From NCBI GenBank assembly GCA_947305775.1, contig CAMZEN010000003.1, forward strand, positions 24,410-88,409: 64,000 bases of DNA, read 5' to 3'. Source of the DNA: an uncultured Verrucomicrobiota bacterium (GTDB lineage Bacteria; Verrucomicrobiota; Kiritimatiellia; RFP12; UBA1067). The translations under genes were made by a program, and so were the position numbers. Position 1 is the stretch's first letter; every line of letters begins with the position of its first letter. Shown piece after piece: positions 1 through 64,000 of this stretch. Below the pieces are notes generated by a model. The model was not told where the DNA came from. It ran no database searches and saw nothing but the letters and a program-made list of their open reading frames with translations.

Positions 1-109
1 GTATCTCCGATGCCCTTTGTGCGGCCATTCGGCAACGCAACTTCAGGAAATACCGACGCGCTCGGCTGCGAAGAAGGCCGCGCGCCCGCGCTACAGATAC
101 AAGCCATAG
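1..109 (+). CDS. Zn-ribbon small protein, C-terminal fragment (5' end outside window; full copy at 32005..32250)
   Basis: Identical to 32142..32250. Contains the second CxxC (CPLCG) and a basic tail. Stop TAG at 107-109. Confidence 0.5.
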   Translation, partial: YLRCPLCGHSATQLQEIPTRSAAKKAARPRYRYKP

Positions 110-126
110 CGCCTTGCGGTTTGGTT

Positions 127-145
127 TTTTGTGGAATCCACAAAA
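127..145. promoter_or_regulatory. 19-nt perfect palindrome TTTTGTGGA-A-TCCACAAAA (hairpin or protein-binding site)
   Basis: Read directly. It lies 18 nt after the Zn-ribbon stop, in the only sizeable gap between the terminase and head genes. Confidence 0.4.
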
Positions 146-162
146 GAACACGCGCACCGCTG

Positions 163-190
163 TTGCAAGCACATTTTTCTGTGCTATGAT
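163..190 (+). promoter_or_regulatory. Candidate sigma70-type promoter for the head/tail operon
   Basis: TTGCAA (163-168), 16-nt spacer, TGcTATGAT extended -10 (182-190), about 38 nt upstream of the gpW-like ATG. Confidence 0.35.
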
Positions 191-227
191 GAAAGCGCAA
201 AGGCAAAAAAGGAGCTACATGTAAACC

Positions 228-491
228 ATGACACGCAAACAGGCAGAAACACGGCTAACGGAACTGCGCAACAAGCGTAATGCGCTTGTCGACCAGATTG
301 CCGATGTTGATGCGCAGTCCGGCAGCATCTCTGCCGCAGGTGGTTCGAAAAGCTACACAAACCGCAAGGTTGAAGAACTGCAACTGAAGTTGCGTATTCT
401 CGAACGCGAAATCGGGAAACTTGAGGCCGCTCTTGGCCTTCGCCCTGATTCACCGTCAGCAATCAAGACTATCTATCCGAGGTATCACTAA
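228..491 (+). CDS. gpW-like head-tail joining / head completion protein (87 aa)
   Basis: Small coiled-coil ORF placed between terminase and portal, as lambda W is. The core SYTNRKVEEL..LEREI resembles the gpW pattern as I recall it. TAATG overlap with the portal start. Confidence 0.45.
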   Translation: MTRKQAETRLTELRNKRNALVDQIADVDAQSGSISAAGGSKSYTNRKVEELQLKLRILEREIGKLEAALGLRPDSPSAIKTIYPRYH

Positions 492-2110
492 TGCGTTGGC
501 CCTTCTCAAAACCGAAAGTTGAACTGTCGTGGAGTTCTCTCTCTGCCGCACAGAAGAAGGCCGTTGCGCGCAAGCTCGCCGGTGCTGCGCTTGGGCTAGC
601 ACGCCGTGCGCATTTTGGCAAGGGCTTTGAAGTCGTAACATACCCGTATGCCAACGGGCGGCGCCCGACGTATGTCGAACGCGGCGGCGAAGATTCGCAG
701 ATATCGTCAACCGACCGCGCGAAGATCGTAAACGCGCACCGCGATATGATGCGCAATTCGCCAACGCGCATAACGCAAGATCAGCAGCTGCGCGTCAATG
801 TGGTTGGCTCATGCGGCGGGAAGATGTACGCATCATTCCCGCCGGAATACAAGGCGGCTGCCGACGAAGTGATGCACTACTTCAACCGGGTGTGGTTCAC
901 GCATGCCGAGTTCACCTTCCGCAAAAACTTCAATTGGATTCTGAAGACCGTTCTTACCGCGCAGGATGTCAACGGCAATGTTGTGCTTGTTTTCGATGAT
1001 GGCGAACTTACCGGTGGCAACGGAACGGGCCGCGTTCGCGGGTTCGAGGGCGATGAAATAGCCAACATTTCTGATGCGGCCTTTGCGCGCGCATTCCCTA
1101 AAGGATGGTGCCAGCGCGGCGGATTCATCTACAACGAAAGCGGCATGTTCGCCGGTTGCTTTGTTTCAACCCGCCACCGCGGATGCGAAGCGTTCCCGGA
1201 TGAAGCGGGGGCGTTCCACTGCCTGCGCCTTGATCCGTTCAACGATGGTGAAACGCCGAACTGGATTCTGCTTGGCGATATGCGCCGCTTCAATCAGGGC
1301 CGTGCCGTCTCGCCGCTCACGGCGGCGATTACGTGCCTGATTGACCTTCATGAAACGGTTGCCAGCGAAACGCAGGCGGCTAAGATGAATGCGCAGCTTG
1401 TCGGTCAGATTCTTTCCAATGCGTCCGCCGATGGCGATGCTGGCGAAGCACCGCAGGCGTTTGATGATGAAATCGAACGCGATACCGCCGCCAAGCCCGC
1501 CGAGGTAACGTTCTCCACGCGCGAACTTTCCGCTATCGGTGCGCACTTCGATCAGATGCCCGTTGGCATGAAGATTGATCTTCTTGATACCAAGCGGCCC
1601 AATGCCAACATACCCGCGTATATCGAATTTCTTACCGGGCTTGTCGGCGGCACCAAAGGCCTTGCGCGTGTCTACTCCACCCTGAAGGCGCAGACAAGCT
1701 ATACGGCGTTTCGCGGCGAGCAGGCCATGACCAAGCCTTCATTCGATGAAGCGAAAACCGATCTTGAACGCGAAGTGTGCGATTGGATTGCCGTATGCGT
1801 CATATCACGCGCCGTCAAGCTCGGCCTTGTGAAGTCCGCGCTTCCAGATGGCTGGCGCGATATGATTGCATGGCGTTGGCCTGAAATGCCGGAGGTCGAT
1901 CTTGTCAAGGCGGAAGATGCCCGCCGCAAGCGGCTCGAAAACGGCGTTACCTCTCTTGCGCGCGAACTGGGGCCCGGCGAACTTGAAAAGATCGTCGAGG
2001 AACGCAAGCGCGAAAAGCAGCTTTTTGAAGATGCGGGGCTTGACTATCCCGGCATGTCAGAAAACCAGGAAACAGAAACAACAACCGATGAAGGAGGCGA
2101 CGATGCCTAA
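491..2110 (+). CDS. Portal protein, lambda-B-like (539 aa)
   Basis: Size, position after terminase/gpW, an acidic C-terminal tail, and a QTSYTAFRGEQ segment resembling the lambda gpB ..MSYSTARAS.. region (from memory). Confidence 0.7.
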   Translation: MRWPFSKPKVELSWSSLSAAQKKAVARKLAGAALGLARRAHFGKGFEVVTYPYANGRRPTYVERGGEDSQISSTDRAKIVNAHRDMMRNSPTRITQDQQLRVNVVGSCGGKMYASFPPEYKAAADEVMHYFNRVWFTHAEFTFRKNFNWILKTVLTAQDVNGNVVLVFDDGELTGGNGTGRVRGFEGDEIANISDAAFARAFPKGWCQRGGFIYNESGMFAGCFVSTRHRGCEAFPDEAGAFHCLRLDPFNDGETPNWILLGDMRRFNQGRAVSPLTAAITCLIDLHETVASETQAAKMNAQLVGQILSNASADGDAGEAPQAFDDEIERDTAAKPAEVTFSTRELSAIGAHFDQMPVGMKIDLLDTKRPNANIPAYIEFLTGLVGGTKGLARVYSTLKAQTSYTAFRGEQAMTKPSFDEAKTDLEREVCDWIAVCVISRAVKLGLVKSALPDGWRDMIAWRWPEMPEVDLVKAEDARRKRLENGVTSLARELGPGELEKIVEERKREKQLFEDAGLDYPGMSENQETETTTDEGGDDA

Positions 2111-3320
2111 CAAGTTCAATCCGATGAAGGCGCGGCTTCGCGCCACTTTTGCCGCAGGCGCAACAAAGGAGCCGCGCCTGGAACGTGTCGACCGTGAAAA
2201 GGAGGTGCTGCATGGTGTCCAAATCACACTTGAAGGCGAAGCCAGGGGGCATGGCGTATGGCTTGACCGGGCCTTTTGCGAGGCCGTTGCCGAAGCGGGA
2301 AACGCTATGGGTGATGCCGGAGTCAAAGTCCGCTTTGGTCATCCCTCGATGTGTTCGGATGCGCTTGGCACCTACCTTGGAAGGGCTAAAAATTTCCGTG
2401 TCGTCGATCTAGAGCGCAAAGAGGCACCCGGCGAAAAGGTTGCTGGCGTTCTGGCCGATGTGTACATTGCCGCCGAATCGCATTCTGCGCCTTCCGGCGA
2501 TCTCGGCAAGTGGGTTCTTGATGCCGCCGAAAATTCGCCTGATACGTTCGGGCAGTCTATCGTTTTCACATACGCTGATTTGAAGTCCACCAACGCCGAT
2601 GGCGAACCGATCATGCGCAGCGAATATGAGGACGACCGCGCCTTCAATCGGGCGCGCGGCGAAAACAAGGTGTTTGCGGTCCTTGGCAAGCTTCGGGGCA
2701 CCGATTTCACCGACACGCCCGCCGCAACTGATGGCGTGTTTTCCGCTGGCGATCTTGCCGCTGAAGCGGAGGAAATGCTGGCGTCTCATCCGGCGGTGCT
2801 CTCCGCGATTGAAGGCAACCCCGAAAAGGTGATTGAGTTCCTTGATCGTGCCGGGCTGCTCTCGCTTATAGAAACGAAGCGGGTTGCCGGGCTTCAGGCC
2901 GCTAAGGACAAGCAGATTGCGGAACTGAACGAAATGCTTGCTGTCAGGGGCAAAGGCTTTGAGGAGGCCCTTGCCAAAGAGGCGGGGGCGCATCAGGCGG
3001 AAATCGCCGCGCTGAACGCCGAAATTGAAAGACTTAAAACCGGCAACGTCGAAACCACAAAGGCCCTTGATGCCGCCAACGCGGAAATCAAGCAGCTTAA
3101 GGAGGACGGCGAAAAGGCCGCAACGGCTCTTTCGGAAACGAAAGCGGCCCTGGCGGCTGAAACTGAACGCTACCGCAAGCAGGTCGGGCTTGCGCTGCAA
3201 CCCGCTGAGGAACTGCCGACCCTTCAGGAAGGGCTTGCGAAATGCAGCACGCCCGCTGAAAAGTCTGCGTTCATTGCAAGCGGCAAGTACAAAAAAGATG
3301 AAAAAGAAAGGAAATCTTAA
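2103..3320 (+). CDS. Putative prohead protease / scaffolding protein (405 aa)
   Basis: The start at ATG 2103 overlaps the portal stop by 8 nt. The C-terminal half is an A/E/K-rich coiled coil typical of scaffolds. It sits between portal and capsid. The track ORF start at 1866 lies inside the portal and was rejected. Confidence 0.5.
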   Translation: MPNKFNPMKARLRATFAAGATKEPRLERVDREKEVLHGVQITLEGEARGHGVWLDRAFCEAVAEAGNAMGDAGVKVRFGHPSMCSDALGTYLGRAKNFRVVDLERKEAPGEKVAGVLADVYIAAESHSAPSGDLGKWVLDAAENSPDTFGQSIVFTYADLKSTNADGEPIMRSEYEDDRAFNRARGENKVFAVLGKLRGTDFTDTPAATDGVFSAGDLAAEAEEMLASHPAVLSAIEGNPEKVIEFLDRAGLLSLIETKRVAGLQAAKDKQIAELNEMLAVRGKGFEEALAKEAGAHQAEIAALNAEIERLKTGNVETTKALDAANAEIKQLKEDGEKAATALSETKAALAAETERYRKQVGLALQPAEELPTLQEGLAKCSTPAEKSAFIASGKYKKDEKERKS

Positions 3321-3322
3321 AC

Positions 3323-4189
3323 ATGAGTTCTTCCCTTACTTCTCCCGGTCTTATCAAGGCCGCCAACGACGCACTTGTTGGGGCAACTCCTGATCTCAAT
3401 GTCGCGCGCCTTTTCGCGTTCGATATGAGTGATGAATTTGTCGAGCCCGGCACAACCGTCAAGGTGCCTGTTGCCGCCGCTGGCACCGTCAATGATTTCG
3501 ATGAGTCAACCAACGACTTCGAAAACAATGATGGCACTGTCGGTTATGCGGCCGTAACGCTTAACAAGCGGCCAAAGTCTACGTTCAAGTTCGCTGGAAA
3601 GGACAAGCTTGAAGCGCCGAATGCGCCCTATTGGGCGAAGGTCCGCGAGGCTTCCGCAAACGGCGTCAAGACTTCTATCTCCACGGCGCTTGGCGGGCTT
3701 TTCACCGCTGCCGCATGCACCGGCGGCAAGGTTGTGCTGGCGTCCGTCACAAAGGCAACAATCTCTGGACTTCGCGCCTCCTGCGAAGGACGCTGCGCTG
3801 ATACCGTGCTGGCGCTCGAGCCGGGCTACTACAACACGCTTCTTTCGCTTCTGGACGCCAATGTGCTTGGCACGCAGGATGCGATAAAGAACGGTTACAT
3901 TGGCGGCCTTTATGGCTTCAAGGCTGTCGTTCAGATGAACGACCTGCCTGCGGGCATAAAGGGTGCGCTTATCCCGGCAAGCTCCGTCGCCGTCGCCTCT
4001 CGCGCGTTCCCGGTTGCGGATGAAGCCGCATACAGCGAATACGGAACCGTAACCGATGAGTACGGCTTCACGCTGACGGTTCTCCGCCACGGTTCGCCTG
4101 CAAAGGGCACGGGCTTCATCAATGTGGTTGCCCTCTGGGGCGCCGCACTGGTGCAGGCAAGCAAGATCAAGTATCTTGCCGCATCGTAA
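3323..4189 (+). CDS. Major capsid protein (288 aa, putative)
   Basis: Follows the scaffold gene. Strong SD (aaagaaaggaaa). Followed by the strongest intrinsic terminator in the phage. Confidence 0.6.
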   Translation: MSSSLTSPGLIKAANDALVGATPDLNVARLFAFDMSDEFVEPGTTVKVPVAAAGTVNDFDESTNDFENNDGTVGYAAVTLNKRPKSTFKFAGKDKLEAPNAPYWAKVREASANGVKTSISTALGGLFTAAACTGGKVVLASVTKATISGLRASCEGRCADTVLALEPGYYNTLLSLLDANVLGTQDAIKNGYIGGLYGFKAVVQMNDLPAGIKGALIPASSVAVASRAFPVADEAAYSEYGTVTDEYGFTLTVLRHGSPAKGTGFINVVALWGAALVQASKIKYLAAS

Positions 4190-4196
4190 CCAATAC

Positions 4197-4233
4197 GGCC
4201 CGGCGGTCGGATTTTCGACCGCCGGGCCATTTT
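4197..4233 (+). terminator. Rho-independent terminator after the capsid gene
   Basis: 13-bp GC-rich stem GGCCCGGCGGTCG/CGACCGCCGGGCC with a 6-nt loop, followed by ATTTTCCC. Confidence 0.75.
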
Positions 4234-4264
4234 CCCAAAACCGAACCAAAAAGGAACCGCACAG

Positions 4265-4825
4265 ATGAAAAAGATTCTTGCCGTCACATTCGCCGCGTTC
4301 GTGTTCGCCGCGTTCGCCACAACCTCGATAACGCTTGCGCCGGGGTTGAACGTCCTTCCCGGATGGCATGCGGGCGGCGGCAAGGTTCTTGCCGTCGAGG
4401 CTGTTACGCAAAACGCAGCAGCAACCGTTGCGCTTTCTTCCGTGCGATCCGTCACGACCTACACCAATCAGCTTTTTGAAGTCGTCACGCCGCATGATCT
4501 GTATTCGTTCTCAATCACAAACTACGACGGCAATGCCGCGATATCCACCAATACGGTTGATGTATTCAGCTACTCCGACTGGATGCGTGGAACCACCAAC
4601 CTGATTGTTGGCGCGGTTACGCACACGCGATTTGCCGAAACGAACACAGTTGCAGCCGGACGCCTGCCGTCCACAACCTACACCGTTACGAATGCGCTTC
4701 TTTCCGTAACCACAAGCGGCCACTATGGAACCGCTACGCCTGAAAGCTCGAAGTTCGTTTTTGGCGGCGCAATCAACGTTAGCGGGGCAGCTGAGGATGA
4801 TGTGATAACGCTGATTGTTGAATAA
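4265..4825 (+). CDS. Signal-peptide-bearing beta-rich protein (186 aa), function unknown (decoration protein or moron)
   Basis: N-terminus MKKILAVTFAAFVFAAFATTS is Sec-signal-like. Has its own SD (aaaaggaac). Located after the capsid terminator. Confidence 0.5.
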   Translation: MKKILAVTFAAFVFAAFATTSITLAPGLNVLPGWHAGGGKVLAVEAVTQNAAATVALSSVRSVTTYTNQLFEVVTPHDLYSFSITNYDGNAAISTNTVDVFSYSDWMRGTTNLIVGAVTHTRFAETNTVAAGRLPSTTYTVTNALLSVTTSGHYGTATPESSKFVFGGAINVSGAAEDDVITLIVE

Positions 4826-4851
4826 CGCTTTAATAACCACCCCTGAAAAAA

Positions 4852-5190
4852 ATGAGCGATTTCTTCCATAACGCCGCCGCGATGCGCCCGATGATCGAAC
4901 CGGTCATGTGGCGTCAGGATAAAGCGCCGCACCGCAAAGGTGCGTTCGGCGCGGTCGTCCTGCATGGTGAATCGCAGAGCGAGACTGCGGGCGCGTCTCG
5001 CGGTGGATTCGCCGCCGATCCGTGGACGGTCATTGTGCCGGCGACGTCCGCGCTTTGCGCTGACGTCGCCGTCGGTGATACGCTTACGCGCCTTGGCGTC
5101 GATGGCGAAACCCTAACCGTCCAGCAGATCACGCGCGATGATACCGGCTGGACGCTCCGTTGCACTTCAGAAGAAAGGGCGCCGCGCTGA
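4852..5190 (+). CDS. Putative head-tail connector/adaptor protein (112 aa)
   Basis: Small ORF in the position of head completion genes. ATGA overlap with the next ORF. Confidence 0.35.
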   Translation: MSDFFHNAAAMRPMIEPVMWRQDKAPHRKGAFGAVVLHGESQSETAGASRGGFAADPWTVIVPATSALCADVAVGDTLTRLGVDGETLTVQQITRDDTGWTLRCTSEERAPR

Positions 5191-5813
5191 TGGGCTATTC
5201 GGTCACAGATACAGCCGTAATGTTTTCGCAGGGCCGGGGCCGTGCGAAGGTGTCGCTTGCGCTATCCTTCCGCGACCTCGAACGTTGGGCGAAGCGGCAG
5301 AAGATTGATACTGCAAAGCTCATGAAGCGCAGCTTTGGTCGCGCGTGTTTCGCGCTGAAGCGAAAGTTTCAAAAGGTCATATCGAACGCAGGCGGTGTTG
5401 AAGGCGTGCCGAAGTTCAAGGATTTCGAGGCCTTCACAAAGGAACTGCGCGCCGTCGAGGGCCGCACCACTCCGATGGGGGGCGTTCTCGCGGATGCAAG
5501 CCGCATTGTGTCGTTCAAAAAGAACGGCTGGCAAATGATCGGCTGGCCTGATGAACTCGCAGACTGGGCCGTGAACTTTCAGGATGGCGTTGGCGGTCCA
5601 AGCTCCGAGCGTTACTTCACCGATCCGGACTACCGCCACCTGATGCACAAGCGCGGCATACGCGAAATACCGCGCGAATATGTGCACAATCCGCGCCGTG
5701 TGATTCCGGAGCCGTTCGGCGCATATGTTGAACAGCATCTTGAAACCTGGGCGCGCGGCACGTTCTACAAGGAGCTTGCCAAGCAGATGATGAAAACAAA
5801 GGGGGCTGCATGA
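5190..5813 (+). CDS. Phage morphogenesis protein, unknown (207 aa)
   Basis: Start at ATG 5190 is translationally coupled (TGATG) to the upstream gene. Lies within the neck module. Confidence 0.4.
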   Translation: MGYSVTDTAVMFSQGRGRAKVSLALSFRDLERWAKRQKIDTAKLMKRSFGRACFALKRKFQKVISNAGGVEGVPKFKDFEAFTKELRAVEGRTTPMGGVLADASRIVSFKKNGWQMIGWPDELADWAVNFQDGVGGPSSERYFTDPDYRHLMHKRGIREIPREYVHNPRRVIPEPFGAYVEQHLETWARGTFYKELAKQMMKTKGAA

Positions 5814-6301
5814 TCTCACACCGCACTGTTATGGCGAACGCGGCGCGCGCCGTGTGCGATTCGGCGGAGGTCCGCGCTTATTGCCTTGCCAATTTCGGGC
5901 GGGGTCTCGCCGTCCATGTTGGCGCATATGGCGATGCCGTGCCGGGCGTCAAGCAGGCACCGTTCTTCTGGCTCACGCCGGTTGAAGAAAACGATGCTGT
6001 GAACGCCGACGAAACCTTCACCGTGCGCATGGTGCTTGGCGGATGCGTCAAGGGCCCTAATGGTGAACGGGTTATCAACAATGTGGTACAGGAACGCACC
6101 GAAACCGAAAACGGGCTTACCATAAACGGCGGCAACGCGATTGTGGAAGATTTGCGCGACATGATAATTCCCATTATCCGCAACGCCAAGGCCGGTGCGC
6201 GGATATCCGCGATCCGGCGCGAAGAAAACGACATTTCCCATTTCCCGTTGGAATGGGCCGTTATCTTTGTTGAATACTTTGAACCAGAATCACTCACCTG
6301 A
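5810..6301 (+). CDS. Putative neck / tail-completion protein (163 aa)
   Basis: ATGA overlap with the upstream ORF. Lies immediately before the tail tube gene. Confidence 0.35.
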   Translation: MISHRTVMANAARAVCDSAEVRAYCLANFGRGLAVHVGAYGDAVPGVKQAPFFWLTPVEENDAVNADETFTVRMVLGGCVKGPNGERVINNVVQERTETENGLTINGGNAIVEDLRDMIIPIIRNAKAGARISAIRREENDISHFPLEWAVIFVEYFEPESLT

Positions 6302-6318
6302 TACGAAAGGAAAAAAAC

Positions 6319-6735
6319 ATGAGCGAACCAACATTCAACCGCTGGGGTGTGAAGTCTGCAACTCTCACATTCAACAGCACAACCTATGAAATGGACGCAG
6401 GGCCTGCCGGTCAAAGCGAAACGCGCGAAGCGATAGAGGTGACCTCGCTTGCTGATACAATCAAGCGCTTCATCAAGGGTGCGCTTAAAGAAATTGATGA
6501 GTTCACCGTAACGCTTTACCAGAAGAGTTCCGGCAACCTCACTTCTGATGCCGCGCCCGCCGCGCTTGCGCTGTCGGTCACGCTCGAAAACGGCATTGAC
6601 TCCGACGCAACGGTCAGCGTTTCGATTGCCAAGGCGATTGTCACCAAGGTTGCCTATCCTAACCAAGAGGGTTCCGGCGAACGCAAGGCAACATATGATG
6701 TGACCTTCAAGCCGGACGGCTCTGTCTCCGCCTGA
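6319..6735 (+). CDS. Major tail tube protein (138 aa, putative)
   Basis: Strong SD (gaaaggaaaaaaac). Size and position directly upstream of the chaperone pair and tape measure. Confidence 0.55.
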   Translation: MSEPTFNRWGVKSATLTFNSTTYEMDAGPAGQSETREAIEVTSLADTIKRFIKGALKEIDEFTVTLYQKSSGNLTSDAAPAALALSVTLENGIDSDATVSVSIAKAIVTKVAYPNQEGSGERKATYDVTFKPDGSVSA

Positions 6736-6757
6736 TTCATGATGGGGGTTTGATTCT

Positions 6758-7057
6758 ATGGCGGCAAAACCTGAAATGTTTACCGATGTGGCAACGGTGC
6801 GCCTTGGCGAGGTGTCCGTCAAGGTGCGCCGCCTTACGATCAAGGAAATACGCGAAGCAGGCCTTTCGTTCAAGGGGGGCAAAGAATGCCTTGGCGATGA
6901 ATGCGAACGCTTGATCAAGGATCATGTAACGCTTGCGGACGGTTCGGACTTCGATCCGTCGCAACTGTCGATGCGGCAGATGCAGCGCCTTGTCACCGAG
7001 CTTGTTGGCGTTCCTGAAGGCGGCGGCATTTCGGATTTTATCGGGCTGCTATCCTGA
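6758..7057 (+). CDS. Tail assembly chaperone, gpG-like (99 aa)
   Basis: Acidic small ORF between the tail tube and tape measure genes. Followed by a 290-nt stretch open only in the -1 frame. Confidence 0.6.
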   Translation: MAAKPEMFTDVATVRLGEVSVKVRRLTIKEIREAGLSFKGGKECLGDECERLIKDHVTLADGSDFDPSQLSMRQMQRLVTELVGVPEGGGISDFIGLLS

Positions 7058-7350
7058 GCCGGGGGGATAGCGGCGAAACTGCAACGGCGGCTTTTCTGGA
7101 TGAAGGCGCGCGGACGCTTGGGGTTTGGCTCCCGCTTGCGCTCGCTGATATCTATGTTGCCGTTCTCGCGGGGGTACGGCCCTGGCTGAAGAACGGCGAA
7201 ACGATGAAGCTGCCGACACGGTCTGAAGCGGTCGGCAGCTGGTGCCTGCCGATGCTGTCAAAGTCTCTTGCCGCCGATGAAAAGGAACGTGAAGCGCTTG
7301 CGCTTTTCCGATCTGTCGAAGCTCTAAAGAAAAGGTATGAAAACGCATGA
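6758..7350 (+). CDS. gpGT-like -1 frameshift fusion product (predicted)
   Basis: The -1 frame is open from 7018 to TGA 7348-7350. The U-run GAUUUUA (7034-7040) lies in the 40-nt overlap. The extension stop overlaps the tape measure ATG (gcATGAgc). Confidence 0.5.
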
Positions 7351-8600
7351 GCAAATCAACGCACCAGGTTGCCGTCAAGGGTGTTGATCAGACGGCTAGC
7401 GCGTTCTCGTCCATTCAGGCGCGCGCCGCTGCCGCGTCCGCCAAGATGCGTTCGATGCTGGGCGGGGCCCTCGCCGCTGCCGGTGCATATCTTTCGCTTC
7501 GCGCCGTCAAGAGCGGCGTTGATGAACTTGGACGGCTTAGCGATGTGGCGCAGAAGGCGGGCGTTAGTGTTGATGAGCTAACGTCCGCAACGCAGGCGAT
7601 GGGCGTTCTTGGAATCGGCGCCAACATGGATCAGCTTGCCAAGTCGTTTCAACTGATGGAAAAGAACACGGGCCGCACCGGGCTTCAGGGCTTCTATGAT
7701 ACCGTTGGCGAACTTGGCAAGATTCCCGATGTCTCCGACCGTGCCGCTGCCGCCATGAAGGTCTTTGGCAAATCCGGCATGGAATTTATGCCGCTGATAG
7801 ATGCGGCCTATACATCGAACCTTGCCTTGCAGGATGTCGTCGAAGCGATGCCGCGCATTCCGCAAGCAGCCGCCGACGCGGGTGATGATGTCGCTGATGC
7901 AATGGGCAACATGGCAAGCGAGGCAAAGTCAATATGGCTTCAGGGTCTTGGCGCAATTTGCGGGTGGTTTTCCAAAAACTACGAGGGCGGTGTCCGCACC
8001 GCTTCGCTGAACGCAGGAAACCATTTGGCATATTACACGAAGATTGCCGTTGCAAAGTGCATAACGTACATCAAGAAGCTTAAAAGCGCATGGGACCTTT
8101 GGAGCGCTTCATGGTCGTATATCGGTGATGGTCTTGGCGCGATGTTCGGGGGCCGCACCTGGTCTGAGGCATGGGACTACGCGGCGCAGCAGTTTGAAAT
8201 CGCCACAAATGCCATAGGCGAAGAATGGGCCGAAATCGACCGCATCGAAGAAAACCGCACAAGCCGCTTTCAGCAGGATTTCGAAAACCGCGAAATTGCG
8301 ATAAAGAAATTTGCAAAGGCATATGATGCCGCTGCCGTCAGCATCAAGAAGCGTGAACTTGGCATGTCGGGCGGATCGGGCATGTTCGCGGGATCGGCGA
8401 AGTCTCCGCAGATTCGCAACGAGCTTGTGATGGGCGGCTCGAACGCTGCGTTGCGCACCGCCATGCTTGGCCCTCAGTGGCAAACGGAGGCGAAGAAGCA
8501 AACCGGCCTTCTTCAGAAGATTGCCGATGCCACCGCGAAGACCGCAAGCAACACCAAGGGCGTTGCAGCCGCTGAAAACTACATTGAGGAGAATGGCTGA
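7347..8600 (+). CDS. Tail tape measure protein (417 aa)
   Basis: A/G/M-rich helical protein with an N-terminal segment typical of tape measure proteins (..LGRLSDVAQKAGVSVDELTSATQAMGVLGI..). Position after G/GT. Confidence 0.7.
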   Translation: MSKSTHQVAVKGVDQTASAFSSIQARAAAASAKMRSMLGGALAAAGAYLSLRAVKSGVDELGRLSDVAQKAGVSVDELTSATQAMGVLGIGANMDQLAKSFQLMEKNTGRTGLQGFYDTVGELGKIPDVSDRAAAAMKVFGKSGMEFMPLIDAAYTSNLALQDVVEAMPRIPQAAADAGDDVADAMGNMASEAKSIWLQGLGAICGWFSKNYEGGVRTASLNAGNHLAYYTKIAVAKCITYIKKLKSAWDLWSASWSYIGDGLGAMFGGRTWSEAWDYAAQQFEIATNAIGEEWAEIDRIEENRTSRFQQDFENREIAIKKFAKAYDAAAVSIKKRELGMSGGSGMFAGSAKSPQIRNELVMGGSNAALRTAMLGPQWQTEAKKQTGLLQKIADATAKTASNTKGVAAAENYIEENG

Positions 8601-9559
8601 TGTCTGATGTAACACACCAAAAGGCGGGCCGCACGTGGACTGTTGCGTCCAACGGCATAACCGTGCTTAAGCGTCCGTATCAGGTCATATTGGATGGCAA
8701 CAACCTAGCCGCAAACGGCGAATGCCTAACGTTTACCGATCTTCCGGCAATCGGCTCTGCGCATCCGAACCACCCCGGTCTTTACGTCGACAATTACGAA
8801 ATTGAAGAAGGATCGGGCACCGACAAAAAGTGCGTGAATGTTGTTGTAACCTATTCGCCGCGCACTTACGAAACACAAACGATTGATCAAGCAACCGTTT
8901 CGAACCAGGTTGAAGAATGGGGCTGGGCCGGCGGCGAAGATGAACGCGAACTCACCACCGCCGTTGATGGCACGGCGGTACTCAATTCGGCTGGCGATGT
9001 GTTTGATGCTGTGCCGACGATTAAAAGCCCTGCGCCAATATTCCGCAAGGTCGTAAAATTCGAATCGCGGCAATCGGGCTGGGGCTCGTACATGTGTTGC
9101 TTAAACTCCGCCGCAGTAACCATTGGCGGCATATCGTTCGCGGCCCGCACCCTTCTTTGCATGGTCGGCGAGCAGCGCGTTATAGGCGACGCAAAGTGGC
9201 GGTATCGCTACACGATTGAACTGCGCTACCGCTCGAACAAGGTCAAGTTGGCGGGCTCCAGCAGCGCAACGGAAATCGGCTGGGACGTCGCAATAGCTGA
9301 TGCGGGCATGCGCGAAAAGGACGACAGCGGCAAACTTGTTTTGATCCGCAGCCGCGATGCCGAAACGGGCGAAGCGTGCACCGTTACCACGCCGGAACTG
9401 CTAAACGGCAGCGGCAAGCGCGTTACAAGGAGCGGCGAAACGGCACCAACGCCGTACAATCTTCGCTTTCAGGCTTACGATACTGCAACATTTCCGGGCT
9501 GGTTCTATTCCGAGCCAACCGACGCGCAGGTAGGTTCCGGCACCAACGCAAATTCATGA
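8600..9559 (+). CDS. Minor/distal tail protein (319 aa, putative)
   Basis: TGATG coupling to the tape measure gene. Call is by position only. Confidence 0.4.
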   Translation: MSDVTHQKAGRTWTVASNGITVLKRPYQVILDGNNLAANGECLTFTDLPAIGSAHPNHPGLYVDNYEIEEGSGTDKKCVNVVVTYSPRTYETQTIDQATVSNQVEEWGWAGGEDERELTTAVDGTAVLNSAGDVFDAVPTIKSPAPIFRKVVKFESRQSGWGSYMCCLNSAAVTIGGISFAARTLLCMVGEQRVIGDAKWRYRYTIELRYRSNKVKLAGSSSATEIGWDVAIADAGMREKDDSGKLVLIRSRDAETGEACTVTTPELLNGSGKRVTRSGETAPTPYNLRFQAYDTATFPGWFYSEPTDAQVGSGTNANS

Positions 9560-9569
9560 AAGGGAATCC

Positions 9570-10130
9570 ATGAAAATCAAACTGAATCTTCAGGCCACAG
9601 TTGATCAAACGCTCCCGCCGTTGCCGGTGAAAATCTTTACCGGCAGCGCGCTTCCGCTCGAACTTGAAGGCATACCCGGCGAATGGGCGGGCGGTGAGGT
9701 CGTCGGGGTGTCCGTCACGGTCAAGAATGCCGATGGCGTTGATGTTGCCGCCGAATGCGCCCTTGTCGGCAATGAATGGCAGTGCCTTTTCGCTGGCAGC
9801 AATTTCCCTTCATGGGGATTTGTCGAAAACGGCGTGCGCATAACAGTCGCCGTCAAGCGTTCGGATGATACGACGGCATATGTCATTGTTGGCGTTGCCG
9901 ATTTCGATATCAAGCCCGCAACGACGTCCGCTTCGCCCGGAACGCCTGGCGCAATGGTGGCAATTAAGGGCGGCGATGTCTATCTAAAGACGCAGGTCCT
10001 CGATGGCGTCCAGCATTACACCAAACAGCAGATGGCGTTTGATTCCCGCGTTGGCTGGGGCGCAACGTGGACGGGCGACTATATCCTAACCGCCGACGGC
10101 GATTTCGTGCCCTTCTCACCCAATCCATGA
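9570..10130 (+). CDS. Tail-associated beta-sandwich-like protein (186 aa), unknown
   Basis: ORF with an SD (aaagggaatcc). Call is by position only. Confidence 0.35.
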   Translation: MKIKLNLQATVDQTLPPLPVKIFTGSALPLELEGIPGEWAGGEVVGVSVTVKNADGVDVAAECALVGNEWQCLFAGSNFPSWGFVENGVRITVAVKRSDDTTAYVIVGVADFDIKPATTSASPGTPGAMVAIKGGDVYLKTQVLDGVQHYTKQQMAFDSRVGWGATWTGDYILTADGDFVPFSPNP

Positions 10131-10141
10131 AAGGTTAACCG

Positions 10142-12016
10142 ATGAAATACCACACCAGGGGCATTCTTGCCGCCTTCGCACTTCTCGCGTTGCCAGTTGG
10201 CGCGATAACCACAACGCTTGAATATGAAGATGCGCGCCAGCTGGCGGATCGGCAGGCTGCCACAACCTACACCGATGCCGTTGCCCTCGAGCTGAGCTCC
10301 GGGATCGTTGGCCTGGAATCGTCCAAGGTTTCCACCAACGATTTTACAGCGGCAACCAACGAGCTGGCCGCCGTGCTTGCGCAGAAGGCCGATACCAACA
10401 AATACTTGCCGCCAACGCTCACAACCGCCGATCTTTGGCGTTGCGATTGGAGCGGCGAAGTGCTGCCGCTGCGTTTGGCAACGCCAAGGCCGATATGGCA
10501 GAAAGCCTACAACGAAACCCCTGCGCTGTTTTACAGCTCGTCGCCTGTGTTCTGGGGCCTCAACACAGAAAGCGCAACGGTTCTAACGATTACGACGACC
10601 AACGAAACCGCCACTGCGCTTGATTTTGGCAATGGCTATACCATGACGCGACTTGGTCCGCTTGTGCACGCGGTCTATTCCGATGAGCTCGCTACCGCCA
10701 TAGCCGATGCTGAGCCGGGCGATTATGCCAACGTTAGTAATAAGGCGGTCACGGCGCTGCAAAGCTACGATGAAACCGACCCGAATGTGCCGAGCTGGGC
10801 AAAGGCCTCTGCCAAGCCTTCCTATACGCTTAACGAAGTTGCGCCAAACTCTGAAAACTGGATTGGCGTCCAGGGCAACGCGGGCCGCTATATCAAGATT
10901 CTTGCACAAACGATTGCAGGCATAATCCAGGGCGGCATTACGATTACGGCGTCAACCCAAAACGATAACAACAGAACCACTTATATGTATGGCGGCGTTG
11001 CAGTGCGGCGAAACGGAACGACAGCTGATTATCTTTGGGACACGACGTCGCAAAACGGCATTGTTCGCCGCAAAGACCTTGCGGGCGTCCAGCCGGGCAA
11101 CTATTCTGCCGTGTCGAACGCCGCAATGTCCGCATCGGAATCAATAGCCGCCGTTGCCGCCTATCTGAATGGCGATGATGCGCGCGTTGTGATTACAAAC
11201 TATGATTCGGTAGTGCATATGCCGTCGCTTTCGTTCGAGCAGAAGATAACCAACGTTTGGCATACGATCTGGGATGAACGCACGCGGTGGGATTGGCTTA
11301 CCGGCCAATATCTGCCGATCAACTACTACAGCAAAGCGTTGGTTGATGCCTTGCTCGAAGAAAAGGCCGACCGTGCCTGGGGCTTTTACGATTCGCATAC
11401 GGGGAACTATGCGCCGGATGGCTATACGTGGGTATCTTCGCCGAAGATCGCCATTGCCGGGGGGCTGGCCTATCAGCGCACGGTTACTGCCGAAGGTGCG
11501 GTTTGGGTGTTGGAGTCCAATGGCCTTGTTGCCGAAACCGGCGGCGTTGTAAGTAATGGCTTCTTCCGCATATCCGATGATGAAGGCAATGCGCTTCTGG
11601 AAATCGTAAAGGGCGACAAGCGCGTGGTTGGTGCGCAGGCCAATAGCGTCCGCACGTCCGCAAGCTATGCCATTACGCATTTGTACATAGACTACAACGT
11701 CGTAAGCGAACAGCACCCGGTGTTGCATATATGCAACGATCTAGCCGCGCCTGATTGGAAGGCGGAGACCGATTCCGGTTGCCTTGCAAACGTCACATGG
11801 ACCGGCACTTCCGGGGCTTATACTGCGGAGGTCTGGGGCAAAACAGCACAAGCCGCTTTGTTCGTAAAGGCCGAATATGAAATTGGCGGCGAAACATACA
11901 TAAAGAACGCTGCGCCGATTGGGTTTGAATATATCATGCTTGGCGGTCACAAGTATGCCGTTGGCACTGCGGTTATTTCCGGCAATACAGTCCTTACCCT
12001 TACACTGGTGAACTGA
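10142..12016 (+). CDS. Putative tail fibre / receptor-binding protein (624 aa)
   Basis: Hydrophobic N-terminus (GILAAFALLALPVGA), then a fibre-like coiled segment (..NELAAVLAQKADTNKY..) and a long beta-rich C-terminus. Confidence 0.4.
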   Translation: MKYHTRGILAAFALLALPVGAITTTLEYEDARQLADRQAATTYTDAVALELSSGIVGLESSKVSTNDFTAATNELAAVLAQKADTNKYLPPTLTTADLWRCDWSGEVLPLRLATPRPIWQKAYNETPALFYSSSPVFWGLNTESATVLTITTTNETATALDFGNGYTMTRLGPLVHAVYSDELATAIADAEPGDYANVSNKAVTALQSYDETDPNVPSWAKASAKPSYTLNEVAPNSENWIGVQGNAGRYIKILAQTIAGIIQGGITITASTQNDNNRTTYMYGGVAVRRNGTTADYLWDTTSQNGIVRRKDLAGVQPGNYSAVSNAAMSASESIAAVAAYLNGDDARVVITNYDSVVHMPSLSFEQKITNVWHTIWDERTRWDWLTGQYLPINYYSKALVDALLEEKADRAWGFYDSHTGNYAPDGYTWVSSPKIAIAGGLAYQRTVTAEGAVWVLESNGLVAETGGVVSNGFFRISDDEGNALLEIVKGDKRVVGAQANSVRTSASYAITHLYIDYNVVSEQHPVLHICNDLAAPDWKAETDSGCLANVTWTGTSGAYTAEVWGKTAQAALFVKAEYEIGGETYIKNAAPIGFEYIMLGGHKYAVGTAVISGNTVLTLTLVN

Positions 12017-12017
12017 A

Positions 12018-12668
12018 ATGCAGGCCGTTCATAATATCGTTGTATACGCGGCGCTGGCGCTGATGCTTTCGCTGTGGGTTGGCGTCGTGTGCTTTCGCGG
12101 CTGGCAGATTGCGCGCCGTCAAGGCGTGGCGTTCCTGCTGCTTGCCGCATGCTTTCTGCATGCGATGGCGAACAAACCGCCTGCGCCAACGACACGCCCG
12201 GTTGAGTTCCCGCGAACTGATCCAGAAGTCGCATACCTGACGGATGCCGGTTCTTACGTCAGCAACAATTTCGTGCATGTGGCGTTCACAACGCTGCTGG
12301 TGCCCAATGATGCTGATATCCAGGTTGCCTATTGTCCCCTTGATTCAACAAACGCGGCGGATGTCGTAACATACTACCAGGCCGCGCTTGGCGCTTTCCC
12401 GCGCCCCCTCGACTTTGAATTTGAAGGCGCAATTTCTAACAGGTGGTTTTGCTTCACAACATGGACGCCGGGGCCCGCCGTCTATACGAACGGCGTCTGG
12501 CGGTCAACGTGGATGACCGACCGTCGCCAGAACCGCTATCTGATACCGATTCGCACGCCGATAATTCTGGATGGCGCAACGATTGCGCCGCCTGCGCGGC
12601 GCGGCGGTAGCGAGAACCTTCTCACAACCCTTGCCAATGATCTGAATGGAGGTAACGCCAATGAATAA
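12018..12668 (+). CDS. Membrane protein with two N-terminal TM helices (216 aa), unknown
   Basis: Hydrophobic segments IVVYAALALMLSLWVGVVCF and VAFLLLAACFLHAM. Tightly packed with its neighbours. Confidence 0.45.
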   Translation: MQAVHNIVVYAALALMLSLWVGVVCFRGWQIARRQGVAFLLLAACFLHAMANKPPAPTTRPVEFPRTDPEVAYLTDAGSYVSNNFVHVAFTTLLVPNDADIQVAYCPLDSTNAADVVTYYQAALGAFPRPLDFEFEGAISNRWFCFTTWTPGPAVYTNGVWRSTWMTDRRQNRYLIPIRTPIILDGATIAPPARRGGSENLLTTLANDLNGGNANE

Positions 12669-13131
12669 ACTGATGTTGTTTTCGCTTGCGGTCGCAATGG
12701 CATTCGCCGTGCGTGCCGATGAACAGCCCGCGCCGGTCGACATGTCCGTTCCGGTGGCAACGACCCTTTTTTCGGATGGTTCAACGAACGTGTGGACACA
12801 GGCCGACTTGCTAGCGGCGCTTCAGCTTATGAATCGCAAGTACCACCGCGAAGTTGAAACGCCTTCAGGGCGTGTGGCGTGGCATGGCAGGCTTGTTTCG
12901 CAGATCGTCGATACCAACGCATGCGTAAAGACTGAAATCTACGCAGATGGCACGCGCTTTGAATTTCCGTTTGAACCAGTTGCGCCCGCGAAGAAGCCGA
13001 AAACCACTTTGAATGCGAACGGCGTTCCGCCGGCGCTTGCCGAGGCTCGCGCCCGCCGCGCTGCCGAGAAGGCAACCACCAACGTTGTAACGGTTATCAG
13101 CGGACCCGATGCCGCAACGCCTGTGAAATGA
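12661..13131 (+). CDS. Secreted protein (156 aa), unknown
   Basis: ATG 12661 is preceded by GGAGG. Signal peptide MNKLMLFSLAVAMAFAVRA-DE. Confidence 0.5.
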   Translation: MNKLMLFSLAVAMAFAVRADEQPAPVDMSVPVATTLFSDGSTNVWTQADLLAALQLMNRKYHREVETPSGRVAWHGRLVSQIVDTNACVKTEIYADGTRFEFPFEPVAPAKKPKTTLNANGVPPALAEARARRAAEKATTNVVTVISGPDAATPVK

Positions 13132-13415
13132 AGATACACGCAACCAAATCGAACGCTGGCGGCGAATCTACCGGCGGCAAGTTCCTGCGCGTTTTCGCTA
13201 CCCTCGATGAAATACGCGAGCGGCTTGTAGTAATTGAAACGCGCGATGAAACGCAGCGCGCGGAGGTTGCGGAAATCAAGAAGCAACTTGGCGAAGTCCA
13301 GAAGATGTTGTATCAGATCATTGGCAAGGAGTCCGTTCGTTCGTCGATCTACGGCGTTGTTGGCGCAATCGTCGCAAGCGTCGTCACATGGATCATTTCG
13401 CTGTTTGGGAACTAA
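13128..13415 (+). CDS. Tail-anchored membrane protein (95 aa; coiled coil plus C-terminal TM), holin/spanin-like candidate
   Basis: C-terminal hydrophobic segment IYGVVGAIVASVVTWIISLF. ATGA overlap with the upstream ORF. Confidence 0.4.
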   Translation: MKIHATKSNAGGESTGGKFLRVFATLDEIRERLVVIETRDETQRAEVAEIKKQLGEVQKMLYQIIGKESVRSSIYGVVGAIVASVVTWIISLFGN

Positions 13416-13431
13416 GAAAGGAAAAGGCAAA

Positions 13432-13854
13432 ATGGAAGCTGGAAAGAACATATCAGAACTTGTCGACCGTACACTTGAATACGGCTTGGGCGGCGTTGAA
13501 ATCTTCGCCCAATTCCCTGCTGGCAGGATCGCAAAGGAATACAACGGCATTGGCCCGGAATGGCTGCCGTCCGAGGAGCGCGATAAGATTACATCTTACC
13601 TCTCCATATTCGAACCGGCTGCGCTGATACATGATCTGCGCTTTGCAAAGTCTGATGGCAAGCGATTCGCGTTCAATTTCGCAAACATGGAGTTTCACGC
13701 AAACTGCATCAAGTGCGCCAAGGCGACTTATGGGCTATTGAACTGGCGGCGTTACCGCGCCTGTTTCGTCGCAGACCTGCTTTATCAGGCGGTAAAATGC
13801 GATTGGTGCTGGAAGCGCTGGCTTGAATGTGCGCCAAAAATTTCTTGTACTTGA
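13432..13854 (+). CDS. Cys-rich small protein with YxGxG...AALxHDxxF motif (140 aa), phospholipase-A2-like candidate
   Basis: ATG 13432 follows SD aagaaaggaaaagg. Motifs EYNGIGPE and EPAALIHDLRF...NMEFH were read from the translation. Confidence 0.45.
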   Translation: MEAGKNISELVDRTLEYGLGGVEIFAQFPAGRIAKEYNGIGPEWLPSEERDKITSYLSIFEPAALIHDLRFAKSDGKRFAFNFANMEFHANCIKCAKATYGLLNWRRYRACFVADLLYQAVKCDWCWKRWLECAPKISCT

Positions 13855-13893
13855 AGCTTGAAACCACAAACCACAAAAAAGAAAGGACAAAAC

Positions 13894-14472
13894 ATGAAAG
13901 CAAAAACCAAAATCGCCGTTCTATTCGTCTGTATCGCTACCGCTTTGGTTCAAAGCGGATGCAAAAGCCCAAGAAAAATGCGGGATATTGAGCTAAAGGG
14001 CATGTATGTCAACGGCTACAGTGAAGTTCTTGCCATAGGCGCTGGCCGGTTGACGTCCATTCCCGGCGAACGTGAAGCGCTTGCGGCACATTACGAGGAA
14101 GATACGGCCTGGCTTTCGCCGTCCACCAAAACGCACAAGCTTGATATCTTCCTTGTCGGCACAAATTCCGTAGGAAGCTCCAAGGAGGTTATTGAGTCCG
14201 TCTGCCGAGCCTTCTCAGAAGTTGCGCCGGTCGTTTCTTCCAACAATGCTGCCGTTGCCAAGGGCGGTGTTACGGCATTCGATCTGCTGAAGGCGAACGC
14301 GGGAACGCGGCAGGCCGTGGAAACGGCGAAGCTTGCCGCGCAAAAGGCGTCGGCTGAAGCAACGGCGGCGGTGGCTAAGGCGGCTGCATCCGAAAAGGCT
14401 GCGCCACCGGAGGAGGGCTGCGCAGATTGCGTTGAAGGTGCCGCCGATTGCCCTGAATGCGAGGATAGGTAA
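13894..14472 (+). CDS. Lipoprotein (192 aa) with Cys-rich acidic C-terminus
   Basis: Lipobox LVQSG-C after the hydrophobic segment IAVLFVCIATA. ATG 13894 has an SD (aagaaaggac). C-terminus is CADCVEGAADCPECEDR. Confidence 0.55.
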   Translation: MKAKTKIAVLFVCIATALVQSGCKSPRKMRDIELKGMYVNGYSEVLAIGAGRLTSIPGEREALAAHYEEDTAWLSPSTKTHKLDIFLVGTNSVGSSKEVIESVCRAFSEVAPVVSSNNAAVAKGGVTAFDLLKANAGTRQAVETAKLAAQKASAEATAAVAKAAASEKAAPPEEGCADCVEGAADCPECEDR

Positions 14473-14474
14473 AA

Positions 14475-15404
14475 ATGGCGCGCTACGTGTTGGGTGAGGC
14501 GGGGGCGCGAAAGTTCCGTGCGCTCTTGGCAAGCAGGTCGGGCAGCGGTCGCAGGCCTGGCGGCGTGCCCGGCGTCGTCGACTCGTCGTCGCTTCCGGCA
14601 CCCTTCACGGTCAGGTATGCCGCTTCCGTCGGCGATGGCGGCGCGTGGATAGTGTGGCTGCCTGATGGCGCATGTTGCGTTATTGACGGCGGCGAAGTAG
14701 ATTTGCGCACCGGCCTGGAGGCGGCTGGCGGCGATTATCCAGAAGGCTGGTATATCGTTGATGCGCTGTCAGACACGGGCGGCAATCTCGTCTTGAAGGT
14801 AACGCGCGATGATGGCGAAACCACCGCCGAATTTGCGCTTGCCGAAGAATCCGGCGAAGAATCGGCGGAGCATGCCTTCTCGGTTCCGGTTGCGGTTTGC
14901 AGTCGCAACACCACAACCGGCGAGGTACGAATCCAGCAGCTAGCCGATGGCGCCATTGTCGTTGGATGCGCTACCGACGGCGACTCCGTCGACTCGCAGG
15001 GTGGCGAAGGTGGCGCGGCGCTTCAGATTGCGCATTTTGCCGATGATGAACGCGATAGCGGCAAGGGGCTCGCCGTTAGGCTTAAGGCCGATGTTCAAAC
15101 GGGCGAAATCACGGCGGAGTCAGATGATACACTGATGCTTATTGCCCGAAAGGACGGCAAGATCGTTTATGTGCCGCTTTCCGGTGATGGCGAGGATCCC
15201 GCCGAAGAATCTGATGATGCCGCCGATCCGTGCGGGCACCCTGGCGATCCGGCAAAGGGAGGCGGTGTGTCCGCCGACGATTCGTCCGGCGGCGGTGGCG
15301 GTGGTGGATGGGGCCCCGGCAGTGCTGGCGGCGTGCCCGCCACTGATTCGGCTGATGGTGGCGGCGGCACTCACAAGGGTGACGATAACTGCAATTGCAA
15401 CTGA
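14475..15404 (+). CDS. Acidic, Gly-run protein (309 aa), unknown
   Basis: Long ORF, tightly packed with its neighbours. C-terminus is ..SSGGGGGGGWGPGSAGG..GGGGTHKGDDNCNCN. Confidence 0.45.
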   Translation: MARYVLGEAGARKFRALLASRSGSGRRPGGVPGVVDSSSLPAPFTVRYAASVGDGGAWIVWLPDGACCVIDGGEVDLRTGLEAAGGDYPEGWYIVDALSDTGGNLVLKVTRDDGETTAEFALAEESGEESAEHAFSVPVAVCSRNTTTGEVRIQQLADGAIVVGCATDGDSVDSQGGEGGAALQIAHFADDERDSGKGLAVRLKADVQTGEITAESDDTLMLIARKDGKIVYVPLSGDGEDPAEESDDAADPCGHPGDPAKGGGVSADDSSGGGGGGGWGPGSAGGVPATDSADGGGGTHKGDDNCNCN

Positions 15405-15415
15405 AGGGAAACACA

Positions 15416-16927
15416 ATGGCAAAATACAAACTCAAAGGTGCGCGTTTCCTGCGCAAGTACACGGCAACGGCGGCGACGCCTGTTTATGCGGCGGCAACGG
15501 ATGCTGAAAACGTCGTTGATTCGATGTGTGATGTACCGTGGGAATCGGCGGGCGCGGATCAGGCGACAATGACTTCGCATTCCGATGATAAGGCAGATGG
15601 TGCCGAGAGAAGCGGCCTTGATCAGAATGTGATTGACCGCGACCTTTTTGATGCGGCGTTGTTCTGCGCGGGGCACTCCGGCGGCAAGCACCGCGCCTAT
15701 GCGAATGCTGCTTGCTATCGCTACGAACTTCCGGCGGCTGCCATAGGCAAAACACTCACGGAGCTTGCCGCCAAGGTAACAAGCGACCCGTACAACTCGA
15801 AGGGCGCGCGGCTTCACATTTTCACGAACTCGACCGGCGTTATCCCGATGAACTGCCACACGTTGCGCGGCGAAGATGCTTCAGGCGATGTGGTTGAAGA
15901 TGGCACTACAGCCGCCGAGGTTGCGCCGCGCACGGTCGAAACGGTCAACCGCTCGGACTACTGGTACCCAACCACCGAAACGGCTGCGCTTTCGCCAACC
16001 GGCGGCCTGGTGCTGCAAAAGTATCTTTTCCTTGTCGTGGCGCTCGAAAGCTACAGCACCGTTCGCGGCAACTGGCTTGAGGGGTGCTCTTTCATAAAGA
16101 ACGCTGTCGAAGTCACGCTTTCTGCTGCCGTGGATGGATGGGACGCCGACGCCGTCAACGATGTTTCGGGCAGCGATAGCGCGGCGGAATATGCCGTTAT
16201 GGTTGGCGGTGCCGTTCCTGAAGCAAGCGGCGAACAAAGCGCTGCGTTCCGCATCGTTCTTCAGCGGACGGGCGATGCCTTGCCGGATTCTGCAACGTCA
16301 ACCGACGGGCTTTTCGATCCTGCCGCCTTGAAGACCTCTGCAACCGCTGCGCAGTCTGCAATCGGCTTGCGGCTCCTTTATGCTGCGCTCTTCGAAGGCC
16401 GCGTTTCTTCGATTGCGCCTGAAGCGTTCGCGGCCCGTCCTGGCGCGGCATTCTCCGTCGCGTCCACAACCGAAATGCGGCGCGCCAATCCGCTTGGGCT
16501 TGACGTCGCCGTGCCGGTGTGGAAGCTCACCGCGTCCGCGCTGCTTGTGCCGTTCGCAACGCCGACAACGTTCAAGGCGCGGCGTGTTCGGCTCTCTTGG
16601 TCCGGCTTCACCGGATCGCCTACAGCGGGCATGAAATGGCGCGTATGGCTGAAGCGTGGCGCGGCGGCTTACACGGTGCCTGATGTCACGGCGCGAAAGC
16701 TCTACCTCACCGATGGCGGCGATGTCGAGGGGTTCCAGCTCGTTGGCGAAATCGCGGCGGATGGCGAGGCCACATCCGCAACGTTCACGGTTGCGCCGAT
16801 AACGGATTGCCTTGCCACAATCATGGTGACTGGTTATGTCTCAATGGATGCGGTGAATCCGTCCGCTGATTCGGCGCTCTGGGGTTGCGCGGTGGAATTT
16901 AAGCCGGATATTTCCCTTTTGGGCTAA
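15416..16927 (+). CDS. Hypothetical late protein (503 aa)
   Basis: ATG 15416 follows SD gaaggga. The track start at 15395 is a TTG inside the upstream stop region. Confidence 0.45.
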   Translation: MAKYKLKGARFLRKYTATAATPVYAAATDAENVVDSMCDVPWESAGADQATMTSHSDDKADGAERSGLDQNVIDRDLFDAALFCAGHSGGKHRAYANAACYRYELPAAAIGKTLTELAAKVTSDPYNSKGARLHIFTNSTGVIPMNCHTLRGEDASGDVVEDGTTAAEVAPRTVETVNRSDYWYPTTETAALSPTGGLVLQKYLFLVVALESYSTVRGNWLEGCSFIKNAVEVTLSAAVDGWDADAVNDVSGSDSAAEYAVMVGGAVPEASGEQSAAFRIVLQRTGDALPDSATSTDGLFDPAALKTSATAAQSAIGLRLLYAALFEGRVSSIAPEAFAARPGAAFSVASTTEMRRANPLGLDVAVPVWKLTASALLVPFATPTTFKARRVRLSWSGFTGSPTAGMKWRVWLKRGAAAYTVPDVTARKLYLTDGGDVEGFQLVGEIAADGEATSATFTVAPITDCLATIMVTGYVSMDAVNPSADSALWGCAVEFKPDISLLG

Positions 16928-16947
16928 GCCTTCTTTGGAGTCTGAAC

Positions 16948-19596
16948 ATGAAAGCTGAAACAATGATGAAACGAATGCTGGCCGCAACACTTGCGCTTGT
17001 GTCCGCAATTGCGGCGAACGCCGCCGAGGTGCGCTCCGTGCCGGTGCCTGTTTCCGTCTCGCGCGTCAACTGGCGCGGCAATGTGTCGCCGGTCGCACTA
17101 TCCTTTCGCGCGCGCAAGATTGCCGCCACCAACGCCGTGCCCGTCGTGTGGGGCGACGCCGATCCGCGCGGGCGCTCCCTGTTTTCGGCTGTCACGCAGT
17201 CTTGGACGGTCAATACCGTGCGCGGGCTGCCTTATTCGGGCGAACTCGCGCCGTCCACCATGCCGATGCCGGTTGGTGATTATGTGATTGAATGCTGGAT
17301 GGATGAAAACGGCGACGGCAAGTTCAATCCGGGCGAAGTCTACGGTTGCGCCCGCTACACGCTTCCGGCAACTGGGGATGTTTCGCGCGTTGAAATGGAA
17401 ATTGCGGAAGTGTCGCCAAACTTCATGCGCGTTGATCTTGCAAAGGTTTTGGATGTGCAGCAAAGGTATGCGGGCGACCTTGAAGCCGGGCGAAACGAGG
17501 CGCTTCGCGCGGTGGATCGCGGCAAGTGGTGGGTTCCCTGGGCGCAGGTTGATGTAATATCGTCACCAAACGCAACCAATCTTGCGTTTGGCGTTTCCGG
17601 CACTGTGCCCGCTTGGCTGGTTTGTCGCAGAATAGGAGCGGCGGCTTATTACAAGGTGCTTGCGTCGCTTGGCTCCTACCGGCTTGCGGATTCGCCGATC
17701 ATCACCGAGGCCGATCTGCTTGCCGCCGGGATCGTTGAACCCTGCGCGGTGAGCGGTGGCGGTTCCTCAACAGCAGCAATTGTGGTGTTTGCCATTGTCG
17801 TTGGTTCGCCGCCTGCCGAAAATTCCGAAAATGGGAACTCGTATTTGATGCTTGAATGTCTGAATGGCCTTGGGAAGGGGCTGCCTATTGTGTCCCCTCA
17901 ATGTGCTCGCGCGGTCGAAACCTATTCTGGCCGCGTTGTGTTTTCGTGGAATGATTTAATGATGAACAAACTTAATGGTACGCTAGATCAGCCGAATTTC
18001 CTTCGTCCTGAACCGGCATATGCCGTTAAGGTTTGGGATACAAGCCCTGCAACAAATCTGGTGTATTCTTCTGGAGTGATTTCGCCGCCTCGTGATGCGG
18101 ATGGTCTCTATCACTGGGTTGCGCCCGCCTCACTGCAATTAAATGCCAATTCGAATTATGTCTGGCAGGTGTTCGAGGCTGATAGCAGCAATGAATGGGC
18201 GTCGTTCGCGCCTCGGCGCGATATATGGCAAGAGTCGTTCAAGTTGGCGGATGCACCCGAGTTTGTGCCGCCGATGCCGCTTGTCGCGCCGTTGACCGTG
18301 CCGGTTGCCGTCTCTCACGTCGAATGGCGCGAGACATGGGCACCAAAGCTGATGTTCGGCGCAAGCGCGGTTTCGTCTTATGGCGGCAGGCTGGTGACAT
18401 GCGATCCTGCGTATTGGGAGCCAAGCGGGCTTTCGTCGCCGTTGGTGTCATGGGCGCTTCAGCCCATTTGCGGACTGCCATACGCGGGGGTTCTCTCCGC
18501 GCCTGAATCGCCAATGCCGATTGGTGATTACATGCTGGAATGCTATAATGATGAAAATGGTGATGGCAAGTTCAATCCCGGCGAGGCCTATGGTTGTGCA
18601 AAGTTCGCGCTTACGCCGTCCGGCGTCGTCGAGCGTGTAGAAATCGAATTGACCGAAATATCGCCTGTGTTTCCGCGCTTTGATTGGCAGGATATGTTTG
18701 CCATTCAAAGCGGATGGGCCGCGTCCACAAATGCCGCATATGCGGCGGCGTTCGCCGCAACGGATCGTGGCGCGTGGGAAATGCCTTGGGCGGATGTGGA
18801 ACGACCGGAATTTTACATCAGTACCAATGACTGCTGGCTTGCCGCGCATCCGGCAACGAATCTGGATTTTGTAGCGTCGGGCAATGTTGGCGCATGGGTG
18901 GTGCTGCGCGACATTAATGGGGCTGCCATATACTCGCTTCTGAGGCCGTACATGGAGACACGTTCGGGATTCAAGGTATATCCGGCGCGTCGGTTTGGGT
19001 CAATGGATATTGCGGGGCGTCGAATCTTAACCGAGGCCGACTTTGTTGCCGCCGGTGATTTGGATGTTGGCTGGGGGCTTTTGGGCGGTCGGTGGCAGGC
19101 TGTCGGCGGTTCGCGTGATGCAATAACGAACGCGACTTTTGTTGTCTTGCTTGGTGATAGGGCGCTTGAAGATGATTGGCCTGTGCATGTAGCGTATGAC
19201 AATGGAATGCGTGACCGTTATGGCAAAAACGAAGCCAAGGCCGATCAGCTGATTGTCGCCGTGCGCAACAAGTATGAATATGGCAGCGCACCGACCGCCG
19301 TGTCCGATCTTGCTGTAACTAATGGCGTTGCTTCATGGTCGCATGCAAACACGATTGCCAAAGCATACCCGGCGGCGCAGGTCCGCATATGGTCCGATTC
19401 GGCAAAGACTTCACTTGTGTGGGATTCCGGCCCGATCAAGGCACCGGCGCGCGATTCGGGGGGCGTCTATCACTACAGGCTGCCGGGCTCGGCCCTGCCG
19501 CCTTCAGGCTCCACATGGTACATCGGTGTTTCGATGCTTGATGCCAAGTTCACCGAGCCTGCCGCCAACGAAACGGTTGCAGCCTTCACGCGCTAG
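16948..19596 (+). CDS. Secreted 882-aa protein with internal duplication and two DxNxDG calcium-loop motifs
   Basis: Signal peptide ..LALVSAIAANA-AE. Two homologous modules each carry DENGDGKFNPGE (nt 17302-17337 and 18550-18585). Confidence 0.55.
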   Translation: MKAETMMKRMLAATLALVSAIAANAAEVRSVPVPVSVSRVNWRGNVSPVALSFRARKIAATNAVPVVWGDADPRGRSLFSAVTQSWTVNTVRGLPYSGELAPSTMPMPVGDYVIECWMDENGDGKFNPGEVYGCARYTLPATGDVSRVEMEIAEVSPNFMRVDLAKVLDVQQRYAGDLEAGRNEALRAVDRGKWWVPWAQVDVISSPNATNLAFGVSGTVPAWLVCRRIGAAAYYKVLASLGSYRLADSPIITEADLLAAGIVEPCAVSGGGSSTAAIVVFAIVVGSPPAENSENGNSYLMLECLNGLGKGLPIVSPQCARAVETYSGRVVFSWNDLMMNKLNGTLDQPNFLRPEPAYAVKVWDTSPATNLVYSSGVISPPRDADGLYHWVAPASLQLNANSNYVWQVFEADSSNEWASFAPRRDIWQESFKLADAPEFVPPMPLVAPLTVPVAVSHVEWRETWAPKLMFGASAVSSYGGRLVTCDPAYWEPSGLSSPLVSWALQPICGLPYAGVLSAPESPMPIGDYMLECYNDENGDGKFNPGEAYGCAKFALTPSGVVERVEIELTEISPVFPRFDWQDMFAIQSGWAASTNAAYAAAFAATDRGAWEMPWADVERPEFYISTNDCWLAAHPATNLDFVASGNVGAWVVLRDINGAAIYSLLRPYMETRSGFKVYPARRFGSMDIAGRRILTEADFVAAGDLDVGWGLLGGRWQAVGGSRDAITNATFVVLLGDRALEDDWPVHVAYDNGMRDRYGKNEAKADQLIVAVRNKYEYGSAPTAVSDLAVTNGVASWSHANTIAKAYPAAQVRIWSDSAKTSLVWDSGPIKAPARDSGGVYHYRLPGSALPPSGSTWYIGVSMLDAKFTEPAANETVAAFTR

Positions 19597-20678
19597 CGGG
19601 CCGCCGCTTCCATAGCCGCCTTGACTTCCGCAAGGTGCGCATCATGGTCGTAGCGCTCGGCGTTCTCGTCCGTCGTATGGCCGAGAATGCGCTTGCGTGT
19701 TTCGATGCCCGCGCCAGTTTCGGCAAGGCGCGTGGCGGCGGTGTGCCGCCAGCTGTGGAACGTATAGCCTTCGTCAATGTCCGCTTCGTCCAGAACTTCG
19801 CGGAAGCTCAAAAGCGCCTGGACGGTCTTTCCGCGCATGCCGTAAAGATCGGCATGCAGCGGAAATAGGTACTCGCCTTTTCGCTTCAGGCCCGCAATAG
19901 CCTTCTTCACGGGTTCGATGATCGGCAGCGTCACCGCGATGCCGTAGCGTTTCGTTTTCGTCGGCTTCTTGTGGATAACGCCGCGCTGCAAGTCCACTTC
20001 ATCCCATTTCATGCGGGCAATGTCGCCGTATCTGAGGCCGGTGTGCCGGGCTATGATGCAGATTGGTTCCCAATCCTTGCCGACCGTGCGCGCGGCGGAA
20101 ATAATCGCTTCTTCCTGCTCTGGCGTGAACGCCGGTATGCGTTCGCCGTCGGTGTCGGTTGGCGCAAGCTTCGTCCAGGGGTTGCGTATGTCTGGCGAAG
20201 TCTTTTCAAGGAGCGCCCATATCGTAGCAAGGTGCCCAATGATGTTCTGGCGTGTTTTTGATTTGCGCCCGCTCTCGGCTAGCTCTTGCGCGTACTTGGC
20301 GGCGATTGCGCCGGTTACGGCTTCGACGGTGCGGATCGTTGCGGCCTTCTTCGCAACCCAATCGCAAAAGTTCCTGAAGATGTTGCGCCGGTCAGTGATT
20401 GTTCTGGTGGAAATGTTCAGCTTGCCGACAGCCTTTGCAAGTTCTTCGTACTTGGCCCAAGCCGCGTCCAGCGGCAGCATGCCTTCTACCGGCTTCTTGT
20501 AAAGCATCTTCAGTACGTTTACGGCCTGCTCGAACGTTGGCATGGTGCGCGCGGTCTTAATGGCCTTCATCCATGCTTCTGCTTCGTTGAACTTTCGCGT
20601 ATGCGTGGACTCGCGGTGCTTCACGCCGTCTGTGATGTATTCTATCCACCAGACTCTGCCGCGCTTATACAAGTGCAT
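19593..20678 (-). CDS. int: Tyrosine recombinase / phage integrase (361 aa)
   Basis: C-terminal catalytic pattern ..HSWRHTAATRLAE..ILGHTTDENAERYDH, N-terminal SAM-like arm, and adjacency to the att core. Confidence 0.9.
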   Translation of the reverse strand: MHLYKRGRVWWIEYITDGVKHRESTHTRKFNEAEAWMKAIKTARTMPTFEQAVNVLKMLYKKPVEGMLPLDAAWAKYEELAKAVGKLNISTRTITDRRNIFRNFCDWVAKKAATIRTVEAVTGAIAAKYAQELAESGRKSKTRQNIIGHLATIWALLEKTSPDIRNPWTKLAPTDTDGERIPAFTPEQEEAIISAARTVGKDWEPICIIARHTGLRYGDIARMKWDEVDLQRGVIHKKPTKTKRYGIAVTLPIIEPVKKAIAGLKRKGEYLFPLHADLYGMRGKTVQALLSFREVLDEADIDEGYTFHSWRHTAATRLAETGAGIETRKRILGHTTDENAERYDHDAHLAEVKAAMEAAAR

Positions 20679-20810
20679 CTGCGCACACTCCCTTCACGCG
20701 ATTTGCGCCTGCTGCGGCGGTGCGGGGAAACTTCCGCCGCACACAGACCGCACACAGTTTCTGCAATGCACTTTGTGCGTTTGACCCAATGTTTTCAATG
20801 CTTTTCATAC

Positions 20811-20833
20811 TGGTCGGACTGGCGGGGATCGGA
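20811..20833. other. attP-type core at the copy A / copy B junction
   Basis: tggtcggactggcggggatcgga is the reverse complement of the last 23 nt of tRNA-Lys, including CCA. It is flanked on both sides by phage DNA. Confidence 0.8.
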
Positions 20834-20865
20834 TGTGTGAATACTAAGCCCACCGGTGGTTATTC

Positions 20866-21324
20866 CTATGGATTTCTAAGGGGTGATGGCGCGTGATTGG
20901 GGGTGCGCGAAAGTGTTGCGCCCACACTTCTGCGCACAGAGGACGAACGTCGTTTTGCTTCGGCAAGGGCTTGCTTTTCCGTCTTGCCATTGGGGTATAA
21001 AATCCGCTCTATGTCATACTGCAAATCTGTCAGCTCTTCTTGTGCGTCGCTCTCTTGGTCAAGAGAATCTTCAATGTCTGCTATGCGGTCGCCTATGTCA
21101 CGCATGACAGCTTTAATGGTTGCGTCAATGGTCACTTCGCCGCTTTCAACCTTATCGGCGAAGTCTGCAAGCGAATTGCAAAGGGCCTTGTTGCTGCCGC
21201 GCGATTTCTTCTTGCTCTTTCGGAATGGTGCGGTAATGAGCAACCAAAGGCCGCGCACAAGGATTGCAAAGAGCACTATGATGCCAAGCGAAATTGCCAG
21301 GATGGTAAGCGTCTCATTTTGCAT
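20866..21324 (-). CDS. Membrane-anchored acidic coiled-coil protein (152 aa); candidate lysogeny-expressed gene
   Basis: N-terminal TM LTILAISLGIIVLFAILVRGLWLLI. It is the only leftward gene besides int and has its own extended -10 promoter. Confidence 0.5.
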   Translation of the reverse strand: MQNETLTILAISLGIIVLFAILVRGLWLLITAPFRKSKKKSRGSNKALCNSLADFADKVESGEVTIDATIKAVMRDIGDRIADIEDSLDQESDAQEELTDLQYDIERILYPNGKTEKQALAEAKRRSSSVRRSVGATLSRTPNHAPSPLRNP

Positions 21325-21380
21325 GTAAAAACTTCCTTTGCCAGTGTGAACTTTCCTTTGTGTTTTGTGTGTTTGTGTGA

Positions 21381-21389
21381 ATTATACCA
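21381..21389 (-). promoter_or_regulatory. Leftward promoter, extended -10 TGGTATAAT
   Basis: The plus strand reads attatacca. It lies about 50 nt upstream of ATG 21324. The same 9-mer type occurs upstream of host genes. Confidence 0.5.
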
Positions 21390-21430
21390 TACGGCGTTGA
21401 GCGCGTGTGAAAAAAATATTATTTTCCCCA

Positions 21431-21460
21431 TTGACGGTAGGTGCTACCATTTGGTACAAT
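21431..21460 (+). promoter_or_regulatory. Rightward early promoter
   Basis: TTGACG (21431-36), 18-nt spacer, TGgTACAAT (21452-60), 36 nt before ATG 21496. Confidence 0.6.
21436..21448. promoter_or_regulatory. Operator O1: GGTAG-GTG-CTACC palindrome inside the promoter spacer
   Basis: Same palindrome core as at 21871-21886 and 21950-21966. An extra half-site TTGGTAc overlaps the -10. Confidence 0.55.
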
Positions 21461-21495
21461 ACGCGCTGTTGGCAGAAAAAAGAAAGGTCTAAAAC

Positions 21496-21735
21496 ATGAA
21501 CGGCACAAACAGAAAGAAGACCAGGCATTGCCGGTACAAAGTCGGTACGTGTAAACTAACGGTCACGGTTGATAATGAGGACAAGCTTCGTGTTTGCCGC
21601 CGTGCTCATTCACGTGGTTATAAAGATATGTCCGAATACTTGCGGTCTGTCATTCATGACGCCGTGTGGGACGAGCCGCTTCTTCCGGAGGATTACGAAA
21701 AATTAAAAATGATGAGTGCAGAACAGGAGGCCTAA
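21496..21735 (+). CDS. Ribbon-helix-helix (CopG/Arc-like) transcriptional regulator (79 aa)
   Basis: Beta-strand KLTVTVDNE followed by two helices (DKLRVCRRAHSRGY / MSEYLRSVIHDAV). First gene of the early operon. Confidence 0.55.
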   Translation: MNGTNRKKTRHCRYKVGTCKLTVTVDNEDKLRVCRRAHSRGYKDMSEYLRSVIHDAVWDEPLLPEDYEKLKMMSAEQEA

Positions 21736-21738
21736 CAC

Positions 21739-21906
21739 ATGAAACTCGCTACTAAAATAAACCCTGAAACGATGTTGAAGCTTGAACGCCGCGCCGCACG
21801 GCTTGGCCTTTCGCCAAACGAGGCGGCTAGAATTATTGCCGTAAAAGGGCCGCAATTTTTTTTGGCCCTTTTGGTAGGTGCTACCAGAGCTGGGGTTCAT
21901 GGGTAA
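21739..21906 (+). CDS. Second small RHH-like protein (55 aa; not in ORF track)
   Basis: GGAGG 8 nt upstream. MKLATKINPETMLKLERRAARLGLSPNEAARIIA fits a strand-helix-helix pattern. The 3' end reads through the hairpin/O2 module. Confidence 0.4.
   Translation: MKLATKINPETMLKLERRAARLGLSPNEAARIIAVKGPQFFLALLVGATRAGVHG
21843..21886 (+). promoter_or_regulatory. Hairpin (AAAAGGGCC/GGCCCTTTT, T-rich loop) fused to operator O2 TTGGTAGGTGCTACCA
   Basis: Read directly. The 3' arm of the stem overlaps the left operator arm. Confidence 0.5.
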
Positions 21907-21921
21907 TTTCTAACGTGCCTG

Positions 21922-21966
21922 CCAACGCGCCCAATTTTTTTTGATCGCGTTGGTAGGTGCTACCAA
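21922..21966 (+). promoter_or_regulatory. Hairpin (CCAACGCG/CGCGTTGG, T-rich loop) fused to operator O3 TTGGTAG-GTG-CTACCAA
   Basis: Read directly. O3 is the most complete palindrome, with 7-bp arms. Confidence 0.5.
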
Positions 21967-21981
21967 AGAAAGGATGGCAAC

Positions 21982-22083
21982 ATGATTGACTGGCGGAAAT
22001 TCGAAGAACGGTTTTACTGCGCATTGCTGTGGCTTGTCATTATCGGCGGCGCCCTTCTCGTTGTGCGGGAGGTCGTGCCATGA
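21982..22083 (+). CDS. 33-aa single-TM peptide (not in ORF track)
   Basis: MIDWRKFEERFYCALLWLVIIGGALLVVREVVP. SD aaagaaagga. ATGA coupling to the next ORF. Confidence 0.35.
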   Translation: MIDWRKFEERFYCALLWLVIIGGALLVVREVVP

Positions 22084-22262
22084 AAGGCAAGAAGGTCAAA
22101 GAGGTGATTGTACAGGTTAAGTTGCCTGAAGAATACGCTGGCGAGCTCCGCCAATGGGGCTTGATAAATGATCGCGTTTACAGCCGGGAGGCGTCCGCGC
22201 GGCTCAAAGAATCGCTTGACGCGGATCGGAAAAAACTAAAGCTTTTGGGGGGTGCGCAATGA
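22080..22262 (+). CDS. Small early protein (60 aa), possibly RHH-like
   Basis: A VIVQVKLPEE strand followed by helical segments. Translationally coupled on both sides. Confidence 0.35.
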   Translation: MKGKKVKEVIVQVKLPEEYAGELRQWGLINDRVYSREASARLKESLDADRKKLKLLGGAQ

Positions 22263-22495
22263 TCATATGGGGCCGTAAAGAAGATATCAGGCGCGAAGTT
22301 GCGAACGTGCCTGACAATTGGCTGATACGATTCAAGGCGGCAAGGCCGAACGATTGGCGCAAGATGGGCGAAGGCGACGGGTCTGTGTGCCTATACCGTG
22401 CAAGCGCGATTCTCGATGCGGTCGAAAGCGGCGAATTGAAACGCAAGTACAAGTATGCGGCTGAACCTGAATTGAAGAAAGGCGCGCAGCTATGA
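22259..22495 (+). CDS. Small early protein (78 aa), possible excisionase/winged-helix type
   Basis: ATGA-coupled ORF. The functional assignment is weak. Confidence 0.3.
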   Translation: MIIWGRKEDIRREVANVPDNWLIRFKAARPNDWRKMGEGDGSVCLYRASAILDAVESGELKRKYKYAAEPELKKGAQL

Positions 22496-22656
22496 ATCGA
22501 AAGCTTTTCAGGGTGTGGACTGGCACCACGAATGAAGATACCTGGGCCACTAGCGAAAAGAAAGCGATATCAAACGTTGAATGGCGGATGCGCCAGCGGG
22601 GGCGTTTTCCGCTGCGCAGTCAGTTCACGGTCGAGGAGGTGAAGGATGGGAAGTAA
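22492..22656 (+). CDS. 54-aa early protein (not in ORF track)
   Basis: ATGA overlap with the upstream ORF and 11-nt overlap with the downstream ORF. MNRKLFRVWTGTTNEDTWATSEKKAISNVEWRMRQRG.. Confidence 0.35.
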   Translation: MNRKLFRVWTGTTNEDTWATSEKKAISNVEWRMRQRGRFPLRSQFTVEEVKDGK

Positions 22657-23305
22657 ACCGAATCCAGGCAGCATTGCGGGGCTTGCCGAAATGATGGAAG
22701 CTTGCCGCGTCAACCACTTGAACGCCGTTGGCATAATCAAGGAAAGTCACGACGCGCTGTTGGCGCTGAAGGATTTTGCGAACGTGCTGCGCGAAGCGTG
22801 CGGGCCGTCGATGCCGTCTGCAAGGCCTGAAGACGTGCCCGGCATTGCCGATCTGCTTGCGCCCGAAATGGAAGATGCCGCATGGCTGGACATGCGCGTG
22901 AAGATCATGCGCTCGCGGAACTGTCTGGCGCGAATGTACGCTTACGGCAATCTGGTGGGTGCGCTGCGCGCCAAGATAGATGAGTGCGCGGCGCGTGTCG
23001 CTAAGCTCGCGGAACGGATCAAGGGCGACAGTGGTGCCGAGGCGATGGTTGCCGCGAAGCTCAAAGGCAAGCTTTCGCGGATCATGGATGTTCTTTGCAA
23101 GCGGCGTGTTATGGCTGTGCGTTGGCTCATGGAAGAACGCAGGCTTGTGTTGCGCGCGGCGATTTCGCAAACCGTGAGCGTTGCTGCGTCCGGCGTTGAT
23201 GGCGAAACGCTTGCGATGTGGGCGCGCCATTACGATATGGCGCGGCAGGTCGAGTTGCTTAATGAAGAAAACGGCAAGATGCTGAAAGGCGGGCGGAATA
23301 AATGA
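22646..23305 (+). CDS. Helical early protein (219 aa), unknown
   Basis: Long ORF in the early operon with no recognisable motif. Confidence 0.45.
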   Translation: MGSKPNPGSIAGLAEMMEACRVNHLNAVGIIKESHDALLALKDFANVLREACGPSMPSARPEDVPGIADLLAPEMEDAAWLDMRVKIMRSRNCLARMYAYGNLVGALRAKIDECAARVAKLAERIKGDSGAEAMVAAKLKGKLSRIMDVLCKRRVMAVRWLMEERRLVLRAAISQTVSVAASGVDGETLAMWARHYDMARQVELLNEENGKMLKGGRNK

Positions 23306-23658
23306 GTACGGCTCTGGCAAAAAAAACACCGGCGGAACTTTCGGCATATCTTCAGGAGCAAACCGATCTGTTCAAGGCCAAAGGCCTGAATCCGGCAATG
23401 GTTGAATCACATGAGCTGATTCCGATTGATGGGGGGCGGTTCAAGCTTGTCAAGCGCGAAGAACGGCTTACGGTGCTTGACTGGGACCCGAACGAAAACA
23501 GCTGCATGGTGAATATCGGCGAGCGTCCAGGTGCGCAGCGGCTTAAGTTCGAACGTGCTTCAAGGCGCGGCAAGTACAACGATGCCGACCGGCTGATCGG
23601 GTCTGAAACGTGTTCCGTCGAGGTCGGTGAAGTCGTGCCGTTTGTGTCGAGGGATTAG
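23302..23658 (+). CDS. Early protein (118 aa), unknown
   Basis: ATGA coupling. No recognisable motif. Confidence 0.4.
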   Translation: MSTALAKKTPAELSAYLQEQTDLFKAKGLNPAMVESHELIPIDGGRFKLVKREERLTVLDWDPNENSCMVNIGERPGAQRLKFERASRRGKYNDADRLIGSETCSVEVGEVVPFVSRD

Positions 23659-23660
23659 CG

Positions 23661-25712
23661 ATGGCCGATGCTGTTGATATGAAAACCGGCGCAGATGGCG
23701 TGGCGGCAGTTCCTGCCGAGCAGGACATTGATCAATTCGTCGATGAACTTGCGCTGATGCCCGAATCGCGGCGCAAGCAGATGAAGGCGGTTGTTCGGCG
23801 GTGGCGGCTGATGTCACCGGAAGCGCGGCGCGAAGTTTCAAAGGCGGTTGAAGATCGGATGCGACTGCATTTGATGCAGGAACCAACTGCCGAACTGCTG
23901 ACCGGTGACATAATCGGCGGCAACCAGTTCTTTGGTGTTGAAATGATGCCGCGCACGATTGACGAACCCTTCTGGATGCAGTCAGTCTATGTCATTGCCG
24001 AGCACGTCGCAAAGGATGGCTTGGCGAAAGCTCTGTGCGTGTGTCTGCGATGCTGGGAGGATTGGGGCTGCAAGACGGCCATAGAACTTAACAAAAGCAT
24101 GGTGGCGCGTGTCTGCGCGGATCGCAAGCTGAACTTCAGCACGCGGATGCAAACAGATGTGCAAACGCGAACGGTGATAATGTGGATGCGGCTGCGCGGC
24201 AAATTCTTCTGGAACCGCGACAACAAGGTCAATGCGGCAAACCTCTACTTTGATGATCGCGCGAAGATATTGCGCGTTGTGCACAGTGATGATTTCAAGG
24301 GTTGGCTTCACGCGCACACGCAGATCAATCCGGCGAAGGCTGATTTTGATTTTCTGATGCACCAGATTGATGCGGCGGCTATGAACTCGCGCATTGCCAG
24401 CGAATGCGTGCCAGGTGCGCTTTTCGACCGGCGGGGCAATGTTGTGTATGTCTCGAACGGCGACGCAATGATGGTGCGTGTATCGGCGGCTAAAGGCAAG
24501 GGCAAAAAGCCGGTGGTTGAGCTGGTGTCGAACGGCACTGATAATGTGGTTTTCACGCAGGGCATGACGCTGAAGCCTTGGCAGCTTCTTGATGGCGAAG
24601 GAGAAGACCCGTTTGAAACGTGCCCGCCGTTCTCTACGGCGAACTACCAAAGCGAACACGGGCGAATGATCGCGCGGCTTTGGTTCCTGGGGCTGGCAAG
24701 TTGCTTGAGATCCTATCCGGCAATTGTGTTCACCGGCAAGATGCGCAGCGGGAAATCGCGCACGGCAAAGGGCGTGTTCGAGCTGCTTGGCGCGCCGGTG
24801 CGGCTTTCGGCGATTCGGGCGAACGGCGAAAGCGATTTTTGGACGGTCGTGAATAAGGGCGGCGTCGTGTGCTTTGATAACGTTGATACAAAAAACGTTT
24901 GGTTCGGTGATGCGATGCAGCTTGCGTGTACGGATGGATCAACCGAGGCCCGCACCCTATTCACCAACGATCAAACTACAACGTTAAGGGCTAACGCCAA
25001 GATAATAATGACTTCGAACAATCCGATGTTCGCAAGCGAAAGCGGCTTGGCCGACAGGTTGCAGATTGTGCGCCTGGATCAATTTGACGGCAAGAACGGC
25101 AAGGAATCCGGCGACACGGCGATTACAGAAGCAATTGATTCGCACCGCAATTCGGCGCTAACGTGGATGGTCAAGACCGTTTCCCGCGCCCTCGCTGATA
25201 CTGATGAGGTCGAACCAAACGTTAACATGCGGCACCCTGATTTCGCCGCATTCAGCATGCGTTGCGCCCGTGCCCTATCTGATGCCCATTATAGAATGTC
25301 TATCTTGGCCCTTAAGTCAGCGGAATTTGACAAGGCGCTTTTAACCGTCCAAAACAATTCAACGACGAACTATATCTTTGAAGCGCTCTGCGCTCACTTC
25401 ACCGATGAAGAAAAGATGCGCCAAGAATGGGACGGCACGGCGTCTGATTTGATGGCTGCAATAGTTGAAATACATCCTGATTTGGAGAAGTCTAAGTATC
25501 TATCGGCCACTTCAATTGGCAAGGCAATGAGCCGGTATTTTGATCAGCTGGCAGTGCTATTCGATATGAAGCCGCCACGCAAGTACGGTTCGCAAACCAA
25601 GTTTCTGATAACCGGCTTTTCGGATATGTACGCCAAAAACGTCAACATTAGCAAGAATTTTGAACTAAAAACCGACGATTCAGCCGAGGCGGATGTGTCG
25701 GACCTTTTATAA
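23661..25712 (+). CDS. Replication protein with SF3 (P4-alpha/D5-like) helicase domain (683 aa)
   Basis: Walker A GKMRSGKS, Walker B VVCFDNVD, motif C IIMTSNN, in the C-terminal half. Confidence 0.6.
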   Translation: MADAVDMKTGADGVAAVPAEQDIDQFVDELALMPESRRKQMKAVVRRWRLMSPEARREVSKAVEDRMRLHLMQEPTAELLTGDIIGGNQFFGVEMMPRTIDEPFWMQSVYVIAEHVAKDGLAKALCVCLRCWEDWGCKTAIELNKSMVARVCADRKLNFSTRMQTDVQTRTVIMWMRLRGKFFWNRDNKVNAANLYFDDRAKILRVVHSDDFKGWLHAHTQINPAKADFDFLMHQIDAAAMNSRIASECVPGALFDRRGNVVYVSNGDAMMVRVSAAKGKGKKPVVELVSNGTDNVVFTQGMTLKPWQLLDGEGEDPFETCPPFSTANYQSEHGRMIARLWFLGLASCLRSYPAIVFTGKMRSGKSRTAKGVFELLGAPVRLSAIRANGESDFWTVVNKGGVVCFDNVDTKNVWFGDAMQLACTDGSTEARTLFTNDQTTTLRANAKIIMTSNNPMFASESGLADRLQIVRLDQFDGKNGKESGDTAITEAIDSHRNSALTWMVKTVSRALADTDEVEPNVNMRHPDFAAFSMRCARALSDAHYRMSILALKSAEFDKALLTVQNNSTTNYIFEALCAHFTDEEKMRQEWDGTASDLMAAIVEIHPDLEKSKYLSATSIGKAMSRYFDQLAVLFDMKPPRKYGSQTKFLITGFSDMYAKNVNISKNFELKTDDSAEADVSDLL

Positions 25713-25778
25713 GCATTATAAGGGTAAACCTATGATTTTAACTAAGAAGATAAAAATAATGTTTTTAAGGAGACGTAT

Positions 25779-26417
25779 ATGAAAACCACGCAGCAACCTT
25801 ATAAACCTTATAAAGCGCCTGGCAAGTCCATTGCAGAATTGATCCATGATCGCGTTCATGCGGAAGGTGGAACGCTGAATGTTTGGTTGAATGGCGGCAA
25901 GTTTCGGAAGGTCTCAACGCAGCTGGTTCCGAGGTCTATGTTCATAAGGTCTGATGAAGAATGCATGTGCGCTGTTAATGTGTTCGAACCTTCGCCGGAA
26001 CTGGCAGCCATGATTCGCCGGTATGCTGTCGAGCTCCGTGAATACATTTCCGGCATAGTCCGTGGGTGGCGTTTGGAATGCCAGAATGCTGATCAAGTAG
26101 GTTCTTCCCGGCGCGAGAGTGTGGTATATGCTATCACGAAAGGTCGGCATGTGCGTGACTGTCACGGCGTCACAAGGTCTGAAATTTCATCGAATGGCGC
26201 GAAAATGGCGGCTGTGGCGAAAACGGCACTTGCGGCAATCGTGGCGGGGCTGGCTTTAGGCTTCATTCCATGCGCGAACGGTCGCGCCGATGAAATTTCA
26301 GGCGGCATTGGATGCGCGAACGGTCGCGCGCGGTCCGTTTGGGGTGAACGTTCAAATTTCAATGTCTGCCGACAGGGTAAGGGGGGGGTGGGCTGTGTGC
26401 CGCACCGCGCAAAATGA
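25779..26417 (+). CDS. Hypothetical protein (212 aa) with C-terminal TM and duplicated CANGRA motif; AT-rich 5' part
   Basis: SD AAGGAGA 5 nt upstream. Hydrophobic AAIVAGLALGFIP. Composition differs visibly from the neighbouring genes. Confidence 0.45.
   Translation: MKTTQQPYKPYKAPGKSIAELIHDRVHAEGGTLNVWLNGGKFRKVSTQLVPRSMFIRSDEECMCAVNVFEPSPELAAMIRRYAVELREYISGIVRGWRLECQNADQVGSSRRESVVYAITKGRHVRDCHGVTRSEISSNGAKMAAVAKTALAAIVAGLALGFIPCANGRADEISGGIGCANGRARSVWGERSNFNVCRQGKGGVGCVPHRAK
26270..26329. repeat. Two copies of 18-bp ATGCGCGAACGGTCGCGC (each with palindrome GCGCGA-ACGG-TCGCGC), 42 bp apart
   Basis: Read directly at 26270-26287 and 26312-26329, about 135 bp upstream of the ParB-like gene. 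Confidence 0.7.
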
Positions 26418-26461
26418 TTTCGGGCGGATTGCCCGGATAAAAACACAAAAGGTCAAAAACT

Positions 26462-27862
26462 ATGAAAACAGAAAATCAACAATTGGGTGTGTTTCGGATC
26501 GCCGATCTTAAACATGCGCCGTGGAATCCTAGAACGCCAGAAGAACTTTCGCCTGAACATCCTGCGATGGTTGAGCTGATTGCGTCGGTGCGCGCGGTGG
26601 GTGTGATTCAGCCCATTGCGGTTTGGGTTGACTCCCCTTCCGGCGAGCCGCTTGTTATCGCTGGCAATCGGCGCATGGAGGCTTCGCGTGCCGCCGGTAG
26701 AACCGAAATCCCTGCGCACATCTTCACGGGGCTTACAGAAGCGCAGGCGTGCGAAATCACGCGCATTGAAAACGAATGCCGCTTTGGTGTCACGCCGCTT
26801 GCCGATGCGGCGCTTATAGCCAAGATGCGCGAGCTTGGCCGGTCGCAATCCGAAATGGCTGCGCTGTTTGGCGTGTCTGAGGCGCGAATCTGCCGCCGTG
26901 CCAAGCTTCTGGACTTGTCTGAAAAGGTCCGCGCGGCAATTGAGGGGTATGAATCCTGCGTTAACGCAAAATCGCTTGAAATGATCGCCAGCTATCCGGC
27001 AGAGCTTCAGAATCGTGCAGCAAAGGAAATTCACGCAATGGTGGTTGATGGCATTTTGCGGCCCGGCGCAACTTCGGCACTGTTCGCGCGAATCACAACC
27101 ACGCTGCGCCCTGATATGTTCATCTTCAAAGGCGCTGAAGGTGAAAAGCAATTGGCCGTTTGCCGCACTTGCGGGAAATGCACCGGCAATCAGCCGACCT
27201 TGTTCGACGACGACCTTGGCGAAAATCCCAATGGCGATATGGGCCGCTGTCTCGACCTCGCATGCTACAAGCGCGTGTGCAAGGCGGCAAGGGATCGCGC
27301 CATAAAAGAAGCGGTTGAAGCTACTTCCGGCGGAGTTCCTGCCGATGGCATAATTGTTGTGCACCGCTATTGGGAAAAGCCCTTTGTGGACCTTAAGGCG
27401 AAGAAGCGCGGCGATGGCGCAACATTCGCTTACGCATTATACGGCGATTTCAGCGAAACGGTTGAAGTCAGGTGGGGGCCCGCTCCCAAAGTTGCAGAAG
27501 CGCAGGAAAAGCGCCGCCGCGAAGATGAGGAATCGAGCCGCCGCGCCGAAGTTGAAGCGCAGAAAAAGCGCGCGCCGTATCTTCTGGCTGGCTCAAAGAA
27601 GGTCTGTGAATACATGGTTGGCGGCAAAAAGAACGACGCCAAAATCCTGCTGCGCCGCCTGAAAACATTGAAGTCGACAGTTCTTGCCGAGGAGCTCGCA
27701 GCGCTTCAGATGGCAGATGGTGTTTTCTTCTGCACTGGAAATTGCAGTTGTGATGTGTCCGCGTCTCACCTATGGGCGATAACACACTTTCCGGCGTTGC
27801 GCAAGAAAATCAGCGCTGCCGAAATGGAGGCGCTGTCAACCGAACTTGGCAACCGCGCCTGA
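26462..27862 (+). CDS. ParB/Srx N-terminal-domain protein with HTH and Cys cluster (466 aa)
   Basis: Motifs ..IQPIAVW..VIAGNRRMEASRAAG.., HTH ..RSQSEMAALFGVSEARICRR.., and CRTCGKC...CLDLACYKRVC. Confidence 0.6.
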   Translation: MKTENQQLGVFRIADLKHAPWNPRTPEELSPEHPAMVELIASVRAVGVIQPIAVWVDSPSGEPLVIAGNRRMEASRAAGRTEIPAHIFTGLTEAQACEITRIENECRFGVTPLADAALIAKMRELGRSQSEMAALFGVSEARICRRAKLLDLSEKVRAAIEGYESCVNAKSLEMIASYPAELQNRAAKEIHAMVVDGILRPGATSALFARITTTLRPDMFIFKGAEGEKQLAVCRTCGKCTGNQPTLFDDDLGENPNGDMGRCLDLACYKRVCKAARDRAIKEAVEATSGGVPADGIIVVHRYWEKPFVDLKAKKRGDGATFAYALYGDFSETVEVRWGPAPKVAEAQEKRRREDEESSRRAEVEAQKKRAPYLLAGSKKVCEYMVGGKKNDAKILLRRLKTLKSTVLAEELAALQMADGVFFCTGNCSCDVSASHLWAITHFPALRKKISAAEMEALSTELGNRA

Positions 27863-27940
27863 AAGCCAAACAAGCTTGGAACGCCGCAGGGGGCCAGGCG
27901 TGACTTACGCCGGATGGAGAGAATCCGGCACCCAAGAAAA

Positions 27941-29350
27941 ATGGAAACCGTAAACCTGAATGATTATGTTGAAAACCCCGATAACCCGCAAACGGTGTCG
28001 GACGCCGATTTCGCCGAACTTGTGAAGTCGCTGCGCGATACGCCCTGGACGCTTGAAGCGGCGAAGATTTCCTTTGCCCTTGATTATGTCTCGCCAATCA
28101 CCGGCACCGACTTCACCGGCAAGCGTGTTGTTATCGCAGGCAACAAGCGCCTTCGCGGCCTGAAGAAGATTGCTGCCGAGGGCGGCCTTGTCTTGAACGG
28201 CGTGGAACTGGTAAGCCCAAACGGCGATGTTCCTGCCGTCTGGTTTTTCGATCTTACACCGCTTGGCAGCGAAGCGCGGCGGCGCTGGCTCGTAAAGTCG
28301 AACGTTCAGACCGGCGATTGGGAGGCTGAACTTTTGATGAAGCTTTACAGCGCCGATGAGCTTGCGGGCTTGATGGGCCCTGAACAACTTGATGCAGTGC
28401 TGCGCCAGTACGAAACGGCGCCCGCCAACGCGAAGAAGGACGCCGACGATGTGCCTGCCGCACCCTCTGCCGAACCGGATTCTTCGCCCGGCACCGTCTA
28501 TAAGCTCGGCCCTCACCGCCTGATGTGCGGCAATGCCACGCAGTTTGATGATGTCGCGCGTCTTGTGGACGGTGAACAAGTCAAACTGTTGCTTACTGAT
28601 CCGCCGTACAACGTCGACCACAAGGGCAGCACTACGAAAAAGCGCGAACGCATACTTAACGATGCGCAGCAAGACGTCGATTTCCTGCGCTTCATTGTCG
28701 GTGCGTTCCAGTGCGCCGACGCTGTGATGTGCCCTGGTGCGGCATTCTACATTTGGCATGCCAATCTTGAAAGCTACAATTTCCACGGGGCCTGCCGCGT
28801 CGTCGGCTGGCAGGTGCGCGAAGTGCTGCAATGGCTGAAAACCACATTTGTGATTGGTCGCCAAGACTACCAGTGGAAGCATGAACCGTGCCTTTACGGA
28901 TGGAAGGCCGGTGCGCCGCATATCTGGCGCGGCGGTCGCAAGCAAACCACCGTGCTTGATCTGGTTCCTGAATCGGCTGAACTTGTTGACGATGTTGTGC
29001 GCTTCACCGTCGCCGGGAGAACGTTTCAGGTTCCCGCCGCACAGGTCGCCGAAGTTGTCGAAACTGATACGCTTGTATATCCGCGCCCGTCGAGCTCCAA
29101 GCTGCATCCGACGATGAAGCCGGTTGCGCTCTTCTCCTACCTGATGCGCAACAGCTCACACGTTGGCGACGCGGTTCTCGATCTTTTCGGCGGCAGCGGC
29201 ACAACAATAATTGCGGCAGAAGAAACGCACCGCCGCGCATATGTCATGGAGCTTGATCCGCGCTACTGCGATGTGATCCGCCGCCGATGGGCCGAGTTCA
29301 GGCACGGCGATGGATGCGATTGGCGGGCGCTGACTCCCGCCGTCGAATGA
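27941..29350 (+). CDS. ParB-N domain fused to a beta-class DNA methyltransferase (DPPY; probably N6-adenine)
   Basis: N-terminal VVIAGNKRLRGLKKIA, motif IV LLLTDPPYN, motif I LDLFGGSGTT in beta-class order. The alternative start at 27914 lies inside a hairpin (GCCGGA/TCCGGC). Confidence 0.8.
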   Translation: METVNLNDYVENPDNPQTVSDADFAELVKSLRDTPWTLEAAKISFALDYVSPITGTDFTGKRVVIAGNKRLRGLKKIAAEGGLVLNGVELVSPNGDVPAVWFFDLTPLGSEARRRWLVKSNVQTGDWEAELLMKLYSADELAGLMGPEQLDAVLRQYETAPANAKKDADDVPAAPSAEPDSSPGTVYKLGPHRLMCGNATQFDDVARLVDGEQVKLLLTDPPYNVDHKGSTTKKRERILNDAQQDVDFLRFIVGAFQCADAVMCPGAAFYIWHANLESYNFHGACRVVGWQVREVLQWLKTTFVIGRQDYQWKHEPCLYGWKAGAPHIWRGGRKQTTVLDLVPESAELVDDVVRFTVAGRTFQVPAAQVAEVVETDTLVYPRPSSSKLHPTMKPVALFSYLMRNSSHVGDAVLDLFGGSGTTIIAAEETHRRAYVMELDPRYCDVIRRRWAEFRHGDGCDWRALTPAVE

Positions 29351-29373
29351 TTCACAGAAAGGAAAACCACAAA

Positions 29374-29754
29374 ATGAAAGTAACAATATACGGCAAGGTT
29401 GTTGGCCGCTCATGCCGCAAAACGGCAAAGGGCGACTTGTATTCAATCGTAATCGAAGAGCTGGGGCAGTACCCTTCGCGCTTCCAGCTCTCTTCAAACA
29501 ACGCTTCGCTTTTCGGGCAGAAGGACGGCCCGTTCGGCGTCGGCAAAATGGTAACGGCAACAGCCTTCATGAACGGGCGCGAAAACGATGCGAAACGCTC
29601 CGACGGCAAGCCGTTCAAGGCTTACCGCGTCTGGTTCACTCTCATAAGGCTTGAAGGCGACGGCGCGCGAATCGGCGAAAACGCGCCTGCTGCCGTTGCC
29701 CAAATCGCAGCGGCCAATGCGGGCAGCGAAATCGCGGACGACATACCCTTCTGA
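29374..29754 (+). CDS. SSB-like OB-fold protein (127 aa)
   Basis: N-terminus KVTIYGKVVG and a C-terminal tip ..EIADDIPF that matches the canonical SSB tail. SD agaaaggaaaa. Confidence 0.6.
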   Translation: MKVTIYGKVVGRSCRKTAKGDLYSIVIEELGQYPSRFQLSSNNASLFGQKDGPFGVGKMVTATAFMNGRENDAKRSDGKPFKAYRVWFTLIRLEGDGARIGENAPAAVAQIAAANAGSEIADDIPF

Positions 29755-29759
29755 TCGCA

Positions 29760-32021
29760 ATGGATTTGCTGAACCAGATTCGCACGCTTGCCGCGCAAGG
29801 CGTGAAGCTAAAGGACGCCGAGGCCTTCATTGGCCGCGCCTTCACGCCTGATGAAGCAACGGCGTTCCGCAAGGCCGCAACCGCTCGCCGCCTTCAGCGC
29901 GCGGCGGAGGCTGCCGCAGCCGCTAAGCGCCGCCGCGAAGAAGCGGAACGCCGCGAGCGCGATAACATTGCCGCACAGCTCGCAGGCACTTCATGGCCGG
30001 AGCCGCGCAAGGCGAAAACGGATCTGGAACGGCAGCACGAACACCGCGCACGGGCGCGCGAACTTGGCGAGTTCCCTTGGATCGCACACCCGACCGAGCG
30101 CTGGATGTGCGGGCTTTCCCTTCTCAGGTTCGGCCTGCGCTACTGCCTTGGCGAAGGCAAGATGCTGAAGCGTCCGCCGTCGCCGCGCATGATCGGATTC
30201 GTCAAGGCGCTTGAAACGACTATCAGGTACGGCGGCAACCGGCATGTTAGATGGCCGCGCGGCAAGGGCAAATCAACCTGGGTGAAGATCGCCGCGCTTT
30301 GGGCCCTTGTCTACGGCTACCGGCACTTTGTCGTTATCGTCGCCGCCACAAAGCCGATGGCGGAAGAAGAAACCGCCGAGCTCTGGCGCTTCTGCACTGA
30401 GGACCCGCTCTTCGCCGCCGACTTTCCAGAAATCGCCATGCCGCTTGCCGATGTCGCACTAACGCCGCAGCGGATGCGCGTTCAAACATACAAGGGCCGT
30501 AAAACGCACATCACCGATAACACGCGCTTCAGCTACAAGCGCTTTGCCGCAATTCCTGGAATGCCGCACACCGGCGGCATACTTGCCGCACGCGGTGCCG
30601 ACCAGGCGATACGCGGCCTGAATATCGGCAGCGCACGGCCCGATTTCGTTTTCATAGACGACCCGCAAACCGATGATGCCGCCAAGTCTCCCGCGCAGGT
30701 CGAAAAGATTGAGGATCGCATACAGGGCGCGCTCATCGGCCTTGGCGAAACGAATCGCATCATTGCCGCTGTCATGGCGTCAACGCCGATTGAGCCTGAT
30801 GATGTATCGGAGCGCTACGCAGACCCTGAACGTCACCCTGAATGGATAACCACAACCGAACGCTTTGTCTACAGCTGGGGCCCTGAAGATTGGCGCGACA
30901 GATACCTTGCAGAAGTCCGCAAGGATAACTTGAACCGCGATGTTCTGCTTACGCTCTCGCGGCACTTCTATCAAACGCACCGTGCCGAAATCGAAAAGGG
31001 AGCGGCGGTGCTTGATGATTCCGATTTTGACCCTGCGCTCGAAATCAGCGCATACCAACACGCGCTGAACATGCTGCATATCATGAAGCCAAAGCGGTTC
31101 AACAGTGAAATGCAGATGAAGCCGACGCGCGCGCAGGGCGTGTTCCGCATATCCGCTTCTGATGTGTCGAAGCGCCTGAACGGCTATCCGATGCTGGTTG
31201 TGCCGCCGGAATGCGATCAAGGCGCGGTTGCCTTCTGCGACGTGAACGCCGTTGCAGGCCTTCGATGGGCAATCATGGCGTTCGGTGCGGGCCGCGTTAC
31301 AGCAATTGTGGCATATGGCTCATATCCGCCGACCGGGCGGCTCTTTCCTGAAGGCACGCCCGAAAGCGCGGTGCCACGATTCCTTGCGCCCGCGTTGCGC
31401 GCCGTCGCCAAGGGCATTCAGGCTGCAAACCTCCGCACGGTCGATGGCGAACCGGTGCGCGTTCGCGGGCTCTGCTTTGATGGCGGCTGGCAAACAGAAA
31501 CGGTTGCGCTTGTCTGCCAGGAGCTTGACGGCAAATGCGGCATGTCCGTCTGTTGGTCGAAAGGCTACAGCGCAAAGGAATATTCGTACTATCATCATGA
31601 AAAGGCGCGCGCCGTCAAGAATCTTCGCGCCGCCGAAATGTGCCACACATGGGCAACCGCCAACGGCATTTATCTAGCGCTCAATTCGGACTATTGGCGC
31701 GAAATGGCGCAGACCGCCTTCCTCGCTTCGCCGCTTCAGCCGTCGTCGTGTTCGTTCTGGGGCAACGATGCGCTTACGCATTACAACTTCGCTGATGAAG
31801 TCTGCGCCGAGTCGCTTGTCGGCAAGTCAGATCACCCGCGCTATGGCACCGTGTGGGAATGGAAGAAAACGGGCCCGAACCACTTTGGCGACGTGCTATA
31901 TGGCTGCATGGCTTACGGCGCGATTCGCGGCAACTTCGATTCAATGAACCGCCTTGCGGCAACCGATGACATGCAGCGCGTTGCGAAGGCAAGAAAGGTG
32001 CGCTATGTCTACAGGCCATGA
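29760..32021 (+). CDS. terL: Terminase large subunit with N-terminal extension (753 aa)
   Basis: Walker A RGKGKST, Walker-B-like DFVFIDDP, and position directly upstream of gpW-like/portal. Confidence 0.7.
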   Translation: MDLLNQIRTLAAQGVKLKDAEAFIGRAFTPDEATAFRKAATARRLQRAAEAAAAAKRRREEAERRERDNIAAQLAGTSWPEPRKAKTDLERQHEHRARARELGEFPWIAHPTERWMCGLSLLRFGLRYCLGEGKMLKRPPSPRMIGFVKALETTIRYGGNRHVRWPRGKGKSTWVKIAALWALVYGYRHFVVIVAATKPMAEEETAELWRFCTEDPLFAADFPEIAMPLADVALTPQRMRVQTYKGRKTHITDNTRFSYKRFAAIPGMPHTGGILAARGADQAIRGLNIGSARPDFVFIDDPQTDDAAKSPAQVEKIEDRIQGALIGLGETNRIIAAVMASTPIEPDDVSERYADPERHPEWITTTERFVYSWGPEDWRDRYLAEVRKDNLNRDVLLTLSRHFYQTHRAEIEKGAAVLDDSDFDPALEISAYQHALNMLHIMKPKRFNSEMQMKPTRAQGVFRISASDVSKRLNGYPMLVVPPECDQGAVAFCDVNAVAGLRWAIMAFGAGRVTAIVAYGSYPPTGRLFPEGTPESAVPRFLAPALRAVAKGIQAANLRTVDGEPVRVRGLCFDGGWQTETVALVCQELDGKCGMSVCWSKGYSAKEYSYYHHEKARAVKNLRAAEMCHTWATANGIYLALNSDYWREMAQTAFLASPLQPSSCSFWGNDALTHYNFADEVCAESLVGKSDHPRYGTVWEWKKTGPNHFGDVLYGCMAYGAIRGNFDSMNRLAATDDMQRVAKARKVRYVYRP

Positions 32022-32250
32022 AGCGCCGACGATACAACGGCTTAGAACGCTTGAAGCGGTCGAATGCGAAGCCTGCCATGAACGGGTTTACTTCCATTTC
32101 CGATCTTCCGAACCTAGCGCCGACCCGCGCTACCGCGTTGTGTATCTCCGATGCCCTTTGTGCGGCCATTCGGCAACGCAACTTCAGGAAATACCGACGC
32201 GCTCGGCTGCGAAGAAGGCCGCGCGCCCGCGCTACAGATACAAGCCATAG
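32005..32250 (+). CDS. Zn-ribbon small basic protein (81 aa)
   Basis: CEAC...CPLC pairs. ATG 32005 overlaps the terL 3' end by 17 nt. Confidence 0.5.
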   Translation: MSTGHEAPTIQRLRTLEAVECEACHERVYFHFRSSEPSADPRYRVVYLRCPLCGHSATQLQEIPTRSAAKKAARPRYRYKP

Positions 32251-32267
32251 CGCCTTGCGGTTTGGTT

Positions 32268-32286
32268 TTTTGTGGAATCCACAAAA
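32268..32286. promoter_or_regulatory. Copy of the 19-nt palindrome at 127..145
   Basis: Offset +32141. Confidence 0.4.
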
Positions 32287-32303
32287 GAACACGCGCACCG
32301 CTG

Positions 32304-32331
32304 TTGCAAGCACATTTTTCTGTGCTATGAT
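32304..32331 (+). promoter_or_regulatory. Copy of the candidate head-operon promoter at 163..190
   Basis: Offset +32141. Confidence 0.35.
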
Positions 32332-32368
32332 GAAAGCGCAAAGGCAAAAAAGGAGCTACATGTAAACC

Positions 32369-32632
32369 ATGACACGCAAACAGGCAGAAACACGGCTAAC
32401 GGAACTGCGCAACAAGCGTAATGCGCTTGTCGACCAGATTGCCGATGTTGATGCGCAGTCCGGCAGCATCTCTGCCGCAGGTGGTTCGAAAAGCTACACA
32501 AACCGCAAGGTTGAAGAACTGCAACTGAAGTTGCGTATTCTCGAACGCGAAATCGGGAAACTTGAGGCCGCTCTTGGCCTTCGCCCTGATTCACCGTCAG
32601 CAATCAAGACTATCTATCCGAGGTATCACTAA
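32369..32632 (+). CDS. gpW-like head-tail joining protein (copy B)
   Basis: Identical to 228..491. Confidence 0.45.
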   Translation: MTRKQAETRLTELRNKRNALVDQIADVDAQSGSISAAGGSKSYTNRKVEELQLKLRILEREIGKLEAALGLRPDSPSAIKTIYPRYH

Positions 32633-34251
32633 TGCGTTGGCCCTTCTCAAAACCGAAAGTTGAACTGTCGTGGAGTTCTCTCTCTGCCGCACAGAAGAAG
32701 GCCGTTGCGCGCAAGCTCGCCGGTGCTGCGCTTGGGCTAGCACGCCGTGCGCATTTTGGCAAGGGCTTTGAAGTCGTAACATACCCGTATGCCAACGGGC
32801 GGCGCCCGACGTATGTCGAACGCGGCGGCGAAGATTCGCAGATATCGTCAACCGACCGCGCGAAGATCGTAAACGCGCACCGCGATATGATGCGCAATTC
32901 GCCAACGCGCATAACGCAAGATCAGCAGCTGCGCGTCAATGTGGTTGGCTCATGCGGCGGGAAGATGTACGCATCATTCCCGCCGGAATACAAGGCGGCT
33001 GCCGACGAAGTGATGCACTACTTCAACCGGGTGTGGTTCACGCATGCCGAGTTCACCTTCCGCAAAAACTTCAATTGGATTCTGAAGACCGTTCTTACCG
33101 CGCAGGATGTCAACGGCAATGTTGTGCTTGTTTTCGATGATGGCGAACTTACCGGTGGCAACGGAACGGGCCGCGTTCGCGGGTTCGAGGGCGATGAAAT
33201 AGCCAACATTTCTGATGCGGCCTTTGCGCGCGCATTCCCTAAAGGATGGTGCCAGCGCGGCGGATTCATCTACAACGAAAGCGGCATGTTCGCCGGTTGC
33301 TTTGTTTCAACCCGCCACCGCGGATGCGAAGCGTTCCCGGATGAAGCGGGGGCGTTCCACTGCCTGCGCCTTGATCCGTTCAACGATGGTGAAACGCCGA
33401 ACTGGATTCTGCTTGGCGATATGCGCCGCTTCAATCAGGGCCGTGCCGTCTCGCCGCTCACGGCGGCGATTACGTGCCTGATTGACCTTCATGAAACGGT
33501 TGCCAGCGAAACGCAGGCGGCTAAGATGAATGCGCAGCTTGTCGGTCAGATTCTTTCCAATGCGTCCGCCGATGGCGATGCTGGCGAAGCACCGCAGGCG
33601 TTTGATGATGAAATCGAACGCGATACCGCCGCCAAGCCCGCCGAGGTAACGTTCTCCACGCGCGAACTTTCCGCTATCGGTGCGCACTTCGATCAGATGC
33701 CCGTTGGCATGAAGATTGATCTTCTTGATACCAAGCGGCCCAATGCCAACATACCCGCGTATATCGAATTTCTTACCGGGCTTGTCGGCGGCACCAAAGG
33801 CCTTGCGCGTGTCTACTCCACCCTGAAGGCGCAGACAAGCTATACGGCGTTTCGCGGCGAGCAGGCCATGACCAAGCCTTCATTCGATGAAGCGAAAACC
33901 GATCTTGAACGCGAAGTGTGCGATTGGATTGCCGTATGCGTCATATCACGCGCCGTCAAGCTCGGCCTTGTGAAGTCCGCGCTTCCAGATGGCTGGCGCG
34001 ATATGATTGCATGGCGTTGGCCTGAAATGCCGGAGGTCGATCTTGTCAAGGCGGAAGATGCCCGCCGCAAGCGGCTCGAAAACGGCGTTACCTCTCTTGC
34101 GCGCGAACTGGGGCCCGGCGAACTTGAAAAGATCGTCGAGGAACGCAAGCGCGAAAAGCAGCTTTTTGAAGATGCGGGGCTTGACTATCCCGGCATGTCA
34201 GAAAACCAGGAAACAGAAACAACAACCGATGAAGGAGGCGACGATGCCTAA
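32632..34251 (+). CDS. Portal protein (copy B)
   Basis: Identical to 491..2110. Confidence 0.7.
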   Translation: MRWPFSKPKVELSWSSLSAAQKKAVARKLAGAALGLARRAHFGKGFEVVTYPYANGRRPTYVERGGEDSQISSTDRAKIVNAHRDMMRNSPTRITQDQQLRVNVVGSCGGKMYASFPPEYKAAADEVMHYFNRVWFTHAEFTFRKNFNWILKTVLTAQDVNGNVVLVFDDGELTGGNGTGRVRGFEGDEIANISDAAFARAFPKGWCQRGGFIYNESGMFAGCFVSTRHRGCEAFPDEAGAFHCLRLDPFNDGETPNWILLGDMRRFNQGRAVSPLTAAITCLIDLHETVASETQAAKMNAQLVGQILSNASADGDAGEAPQAFDDEIERDTAAKPAEVTFSTRELSAIGAHFDQMPVGMKIDLLDTKRPNANIPAYIEFLTGLVGGTKGLARVYSTLKAQTSYTAFRGEQAMTKPSFDEAKTDLEREVCDWIAVCVISRAVKLGLVKSALPDGWRDMIAWRWPEMPEVDLVKAEDARRKRLENGVTSLARELGPGELEKIVEERKREKQLFEDAGLDYPGMSENQETETTTDEGGDDA

Positions 34252-35461
34252 CAAGTTCAATCCGATGAAGGCGCGGCTTCGCGCCACTTTTGCCGCAGGC
34301 GCAACAAAGGAGCCGCGCCTGGAACGTGTCGACCGTGAAAAGGAGGTGCTGCATGGTGTCCAAATCACACTTGAAGGCGAAGCCAGGGGGCATGGCGTAT
34401 GGCTTGACCGGGCCTTTTGCGAGGCCGTTGCCGAAGCGGGAAACGCTATGGGTGATGCCGGAGTCAAAGTCCGCTTTGGTCATCCCTCGATGTGTTCGGA
34501 TGCGCTTGGCACCTACCTTGGAAGGGCTAAAAATTTCCGTGTCGTCGATCTAGAGCGCAAAGAGGCACCCGGCGAAAAGGTTGCTGGCGTTCTGGCCGAT
34601 GTGTACATTGCCGCCGAATCGCATTCTGCGCCTTCCGGCGATCTCGGCAAGTGGGTTCTTGATGCCGCCGAAAATTCGCCTGATACGTTCGGGCAGTCTA
34701 TCGTTTTCACATACGCTGATTTGAAGTCCACCAACGCCGATGGCGAACCGATCATGCGCAGCGAATATGAGGACGACCGCGCCTTCAATCGGGCGCGCGG
34801 CGAAAACAAGGTGTTTGCGGTCCTTGGCAAGCTTCGGGGCACCGATTTCACCGACACGCCCGCCGCAACTGATGGCGTGTTTTCCGCTGGCGATCTTGCC
34901 GCTGAAGCGGAGGAAATGCTGGCGTCTCATCCGGCGGTGCTCTCCGCGATTGAAGGCAACCCCGAAAAGGTGATTGAGTTCCTTGATCGTGCCGGGCTGC
35001 TCTCGCTTATAGAAACGAAGCGGGTTGCCGGGCTTCAGGCCGCTAAGGACAAGCAGATTGCGGAACTGAACGAAATGCTTGCTGTCAGGGGCAAAGGCTT
35101 TGAGGAGGCCCTTGCCAAAGAGGCGGGGGCGCATCAGGCGGAAATCGCCGCGCTGAACGCCGAAATTGAAAGACTTAAAACCGGCAACGTCGAAACCACA
35201 AAGGCCCTTGATGCCGCCAACGCGGAAATCAAGCAGCTTAAGGAGGACGGCGAAAAGGCCGCAACGGCTCTTTCGGAAACGAAAGCGGCCCTGGCGGCTG
35301 AAACTGAACGCTACCGCAAGCAGGTCGGGCTTGCGCTGCAACCCGCTGAGGAACTGCCGACCCTTCAGGAAGGGCTTGCGAAATGCAGCACGCCCGCTGA
35401 AAAGTCTGCGTTCATTGCAAGCGGCAAGTACAAAAAAGATGAAAAAGAAAGGAAATCTTAA
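34244..35461 (+). CDS. Putative prohead protease/scaffold (copy B)
   Basis: Identical to 2103..3320. Confidence 0.5.
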   Translation: MPNKFNPMKARLRATFAAGATKEPRLERVDREKEVLHGVQITLEGEARGHGVWLDRAFCEAVAEAGNAMGDAGVKVRFGHPSMCSDALGTYLGRAKNFRVVDLERKEAPGEKVAGVLADVYIAAESHSAPSGDLGKWVLDAAENSPDTFGQSIVFTYADLKSTNADGEPIMRSEYEDDRAFNRARGENKVFAVLGKLRGTDFTDTPAATDGVFSAGDLAAEAEEMLASHPAVLSAIEGNPEKVIEFLDRAGLLSLIETKRVAGLQAAKDKQIAELNEMLAVRGKGFEEALAKEAGAHQAEIAALNAEIERLKTGNVETTKALDAANAEIKQLKEDGEKAATALSETKAALAAETERYRKQVGLALQPAEELPTLQEGLAKCSTPAEKSAFIASGKYKKDEKERKS

Positions 35462-35463
35462 AC

Positions 35464-36330
35464 ATGAGTTCTTCCCTTACTTCTCCCGGTCTTATCAAGG
35501 CCGCCAACGACGCACTTGTTGGGGCAACTCCTGATCTCAATGTCGCGCGCCTTTTCGCGTTCGATATGAGTGATGAATTTGTCGAGCCCGGCACAACCGT
35601 CAAGGTGCCTGTTGCCGCCGCTGGCACCGTCAATGATTTCGATGAGTCAACCAACGACTTCGAAAACAATGATGGCACTGTCGGTTATGCGGCCGTAACG
35701 CTTAACAAGCGGCCAAAGTCTACGTTCAAGTTCGCTGGAAAGGACAAGCTTGAAGCGCCGAATGCGCCCTATTGGGCGAAGGTCCGCGAGGCTTCCGCAA
35801 ACGGCGTCAAGACTTCTATCTCCACGGCGCTTGGCGGGCTTTTCACCGCTGCCGCATGCACCGGCGGCAAGGTTGTGCTGGCGTCCGTCACAAAGGCAAC
35901 AATCTCTGGACTTCGCGCCTCCTGCGAAGGACGCTGCGCTGATACCGTGCTGGCGCTCGAGCCGGGCTACTACAACACGCTTCTTTCGCTTCTGGACGCC
36001 AATGTGCTTGGCACGCAGGATGCGATAAAGAACGGTTACATTGGCGGCCTTTATGGCTTCAAGGCTGTCGTTCAGATGAACGACCTGCCTGCGGGCATAA
36101 AGGGTGCGCTTATCCCGGCAAGCTCCGTCGCCGTCGCCTCTCGCGCGTTCCCGGTTGCGGATGAAGCCGCATACAGCGAATACGGAACCGTAACCGATGA
36201 GTACGGCTTCACGCTGACGGTTCTCCGCCACGGTTCGCCTGCAAAGGGCACGGGCTTCATCAATGTGGTTGCCCTCTGGGGCGCCGCACTGGTGCAGGCA
36301 AGCAAGATCAAGTATCTTGCCGCATCGTAA
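35464..36330 (+). CDS. Major capsid protein (copy B)
   Basis: Identical to 3323..4189. Confidence 0.6.
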   Translation: MSSSLTSPGLIKAANDALVGATPDLNVARLFAFDMSDEFVEPGTTVKVPVAAAGTVNDFDESTNDFENNDGTVGYAAVTLNKRPKSTFKFAGKDKLEAPNAPYWAKVREASANGVKTSISTALGGLFTAAACTGGKVVLASVTKATISGLRASCEGRCADTVLALEPGYYNTLLSLLDANVLGTQDAIKNGYIGGLYGFKAVVQMNDLPAGIKGALIPASSVAVASRAFPVADEAAYSEYGTVTDEYGFTLTVLRHGSPAKGTGFINVVALWGAALVQASKIKYLAAS

Positions 36331-36337
36331 CCAATAC

Positions 36338-36374
36338 GGCCCGGCGGTCGGATTTTCGACCGCCGGGCCATTTT
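36338..36374 (+). terminator. Capsid terminator (copy B)
   Basis: Identical to 4197..4233. Confidence 0.75.
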
Positions 36375-36405
36375 CCCAAAACCGAACCAAAAAGGAACCG
36401 CACAG

Positions 36406-36966
36406 ATGAAAAAGATTCTTGCCGTCACATTCGCCGCGTTCGTGTTCGCCGCGTTCGCCACAACCTCGATAACGCTTGCGCCGGGGTTGAACGTCCTTCC
36501 CGGATGGCATGCGGGCGGCGGCAAGGTTCTTGCCGTCGAGGCTGTTACGCAAAACGCAGCAGCAACCGTTGCGCTTTCTTCCGTGCGATCCGTCACGACC
36601 TACACCAATCAGCTTTTTGAAGTCGTCACGCCGCATGATCTGTATTCGTTCTCAATCACAAACTACGACGGCAATGCCGCGATATCCACCAATACGGTTG
36701 ATGTATTCAGCTACTCCGACTGGATGCGTGGAACCACCAACCTGATTGTTGGCGCGGTTACGCACACGCGATTTGCCGAAACGAACACAGTTGCAGCCGG
36801 ACGCCTGCCGTCCACAACCTACACCGTTACGAATGCGCTTCTTTCCGTAACCACAAGCGGCCACTATGGAACCGCTACGCCTGAAAGCTCGAAGTTCGTT
36901 TTTGGCGGCGCAATCAACGTTAGCGGGGCAGCTGAGGATGATGTGATAACGCTGATTGTTGAATAA
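36406..36966 (+). CDS. Signal-peptide-bearing beta-rich protein (copy B)
   Basis: Identical to 4265..4825. Confidence 0.5.
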   Translation: MKKILAVTFAAFVFAAFATTSITLAPGLNVLPGWHAGGGKVLAVEAVTQNAAATVALSSVRSVTTYTNQLFEVVTPHDLYSFSITNYDGNAAISTNTVDVFSYSDWMRGTTNLIVGAVTHTRFAETNTVAAGRLPSTTYTVTNALLSVTTSGHYGTATPESSKFVFGGAINVSGAAEDDVITLIVE

Positions 36967-36992
36967 CGCTTTAATAACCACCCCTGAAAAAA

Positions 36993-37331
36993 ATGAGCGA
37001 TTTCTTCCATAACGCCGCCGCGATGCGCCCGATGATCGAACCGGTCATGTGGCGTCAGGATAAAGCGCCGCACCGCAAAGGTGCGTTCGGCGCGGTCGTC
37101 CTGCATGGTGAATCGCAGAGCGAGACTGCGGGCGCGTCTCGCGGTGGATTCGCCGCCGATCCGTGGACGGTCATTGTGCCGGCGACGTCCGCGCTTTGCG
37201 CTGACGTCGCCGTCGGTGATACGCTTACGCGCCTTGGCGTCGATGGCGAAACCCTAACCGTCCAGCAGATCACGCGCGATGATACCGGCTGGACGCTCCG
37301 TTGCACTTCAGAAGAAAGGGCGCCGCGCTGA
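36993..37331 (+). CDS. Putative head-tail connector (copy B)
   Basis: Identical to 4852..5190. Confidence 0.35.
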   Translation: MSDFFHNAAAMRPMIEPVMWRQDKAPHRKGAFGAVVLHGESQSETAGASRGGFAADPWTVIVPATSALCADVAVGDTLTRLGVDGETLTVQQITRDDTGWTLRCTSEERAPR

Positions 37332-37954
37332 TGGGCTATTCGGTCACAGATACAGCCGTAATGTTTTCGCAGGGCCGGGGCCGTGCGAAGGTGTCGCTTG
37401 CGCTATCCTTCCGCGACCTCGAACGTTGGGCGAAGCGGCAGAAGATTGATACTGCAAAGCTCATGAAGCGCAGCTTTGGTCGCGCGTGTTTCGCGCTGAA
37501 GCGAAAGTTTCAAAAGGTCATATCGAACGCAGGCGGTGTTGAAGGCGTGCCGAAGTTCAAGGATTTCGAGGCCTTCACAAAGGAACTGCGCGCCGTCGAG
37601 GGCCGCACCACTCCGATGGGGGGCGTTCTCGCGGATGCAAGCCGCATTGTGTCGTTCAAAAAGAACGGCTGGCAAATGATCGGCTGGCCTGATGAACTCG
37701 CAGACTGGGCCGTGAACTTTCAGGATGGCGTTGGCGGTCCAAGCTCCGAGCGTTACTTCACCGATCCGGACTACCGCCACCTGATGCACAAGCGCGGCAT
37801 ACGCGAAATACCGCGCGAATATGTGCACAATCCGCGCCGTGTGATTCCGGAGCCGTTCGGCGCATATGTTGAACAGCATCTTGAAACCTGGGCGCGCGGC
37901 ACGTTCTACAAGGAGCTTGCCAAGCAGATGATGAAAACAAAGGGGGCTGCATGA
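37331..37954 (+). CDS. Morphogenesis protein, unknown (copy B)
   Basis: Identical to 5190..5813. Confidence 0.4.
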   Translation: MGYSVTDTAVMFSQGRGRAKVSLALSFRDLERWAKRQKIDTAKLMKRSFGRACFALKRKFQKVISNAGGVEGVPKFKDFEAFTKELRAVEGRTTPMGGVLADASRIVSFKKNGWQMIGWPDELADWAVNFQDGVGGPSSERYFTDPDYRHLMHKRGIREIPREYVHNPRRVIPEPFGAYVEQHLETWARGTFYKELAKQMMKTKGAA

Positions 37955-38442
37955 TCTCACACCGCACTGTTATGGCGAACGCGGCGCGCGCCGTGTGCGA
38001 TTCGGCGGAGGTCCGCGCTTATTGCCTTGCCAATTTCGGGCGGGGTCTCGCCGTCCATGTTGGCGCATATGGCGATGCCGTGCCGGGCGTCAAGCAGGCA
38101 CCGTTCTTCTGGCTCACGCCGGTTGAAGAAAACGATGCTGTGAACGCCGACGAAACCTTCACCGTGCGCATGGTGCTTGGCGGATGCGTCAAGGGCCCTA
38201 ATGGTGAACGGGTTATCAACAATGTGGTACAGGAACGCACCGAAACCGAAAACGGGCTTACCATAAACGGCGGCAACGCGATTGTGGAAGATTTGCGCGA
38301 CATGATAATTCCCATTATCCGCAACGCCAAGGCCGGTGCGCGGATATCCGCGATCCGGCGCGAAGAAAACGACATTTCCCATTTCCCGTTGGAATGGGCC
38401 GTTATCTTTGTTGAATACTTTGAACCAGAATCACTCACCTGA
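37951..38442 (+). CDS. Putative neck/tail-completion protein (copy B)
   Basis: Identical to 5810..6301. Confidence 0.35.
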   Translation: MISHRTVMANAARAVCDSAEVRAYCLANFGRGLAVHVGAYGDAVPGVKQAPFFWLTPVEENDAVNADETFTVRMVLGGCVKGPNGERVINNVVQERTETENGLTINGGNAIVEDLRDMIIPIIRNAKAGARISAIRREENDISHFPLEWAVIFVEYFEPESLT

Positions 38443-38459
38443 TACGAAAGGAAAAAAAC

Positions 38460-38876
38460 ATGAGCGAACCAACATTCAACCGCTGGGGTGTGAAGTCTGC
38501 AACTCTCACATTCAACAGCACAACCTATGAAATGGACGCAGGGCCTGCCGGTCAAAGCGAAACGCGCGAAGCGATAGAGGTGACCTCGCTTGCTGATACA
38601 ATCAAGCGCTTCATCAAGGGTGCGCTTAAAGAAATTGATGAGTTCACCGTAACGCTTTACCAGAAGAGTTCCGGCAACCTCACTTCTGATGCCGCGCCCG
38701 CCGCGCTTGCGCTGTCGGTCACGCTCGAAAACGGCATTGACTCCGACGCAACGGTCAGCGTTTCGATTGCCAAGGCGATTGTCACCAAGGTTGCCTATCC
38801 TAACCAAGAGGGTTCCGGCGAACGCAAGGCAACATATGATGTGACCTTCAAGCCGGACGGCTCTGTCTCCGCCTGA
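38460..38876 (+). CDS. Major tail tube protein (copy B)
   Basis: Identical to 6319..6735. Confidence 0.55.
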   Translation: MSEPTFNRWGVKSATLTFNSTTYEMDAGPAGQSETREAIEVTSLADTIKRFIKGALKEIDEFTVTLYQKSSGNLTSDAAPAALALSVTLENGIDSDATVSVSIAKAIVTKVAYPNQEGSGERKATYDVTFKPDGSVSA

Positions 38877-38898
38877 TTCATGATGGGGGTTTGATTCT

Positions 38899-39198
38899 AT
38901 GGCGGCAAAACCTGAAATGTTTACCGATGTGGCAACGGTGCGCCTTGGCGAGGTGTCCGTCAAGGTGCGCCGCCTTACGATCAAGGAAATACGCGAAGCA
39001 GGCCTTTCGTTCAAGGGGGGCAAAGAATGCCTTGGCGATGAATGCGAACGCTTGATCAAGGATCATGTAACGCTTGCGGACGGTTCGGACTTCGATCCGT
39101 CGCAACTGTCGATGCGGCAGATGCAGCGCCTTGTCACCGAGCTTGTTGGCGTTCCTGAAGGCGGCGGCATTTCGGATTTTATCGGGCTGCTATCCTGA
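38899..39198 (+). CDS. gpG-like tail assembly chaperone (copy B)
   Basis: Identical to 6758..7057. Confidence 0.6.
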   Translation: MAAKPEMFTDVATVRLGEVSVKVRRLTIKEIREAGLSFKGGKECLGDECERLIKDHVTLADGSDFDPSQLSMRQMQRLVTELVGVPEGGGISDFIGLLS

Positions 39199-39491
39199 GC
39201 CGGGGGGATAGCGGCGAAACTGCAACGGCGGCTTTTCTGGATGAAGGCGCGCGGACGCTTGGGGTTTGGCTCCCGCTTGCGCTCGCTGATATCTATGTTG
39301 CCGTTCTCGCGGGGGTACGGCCCTGGCTGAAGAACGGCGAAACGATGAAGCTGCCGACACGGTCTGAAGCGGTCGGCAGCTGGTGCCTGCCGATGCTGTC
39401 AAAGTCTCTTGCCGCCGATGAAAAGGAACGTGAAGCGCTTGCGCTTTTCCGATCTGTCGAAGCTCTAAAGAAAAGGTATGAAAACGCATGA
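38899..39491 (+). CDS. gpGT-like -1 frameshift product (copy B)
   Basis: Identical to 6758..7350. Confidence 0.5.
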
Positions 39492-40741
39492 GCAAATCAA
39501 CGCACCAGGTTGCCGTCAAGGGTGTTGATCAGACGGCTAGCGCGTTCTCGTCCATTCAGGCGCGCGCCGCTGCCGCGTCCGCCAAGATGCGTTCGATGCT
39601 GGGCGGGGCCCTCGCCGCTGCCGGTGCATATCTTTCGCTTCGCGCCGTCAAGAGCGGCGTTGATGAACTTGGACGGCTTAGCGATGTGGCGCAGAAGGCG
39701 GGCGTTAGTGTTGATGAGCTAACGTCCGCAACGCAGGCGATGGGCGTTCTTGGAATCGGCGCCAACATGGATCAGCTTGCCAAGTCGTTTCAACTGATGG
39801 AAAAGAACACGGGCCGCACCGGGCTTCAGGGCTTCTATGATACCGTTGGCGAACTTGGCAAGATTCCCGATGTCTCCGACCGTGCCGCTGCCGCCATGAA
39901 GGTCTTTGGCAAATCCGGCATGGAATTTATGCCGCTGATAGATGCGGCCTATACATCGAACCTTGCCTTGCAGGATGTCGTCGAAGCGATGCCGCGCATT
40001 CCGCAAGCAGCCGCCGACGCGGGTGATGATGTCGCTGATGCAATGGGCAACATGGCAAGCGAGGCAAAGTCAATATGGCTTCAGGGTCTTGGCGCAATTT
40101 GCGGGTGGTTTTCCAAAAACTACGAGGGCGGTGTCCGCACCGCTTCGCTGAACGCAGGAAACCATTTGGCATATTACACGAAGATTGCCGTTGCAAAGTG
40201 CATAACGTACATCAAGAAGCTTAAAAGCGCATGGGACCTTTGGAGCGCTTCATGGTCGTATATCGGTGATGGTCTTGGCGCGATGTTCGGGGGCCGCACC
40301 TGGTCTGAGGCATGGGACTACGCGGCGCAGCAGTTTGAAATCGCCACAAATGCCATAGGCGAAGAATGGGCCGAAATCGACCGCATCGAAGAAAACCGCA
40401 CAAGCCGCTTTCAGCAGGATTTCGAAAACCGCGAAATTGCGATAAAGAAATTTGCAAAGGCATATGATGCCGCTGCCGTCAGCATCAAGAAGCGTGAACT
40501 TGGCATGTCGGGCGGATCGGGCATGTTCGCGGGATCGGCGAAGTCTCCGCAGATTCGCAACGAGCTTGTGATGGGCGGCTCGAACGCTGCGTTGCGCACC
40601 GCCATGCTTGGCCCTCAGTGGCAAACGGAGGCGAAGAAGCAAACCGGCCTTCTTCAGAAGATTGCCGATGCCACCGCGAAGACCGCAAGCAACACCAAGG
40701 GCGTTGCAGCCGCTGAAAACTACATTGAGGAGAATGGCTGA
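39488..40741 (+). CDS. Tape measure protein (copy B)
   Basis: Identical to 7347..8600. Confidence 0.7.
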   Translation: MSKSTHQVAVKGVDQTASAFSSIQARAAAASAKMRSMLGGALAAAGAYLSLRAVKSGVDELGRLSDVAQKAGVSVDELTSATQAMGVLGIGANMDQLAKSFQLMEKNTGRTGLQGFYDTVGELGKIPDVSDRAAAAMKVFGKSGMEFMPLIDAAYTSNLALQDVVEAMPRIPQAAADAGDDVADAMGNMASEAKSIWLQGLGAICGWFSKNYEGGVRTASLNAGNHLAYYTKIAVAKCITYIKKLKSAWDLWSASWSYIGDGLGAMFGGRTWSEAWDYAAQQFEIATNAIGEEWAEIDRIEENRTSRFQQDFENREIAIKKFAKAYDAAAVSIKKRELGMSGGSGMFAGSAKSPQIRNELVMGGSNAALRTAMLGPQWQTEAKKQTGLLQKIADATAKTASNTKGVAAAENYIEENG

Positions 40742-41700
40742 TGTCTGATGTAACACACCAAAAGGCGGGCCGCACGTGGACTGTTGCGTCCAACGGCATA
40801 ACCGTGCTTAAGCGTCCGTATCAGGTCATATTGGATGGCAACAACCTAGCCGCAAACGGCGAATGCCTAACGTTTACCGATCTTCCGGCAATCGGCTCTG
40901 CGCATCCGAACCACCCCGGTCTTTACGTCGACAATTACGAAATTGAAGAAGGATCGGGCACCGACAAAAAGTGCGTGAATGTTGTTGTAACCTATTCGCC
41001 GCGCACTTACGAAACACAAACGATTGATCAAGCAACCGTTTCGAACCAGGTTGAAGAATGGGGCTGGGCCGGCGGCGAAGATGAACGCGAACTCACCACC
41101 GCCGTTGATGGCACGGCGGTACTCAATTCGGCTGGCGATGTGTTTGATGCTGTGCCGACGATTAAAAGCCCTGCGCCAATATTCCGCAAGGTCGTAAAAT
41201 TCGAATCGCGGCAATCGGGCTGGGGCTCGTACATGTGTTGCTTAAACTCCGCCGCAGTAACCATTGGCGGCATATCGTTCGCGGCCCGCACCCTTCTTTG
41301 CATGGTCGGCGAGCAGCGCGTTATAGGCGACGCAAAGTGGCGGTATCGCTACACGATTGAACTGCGCTACCGCTCGAACAAGGTCAAGTTGGCGGGCTCC
41401 AGCAGCGCAACGGAAATCGGCTGGGACGTCGCAATAGCTGATGCGGGCATGCGCGAAAAGGACGACAGCGGCAAACTTGTTTTGATCCGCAGCCGCGATG
41501 CCGAAACGGGCGAAGCGTGCACCGTTACCACGCCGGAACTGCTAAACGGCAGCGGCAAGCGCGTTACAAGGAGCGGCGAAACGGCACCAACGCCGTACAA
41601 TCTTCGCTTTCAGGCTTACGATACTGCAACATTTCCGGGCTGGTTCTATTCCGAGCCAACCGACGCGCAGGTAGGTTCCGGCACCAACGCAAATTCATGA
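40741..41700 (+). CDS. Minor/distal tail protein (copy B)
   Basis: Identical to 8600..9559. Confidence 0.4.
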   Translation: MSDVTHQKAGRTWTVASNGITVLKRPYQVILDGNNLAANGECLTFTDLPAIGSAHPNHPGLYVDNYEIEEGSGTDKKCVNVVVTYSPRTYETQTIDQATVSNQVEEWGWAGGEDERELTTAVDGTAVLNSAGDVFDAVPTIKSPAPIFRKVVKFESRQSGWGSYMCCLNSAAVTIGGISFAARTLLCMVGEQRVIGDAKWRYRYTIELRYRSNKVKLAGSSSATEIGWDVAIADAGMREKDDSGKLVLIRSRDAETGEACTVTTPELLNGSGKRVTRSGETAPTPYNLRFQAYDTATFPGWFYSEPTDAQVGSGTNANS

Positions 41701-41710
41701 AAGGGAATCC

Positions 41711-42271
41711 ATGAAAATCAAACTGAATCTTCAGGCCACAGTTGATCAAACGCTCCCGCCGTTGCCGGTGAAAATCTTTACCGGCAGCGCGCTTCCGCTC
41801 GAACTTGAAGGCATACCCGGCGAATGGGCGGGCGGTGAGGTCGTCGGGGTGTCCGTCACGGTCAAGAATGCCGATGGCGTTGATGTTGCCGCCGAATGCG
41901 CCCTTGTCGGCAATGAATGGCAGTGCCTTTTCGCTGGCAGCAATTTCCCTTCATGGGGATTTGTCGAAAACGGCGTGCGCATAACAGTCGCCGTCAAGCG
42001 TTCGGATGATACGACGGCATATGTCATTGTTGGCGTTGCCGATTTCGATATCAAGCCCGCAACGACGTCCGCTTCGCCCGGAACGCCTGGCGCAATGGTG
42101 GCAATTAAGGGCGGCGATGTCTATCTAAAGACGCAGGTCCTCGATGGCGTCCAGCATTACACCAAACAGCAGATGGCGTTTGATTCCCGCGTTGGCTGGG
42201 GCGCAACGTGGACGGGCGACTATATCCTAACCGCCGACGGCGATTTCGTGCCCTTCTCACCCAATCCATGA
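41711..42271 (+). CDS. Tail-associated protein, unknown (copy B)
   Basis: Identical to 9570..10130. Confidence 0.35.
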   Translation: MKIKLNLQATVDQTLPPLPVKIFTGSALPLELEGIPGEWAGGEVVGVSVTVKNADGVDVAAECALVGNEWQCLFAGSNFPSWGFVENGVRITVAVKRSDDTTAYVIVGVADFDIKPATTSASPGTPGAMVAIKGGDVYLKTQVLDGVQHYTKQQMAFDSRVGWGATWTGDYILTADGDFVPFSPNP

Positions 42272-42282
42272 AAGGTTAACCG

Positions 42283-44157
42283 ATGAAATACCACACCAGG
42301 GGCATTCTTGCCGCCTTCGCACTTCTCGCGTTGCCAGTTGGCGCGATAACCACAACGCTTGAATATGAAGATGCGCGCCAGCTGGCGGATCGGCAGGCTG
42401 CCACAACCTACACCGATGCCGTTGCCCTCGAGCTGAGCTCCGGGATCGTTGGCCTGGAATCGTCCAAGGTTTCCACCAACGATTTTACAGCGGCAACCAA
42501 CGAGCTGGCCGCCGTGCTTGCGCAGAAGGCCGATACCAACAAATACTTGCCGCCAACGCTCACAACCGCCGATCTTTGGCGTTGCGATTGGAGCGGCGAA
42601 GTGCTGCCGCTGCGTTTGGCAACGCCAAGGCCGATATGGCAGAAAGCCTACAACGAAACCCCTGCGCTGTTTTACAGCTCGTCGCCTGTGTTCTGGGGCC
42701 TCAACACAGAAAGCGCAACGGTTCTAACGATTACGACGACCAACGAAACCGCCACTGCGCTTGATTTTGGCAATGGCTATACCATGACGCGACTTGGTCC
42801 GCTTGTGCACGCGGTCTATTCCGATGAGCTCGCTACCGCCATAGCCGATGCTGAGCCGGGCGATTATGCCAACGTTAGTAATAAGGCGGTCACGGCGCTG
42901 CAAAGCTACGATGAAACCGACCCGAATGTGCCGAGCTGGGCAAAGGCCTCTGCCAAGCCTTCCTATACGCTTAACGAAGTTGCGCCAAACTCTGAAAACT
43001 GGATTGGCGTCCAGGGCAACGCGGGCCGCTATATCAAGATTCTTGCACAAACGATTGCAGGCATAATCCAGGGCGGCATTACGATTACGGCGTCAACCCA
43101 AAACGATAACAACAGAACCACTTATATGTATGGCGGCGTTGCAGTGCGGCGAAACGGAACGACAGCTGATTATCTTTGGGACACGACGTCGCAAAACGGC
43201 ATTGTTCGCCGCAAAGACCTTGCGGGCGTCCAGCCGGGCAACTATTCTGCCGTGTCGAACGCCGCAATGTCCGCATCGGAATCAATAGCCGCCGTTGCCG
43301 CCTATCTGAATGGCGATGATGCGCGCGTTGTGATTACAAACTATGATTCGGTAGTGCATATGCCGTCGCTTTCGTTCGAGCAGAAGATAACCAACGTTTG
43401 GCATACGATCTGGGATGAACGCACGCGGTGGGATTGGCTTACCGGCCAATATCTGCCGATCAACTACTACAGCAAAGCGTTGGTTGATGCCTTGCTCGAA
43501 GAAAAGGCCGACCGTGCCTGGGGCTTTTACGATTCGCATACGGGGAACTATGCGCCGGATGGCTATACGTGGGTATCTTCGCCGAAGATCGCCATTGCCG
43601 GGGGGCTGGCCTATCAGCGCACGGTTACTGCCGAAGGTGCGGTTTGGGTGTTGGAGTCCAATGGCCTTGTTGCCGAAACCGGCGGCGTTGTAAGTAATGG
43701 CTTCTTCCGCATATCCGATGATGAAGGCAATGCGCTTCTGGAAATCGTAAAGGGCGACAAGCGCGTGGTTGGTGCGCAGGCCAATAGCGTCCGCACGTCC
43801 GCAAGCTATGCCATTACGCATTTGTACATAGACTACAACGTCGTAAGCGAACAGCACCCGGTGTTGCATATATGCAACGATCTAGCCGCGCCTGATTGGA
43901 AGGCGGAGACCGATTCCGGTTGCCTTGCAAACGTCACATGGACCGGCACTTCCGGGGCTTATACTGCGGAGGTCTGGGGCAAAACAGCACAAGCCGCTTT
44001 GTTCGTAAAGGCCGAATATGAAATTGGCGGCGAAACATACATAAAGAACGCTGCGCCGATTGGGTTTGAATATATCATGCTTGGCGGTCACAAGTATGCC
44101 GTTGGCACTGCGGTTATTTCCGGCAATACAGTCCTTACCCTTACACTGGTGAACTGA
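42283..44157 (+). CDS. Putative tail fibre/receptor-binding protein (copy B)
   Basis: Identical to 10142..12016. Confidence 0.4.
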   Translation: MKYHTRGILAAFALLALPVGAITTTLEYEDARQLADRQAATTYTDAVALELSSGIVGLESSKVSTNDFTAATNELAAVLAQKADTNKYLPPTLTTADLWRCDWSGEVLPLRLATPRPIWQKAYNETPALFYSSSPVFWGLNTESATVLTITTTNETATALDFGNGYTMTRLGPLVHAVYSDELATAIADAEPGDYANVSNKAVTALQSYDETDPNVPSWAKASAKPSYTLNEVAPNSENWIGVQGNAGRYIKILAQTIAGIIQGGITITASTQNDNNRTTYMYGGVAVRRNGTTADYLWDTTSQNGIVRRKDLAGVQPGNYSAVSNAAMSASESIAAVAAYLNGDDARVVITNYDSVVHMPSLSFEQKITNVWHTIWDERTRWDWLTGQYLPINYYSKALVDALLEEKADRAWGFYDSHTGNYAPDGYTWVSSPKIAIAGGLAYQRTVTAEGAVWVLESNGLVAETGGVVSNGFFRISDDEGNALLEIVKGDKRVVGAQANSVRTSASYAITHLYIDYNVVSEQHPVLHICNDLAAPDWKAETDSGCLANVTWTGTSGAYTAEVWGKTAQAALFVKAEYEIGGETYIKNAAPIGFEYIMLGGHKYAVGTAVISGNTVLTLTLVN

Positions 44158-44158
44158 A

Positions 44159-44809
44159 ATGCAGGCCGTTCATAATATCGTTGTATACGCGGCGCTGGCG
44201 CTGATGCTTTCGCTGTGGGTTGGCGTCGTGTGCTTTCGCGGCTGGCAGATTGCGCGCCGTCAAGGCGTGGCGTTCCTGCTGCTTGCCGCATGCTTTCTGC
44301 ATGCGATGGCGAACAAACCGCCTGCGCCAACGACACGCCCGGTTGAGTTCCCGCGAACTGATCCAGAAGTCGCATACCTGACGGATGCCGGTTCTTACGT
44401 CAGCAACAATTTCGTGCATGTGGCGTTCACAACGCTGCTGGTGCCCAATGATGCTGATATCCAGGTTGCCTATTGTCCCCTTGATTCAACAAACGCGGCG
44501 GATGTCGTAACATACTACCAGGCCGCGCTTGGCGCTTTCCCGCGCCCCCTCGACTTTGAATTTGAAGGCGCAATTTCTAACAGGTGGTTTTGCTTCACAA
44601 CATGGACGCCGGGGCCCGCCGTCTATACGAACGGCGTCTGGCGGTCAACGTGGATGACCGACCGTCGCCAGAACCGCTATCTGATACCGATTCGCACGCC
44701 GATAATTCTGGATGGCGCAACGATTGCGCCGCCTGCGCGGCGCGGCGGTAGCGAGAACCTTCTCACAACCCTTGCCAATGATCTGAATGGAGGTAACGCC
44801 AATGAATAA
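44159..44809 (+). CDS. Two-TM membrane protein (copy B)
   Basis: Identical to 12018..12668. Confidence 0.45.
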   Translation: MQAVHNIVVYAALALMLSLWVGVVCFRGWQIARRQGVAFLLLAACFLHAMANKPPAPTTRPVEFPRTDPEVAYLTDAGSYVSNNFVHVAFTTLLVPNDADIQVAYCPLDSTNAADVVTYYQAALGAFPRPLDFEFEGAISNRWFCFTTWTPGPAVYTNGVWRSTWMTDRRQNRYLIPIRTPIILDGATIAPPARRGGSENLLTTLANDLNGGNANE

Positions 44810-45272
44810 ACTGATGTTGTTTTCGCTTGCGGTCGCAATGGCATTCGCCGTGCGTGCCGATGAACAGCCCGCGCCGGTCGACATGTCCGTTCCGGTGGCA
44901 ACGACCCTTTTTTCGGATGGTTCAACGAACGTGTGGACACAGGCCGACTTGCTAGCGGCGCTTCAGCTTATGAATCGCAAGTACCACCGCGAAGTTGAAA
45001 CGCCTTCAGGGCGTGTGGCGTGGCATGGCAGGCTTGTTTCGCAGATCGTCGATACCAACGCATGCGTAAAGACTGAAATCTACGCAGATGGCACGCGCTT
45101 TGAATTTCCGTTTGAACCAGTTGCGCCCGCGAAGAAGCCGAAAACCACTTTGAATGCGAACGGCGTTCCGCCGGCGCTTGCCGAGGCTCGCGCCCGCCGC
45201 GCTGCCGAGAAGGCAACCACCAACGTTGTAACGGTTATCAGCGGACCCGATGCCGCAACGCCTGTGAAATGA
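44802..45272 (+). CDS. Secreted protein (copy B)
   Basis: Identical to 12661..13131. Confidence 0.5.
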   Translation: MNKLMLFSLAVAMAFAVRADEQPAPVDMSVPVATTLFSDGSTNVWTQADLLAALQLMNRKYHREVETPSGRVAWHGRLVSQIVDTNACVKTEIYADGTRFEFPFEPVAPAKKPKTTLNANGVPPALAEARARRAAEKATTNVVTVISGPDAATPVK

Positions 45273-45556
45273 AGATACACGCAACCAAATCGAACGCTGG
45301 CGGCGAATCTACCGGCGGCAAGTTCCTGCGCGTTTTCGCTACCCTCGATGAAATACGCGAGCGGCTTGTAGTAATTGAAACGCGCGATGAAACGCAGCGC
45401 GCGGAGGTTGCGGAAATCAAGAAGCAACTTGGCGAAGTCCAGAAGATGTTGTATCAGATCATTGGCAAGGAGTCCGTTCGTTCGTCGATCTACGGCGTTG
45501 TTGGCGCAATCGTCGCAAGCGTCGTCACATGGATCATTTCGCTGTTTGGGAACTAA
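45269..45556 (+). CDS. Tail-anchored membrane protein (copy B)
   Basis: Identical to 13128..13415. Confidence 0.4.
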   Translation: MKIHATKSNAGGESTGGKFLRVFATLDEIRERLVVIETRDETQRAEVAEIKKQLGEVQKMLYQIIGKESVRSSIYGVVGAIVASVVTWIISLFGN

Positions 45557-45572
45557 GAAAGGAAAAGGCAAA

Positions 45573-45995
45573 ATGGAAGCTGGAAAGAACATATCAGAAC
45601 TTGTCGACCGTACACTTGAATACGGCTTGGGCGGCGTTGAAATCTTCGCCCAATTCCCTGCTGGCAGGATCGCAAAGGAATACAACGGCATTGGCCCGGA
45701 ATGGCTGCCGTCCGAGGAGCGCGATAAGATTACATCTTACCTCTCCATATTCGAACCGGCTGCGCTGATACATGATCTGCGCTTTGCAAAGTCTGATGGC
45801 AAGCGATTCGCGTTCAATTTCGCAAACATGGAGTTTCACGCAAACTGCATCAAGTGCGCCAAGGCGACTTATGGGCTATTGAACTGGCGGCGTTACCGCG
45901 CCTGTTTCGTCGCAGACCTGCTTTATCAGGCGGTAAAATGCGATTGGTGCTGGAAGCGCTGGCTTGAATGTGCGCCAAAAATTTCTTGTACTTGA
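45573..45995 (+). CDS. Cys-rich PLA2-like-motif protein (copy B)
   Basis: Identical to 13432..13854. Confidence 0.45.
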   Translation: MEAGKNISELVDRTLEYGLGGVEIFAQFPAGRIAKEYNGIGPEWLPSEERDKITSYLSIFEPAALIHDLRFAKSDGKRFAFNFANMEFHANCIKCAKATYGLLNWRRYRACFVADLLYQAVKCDWCWKRWLECAPKISCT

Positions 45996-46034
45996 AGCTT
46001 GAAACCACAAACCACAAAAAAGAAAGGACAAAAC

Positions 46035-46613
46035 ATGAAAGCAAAAACCAAAATCGCCGTTCTATTCGTCTGTATCGCTACCGCTTTGGTTCAAAGCGGA
46101 TGCAAAAGCCCAAGAAAAATGCGGGATATTGAGCTAAAGGGCATGTATGTCAACGGCTACAGTGAAGTTCTTGCCATAGGCGCTGGCCGGTTGACGTCCA
46201 TTCCCGGCGAACGTGAAGCGCTTGCGGCACATTACGAGGAAGATACGGCCTGGCTTTCGCCGTCCACCAAAACGCACAAGCTTGATATCTTCCTTGTCGG
46301 CACAAATTCCGTAGGAAGCTCCAAGGAGGTTATTGAGTCCGTCTGCCGAGCCTTCTCAGAAGTTGCGCCGGTCGTTTCTTCCAACAATGCTGCCGTTGCC
46401 AAGGGCGGTGTTACGGCATTCGATCTGCTGAAGGCGAACGCGGGAACGCGGCAGGCCGTGGAAACGGCGAAGCTTGCCGCGCAAAAGGCGTCGGCTGAAG
46501 CAACGGCGGCGGTGGCTAAGGCGGCTGCATCCGAAAAGGCTGCGCCACCGGAGGAGGGCTGCGCAGATTGCGTTGAAGGTGCCGCCGATTGCCCTGAATG
46601 CGAGGATAGGTAA
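46035..46613 (+). CDS. Lipoprotein (copy B)
   Basis: Identical to 13894..14472. Confidence 0.55.
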   Translation: MKAKTKIAVLFVCIATALVQSGCKSPRKMRDIELKGMYVNGYSEVLAIGAGRLTSIPGEREALAAHYEEDTAWLSPSTKTHKLDIFLVGTNSVGSSKEVIESVCRAFSEVAPVVSSNNAAVAKGGVTAFDLLKANAGTRQAVETAKLAAQKASAEATAAVAKAAASEKAAPPEEGCADCVEGAADCPECEDR

Positions 46614-46615
46614 AA

Positions 46616-47545
46616 ATGGCGCGCTACGTGTTGGGTGAGGCGGGGGCGCGAAAGTTCCGTGCGCTCTTGGCAAGCAGGTCGGGCAGCGGTCGCAGGCCTG
46701 GCGGCGTGCCCGGCGTCGTCGACTCGTCGTCGCTTCCGGCACCCTTCACGGTCAGGTATGCCGCTTCCGTCGGCGATGGCGGCGCGTGGATAGTGTGGCT
46801 GCCTGATGGCGCATGTTGCGTTATTGACGGCGGCGAAGTAGATTTGCGCACCGGCCTGGAGGCGGCTGGCGGCGATTATCCAGAAGGCTGGTATATCGTT
46901 GATGCGCTGTCAGACACGGGCGGCAATCTCGTCTTGAAGGTAACGCGCGATGATGGCGAAACCACCGCCGAATTTGCGCTTGCCGAAGAATCCGGCGAAG
47001 AATCGGCGGAGCATGCCTTCTCGGTTCCGGTTGCGGTTTGCAGTCGCAACACCACAACCGGCGAGGTACGAATCCAGCAGCTAGCCGATGGCGCCATTGT
47101 CGTTGGATGCGCTACCGACGGCGACTCCGTCGACTCGCAGGGTGGCGAAGGTGGCGCGGCGCTTCAGATTGCGCATTTTGCCGATGATGAACGCGATAGC
47201 GGCAAGGGGCTCGCCGTTAGGCTTAAGGCCGATGTTCAAACGGGCGAAATCACGGCGGAGTCAGATGATACACTGATGCTTATTGCCCGAAAGGACGGCA
47301 AGATCGTTTATGTGCCGCTTTCCGGTGATGGCGAGGATCCCGCCGAAGAATCTGATGATGCCGCCGATCCGTGCGGGCACCCTGGCGATCCGGCAAAGGG
47401 AGGCGGTGTGTCCGCCGACGATTCGTCCGGCGGCGGTGGCGGTGGTGGATGGGGCCCCGGCAGTGCTGGCGGCGTGCCCGCCACTGATTCGGCTGATGGT
47501 GGCGGCGGCACTCACAAGGGTGACGATAACTGCAATTGCAACTGA
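46616..47545 (+). CDS. Acidic Gly-run protein (copy B)
   Basis: Identical to 14475..15404. Confidence 0.45.
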   Translation: MARYVLGEAGARKFRALLASRSGSGRRPGGVPGVVDSSSLPAPFTVRYAASVGDGGAWIVWLPDGACCVIDGGEVDLRTGLEAAGGDYPEGWYIVDALSDTGGNLVLKVTRDDGETTAEFALAEESGEESAEHAFSVPVAVCSRNTTTGEVRIQQLADGAIVVGCATDGDSVDSQGGEGGAALQIAHFADDERDSGKGLAVRLKADVQTGEITAESDDTLMLIARKDGKIVYVPLSGDGEDPAEESDDAADPCGHPGDPAKGGGVSADDSSGGGGGGGWGPGSAGGVPATDSADGGGGTHKGDDNCNCN

Positions 47546-47556
47546 AGGGAAACACA

Positions 47557-49068
47557 ATGGCAAAATACAAACTCAAAGGTGCGCGTTTCCTGCGCAAGTA
47601 CACGGCAACGGCGGCGACGCCTGTTTATGCGGCGGCAACGGATGCTGAAAACGTCGTTGATTCGATGTGTGATGTACCGTGGGAATCGGCGGGCGCGGAT
47701 CAGGCGACAATGACTTCGCATTCCGATGATAAGGCAGATGGTGCCGAGAGAAGCGGCCTTGATCAGAATGTGATTGACCGCGACCTTTTTGATGCGGCGT
47801 TGTTCTGCGCGGGGCACTCCGGCGGCAAGCACCGCGCCTATGCGAATGCTGCTTGCTATCGCTACGAACTTCCGGCGGCTGCCATAGGCAAAACACTCAC
47901 GGAGCTTGCCGCCAAGGTAACAAGCGACCCGTACAACTCGAAGGGCGCGCGGCTTCACATTTTCACGAACTCGACCGGCGTTATCCCGATGAACTGCCAC
48001 ACGTTGCGCGGCGAAGATGCTTCAGGCGATGTGGTTGAAGATGGCACTACAGCCGCCGAGGTTGCGCCGCGCACGGTCGAAACGGTCAACCGCTCGGACT
48101 ACTGGTACCCAACCACCGAAACGGCTGCGCTTTCGCCAACCGGCGGCCTGGTGCTGCAAAAGTATCTTTTCCTTGTCGTGGCGCTCGAAAGCTACAGCAC
48201 CGTTCGCGGCAACTGGCTTGAGGGGTGCTCTTTCATAAAGAACGCTGTCGAAGTCACGCTTTCTGCTGCCGTGGATGGATGGGACGCCGACGCCGTCAAC
48301 GATGTTTCGGGCAGCGATAGCGCGGCGGAATATGCCGTTATGGTTGGCGGTGCCGTTCCTGAAGCAAGCGGCGAACAAAGCGCTGCGTTCCGCATCGTTC
48401 TTCAGCGGACGGGCGATGCCTTGCCGGATTCTGCAACGTCAACCGACGGGCTTTTCGATCCTGCCGCCTTGAAGACCTCTGCAACCGCTGCGCAGTCTGC
48501 AATCGGCTTGCGGCTCCTTTATGCTGCGCTCTTCGAAGGCCGCGTTTCTTCGATTGCGCCTGAAGCGTTCGCGGCCCGTCCTGGCGCGGCATTCTCCGTC
48601 GCGTCCACAACCGAAATGCGGCGCGCCAATCCGCTTGGGCTTGACGTCGCCGTGCCGGTGTGGAAGCTCACCGCGTCCGCGCTGCTTGTGCCGTTCGCAA
48701 CGCCGACAACGTTCAAGGCGCGGCGTGTTCGGCTCTCTTGGTCCGGCTTCACCGGATCGCCTACAGCGGGCATGAAATGGCGCGTATGGCTGAAGCGTGG
48801 CGCGGCGGCTTACACGGTGCCTGATGTCACGGCGCGAAAGCTCTACCTCACCGATGGCGGCGATGTCGAGGGGTTCCAGCTCGTTGGCGAAATCGCGGCG
48901 GATGGCGAGGCCACATCCGCAACGTTCACGGTTGCGCCGATAACGGATTGCCTTGCCACAATCATGGTGACTGGTTATGTCTCAATGGATGCGGTGAATC
49001 CGTCCGCTGATTCGGCGCTCTGGGGTTGCGCGGTGGAATTTAAGCCGGATATTTCCCTTTTGGGCTAA
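47557..49068 (+). CDS. Hypothetical late protein (copy B)
   Basis: Identical to 15416..16927. Confidence 0.45.
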   Translation: MAKYKLKGARFLRKYTATAATPVYAAATDAENVVDSMCDVPWESAGADQATMTSHSDDKADGAERSGLDQNVIDRDLFDAALFCAGHSGGKHRAYANAACYRYELPAAAIGKTLTELAAKVTSDPYNSKGARLHIFTNSTGVIPMNCHTLRGEDASGDVVEDGTTAAEVAPRTVETVNRSDYWYPTTETAALSPTGGLVLQKYLFLVVALESYSTVRGNWLEGCSFIKNAVEVTLSAAVDGWDADAVNDVSGSDSAAEYAVMVGGAVPEASGEQSAAFRIVLQRTGDALPDSATSTDGLFDPAALKTSATAAQSAIGLRLLYAALFEGRVSSIAPEAFAARPGAAFSVASTTEMRRANPLGLDVAVPVWKLTASALLVPFATPTTFKARRVRLSWSGFTGSPTAGMKWRVWLKRGAAAYTVPDVTARKLYLTDGGDVEGFQLVGEIAADGEATSATFTVAPITDCLATIMVTGYVSMDAVNPSADSALWGCAVEFKPDISLLG

Positions 49069-49088
49069 GCCTTCTTTGGAGTCTGAAC

Positions 49089-51737
49089 ATGAAAGCTGAA
49101 ACAATGATGAAACGAATGCTGGCCGCAACACTTGCGCTTGTGTCCGCAATTGCGGCGAACGCCGCCGAGGTGCGCTCCGTGCCGGTGCCTGTTTCCGTCT
49201 CGCGCGTCAACTGGCGCGGCAATGTGTCGCCGGTCGCACTATCCTTTCGCGCGCGCAAGATTGCCGCCACCAACGCCGTGCCCGTCGTGTGGGGCGACGC
49301 CGATCCGCGCGGGCGCTCCCTGTTTTCGGCTGTCACGCAGTCTTGGACGGTCAATACCGTGCGCGGGCTGCCTTATTCGGGCGAACTCGCGCCGTCCACC
49401 ATGCCGATGCCGGTTGGTGATTATGTGATTGAATGCTGGATGGATGAAAACGGCGACGGCAAGTTCAATCCGGGCGAAGTCTACGGTTGCGCCCGCTACA
49501 CGCTTCCGGCAACTGGGGATGTTTCGCGCGTTGAAATGGAAATTGCGGAAGTGTCGCCAAACTTCATGCGCGTTGATCTTGCAAAGGTTTTGGATGTGCA
49601 GCAAAGGTATGCGGGCGACCTTGAAGCCGGGCGAAACGAGGCGCTTCGCGCGGTGGATCGCGGCAAGTGGTGGGTTCCCTGGGCGCAGGTTGATGTAATA
49701 TCGTCACCAAACGCAACCAATCTTGCGTTTGGCGTTTCCGGCACTGTGCCCGCTTGGCTGGTTTGTCGCAGAATAGGAGCGGCGGCTTATTACAAGGTGC
49801 TTGCGTCGCTTGGCTCCTACCGGCTTGCGGATTCGCCGATCATCACCGAGGCCGATCTGCTTGCCGCCGGGATCGTTGAACCCTGCGCGGTGAGCGGTGG
49901 CGGTTCCTCAACAGCAGCAATTGTGGTGTTTGCCATTGTCGTTGGTTCGCCGCCTGCCGAAAATTCCGAAAATGGGAACTCGTATTTGATGCTTGAATGT
50001 CTGAATGGCCTTGGGAAGGGGCTGCCTATTGTGTCCCCTCAATGTGCTCGCGCGGTCGAAACCTATTCTGGCCGCGTTGTGTTTTCGTGGAATGATTTAA
50101 TGATGAACAAACTTAATGGTACGCTAGATCAGCCGAATTTCCTTCGTCCTGAACCGGCATATGCCGTTAAGGTTTGGGATACAAGCCCTGCAACAAATCT
50201 GGTGTATTCTTCTGGAGTGATTTCGCCGCCTCGTGATGCGGATGGTCTCTATCACTGGGTTGCGCCCGCCTCACTGCAATTAAATGCCAATTCGAATTAT
50301 GTCTGGCAGGTGTTCGAGGCTGATAGCAGCAATGAATGGGCGTCGTTCGCGCCTCGGCGCGATATATGGCAAGAGTCGTTCAAGTTGGCGGATGCACCCG
50401 AGTTTGTGCCGCCGATGCCGCTTGTCGCGCCGTTGACCGTGCCGGTTGCCGTCTCTCACGTCGAATGGCGCGAGACATGGGCACCAAAGCTGATGTTCGG
50501 CGCAAGCGCGGTTTCGTCTTATGGCGGCAGGCTGGTGACATGCGATCCTGCGTATTGGGAGCCAAGCGGGCTTTCGTCGCCGTTGGTGTCATGGGCGCTT
50601 CAGCCCATTTGCGGACTGCCATACGCGGGGGTTCTCTCCGCGCCTGAATCGCCAATGCCGATTGGTGATTACATGCTGGAATGCTATAATGATGAAAATG
50701 GTGATGGCAAGTTCAATCCCGGCGAGGCCTATGGTTGTGCAAAGTTCGCGCTTACGCCGTCCGGCGTCGTCGAGCGTGTAGAAATCGAATTGACCGAAAT
50801 ATCGCCTGTGTTTCCGCGCTTTGATTGGCAGGATATGTTTGCCATTCAAAGCGGATGGGCCGCGTCCACAAATGCCGCATATGCGGCGGCGTTCGCCGCA
50901 ACGGATCGTGGCGCGTGGGAAATGCCTTGGGCGGATGTGGAACGACCGGAATTTTACATCAGTACCAATGACTGCTGGCTTGCCGCGCATCCGGCAACGA
51001 ATCTGGATTTTGTAGCGTCGGGCAATGTTGGCGCATGGGTGGTGCTGCGCGACATTAATGGGGCTGCCATATACTCGCTTCTGAGGCCGTACATGGAGAC
51101 ACGTTCGGGATTCAAGGTATATCCGGCGCGTCGGTTTGGGTCAATGGATATTGCGGGGCGTCGAATCTTAACCGAGGCCGACTTTGTTGCCGCCGGTGAT
51201 TTGGATGTTGGCTGGGGGCTTTTGGGCGGTCGGTGGCAGGCTGTCGGCGGTTCGCGTGATGCAATAACGAACGCGACTTTTGTTGTCTTGCTTGGTGATA
51301 GGGCGCTTGAAGATGATTGGCCTGTGCATGTAGCGTATGACAATGGAATGCGTGACCGTTATGGCAAAAACGAAGCCAAGGCCGATCAGCTGATTGTCGC
51401 CGTGCGCAACAAGTATGAATATGGCAGCGCACCGACCGCCGTGTCCGATCTTGCTGTAACTAATGGCGTTGCTTCATGGTCGCATGCAAACACGATTGCC
51501 AAAGCATACCCGGCGGCGCAGGTCCGCATATGGTCCGATTCGGCAAAGACTTCACTTGTGTGGGATTCCGGCCCGATCAAGGCACCGGCGCGCGATTCGG
51601 GGGGCGTCTATCACTACAGGCTGCCGGGCTCGGCCCTGCCGCCTTCAGGCTCCACATGGTACATCGGTGTTTCGATGCTTGATGCCAAGTTCACCGAGCC
51701 TGCCGCCAACGAAACGGTTGCAGCCTTCACGCGCTAG
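49089..51737 (+). CDS. Secreted 882-aa duplicated calcium-loop protein (copy B)
   Basis: Identical to 16948..19596. Confidence 0.55.
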   Translation: MKAETMMKRMLAATLALVSAIAANAAEVRSVPVPVSVSRVNWRGNVSPVALSFRARKIAATNAVPVVWGDADPRGRSLFSAVTQSWTVNTVRGLPYSGELAPSTMPMPVGDYVIECWMDENGDGKFNPGEVYGCARYTLPATGDVSRVEMEIAEVSPNFMRVDLAKVLDVQQRYAGDLEAGRNEALRAVDRGKWWVPWAQVDVISSPNATNLAFGVSGTVPAWLVCRRIGAAAYYKVLASLGSYRLADSPIITEADLLAAGIVEPCAVSGGGSSTAAIVVFAIVVGSPPAENSENGNSYLMLECLNGLGKGLPIVSPQCARAVETYSGRVVFSWNDLMMNKLNGTLDQPNFLRPEPAYAVKVWDTSPATNLVYSSGVISPPRDADGLYHWVAPASLQLNANSNYVWQVFEADSSNEWASFAPRRDIWQESFKLADAPEFVPPMPLVAPLTVPVAVSHVEWRETWAPKLMFGASAVSSYGGRLVTCDPAYWEPSGLSSPLVSWALQPICGLPYAGVLSAPESPMPIGDYMLECYNDENGDGKFNPGEAYGCAKFALTPSGVVERVEIELTEISPVFPRFDWQDMFAIQSGWAASTNAAYAAAFAATDRGAWEMPWADVERPEFYISTNDCWLAAHPATNLDFVASGNVGAWVVLRDINGAAIYSLLRPYMETRSGFKVYPARRFGSMDIAGRRILTEADFVAAGDLDVGWGLLGGRWQAVGGSRDAITNATFVVLLGDRALEDDWPVHVAYDNGMRDRYGKNEAKADQLIVAVRNKYEYGSAPTAVSDLAVTNGVASWSHANTIAKAYPAAQVRIWSDSAKTSLVWDSGPIKAPARDSGGVYHYRLPGSALPPSGSTWYIGVSMLDAKFTEPAANETVAAFTR

Positions 51738-52819
51738 CGGGCCGCCGCTTCCATAGCCGCCTTGACTTCCGCAAGGTGCGCATCATGGTCGTAGCGCTCG
51801 GCGTTCTCGTCCGTCGTATGGCCGAGAATGCGCTTGCGTGTTTCGATGCCCGCGCCAGTTTCGGCAAGGCGCGTGGCGGCGGTGTGCCGCCAGCTGTGGA
51901 ACGTATAGCCTTCGTCAATGTCCGCTTCGTCCAGAACTTCGCGGAAGCTCAAAAGCGCCTGGACGGTCTTTCCGCGCATGCCGTAAAGATCGGCATGCAG
52001 CGGAAATAGGTACTCGCCTTTTCGCTTCAGGCCCGCAATAGCCTTCTTCACGGGTTCGATGATCGGCAGCGTCACCGCGATGCCGTAGCGTTTCGTTTTC
52101 GTCGGCTTCTTGTGGATAACGCCGCGCTGCAAGTCCACTTCATCCCATTTCATGCGGGCAATGTCGCCGTATCTGAGGCCGGTGTGCCGGGCTATGATGC
52201 AGATTGGTTCCCAATCCTTGCCGACCGTGCGCGCGGCGGAAATAATCGCTTCTTCCTGCTCTGGCGTGAACGCCGGTATGCGTTCGCCGTCGGTGTCGGT
52301 TGGCGCAAGCTTCGTCCAGGGGTTGCGTATGTCTGGCGAAGTCTTTTCAAGGAGCGCCCATATCGTAGCAAGGTGCCCAATGATGTTCTGGCGTGTTTTT
52401 GATTTGCGCCCGCTCTCGGCTAGCTCTTGCGCGTACTTGGCGGCGATTGCGCCGGTTACGGCTTCGACGGTGCGGATCGTTGCGGCCTTCTTCGCAACCC
52501 AATCGCAAAAGTTCCTGAAGATGTTGCGCCGGTCAGTGATTGTTCTGGTGGAAATGTTCAGCTTGCCGACAGCCTTTGCAAGTTCTTCGTACTTGGCCCA
52601 AGCCGCGTCCAGCGGCAGCATGCCTTCTACCGGCTTCTTGTAAAGCATCTTCAGTACGTTTACGGCCTGCTCGAACGTTGGCATGGTGCGCGCGGTCTTA
52701 ATGGCCTTCATCCATGCTTCTGCTTCGTTGAACTTTCGCGTATGCGTGGACTCGCGGTGCTTCACGCCGTCTGTGATGTATTCTATCCACCAGACTCTGC
52801 CGCGCTTATACAAGTGCAT
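51734..52819 (-). CDS. int: Tyrosine integrase (copy B)
   Basis: Identical to 19593..20678. Lies 133 nt from the tRNA 3' end. Confidence 0.9.
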   Translation of the reverse strand: MHLYKRGRVWWIEYITDGVKHRESTHTRKFNEAEAWMKAIKTARTMPTFEQAVNVLKMLYKKPVEGMLPLDAAWAKYEELAKAVGKLNISTRTITDRRNIFRNFCDWVAKKAATIRTVEAVTGAIAAKYAQELAESGRKSKTRQNIIGHLATIWALLEKTSPDIRNPWTKLAPTDTDGERIPAFTPEQEEAIISAARTVGKDWEPICIIARHTGLRYGDIARMKWDEVDLQRGVIHKKPTKTKRYGIAVTLPIIEPVKKAIAGLKRKGEYLFPLHADLYGMRGKTVQALLSFREVLDEADIDEGYTFHSWRHTAATRLAETGAGIETRKRILGHTTDENAERYDHDAHLAEVKAAMEAAAR

Positions 52820-52951
52820 CTGCGCACACTCCCTTCACGCGATTTGCGCCTGCTGCGGCGGTGCGGGGAAACTTCCGCCGCACACAGACCGCACACAGTT
52901 TCTGCAATGCACTTTGTGCGTTTGACCCAATGTTTTCAATGCTTTTCATAC

Positions 52952-52974
52952 TGGTCGGACTGGCGGGGATCGGA
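52952..52974. other. attR core (shared with 20811..20833)
   Basis: Phage/host divergence starts at 52975 (cccgcg..., the tRNA body), whereas copy A continues as tgtgtg... at 20834. Confidence 0.8.
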
Positions 52975-53027
52975 CCCGCGACCCCAACATTAAAAGTGTC
53001 GTGCTCTACCAACTGAGCTACAGTCCG
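52952..53027 (-). tRNA. tRNA-Lys (anticodon UUU), 76 nt with encoded CCA
   Basis: Manual cloverleaf: acceptor CGGACTG/CAGTCCG, D arm GCTC-AGTTGGTA-GAGC, anticodon arm CGACA-CTTTTAA-TGTTG, variable loop GGGTC, T arm GCGGG-TCCGATC-CCCGC, then A-CCA. Confidence 0.85.
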
Positions 53028-53049
53028 AGGTCAAATTGGGGTTATTATA

Positions 53050-55056
53050 TCATAACCGCCGCTTAAGCACAACTGCGGTGCGAGCAGGCAGATAGAGCTT
53101 GATCATCTGAACCAGTTCCGCGCCATGCTGCACAAGCTCCGGTATGTATTCGCCGCCCGCGGCAATGCGACCCTGTCCGCCAAAACGGACCTCGTCGGAA
53201 TCGAAAAGATGGTCCCATGTTGAGGCCGGAGGCACGATTATGCCGTAGTCAGAGAACGATTGCGTCGGATTGAAGTTGAACGCAAAGAACAGGTTCCCTC
53301 GCACGAACGCAAGCACCTTGTCGGGTTCGTTAGCAAGGAGCCGAATAGGATAGGTCGAGAGCGCGGTAGAATTCGCGAGAGCGTTCAGCATAACCTCATC
53401 AAAGTCGCCAAGCCCCTTGAAGCGCAGGTTGGGATCGTCCCTGAGCGACCACTGACGGCGCGCATGCGAGTATGAGTTGCCGTTGCCTTCGCGCGGGAAG
53501 TCGATCCATTCCGGATGGCCGAACTCGTTGCCCATGAAGTTGAGGTACGCACCGCCGTTGAGCGCGGCGGTCGCCAATCGCGCCATCTTGTGAAGCGCTA
53601 TGGCGCGGTTGACCTCAAGGCCATCCTGCCCCTGCGCCATTCCATAGTAGATCGCGGCATCGGCCAGCTGGAAAAAGAACGTCTTGCCGCCGACGAGCGC
53701 CTGGTCATGGCTCTCAACATAGCTTACGACCTTCTCCTCTGCGCGTTTGTTGGTGAGCTCCCAGTAGATGCCGCCCATGGGCCAGTTGTCGTCGGAAACC
53801 TTCTCTGCAAGCTTGAACCAGAAGTCCGGCTCGCCCATCGCCATGCGGTAGTCGAAACCGATGCCGCAGTCCTCTGCCGGCGCGGCGCAGCCCGGCATTC
53901 CGCTAACGTCCTCGGCGATCGTAATCGCACCAGGGTGCGACTCGTGTATGACCCGGTTCGCCATCTGAAGATACGCCCAAGCATCGTCGTCGACTGAGCC
54001 GTTGAAGTACATGCCATAGTTCGTGAATGCATCGCCAAGGCCATGATCCCAGAACAGCATTGACGTTACACCATCGAAGCGGTAGCCGTCAAAGCGGTAT
54101 TCGTCCAGCCAGAAGCGACAGTTGGAGAGCAGGAAATGCAGCACGTCGGTTTTCCCGTAGTCGAAGCAACGGCTGTCCCACGCGGCGTGCCAGCCTTTCG
54201 GACCGGAGTGGAAGTACTGGTAGTCGGTGCCGTCGAAGCGGGAAAGTCCGTCACGCTCGTTCTTGACGGCGTGGGAGTGCACGAGGTCCATGATGACCCT
54301 GAGCCCCATGCCGTGGGCGGTATCGATAAGCGACTTGAGCTCGTCAGGCGTACCGAACCTGCTGGACGCCGCAAAGAACGAACTCACGTGATAGCCGAAA
54401 CTGCCGTAATAGGGATGCTCCATTACGGCCATGAGCTGAACGGTGTTGTAGCCCGCCTTTTTTATGCGCGGCAGTATGTTGTCGCGGAACTCCGTGTAGC
54501 TTGCGACCTTCTCCTCCTCGCTAGCCATGCCGACATGCCCTTCGTAGATGAACGGCGTGAACCCCTTCTCGGGTTTGCCAGGCGATGGATTCTGCCACTT
54601 GTATGGATGCTCAGGGGCCCACACCTTGGCGCAGAAGAGGTTTGTCTTAGGGTCTTGAACCACGCGACGCGCATATGCAGGGATACGTTCGCCGTGTCCG
54701 CCATCCCAACGCATCTCCAACCTGTAGTTGTCGCCGTGATGTATCAGGTCCTTTGCGACCTTGCATTCCCACACATCAGTATTCGGCACGCGAAAGCACT
54801 CGAACCGAGGATCTATCTGCCACTTCGAAAAATCTCCCACAAGCCACATGCTAGTCGCGTTGGGAGCCCATTCGCGAAAAGTCCAGCCGCTACGCGGCTT
54901 TTTGTGGAGTCCATAATATTCATGCGCGCTCGCCCAGTCGGCCAACGAGCTCTTGCCCTGTGTGAGCTCCATCGCACGTGCGTAGGCATGTTCGGAACGT
55001 CCGCGAACAGCCGCTTCGAATGGCTTGAGATATTCGTCGTCAAGTAGATGTGACAT
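53050..55056 (-). CDS. glgB: 1,4-alpha-glucan branching enzyme (GH13, about 670-aa type)
   Basis: Motifs GYRFDGVTSMLF, GNEFGHPEW, ESHDQALVGGKT. SD aaaggaga upstream of ATG 55056. Confidence 0.85.
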   Translation of the reverse strand: MSHLLDDEYLKPFEAAVRGRSEHAYARAMELTQGKSSLADWASAHEYYGLHKKPRSGWTFREWAPNATSMWLVGDFSKWQIDPRFECFRVPNTDVWECKVAKDLIHHGDNYRLEMRWDGGHGERIPAYARRVVQDPKTNLFCAKVWAPEHPYKWQNPSPGKPEKGFTPFIYEGHVGMASEEEKVASYTEFRDNILPRIKKAGYNTVQLMAVMEHPYYGSFGYHVSSFFAASSRFGTPDELKSLIDTAHGMGLRVIMDLVHSHAVKNERDGLSRFDGTDYQYFHSGPKGWHAAWDSRCFDYGKTDVLHFLLSNCRFWLDEYRFDGYRFDGVTSMLFWDHGLGDAFTNYGMYFNGSVDDDAWAYLQMANRVIHESHPGAITIAEDVSGMPGCAAPAEDCGIGFDYRMAMGEPDFWFKLAEKVSDDNWPMGGIYWELTNKRAEEKVVSYVESHDQALVGGKTFFFQLADAAIYYGMAQGQDGLEVNRAIALHKMARLATAALNGGAYLNFMGNEFGHPEWIDFPREGNGNSYSHARRQWSLRDDPNLRFKGLGDFDEVMLNALANSTALSTYPIRLLANEPDKVLAFVRGNLFFAFNFNPTQSFSDYGIIVPPASTWDHLFDSDEVRFGGQGRIAAGGEYIPELVQHGAELVQMIKLYLPARTAVVLKRRL

Positions 55057-55186
55057 GGATAATCTCCTTTGCAGTTGCTGCTTTAAAGTTTTGGTATTGC
55101 ATATTATACATAATCCTCTTATTTGAGGTCAAGGCTTACGCGGCAATAATTTATTATTATTATTGAATGCAGAGCCAAAAGAGTTT

Positions 55187-55229
55187 TCAAAAAGGCAGGG
55201 AGCGGTCCATGGACCACTCCCTGCCTTTT
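55187..55229 (-). terminator. Rho-independent terminator of the HU gene
   Basis: Stem GGCAGGGAG/CTCCCTGCC (55194-55202 / 55217-55225), followed on the minus strand by a T-run. Confidence 0.65.
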
Positions 55230-55254
55230 GCGCCTTTGCTGGCGAATCTTTCCG

Positions 55255-55554
55255 TTAGGAGAGGACTGCGTCCTTGGCAGCCTTGGCGACGCGGAATTTA
55301 ACCTTCGTGCGGGCGGGAATCTTGATGGTCTCGCCGGTGGCGGGATTGCGGCCAGTGCGGGCTTTGCTCTTTGCCTTGATGAGCTTGCCGAGACCGGGGA
55401 TGAGGATGCCCTTCGGGGTCTTGGCGCCAGCATAGGCAATCTCGAGGAGCTTGTCGTATGCAGCTGCGGCCTGCTTCTTGGAGATTTCGGCAGCATCCGC
55501 GATGGCGGCCATGATCGCCGACTTAGTGGTAGGAACCTGGACTTTCTTAGCCAT
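55255..55554 (-). CDS. hup: HU/IHF-family DNA-binding protein (99 aa)
   Basis: ..GLGKLIKAKSKARTGRNPATGETIKIPARTKVKF.. Start at MAKKV (55554); the upstream extension in the track ORF was rejected. Confidence 0.85.
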   Translation of the reverse strand: MAKKVQVPTTKSAIMAAIADAAEISKKQAAAAYDKLLEIAYAGAKTPKGILIPGLGKLIKAKSKARTGRNPATGETIKIPARTKVKFRVAKAAKDAVLS

Positions 55555-55871
55555 TGTTTTTGATCCTTTAGTTTGACCCGCAGGAACCATTCCCGCGTGT
55601 TCATTGCGTAATTTACCAAGTTTTTCGGTACAATGCAAGGGGGTATGCAAAAAAAGTTCAATAAAATCAAGCACAAGGAATGCTCAACATTAATGACACC
55701 CTTGATTTTATTGGGTGAAACGCGCTTTGCCTTGTGCAAATTATTTTTTAGAATTGTTGTGCAAAAACACTCGCTACACAACCTGTAGTGTCTACCGCGC
55801 CCGAAAACGGGCATCCGCACCCCATTATGTTGATTTGCGCGAACTGCGTTCGCACAACATGTTGACGTCCG

Positions 55872-56483
55872 TCACATGTTGTTCACGATACCTATTTCGA
55901 CCTGGTTGAGGCTCTTCGAAATGTTGGCTATCATGTCGTATGACTGATCGCGTTTGCTAGTCGCCGATTGAAGCTCGATCATGGTCTGCTGATTGAGAGA
56001 ATTGCGCTTGTCCATCGACTTCTCGATTGCGTTTATAAGATCCTTGCTGTCGGCGTTGGCGGTGGACGAGAGCAAAGATTCGATTTCGCTTTCGGTCATT
56101 CCATCCGCCACAAACATCGCCGTAAGGAAAGTTCTGTAGGTCTGATTCTCTCCGTTGTATGTGATTTCCTTCGTATCCAGATTTACCGACTCACCCTTCC
56201 TGGCATCCTTGGTGACGACCTCCGTCTCTATCTCCGTCAGTGCCTGCAGCTCGCTTGACGTCACATTGAGGGCTTGCATCGTGTCAATGATCTCCTTCTC
56301 CTTCGCCACGGCCCTCTCAAGGCAGATCGCCATAACCAGCTGCGCGATGGAAAGGTTGCGAAGCGTGGTTGTGGTCACGCCATCGGCGTCGGTCACTGTG
56401 ACGTTGTACGTACGCGCAGTGAGATACGCGCCGGTGTCAACATCCGTCATCGAAAGATCGAACTCTACAGTCTCTATGCCCAT
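55872..56483 (-). CDS. Coiled-coil protein (203 aa), EspA/SseB-like T3SS filament resemblance; paralogue of 56505..57014
   Basis: Shared helix L[ST][IL][AG]QLV[MI]A[IV]CL and a C-terminal heptad segment ..RNSLNQQTMIELQSATSKRDQSYDMIANISKSL.. Confidence 0.35.
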   Translation of the reverse strand: MGIETVEFDLSMTDVDTGAYLTARTYNVTVTDADGVTTTTLRNLSIAQLVMAICLERAVAKEKEIIDTMQALNVTSSELQALTEIETEVVTKDARKGESVNLDTKEITYNGENQTYRTFLTAMFVADGMTESEIESLLSSTANADSKDLINAIEKSMDKRNSLNQQTMIELQSATSKRDQSYDMIANISKSLNQVEIGIVNNM

Positions 56484-56504
56484 TGCTGTTTACTCCAAAT
56501 AATT

Positions 56505-57014
56505 CTAGATCTTTGAAGCCATGTTGCTCATCGAGCGCCCTAGTGCTCGCACGATGTTGGCTGAGCTTGTATATGAAACGTCGCGGCGACTGACATATGA
56601 CTGCATGGCAACCATATCCTGTTGCTGCACCTGCATAAGAGCGTTAAGCTTCGTTGTTGCCGCAGTCGCGGCCTTAAGCCTGTTGTCGTAGGTCTTAAGA
56701 TCGCTCGGAAGCTCCGACTCGGAAAGACCAAGCGTGCCTATGAGATACGCTTTAGCGCGCGACCAGCTTACTGAGCCATCGAGTATCTTCTGGATCCATT
56801 CCGTGGACTTCTCGAGAAGCTCGGCGCTCTTCGTCATGGTGTTCATCTTGTTCACGCTCTGAGCCTCGTACGACATAGCCGCACGAAGGCAGACCGCAAT
56901 CACAAGCTGGCCAAGCGTAAGACCGCTCGCCGTGTCAGTCGAATACAGACAGATTTCCCCAGAGCCTACCGGGGCATACCTGTTTGTTCCAATTACTTCA
57001 GCTTCAATAGACAT
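56505..57014 (-). CDS. Coiled-coil protein (169 aa), paralogue of 55872..56483
   Basis: ..LTLGQLVIAVCLRAA.. and ..LNALMQVQQQDMVAMQSYVSRRDVSYTSSANIVRAL.. Confidence 0.35.
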   Translation of the reverse strand: MSIEAEVIGTNRYAPVGSGEICLYSTDTASGLTLGQLVIAVCLRAAMSYEAQSVNKMNTMTKSAELLEKSTEWIQKILDGSVSWSRAKAYLIGTLGLSESELPSDLKTYDNRLKAATAATTKLNALMQVQQQDMVAMQSYVSRRDVSYTSSANIVRALGRSMSNMASKI

Positions 57015-57041
57015 GTCTAATACCTAAATAAAGTACAATAA

Positions 57042-57050
57042 TATTGTACC
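57042..57050 (-). promoter_or_regulatory. Extended -10 TGGTACAAT promoter for 56505..57014
   Basis: The plus strand reads attgtacca, inside the palindrome GTACAATAATATTGTAC (57033-57049), about 28 nt upstream of the ATG. Confidence 0.4.
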
Positions 57051-57068
57051 ATATTTTCTTACATGTGG

Positions 57069-57869
57069 CTAGAGGCCGCGATCTGGCGGCGAGCCGGGCG
57101 GCGGACCAGGCGGCGGACCACCCCTCATGCCGGACGAACCATCTGTCGCTTCAATGATGTCATTTATAGTCGCCGCGAACTCTTCGGCATCTTCGCCGGA
57201 AAGTCCGAGAGCTTCCGCCGTCTGAGCAAACAGGTTGTCTCGCTCTGCACGACTGAGTCCACGCATCTCATGCTCGCTTTGCCTCATATCCTCGAAAAGC
57301 TCATTGCGTTCCTCATCTGACAGATCCGGGTTGTGCAAGCGATCCTCCAGTTCGTCGCGATGCGCTATGAGATCTTGAAGAGCGGTATGAATGTTTCTCG
57401 CCGACTCGCCCATCGTGGATGTATCTACAGAAGAAAGGAAATCTATCTTCATGGCCGCGCGCTCACGACGACGATTCCGCATCTGCGCAAAGTGGTTCGT
57501 CATCTGCGCAAAGCGCTGCGGATCCTCCTTTTCGAAACGGGCCATGCGCTCACGTATCTCGGCCGAGGTCGGCGGACCACGCCTGTCAACGACCACCGCT
57601 TCGCCGTCCGTTGGCTCCGTCTTGCTCTCCGTCTTGCTCTCGGTCGTCACGGCCTCGTCGCCGCGCGCAGCCAGTTGGCTTTCCAGCTCTGCTATACGTG
57701 CACGCAGCGCAGCCAGACTGGCTTCGCTGCCCTTGTCGGAGAACAGTTCCGCAACGGCAGAATTCTGCCGTTCCTCATGACTGAGCTCCTCCGCATCGGG
57801 CCTGACGAAATACCCTATCGCAACGCCTGAAAGCAAAGCGGCGGCAATGAAAAGTTGAGTCTTTACCAT
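57069..57869 (-). CDS. Membrane-anchored coiled-coil protein with Pro-rich C-terminus (266 aa), unknown
   Basis: N-terminal TM LFIAAALLSGVAIGYFV. C-terminus GGPPPGPPPGSPP. Confidence 0.5.
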   Translation of the reverse strand: MVKTQLFIAAALLSGVAIGYFVRPDAEELSHEERQNSAVAELFSDKGSEASLAALRARIAELESQLAARGDEAVTTESKTESKTEPTDGEAVVVDRRGPPTSAEIRERMARFEKEDPQRFAQMTNHFAQMRNRRRERAAMKIDFLSSVDTSTMGESARNIHTALQDLIAHRDELEDRLHNPDLSDEERNELFEDMRQSEHEMRGLSRAERDNLFAQTAEALGLSGEDAEEFAATINDIIEATDGSSGMRGGPPPGPPPGSPPDRGL

Positions 57870-57875
57870 GGCACA

Positions 57876-58439
57876 TTAACCTCCTATTATCTTCTTCGCC
57901 TCCGCAAGCGCAACGCCGCGATGCGAAATCGCGTTCTTTTCCGCTTCGGAAAGCTCCGCAAACGAACAGTGGCATCCGTCAGGATGGAACAGCGGATCGT
58001 ATCCGAATCCAGCAAAGCCGCTCGGCGCGGCGGCGATACTGCCGTAGCACCGTCCCGTCACAACATGTTCCGTGCCGTCCGGCGCGACGAGAGCGATTGC
58101 GCACGTGAAGTTCGCCCTACGGTCGGCGACGCCGGCAAGGTTCTTCAGAAGAAGCGCGTTGTTAGCGGCCGTATCCGAAGGCTCGCCTGCATAGCGCGCA
58201 CTCTTCACACCGGGCGCACCGCCAAGCGCGGCTACCTCGAGCCCCGAATCGTCGGCCATGCACCAGCTGCCGACATGCCGCGAGGCAATGGCGCGAACCT
58301 TTATGAGAGCGTTACCGGCAAAGTCTGTCGCGTCCTCAACAACGCCGACGGGATCATCCGGCACAATTTCGAAGGTCGGCAATATCTGTGATATCTCACG
58401 CAGCTTATGCGCATTGTGCGTAGCTACAAAAAGCTTCAT
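57876..58439 (-). CDS. rdgB: Non-canonical purine NTP pyrophosphatase (RdgB/HAM1)
   Basis: Motifs ATHNAHKLREI, ADDSGLEV, GAPGVKSARYAG, FGYDPLF, SHRG. Confidence 0.9.
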   Translation of the reverse strand: MKLFVATHNAHKLREISQILPTFEIVPDDPVGVVEDATDFAGNALIKVRAIASRHVGSWCMADDSGLEVAALGGAPGVKSARYAGEPSDTAANNALLLKNLAGVADRRANFTCAIALVAPDGTEHVVTGRCYGSIAAAPSGFAGFGYDPLFHPDGCHCSFAELSEAEKNAISHRGVALAEAKKIIGG

Positions 58440-58930
58440 TGCTGCGGAATCCTTCCCGCATCACGCAGGATGTCGTAGAATCCATCGACCCCTTTGTGAT
58501 GCCAACCATCAAGCACGATTCTTGTTCCGTCGCCAGTCAAAAGGCGCAGTATGCCCTTCTTGCCCCACTGCGATGCGTCAACCTTTGAAATGTCCGCAAT
58601 CGCATAGCGACGACCATGATAGGAGAATCCTCGCTCGCGGTACGTAAACCGGAAGCGCGACGCCCGCCATACGCCAAAGCCGACAATCGCCGCCCCGATG
58701 ATGCAAAGCGCCATGAACTGCTTCTGGCGCGGGATGGCGTTCGCGTAGACCTTCTCCGCCGCTTCACGGGACGCCGGAGGCTGGTGCTCTATTTGCTCGT
58801 AGAGCGCTTCAGGTGTCATCGAAGGATATGCCACATAGCCATCGTAGGCGAACCACGCGCCCATGCCCGTGAGCAGTACAGCCACGAAAAGATGCCGTAT
58901 GGCGAACTCTCTGTTGAGTTTCAGTTTCAT
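58436..58930 (-). CDS. Two-TM membrane protein (164 aa), unknown
   Basis: The start at MKLKLN (58930) avoids overlap with the divergent mtaB-like gene. ATGA overlap with rdgB. Confidence 0.5.
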   Translation of the reverse strand: MKLKLNREFAIRHLFVAVLLTGMGAWFAYDGYVAYPSMTPEALYEQIEHQPPASREAAEKVYANAIPRQKQFMALCIIGAAIVGFGVWRASRFRFTYRERGFSYHGRRYAIADISKVDASQWGKKGILRLLTGDGTRIVLDGWHHKGVDGFYDILRDAGRIPQQ

Positions 58931-58937
58931 TGGTTGT

Positions 58938-58946
58938 ATTATACCA
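58938..58946 (-). promoter_or_regulatory. Extended -10 TGGTATAAT, 7 nt upstream of ATG 58930 (possible leaderless mRNA)
   Basis: The plus strand reads attatacca. Confidence 0.4.
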
Positions 58947-58964
58947 AAAATCCACAGCGGACTT

Positions 58965-58973
58965 TGGTATAAT
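58965..58973 (+). promoter_or_regulatory. Extended -10 TGGTATAAT for the mtaB-like gene
   Basis: Lies 14 nt upstream of ATG 58988. Confidence 0.4.
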
Positions 58974-58987
58974 ATGCACTCAAAAAT

Positions 58988-60205
58988 ATGAACATATGCT
59001 TCGACACATTTGGTTGCAGGCTCAACAGGGCCGAGGCGCTCGATGACGAGGCTCGCAGCCTGGCAAAAGGACATCGCGTCGTAGACTCGCACGCGGAGGC
59101 CGACCTTATCGTTCTGCGCGGGTGTTCGGTAACCGCCCGCGCCCAGCATGACTGCGAACGTCTGATTGCGCATCTGCGCGAGAAATATCCATCAAAACGG
59201 GTATTCATCACTGGCTGTCTCCCAAATGCGAAGAAGCTGGATATTTCATTCTTGCCAAAACCAGGCAGGGACAGTCCCTCTACCGTCTCCGTCCCTACCC
59301 GCACAGCCCGTGCGTACCTAAAGGTTCAGGATGGATGTTCATGCGGATGCACATTCTGCATAGTACCTAAGTTCCGAGGCGATCCTACATCCGTACCGCT
59401 AGGCGATGTCCTCGACAAGGCAAAGCGCTTCGTGGACGCTGGCTACAAAGAAATCGTTGTTACAGGCTGCAACCTCATGCTCTATTCTTCTGGCGGGCAC
59501 CACCTGCCGGAACTTATTGCCGCGCTTGCCGAAGTTTCGCCCGACTGCCGCGTGCGGCTAGGGTCGGTAGAACCAGGCCCTGTAGCCGTTGAGCTAGTTC
59601 ACGCCATGGCAGAGCGCAATAACATATGCCGATTCCTGCACCTGTCGGTGCAGTCCGGCAGCAATCGCATCCTAAGCGCTATGCGCCGTCCTTACTCAGT
59701 CAAGGACGTGGACTCAGTTGCCGACGAAGCAACCAGGCTTATGCCTCTCATTGGCCTTGGCTGCGACCTCATCGCCGGCTTCCCCGACGAAACCGAGACC
59801 GACTTCAGGCTGACCAAGGGCCTTCTCGCAAGGCATGTCTTTTCCAACGTGCACGCATTCCCGTTCTCCGAGCGCCCAGGCACAATTGCCGCAGCAATCA
59901 TCCAAGGCAAAGTTTCCAAGGAGCTACGGCGATCGAGGGCTTTGGAGCTCGCAGCAATAGGGAATGAGGCAAGACGGAAGTTGGCGCAACGCTTCATCGG
60001 CAGGACAGTGGAAGTTGTCGTCGAAAGCGACAAACACGTCTCCGGCTGGACCAGCGAATACTTGTGGCTCGAAGCCAATCATGATTCAAACAGTCCAGCG
60101 GGCAGCCTGACAAAAAGCTCCATGCGAAAGCAATTGGTCAAGTTCAAGGTACGCTCCGCCCACGACGGAGTGCTTTACGGGGAACCTTGCCGCAATGTCG
60201 GGTGA
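58988..60205 (+). CDS. Radical-SAM methylthiotransferase, MiaB/MtaB family
   Basis: N-terminal UPF0004-type Cys residues (FGCRLN..RGCSV..TGC) and the radical SAM motif CSCGCTFC. Confidence 0.8.
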   Translation: MNICFDTFGCRLNRAEALDDEARSLAKGHRVVDSHAEADLIVLRGCSVTARAQHDCERLIAHLREKYPSKRVFITGCLPNAKKLDISFLPKPGRDSPSTVSVPTRTARAYLKVQDGCSCGCTFCIVPKFRGDPTSVPLGDVLDKAKRFVDAGYKEIVVTGCNLMLYSSGGHHLPELIAALAEVSPDCRVRLGSVEPGPVAVELVHAMAERNNICRFLHLSVQSGSNRILSAMRRPYSVKDVDSVADEATRLMPLIGLGCDLIAGFPDETETDFRLTKGLLARHVFSNVHAFPFSERPGTIAAAIIQGKVSKELRRSRALELAAIGNEARRKLAQRFIGRTVEVVVESDKHVSGWTSEYLWLEANHDSNSPAGSLTKSSMRKQLVKFKVRSAHDGVLYGEPCRNVG

Positions 60206-60887
60206 GACGATACGCGCCGAGGCTATTTGCCTGGCGATAAGACCCTGGTCGCAAACAAGCCACATAGTATCATGGCTTACGCGCGCCGGACGCGTTTCCA
60301 CGGCGGTAAAGGGAGCAGTGCGGCCGAAGAGCGCATTCCTTGGACAATACGACGTGAACTACACGTGCGAAATCCTATATTACGCGCGCGCACGAGGGGA
60401 TATGCACGCGTTGCGGGAGTGCTCGCCAATTGTGCGACGCGACCGGCTGAGAGACGATTACAGGGCACTCGCCATCGCGGACTACTTCCGCAACACGGTC
60501 GGCAAGCTGGCTCCGACCGGACCGGAGGCTTCGGAATGGATGGATGTGCTCGGGTGCGCGCTGAGCACTCTTGAGGCGCGGCAGGATTCGTCTGCCTCAG
60601 ACTCCATCAGGCGCATGCTTGACTTTGAAATGCGCGTTCTTGAGCTTTCCGGTCTCTCGCCAGACATTTCAGACGACGCTGATGACAAGGCTTTTCAGCT
60701 ACGTGGCGAACGTCGCATACCAGTGACAAAAGAGATAATCAACTGCATCCAAAATCCGCTGCGCGAAAAAAATCCAAAAATTCTACTAGACGCGGCAAGG
60801 GTAATTGGTGTATTCTATGCATTCCACTTGGACTGTGCCTCCGATGTGCGGAGGACGGTCATGAGGATGATTTGCAACAACAACTAA
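60195..60887 (+). CDS. recO: DNA repair protein RecO
   Basis: N-terminal OB pattern AICLAIRPWSQTSHIVSWLTRAGRVSTAVKG; size 230 aa. Confidence 0.7.
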   Translation: MSGETIRAEAICLAIRPWSQTSHIVSWLTRAGRVSTAVKGAVRPKSAFLGQYDVNYTCEILYYARARGDMHALRECSPIVRRDRLRDDYRALAIADYFRNTVGKLAPTGPEASEWMDVLGCALSTLEARQDSSASDSIRRMLDFEMRVLELSGLSPDISDDADDKAFQLRGERRIPVTKEIINCIQNPLREKNPKILLDAARVIGVFYAFHLDCASDVRRTVMRMICNNN

Positions 60888-60903
60888 AAAGGATGGAAAC
60901 ATA

Positions 60904-62013
60904 ATGAAGAAGTTATACATGGCCGGCGCGGCAGTTCTCGCCGGTGCGATCATAGCGGGCTGCGGCAAGCAGGATACCGCACAGACCGATAGCAGCGGGC
61001 GCGATCCGAACGAGGTCGTCATAGAGGTCTGCGGCGAGAAGCTCACCAACGGCGAGCTTGACGGCGACGTGGACAAGATCGTCTCCGCCCAGGGCGACAA
61101 GCTTCCGGCGGACCAGGTCGAATACACGCGCCAGATGCTGCGCAACCAGATGGCGCAATCGTTTGTCGTCGAGAAGGCGCTCGTGGCAAAGGCCAAGGAG
61201 GATGGCTACGTAGTCACTGACGATGACCGCAATGAGAAGTCGGCAGAACTTATGAAGTCGCTTGCAGGTCGGCCGGACGCGCCAAAATCGTTCAACGAAT
61301 TCCTCAGCAAGTTCCCGCTCGGCAAAGACCGCGCCCGCATGGAGTTCGAGAACGGAATCCTGATAGACAAGATGATAAAGTCCGAGACAGCGAAGATGCC
61401 TGGCGTCGACTATACGGCAAAGGCCCAGGGCATCATCGCAAACATCGTATCGAACAACAATGCGCAGGCAAGCTCTGAGGCAGAGGCCCTCGCGAAAATT
61501 ACTTCGCTCAAGGCCGAGCTGTCCGTCCCGGATCTGGACGTTGCGGCAAAGTTTGCCGAGCTCGCAAAGGCCAACAGCGATTGCCCCTCCTCAGCCAAGG
61601 GCGGAGACCTCGGTGAATTCACGCACGGCCAGATGGTGCCTGAGTTCGACAAGGCGGCGTTCGAGCTTCCAATCGGACAGGTTTCCGCTCCGGTCAAGAC
61701 CCAGTTCGGATACCATCTGATCCTTGTGACCGGCAAGACTCCTGCCGTGGAAGCGACGGATAGCACCCCTGCCGCACCAGAAAAGGTAAGGGCCAGCCAC
61801 ATCCTGATCAAGGCTGGCGCCTCGCAGCCCGTCCCGTCGGTCGAGGAGGTAGTCGAATACTTCAAGAAGCGCGACGACCGCAACAATGCCCAAAACTTCA
61901 TACTGGAAGTATTGCGCAAGAGCGACATCAAGACCTCCGACGAGTTCAAGGACCTTCTTCCCCCTCCAGAAGAAGGCGCCCAGCCTGCGGTTGAAACGTC
62001 GGCCGAAAAATGA
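60904..62013 (+). CDS. Parvulin-type peptidyl-prolyl isomerase lipoprotein (PrsA/SurA-like)
   Basis: Lipobox IIAG-C. PPIase core ..SAKGGDLGEFTHGQMVPEFDKAAF..TQFGYHLILV. Confidence 0.8.
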   Translation: MKKLYMAGAAVLAGAIIAGCGKQDTAQTDSSGRDPNEVVIEVCGEKLTNGELDGDVDKIVSAQGDKLPADQVEYTRQMLRNQMAQSFVVEKALVAKAKEDGYVVTDDDRNEKSAELMKSLAGRPDAPKSFNEFLSKFPLGKDRARMEFENGILIDKMIKSETAKMPGVDYTAKAQGIIANIVSNNNAQASSEAEALAKITSLKAELSVPDLDVAAKFAELAKANSDCPSSAKGGDLGEFTHGQMVPEFDKAAFELPIGQVSAPVKTQFGYHLILVTGKTPAVEATDSTPAAPEKVRASHILIKAGASQPVPSVEEVVEYFKKRDDRNNAQNFILEVLRKSDIKTSDEFKDLLPPPEEGAQPAVETSAEK

Positions 62014-62046
62014 TATACTATAATCTTTGAAAGGACAAAAAAGAAA

Positions 62047-62199
62047 ATGAGCCAGCATCCATCTCTTAAAGGTTCCGGAAAAATCACCTCCAGGCGCAAC
62101 GTTCTCAAGCGTTTCGAGCGGGTAAACCTGCTTCAGAAGCGTGGCGAGTGGAAGGAAGGTTGCCGTGGCCTTGGGCTTAAGAAAACCAAGCCCGAATAA
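62047..62199 (+). CDS. Small basic protein (50 aa; not in ORF track)
   Basis: MSQHPSLKGSGKITSRRNVLKRFERVNLLQKRGEWKEG.. SD aaaggacaaaaaag. Followed by a strong terminator. Confidence 0.45.
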   Translation: MSQHPSLKGSGKITSRRNVLKRFERVNLLQKRGEWKEGCRGLGLKKTKPE

Positions 62200-62230
62200 A
62201 ACCTATTACGTTTCTCGTACATGAAAAGCC

Positions 62231-62257
62231 AAGGGCGCGACCAATGGTCGCGCCCTT
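62231..62257. terminator. Bidirectional terminator between the small basic gene and rpsG
   Basis: 12-bp stem AAGGGCGCGACC/GGTCGCGCCCTT with a 3-nt loop and A/T runs on both sides. Confidence 0.7.
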
Positions 62258-62286
62258 CTATTTAGCTCTGGAAAAGCTGAGGACTC

Positions 62287-62802
62287 TTAGTTGCCCCAGG
62301 CGTAATGCGCAAACGCCTTGTTGGCCTGAGCCATTTTGTGGACGTCGTCGCGCTTCTTGATCACATTGCCCTGACCCTGGAATGCGTCGATGATCTCTGC
62401 AGCAACGGCCGCAGGCATGCCCATTCCATGACGAGCGCCGGCGTACTGGGTGGTCCAGCGAAGCGCAAGAGACAGCTGACGATTTGCCGCGATCGGCACA
62501 GGCACCGGATATGTGGTACCGCCGACACGACGGGTCTTGACCTCTACCTGAGGCTTCATGTTGTCGATCGAAGCCGACACGACCTCAAGAGGATCGGTGA
62601 AGGTCTTGTCTTCCTTGACGAACTTCGAAGGATCAGCCGCGAGGGCTTCCTTGATCTTGTCGATGGCTCCGTATACGATCTTCTCAGCGACGGACTTCTT
62701 GCCGTCCTTCATGATTACGCGAATCATGTGCGCGACGAGCTCCGAATTGTACTTCGGATCGAGACTGACGCGCTTTACGATCTTTCTTGCTCTGCGTGAC
62801 AT
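62287..62802 (-). CDS. rpsG: 30S ribosomal protein S7
   Basis: MSRRARKIVKRVSLDPKYNS..; size 171 aa. Confidence 0.95.
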   Translation of the reverse strand: MSRRARKIVKRVSLDPKYNSELVAHMIRVIMKDGKKSVAEKIVYGAIDKIKEALAADPSKFVKEDKTFTDPLEVVSASIDNMKPQVEVKTRRVGGTTYPVPVPIAANRQLSLALRWTTQYAGARHGMGMPAAVAAEIIDAFQGQGNVIKKRDDVHKMAQANKAFAHYAWGN

Positions 62803-62805
62803 GGC

Positions 62806-63189
62806 TTACTTCTCTTCCTTCTTCTGACGCTTCATACCGTACTTAGAACGGCTACGATTACGGCCATTGACGCCAAGCGAGTCGAGCTTGCCGCGGATAA
62901 TGTGGTAGCGGACGCCAGGAAGGTCCTTCACACGACCGCCACGCACGAGCACAACCGAGTGCTCCTGCAGGTTGTGACCCTCGCCGGGGATGTACGCGGT
63001 GACTTCGACACCAGTTGTAAGGCGCACACGTGCGACCTTACGAAGGGCCGAGTTAGGCTTCTTGGGCGTCATCGTCTTGACGATGAGGCACACGCCACGC
63101 CGCTGCGGACAAGCCTTCAGCGCGGGCGACTTCGAATGCGTGGCAAGGGGATGACGCCCCTTGCGGATCAGCTGATTGATAGTCGGCAT
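62806..63189 (-). CDS. rpsL: 30S ribosomal protein S12
   Basis: [12 protein letters not shown]...[16 protein letters not shown].. The start at 63189 trims 16 upstream codons from the track ORF. Confidence 0.95.
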
Positions 63190-63227
63190 TTGTTGTTGAT
63201 TCCTTGCTTTTCCAGAATTGAGTATAT

Positions 63228-63236
63228 AGTATACCA
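63228..63236 (-). promoter_or_regulatory. Extended -10 TGGTATACT promoter for rpsL
   Basis: The plus strand reads agtatacca, about 39 nt upstream of ATG 63189. Confidence 0.4.
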
Positions 63237-63238
63237 AT

Positions 63239-64000
63239 TTACGCCGCTGTTTGGCAAGGGGGTAAATTGGCTTTCTCCCACGAGGCTCTAGTCCTTACGA
63301 ACAGCCAGCATGTTACGGGCACCGTCAGGATGTAGAGCAGCCCAAGCACTCCTATGGTCATCCAGAAGTTGGATACCAGGAGCGCCACCAACAAGAGAAG
63401 GCACGCCATGACCGGCAACAGGAACTTCCTTTTGATGTGGAGAGCTTTAAGGGAAATGGTCGGCAGACGAGACGCCATGAGGGTACCCACGAACAGCAGC
63501 ATGAATATGCCGGTCCAGGGATTCTGCAAAACCGTCGCCAAAACGGGCGCCGTGCCCTTTGCATCCAGCGCAAGCGACAATATCGCGGGCGAAAGCACCA
63601 TCCAGCAGCCTCCGGGCGCGGGCACTCCCGTAAAGAAGTGCTTCCAATACGGAAGGGCCGGCTGCTCTAGCATCGTATTGAACCTTGCGAGGCGGAAGCA
63701 GTCGCACATGGCATAGTAGAGCGAGCAGCCAAGAACGATTCTTATGTAGGGGCTCGCAACAACCGTTCCGTCGGCCAGCAAATGGTCGGGTCCACCAGTC
63801 ATCCAGAAATACATGAACATGGCCGGGGCGACGCCGAAATTGACGAAGTCAGCCAGCGAGTCCAGCTCTGCGCCAAGCTTGGAACTGGCGTTAAGGAGCC
63901 TCGCGACGCGTCCATCCATTCCATCGCATACACACGCAATGAGAATCGCGACCAACGCATGGGCGAAGCGTCCCTCCGACGAAAGCGATATGGACGTTAT
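63239..64000 (-). CDS. pssA: CDP-diacylglycerol--serine O-phosphatidyltransferase (5' end beyond window)
   Basis: CDP-alcohol phosphatidyltransferase motif [26 protein letters not shown]. The frame stays open to base 64000. Confidence 0.8.

Follow-up and report, generated by a model that had tools for sequence, protein, structure and literature searches.

A complete temperate tailed phage at tRNA-Lys of an uncultured rumen Kiritimatiellia bacterium, in two head-to-tail contig copies that may reflect an assembly path through excised circles

The unit that is repeated head-to-tail on the contig analysed here is 32,141 bp long and, judged from its gene content, represents the whole genome of a temperate tailed phage that encodes a tyrosine integrase. 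We assign a probability of roughly 0.55 to the reading that its two copies are an assembler path over a single active prophage and its excised circles, and we regard this as somewhat more likely than a genuine double lysogen, which is nevertheless a credible possibility. Under either reading the two-copy tandem arrangement is of a long-known kind.

Base-by-base comparison within the window (the whole stretch of 64,000 nucleotides that was analysed) showed that positions 1..20833 equal positions 32142..52974 at an offset of 32,141 bp, with 0 mismatches and 0 N, which bears out at every base the original prediction of a head-to-tail repeat of this extent. The first differing base is 20834 in copy A and 52975 in copy B; as had been claimed, the copies part directly after ...GGCGGGGATCGGA, copy A running on into TGTGTGAATAC... 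and copy B into CCCGCGACCCC.... About 1.65 copies are visible within the window, in direct orientation and with a period of one genome, and a perfect 20.8-kb repeat cannot have originated by chance. Apart from the tRNA, Rfam and tandem-repeat scans turned up just two short repeats, both trivial.

The earlier estimate that about 11.3 kb of copy A lies left of the window also stands, with the attL core expected at -11330..-11308; based on contig arithmetic, copy A would be complete, its remaining 11,307 bp lying left of the window. With a length of 104,373 bp, the source contig also takes in ~9.8 kb of left chromosomal flank. Eight left-flank genes have orthologues (~99% identical) on a 104,373-bp contig, from which we infer that the outer junction attL is present beyond the window. 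Two copies leave 40,068 bp of contig for flanks, whereas with three only 7,927 bp would remain, too little even for the right flank, of which 11,026 bp are in view; three copies therefore cannot fit and the contig carries exactly two, contrary to the earlier suggestion that there might be more. Neither of the edge products truncated at base 1 and base 64000 of the window is on record. The left-edge look-up is uninformative, since the full 115-aa ORF there is also not a called gene; for the right edge, the result suggests that the source contig continues beyond base 64000, given that other truncated products are on record.

The exact 23-mer TGGTCGGACTGGCGGGGATCGGA occurs only at 20811 and 52952, and the first of these cores has phage DNA on either side. 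The core limits were set against the empty attB in two phage-free contigs of the same species (L014 and L016, ~98% identical), in which the tRNA-Lys site is intact and without phage; the alignment of these empty-site contigs to the window ends exactly at 52952. Because the phage brings an identical 3' end, tRNA-Lys stays intact at attR. The inner junction had been described as attP-type and the array as ending at attR, and both descriptions hold: the core at 20811-20833 lies between both phage arms, with limits taken from attB in L014 and L016, and the core at 52952-52974 rebuilds tRNA-Lys when checked against the same-species empty sites. The attP joint is real DNA, and molecules in which the core links the two phage ends existed in the sample, regardless of whether excision, replication or tandem integration of the prophage produced them. 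The right chromosomal flank is ~98% identical to the phage-free contigs L014, L015, and L016, with a net gap of 0 over 7.9 kb against the Illumina-type contig L014 and a 10-bp net length difference over 6.6 kb against L016; nothing in the L014 and L016 alignments would point to a raw long-read assembly.

Table 1. Coordinates of the prophage copies, att sites, phage genes and chromosomal flank within the window.
Feature	Position	Strand	Evidence or remarks
Prophage copy A, right-hand 20,833 bp (portal, tail genes, int, core)	1..20833	+	identical to 32142..52974
Tyrosine integrase, copy A, 361 aa	19593..20678	-	identical to 51734..52819
att core, 23 bp, TGGTCGGACTGGCGGGGATCGGA, inner attP-type junction	20811..20833		int-side arm left, early-gene-side arm right
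Prophage copy B, one complete 32,141-bp unit, attP joint to attR core end	20834..52974	+	
152-aa protein, hydrophobic N-terminus, first gene across attP from int	20866..21324	-	called gene; no PHROG/Pfam match
Cluster of small early genes, no known family	21496..23658	+	
Replication-type protein, 683 aa, P-loop motif (GKMRSGKS)	23661..25712	+	distant relatives with primase/helicase domains
ParB N-terminal-domain protein, 466 aa	26462..27862	+	phrog_6218 E 2.3e-19; PF02195
N6/N4 DNA methyltransferase, 478 aa	27914..29350	+	phrog_498 E 4e-107; PF01555
Possible small terminase, 155-aa ORF	29287..29754	+	position only, directly upstream of large terminase; no family match
Large terminase subunit, 753 aa, copy B (copy A gene left of window)	29760..32021	+	phrog_38 E 5.4e-23
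Portal protein, lambda family	32632..34251 (copy A 491..2110)	+	phrog_21; PF05136 67.6 bits
Major head protein	35464..36330 (copy A 3323..4189)	+	phrog_283 E 9.8e-13
Remaining late genes, presumed head completion, tail, lysis	36406..51737	+	nearly all without family match
Small XhlA/hemolysin-like ORF	45269..45556		within late genes
Tyrosine integrase, copy B, 361 aa	51734..52819	-	phrog_1 integrase E 2.6e-44; PF00589 77.9 bits (cut-off 27.1)
att core at attR = last 23 nt of tRNA-Lys (T-loop, 3' T-stem, 3' acceptor strand, CCA)	52952..52974		
tRNA-Lys(UUU) gene	52952..53027	-	ARAGORN; Rfam RF00005, 67.2 bits
Right chromosomal flank: glycogen-branching-type enzyme, Ham1 NTPase, radical-SAM MiaB-like, RecO, PrsA-type isomerase	53050..64000		Pfam

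With predicted integrase, replication, terminase, portal, and capsid genes (Table 1), the phage looks intact and could be active. The tyrosine integrase gene adjoins the att site, with 132 bp between its end and the core. The relatives P0058, P0063, and P0065 of the 683-aa protein possess PF13155, PF08707 or PF09250, and one of them bears the name 'putative DNA primase/helicase'. PHROG and Pfam searches yielded next to nothing for the early genes and the tail half, the tail genes being without a recognisable family. With respect to packaging, the terminase in the window has no Pfam match and its homologue in L023 has a faint GpA_nuclease match only, the portal is of the lambda family, and no cos site was identified.

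The phage is a new one that infects Kiritimatiellia. A 25-kb portion of it had no Megablast match among GenBank phages, and at the protein level no deposited phage exceeded 27% identity to the terminase or 28% to the integrase. Identities in IMG/VR were also ≤27%, except for one short 88-residue match (35%), and a single relative (L001, 62% terminase identity) was found among the GTDB representative genomes; the JGI metagenomes yielded nothing for the primase-like protein, and a second instance of this exact phage was not found in GTDB representatives, IMG/VR or JGI metagenomes. Relatives with 70-74% primase identity were found in other rumen metagenomes, on a 31,359-bp contig (L017) and a 22,203-bp unitig-based Logan contig (L018), both of which run uninterrupted through tail genes, int, attP, and early genes, with host DNA absent. 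These two contigs show that DNA of this phage family with its ends joined is abundant in bulk metagenomes. The relatives share the joint of int, tRNA 3' end, and early genes, and the distant relative L021 is an ordinary single prophage at its left end.

In the reading that we favour, a single 32,141-bp temperate tailed phage is integrated by its tyrosine integrase into the 3' end of tRNA-Lys(UUU) of an uncultured rumen Kiritimatiellia bacterium, and the order along the contig is attL (presumed, beyond the window), phage, attP, phage, and attR. The attP joint would most probably derive from excised circular or concatemeric DNA of the active prophage, an alternative that had already been raised in the form of concatemeric or circular DNA mis-joined to the chromosome; the inner joint (phage arm, 23-bp core, phage arm) is the sequence of an excised circle. 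The joined ends would add to the assembly graph a back-edge from the right end of the phage to its left end, and the shortest path using every edge would be flank, phage, phage, flank. Such a path would necessarily give two base-perfect copies, and the second copy would be assembler path rather than chromosomal DNA. The observed copies are base-identical and their count is that of a single traversal, properties that are necessary for this reading and insufficient for it, as a recent dilysogen has them too. The traversal step draws on the presumed treatment of short loops by SPAdes and other path-extending assemblers; an assembler that outputs unitigs only would never yield a contig of this kind, and the loop argument hinges on assembler type. 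A literature search for an explicit account of prophage loops in assembly graphs found nothing usable. In independent Logan assemblies, all 9 phage proteins that were checked were also on record, versus 7 of 12 from the host flank (one-sided Fisher p = 0.04), which hints weakly at better coverage of the phage than of the chromosome, although this proxy does not discriminate because both readings predict extra phage coverage (about two-fold for a double lysogen). Outward-primer PCR is non-discriminating as well, because excised circles yield an identical product.

The assembler path has to be weighed against two other origins. Tandem duplications of tens of kb occur in bacteria, and the 23-bp core comes close to the shortest length that supports homologous recombination, such that a segmental duplication or another rearrangement independent of integration (RecA-mediated unequal crossing-over at short repeats, or a chimeric contig join) might be considered. 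However, the period equals one full phage genome, the integrase gene is adjacent to the joint, and the relatives have the same joint between int, tRNA 3' end, and early genes, all of which make such an origin highly improbable; a non-phage segmental duplication was rejected because the joint falls exactly on the att core. More weight attaches to a genuine head-to-tail double lysogen, in which two identical prophages would occupy tRNA-Lys on one chromosome in the order attL, phage, attP, phage, attR. Four routes lead to this same product, including integration of a dimeric circle, Int/Xis exchange of attL with attR between sister chromosomes, and homologous recombination of an incoming circle into the prophage. 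The contig as deposited has the exact structure of a Campbell-type dilysogen with exactly two copies, and the perfect identity of the copies is compatible with a recent event. Tandem lysogens arise readily in the laboratory; because assemblers usually collapse the copies, short-read genomes under-report them. The double lysogen and the graph loop nevertheless predict the same sequence, and nothing in it separates them.

We lean towards the assembler path because a single traversal of the attP back-edge likewise gives exactly two perfect copies. Several points also count against a double lysogen: identical tandem tailed prophages are rarely reported in finished genomes, the described natural tandems (in M. 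abscessus and STEC) consist of different phages sharing a site rather than identical copies, and joined-end free forms of this phage family are common in rumen metagenomes. Moreover, recombination-proficient cells do not stably maintain a perfect direct repeat of 32 kb, and a tandem is therefore not expected as the consensus of a natural population. We regard a double lysogen as possible, at less than even odds. If packaging were of the cos type, which would fit a head module of lambda-like make-up (terminase, 87-aa gene, lambda-family portal, capsid), the interval between packaging sites (from left of the window to ~29.3 kb, spanning attP) would be a complete genome, packageable without excision. 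The stronger proposal, that the tandem is a physically real and population-dominant natural double lysogen whose copies bracket an attP-spanning genome packaged from the chromosome without excision, as a tailed-phage counterpart of the CTXφ strategy, is in our view unlikely.

A perfect two-copy prophage in a metagenome-derived contig is by itself no evidence of polylysogeny, and such contigs will be mis-scored wherever a database tallies prophages, gene dosage or 'concatemers'. The attP joint, together with the complete predicted gene set, suggests that the prophage is functional. We know of no phage isolated on any member of the Kiritimatiellia; for a phage of this class, the contig provides the complete genome together with exact att sites and the assignment of a host. 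Were the tandem real and stable, it would provide a natural case of excision-independent packaging, a phenomenon already known in lambda.

The att site of lambda is intergenic, between gal and bio. In standard lambda dilysogens the order is gal, attL, cos, attP, cos, attR, and the stretch between the two cos sites is packaged straight from the chromosome (PMC4669245). The Kiritimatiellia contig resembles them in having two direct copies, a regenerated attP between these, hybrid outer sites, and a tyrosine integrase, but differs in its uncultured host, an att site at a tRNA 3' end, and a phage unrelated in sequence; in addition, lambda dilysogens were verified genetically, whereas the tandem described here is known from assembled sequence. 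Natural tandem prophages at one attB, formed via Int acting on attL or attR, are represented by prophiT36-2a/b of M. abscessus (PMC9934374) and the prophage clusters of STEC (PMC8112680). The likeness is that prophages accrete at a tRNA-type attB through the integrase and meet at a hybrid junction; however, those pairs are two different phages with an attR/attL hybrid as the inner joint, whereas the present copies are base-identical. CTXφ/RS1 of Vibrio cholerae forms head-to-tail arrays at one site, in which progeny genomes are templated by the inter-copy junction. CTXφ, a filamentous ssDNA phage, is integrated by the host XerCD, does not excise, and functionally requires the tandem, while nothing suggests such a requirement here, the left end of L021 being that of a single prophage. 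For mycobacteriophage Ms6, attB is reported to lie in the T-loop of tRNA-Ala (PMC1762012); the two phages are alike in that the core corresponds to the tRNA from its T-loop to the 3' end and the gene is rebuilt by the phage, although the tRNA is different and the integrase distant, as it is from every deposited phage integrase. Assembler-concatenated viral contigs are recognised by CheckV as a class with a 'large duplicated region' or a k-mer frequency above 1 (PMC8116208). As in that class, one genome is present more than once on a metagenome contig with perfect identity, but the CheckV cases are mostly free circular genomes, whereas the contig described here is anchored in the chromosome at attR, as seen in the window, and presumably at attL; at least one integrated copy is therefore real.

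Base-by-base comparison at an offset of 32,141 bp (base i against base i+32,141) showed that 1..20833 and 32142..52974 form a single unbroken identical run with 0 mismatches and 0 N, and that identity is lost beyond 20834 and 52975. Both copies end in ...CTGGCGGGGATCGGA, after which the left copy (copy A) continues into TGTGTGAATACTAAGCC and the right copy (copy B) into CCCGCGACCCCAAC; the identical repeat and the sequences at its break, both part of the original prediction, are borne out in full.

The sole tRNA in the window, which is also its only Rfam match (67.2 bits), is a minus-strand tRNA-Lys(UUU) at 52952..53027 (ARAGORN). The right flank is ordinary chromosome, encoding a glycogen-branching-type enzyme, Ham1, a MiaB-like radical-SAM enzyme, RecO, and PrsA. 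For two ABC-transporter proteins of the left flank, the 90%-identity clusters contain NCBI entries for Kiritimatiellae/Kiritimatiellia MAGs, which places the phage host in the class Kiritimatiellia, as an uncultured rumen bacterium. The branching-enzyme protein cluster (90% identity) has members on three further metagenome contigs, including L014 and L016, two contigs of the host species that carry the same chromosomal neighbourhood with the tRNA-Lys intact and the phage absent. Both align to the right flank of the window at ~98% identity, with the alignment ending exactly at 52952; beyond the tRNA they encode a GFO/IDH/MocA-family oxidoreductase and then ABC transporters and glycosyltransferases. 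In the orientation of the window, attB (the empty site) reads ...GCAGATTTGCAA / TGGTCGGACTGGCGGGGATCGGA / CCCGCGACC... in both contigs, and the phage side reads ...GCTTTTCATAC / TGGTCGGACTGGCGGGGATCGGA / ...; comparison of the two defines the core, TGGTCGGACTGGCGGGGATCGGA, as exactly 23 bp. This core constitutes the final 23 nt of the tRNA-Lys (T-loop, 3' T-stem, 3' acceptor strand, and CCA) and occurs only twice within the window. The occurrence at 52952-52974 is attR, where phage DNA is joined to the tRNA body and the tRNA gene is kept intact, and that at 20811-20833 is an attP-type joint, where the integrase end of the phage meets the opposite phage end. The predicted anatomy, with an inner attP-type joint and an array that ends at attR, is therefore confirmed via an independent attB, and integration proceeds by tyrosine-recombinase exchange inside the 23-bp core common to phage and tRNA-Lys. 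The attL would be expected 11.3 kb left of the window as ...GCAGATTTGCAA + TGGTCGGACTGGCGGGGATCGGA + TGTGTGAATAC..., with the oxidoreductase gene further left. Around the attP core, CCGCACACAG occurs twice, 11 bp apart, in the arm on the side of the integrase gene (int), and TCTGCGCACA occurs once per arm (20678-20687, 20737-20757, and 20929-20938); these direct repeats are candidate arm-type integrase binding sites, although two-copy 10-mers can be chance.

The window proteins are on record from one contig of 104,373 bp, on which an array of n copies would occupy 23 + n × 32,141 bp. The left flank was assessed using the eight genes immediately left of attB in L014, which span 9,768 bp. Of the corresponding clusters, seven have a member on a contig of exactly 104,373 bp (the two members read out are ~99% identical to the L014 proteins), which indicates that the source contig also carries the left chromosomal flank; for the eighth, a permease, none is on a 104,373-bp contig among the 15 members listed of 57. 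With two copies, 40,068 bp remain for the flanks, of which at least 11,026 bp are needed on the right and at least 9,768 bp on the left. Three copies are impossible, as the 7,927 bp remaining would be less than the flank required, and a contig beginning within the phage is also excluded. By this arithmetic the source contig holds exactly two phage copies, which corrects the earlier estimate of at least 1.65 and possibly more than two. Base 64000 interrupts a gene whose truncated product is absent from the protein collection, though other truncated products are stored there, suggesting that the source contig continues rightward past 64000.

The repeating unit (20834..52974) comprises 32,141 bp, with all genes on the plus strand except those for the integrase and a 152-aa protein. 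The unit is a complete temperate tailed phage.

Gene content of the phage unit (window coordinates)
Feature	Position	Strand	Basis or remark
152-aa hydrophobic protein	20866..21324	minus	ORF only
Small early genes	21496..23658	plus	without family match
683-aa P-loop protein	23661..25712	plus	primase/helicase domains in distant relatives
ParB-N protein, 466 aa	26462..27862	plus	profile matches
N6/N4 DNA methylase, 478 aa	27914..29350	plus	profile matches
Large terminase	29760..32021	plus	phrog_38
87-aa gene	32369..32632	plus	ORF; on record as called gene
Lambda-family portal	32632..34251	plus	PF05136
Coiled-coil protein	34007..35461 (ORF as listed)	plus	overlaps portal gene, so true start probably further downstream
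Major head protein	35464..36330	plus	phrog_283
Late genes, ~15 kb	36406..51737 (= 4265-19596)	plus	almost without recognisable families
Tyrosine integrase	51734..52819	minus	PF00589; phrog_1, E 2.6e-44

No nucleotide match to the phage was found among 50,697 deposited phages, and its terminase and integrase share at most 27-28% identity with those of deposited phages. The late genes, presumably for the tail, gave essentially no PHROG or Pfam matches, and each of their proteins, which include ones of 624, 510, and 882 aa, is a singleton when a collection of 15 billion proteins is clustered at 90%; in this Kiritimatiellia phage, the tail module is uncharted. The last of the late genes (882 aa) and int are convergent, with stop codons that overlap by 4 bp (19593-19596 and 51734-51737) and thus leave no terminator space between the late operon and int. 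The methylase gene comes directly after the ParB-N gene, and its product also matches ParB-like profiles at the N-terminus; the pair lies a short way upstream of the terminase genes, and the ParB-to-terminase order is kept in four contigs carrying relatives of the phage (L019, L021, L022, and L023). A 115-aa arginine-rich ORF extends across the window start (1-224) and, in copy B, the terminase stop (32018-32365), and has no record as a called gene in the protein collection; the ~350 bp that separate the terminase from the 87-aa gene are possibly non-coding.

Dozens of proteins, almost all of them unnamed, are related to the primase-like protein at 45-79% identity; the ones that were traced originate from ruminant-type metagenomes. 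Two contigs with relatives at 70-74% primase identity, L017 (31,359 bp) and L018 (22,203 bp, a unitig-based contig from the independent Logan assemblies), have tail genes, a minus-strand integrase, the attP region, and early genes in this order, with host DNA absent. The joined-end form (free, replicating, or packaged) of this phage family is common in bulk metagenomes. At the core position beside int, L017 (6736-6760) and L018 (7268-7292) carry the 3' ends of other tRNAs, TGGTGGAGGTGAGGGGAGTCGAACC and TGGTGCTCGGGGCGGGACTCGAACC, respectively; the family therefore targets tRNA 3' ends, and appears to have switched targets while retaining the att-int layout. The more distant relative on L021 (111.6 kb) has an ordinary left prophage end directly adjoining host genes. 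A faint GpA-nuclease match in the terminase of one relative, the lambda-family portal, and the gene order (terminase, small gene, portal, coiled-coil protein, capsid) make cos packaging of the lambda type plausible, though unproven. Among GTDB representative genomes, the nearest terminase (62% identity) is on L001 (CAVFWS010000023.1), a 19.4-kb contig from a MAG that bears the label Clostridium sp. CAG:138, of another phylum than the Kiritimatiellia host; the phage contig may have been mis-binned, or may represent a genuine relative across phyla.

One attR and one attP are seen in the window, and one attL is expected on the source contig. It is certain from the attP joint that the sample contained DNA whose phage ends were joined, and a single active prophage plus free phage DNA probably explains the contig (probability about 0.55). 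In an assembly graph with k > 23, there would be two ways into the phage body, one out of the left flank through attL and one out of its own end through attP, and two ways out, through attR to the right flank or back into itself; the shortest walk covering every edge would run flank, phage, phage, flank, giving exactly two, necessarily base-identical, copies. Some path-extending assemblers settle short loops by single traversal or by coverage. Assemblers are known from CheckV to occasionally join multiple genome copies into one (PMC8116208).

The same sequence would be given by a real double lysogen, with two identical prophages in one chromosome, which we regard as possible but somewhat doubtful. 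It could form by Int-mediated insertion of a second circle at attL or attR, by dimer integration, by attL × attR recombination of two sister chromosomes, or through homologous insertion. Classical lambda dilysogens have exactly this structure, and the cos-to-cos segment is packaged from them directly from the chromosome (PMC4669245); natural tandem prophages at one attB occur in M. abscessus (PMC9934374) and STEC (PMC8112680), although as pairs of different phages. All nine phage proteins checked are also on record from Logan assemblies, versus 7 of 12 host-flank proteins (one-sided Fisher p = 0.04), the five missing being five of the seven longest checked (386-668 aa). These counts hint weakly at higher coverage or lower polymorphism of the phage relative to the chromosome among the underlying reads, and better phage coverage is predicted by both explanations alike. 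The flank shows zero net indels against L014 and a 10-bp net difference against L016, both short-read-type contigs, and therefore no sign of raw long reads. We weight a single prophage with free phage DNA over a double lysogen because nothing signals such reads, because joined-end forms of the phage family are demonstrably frequent, because recombination makes a perfect direct repeat of 32 kb unstable as the consensus of a population, and because single loop traversal gives exactly two copies; no one of the four is decisive.

Tandem lysogeny has long been known, as has assembly artefact as its alternative; new here is the phage, for which the complete genome, the exact att sites, and a Kiritimatiellia host are given, and which is far from every deposited phage. 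In topology, the contig reads as a Campbell-type tandem lysogen, with direct copies at the genome period, a regenerated attP, attR present, and attL expected. Its arrangement is the same as that of the lambda dilysogen (PMC4669245), whereas the tandem prophages of M. abscessus and STEC are different phages at one attB, unlike the base-identical copies of the window.
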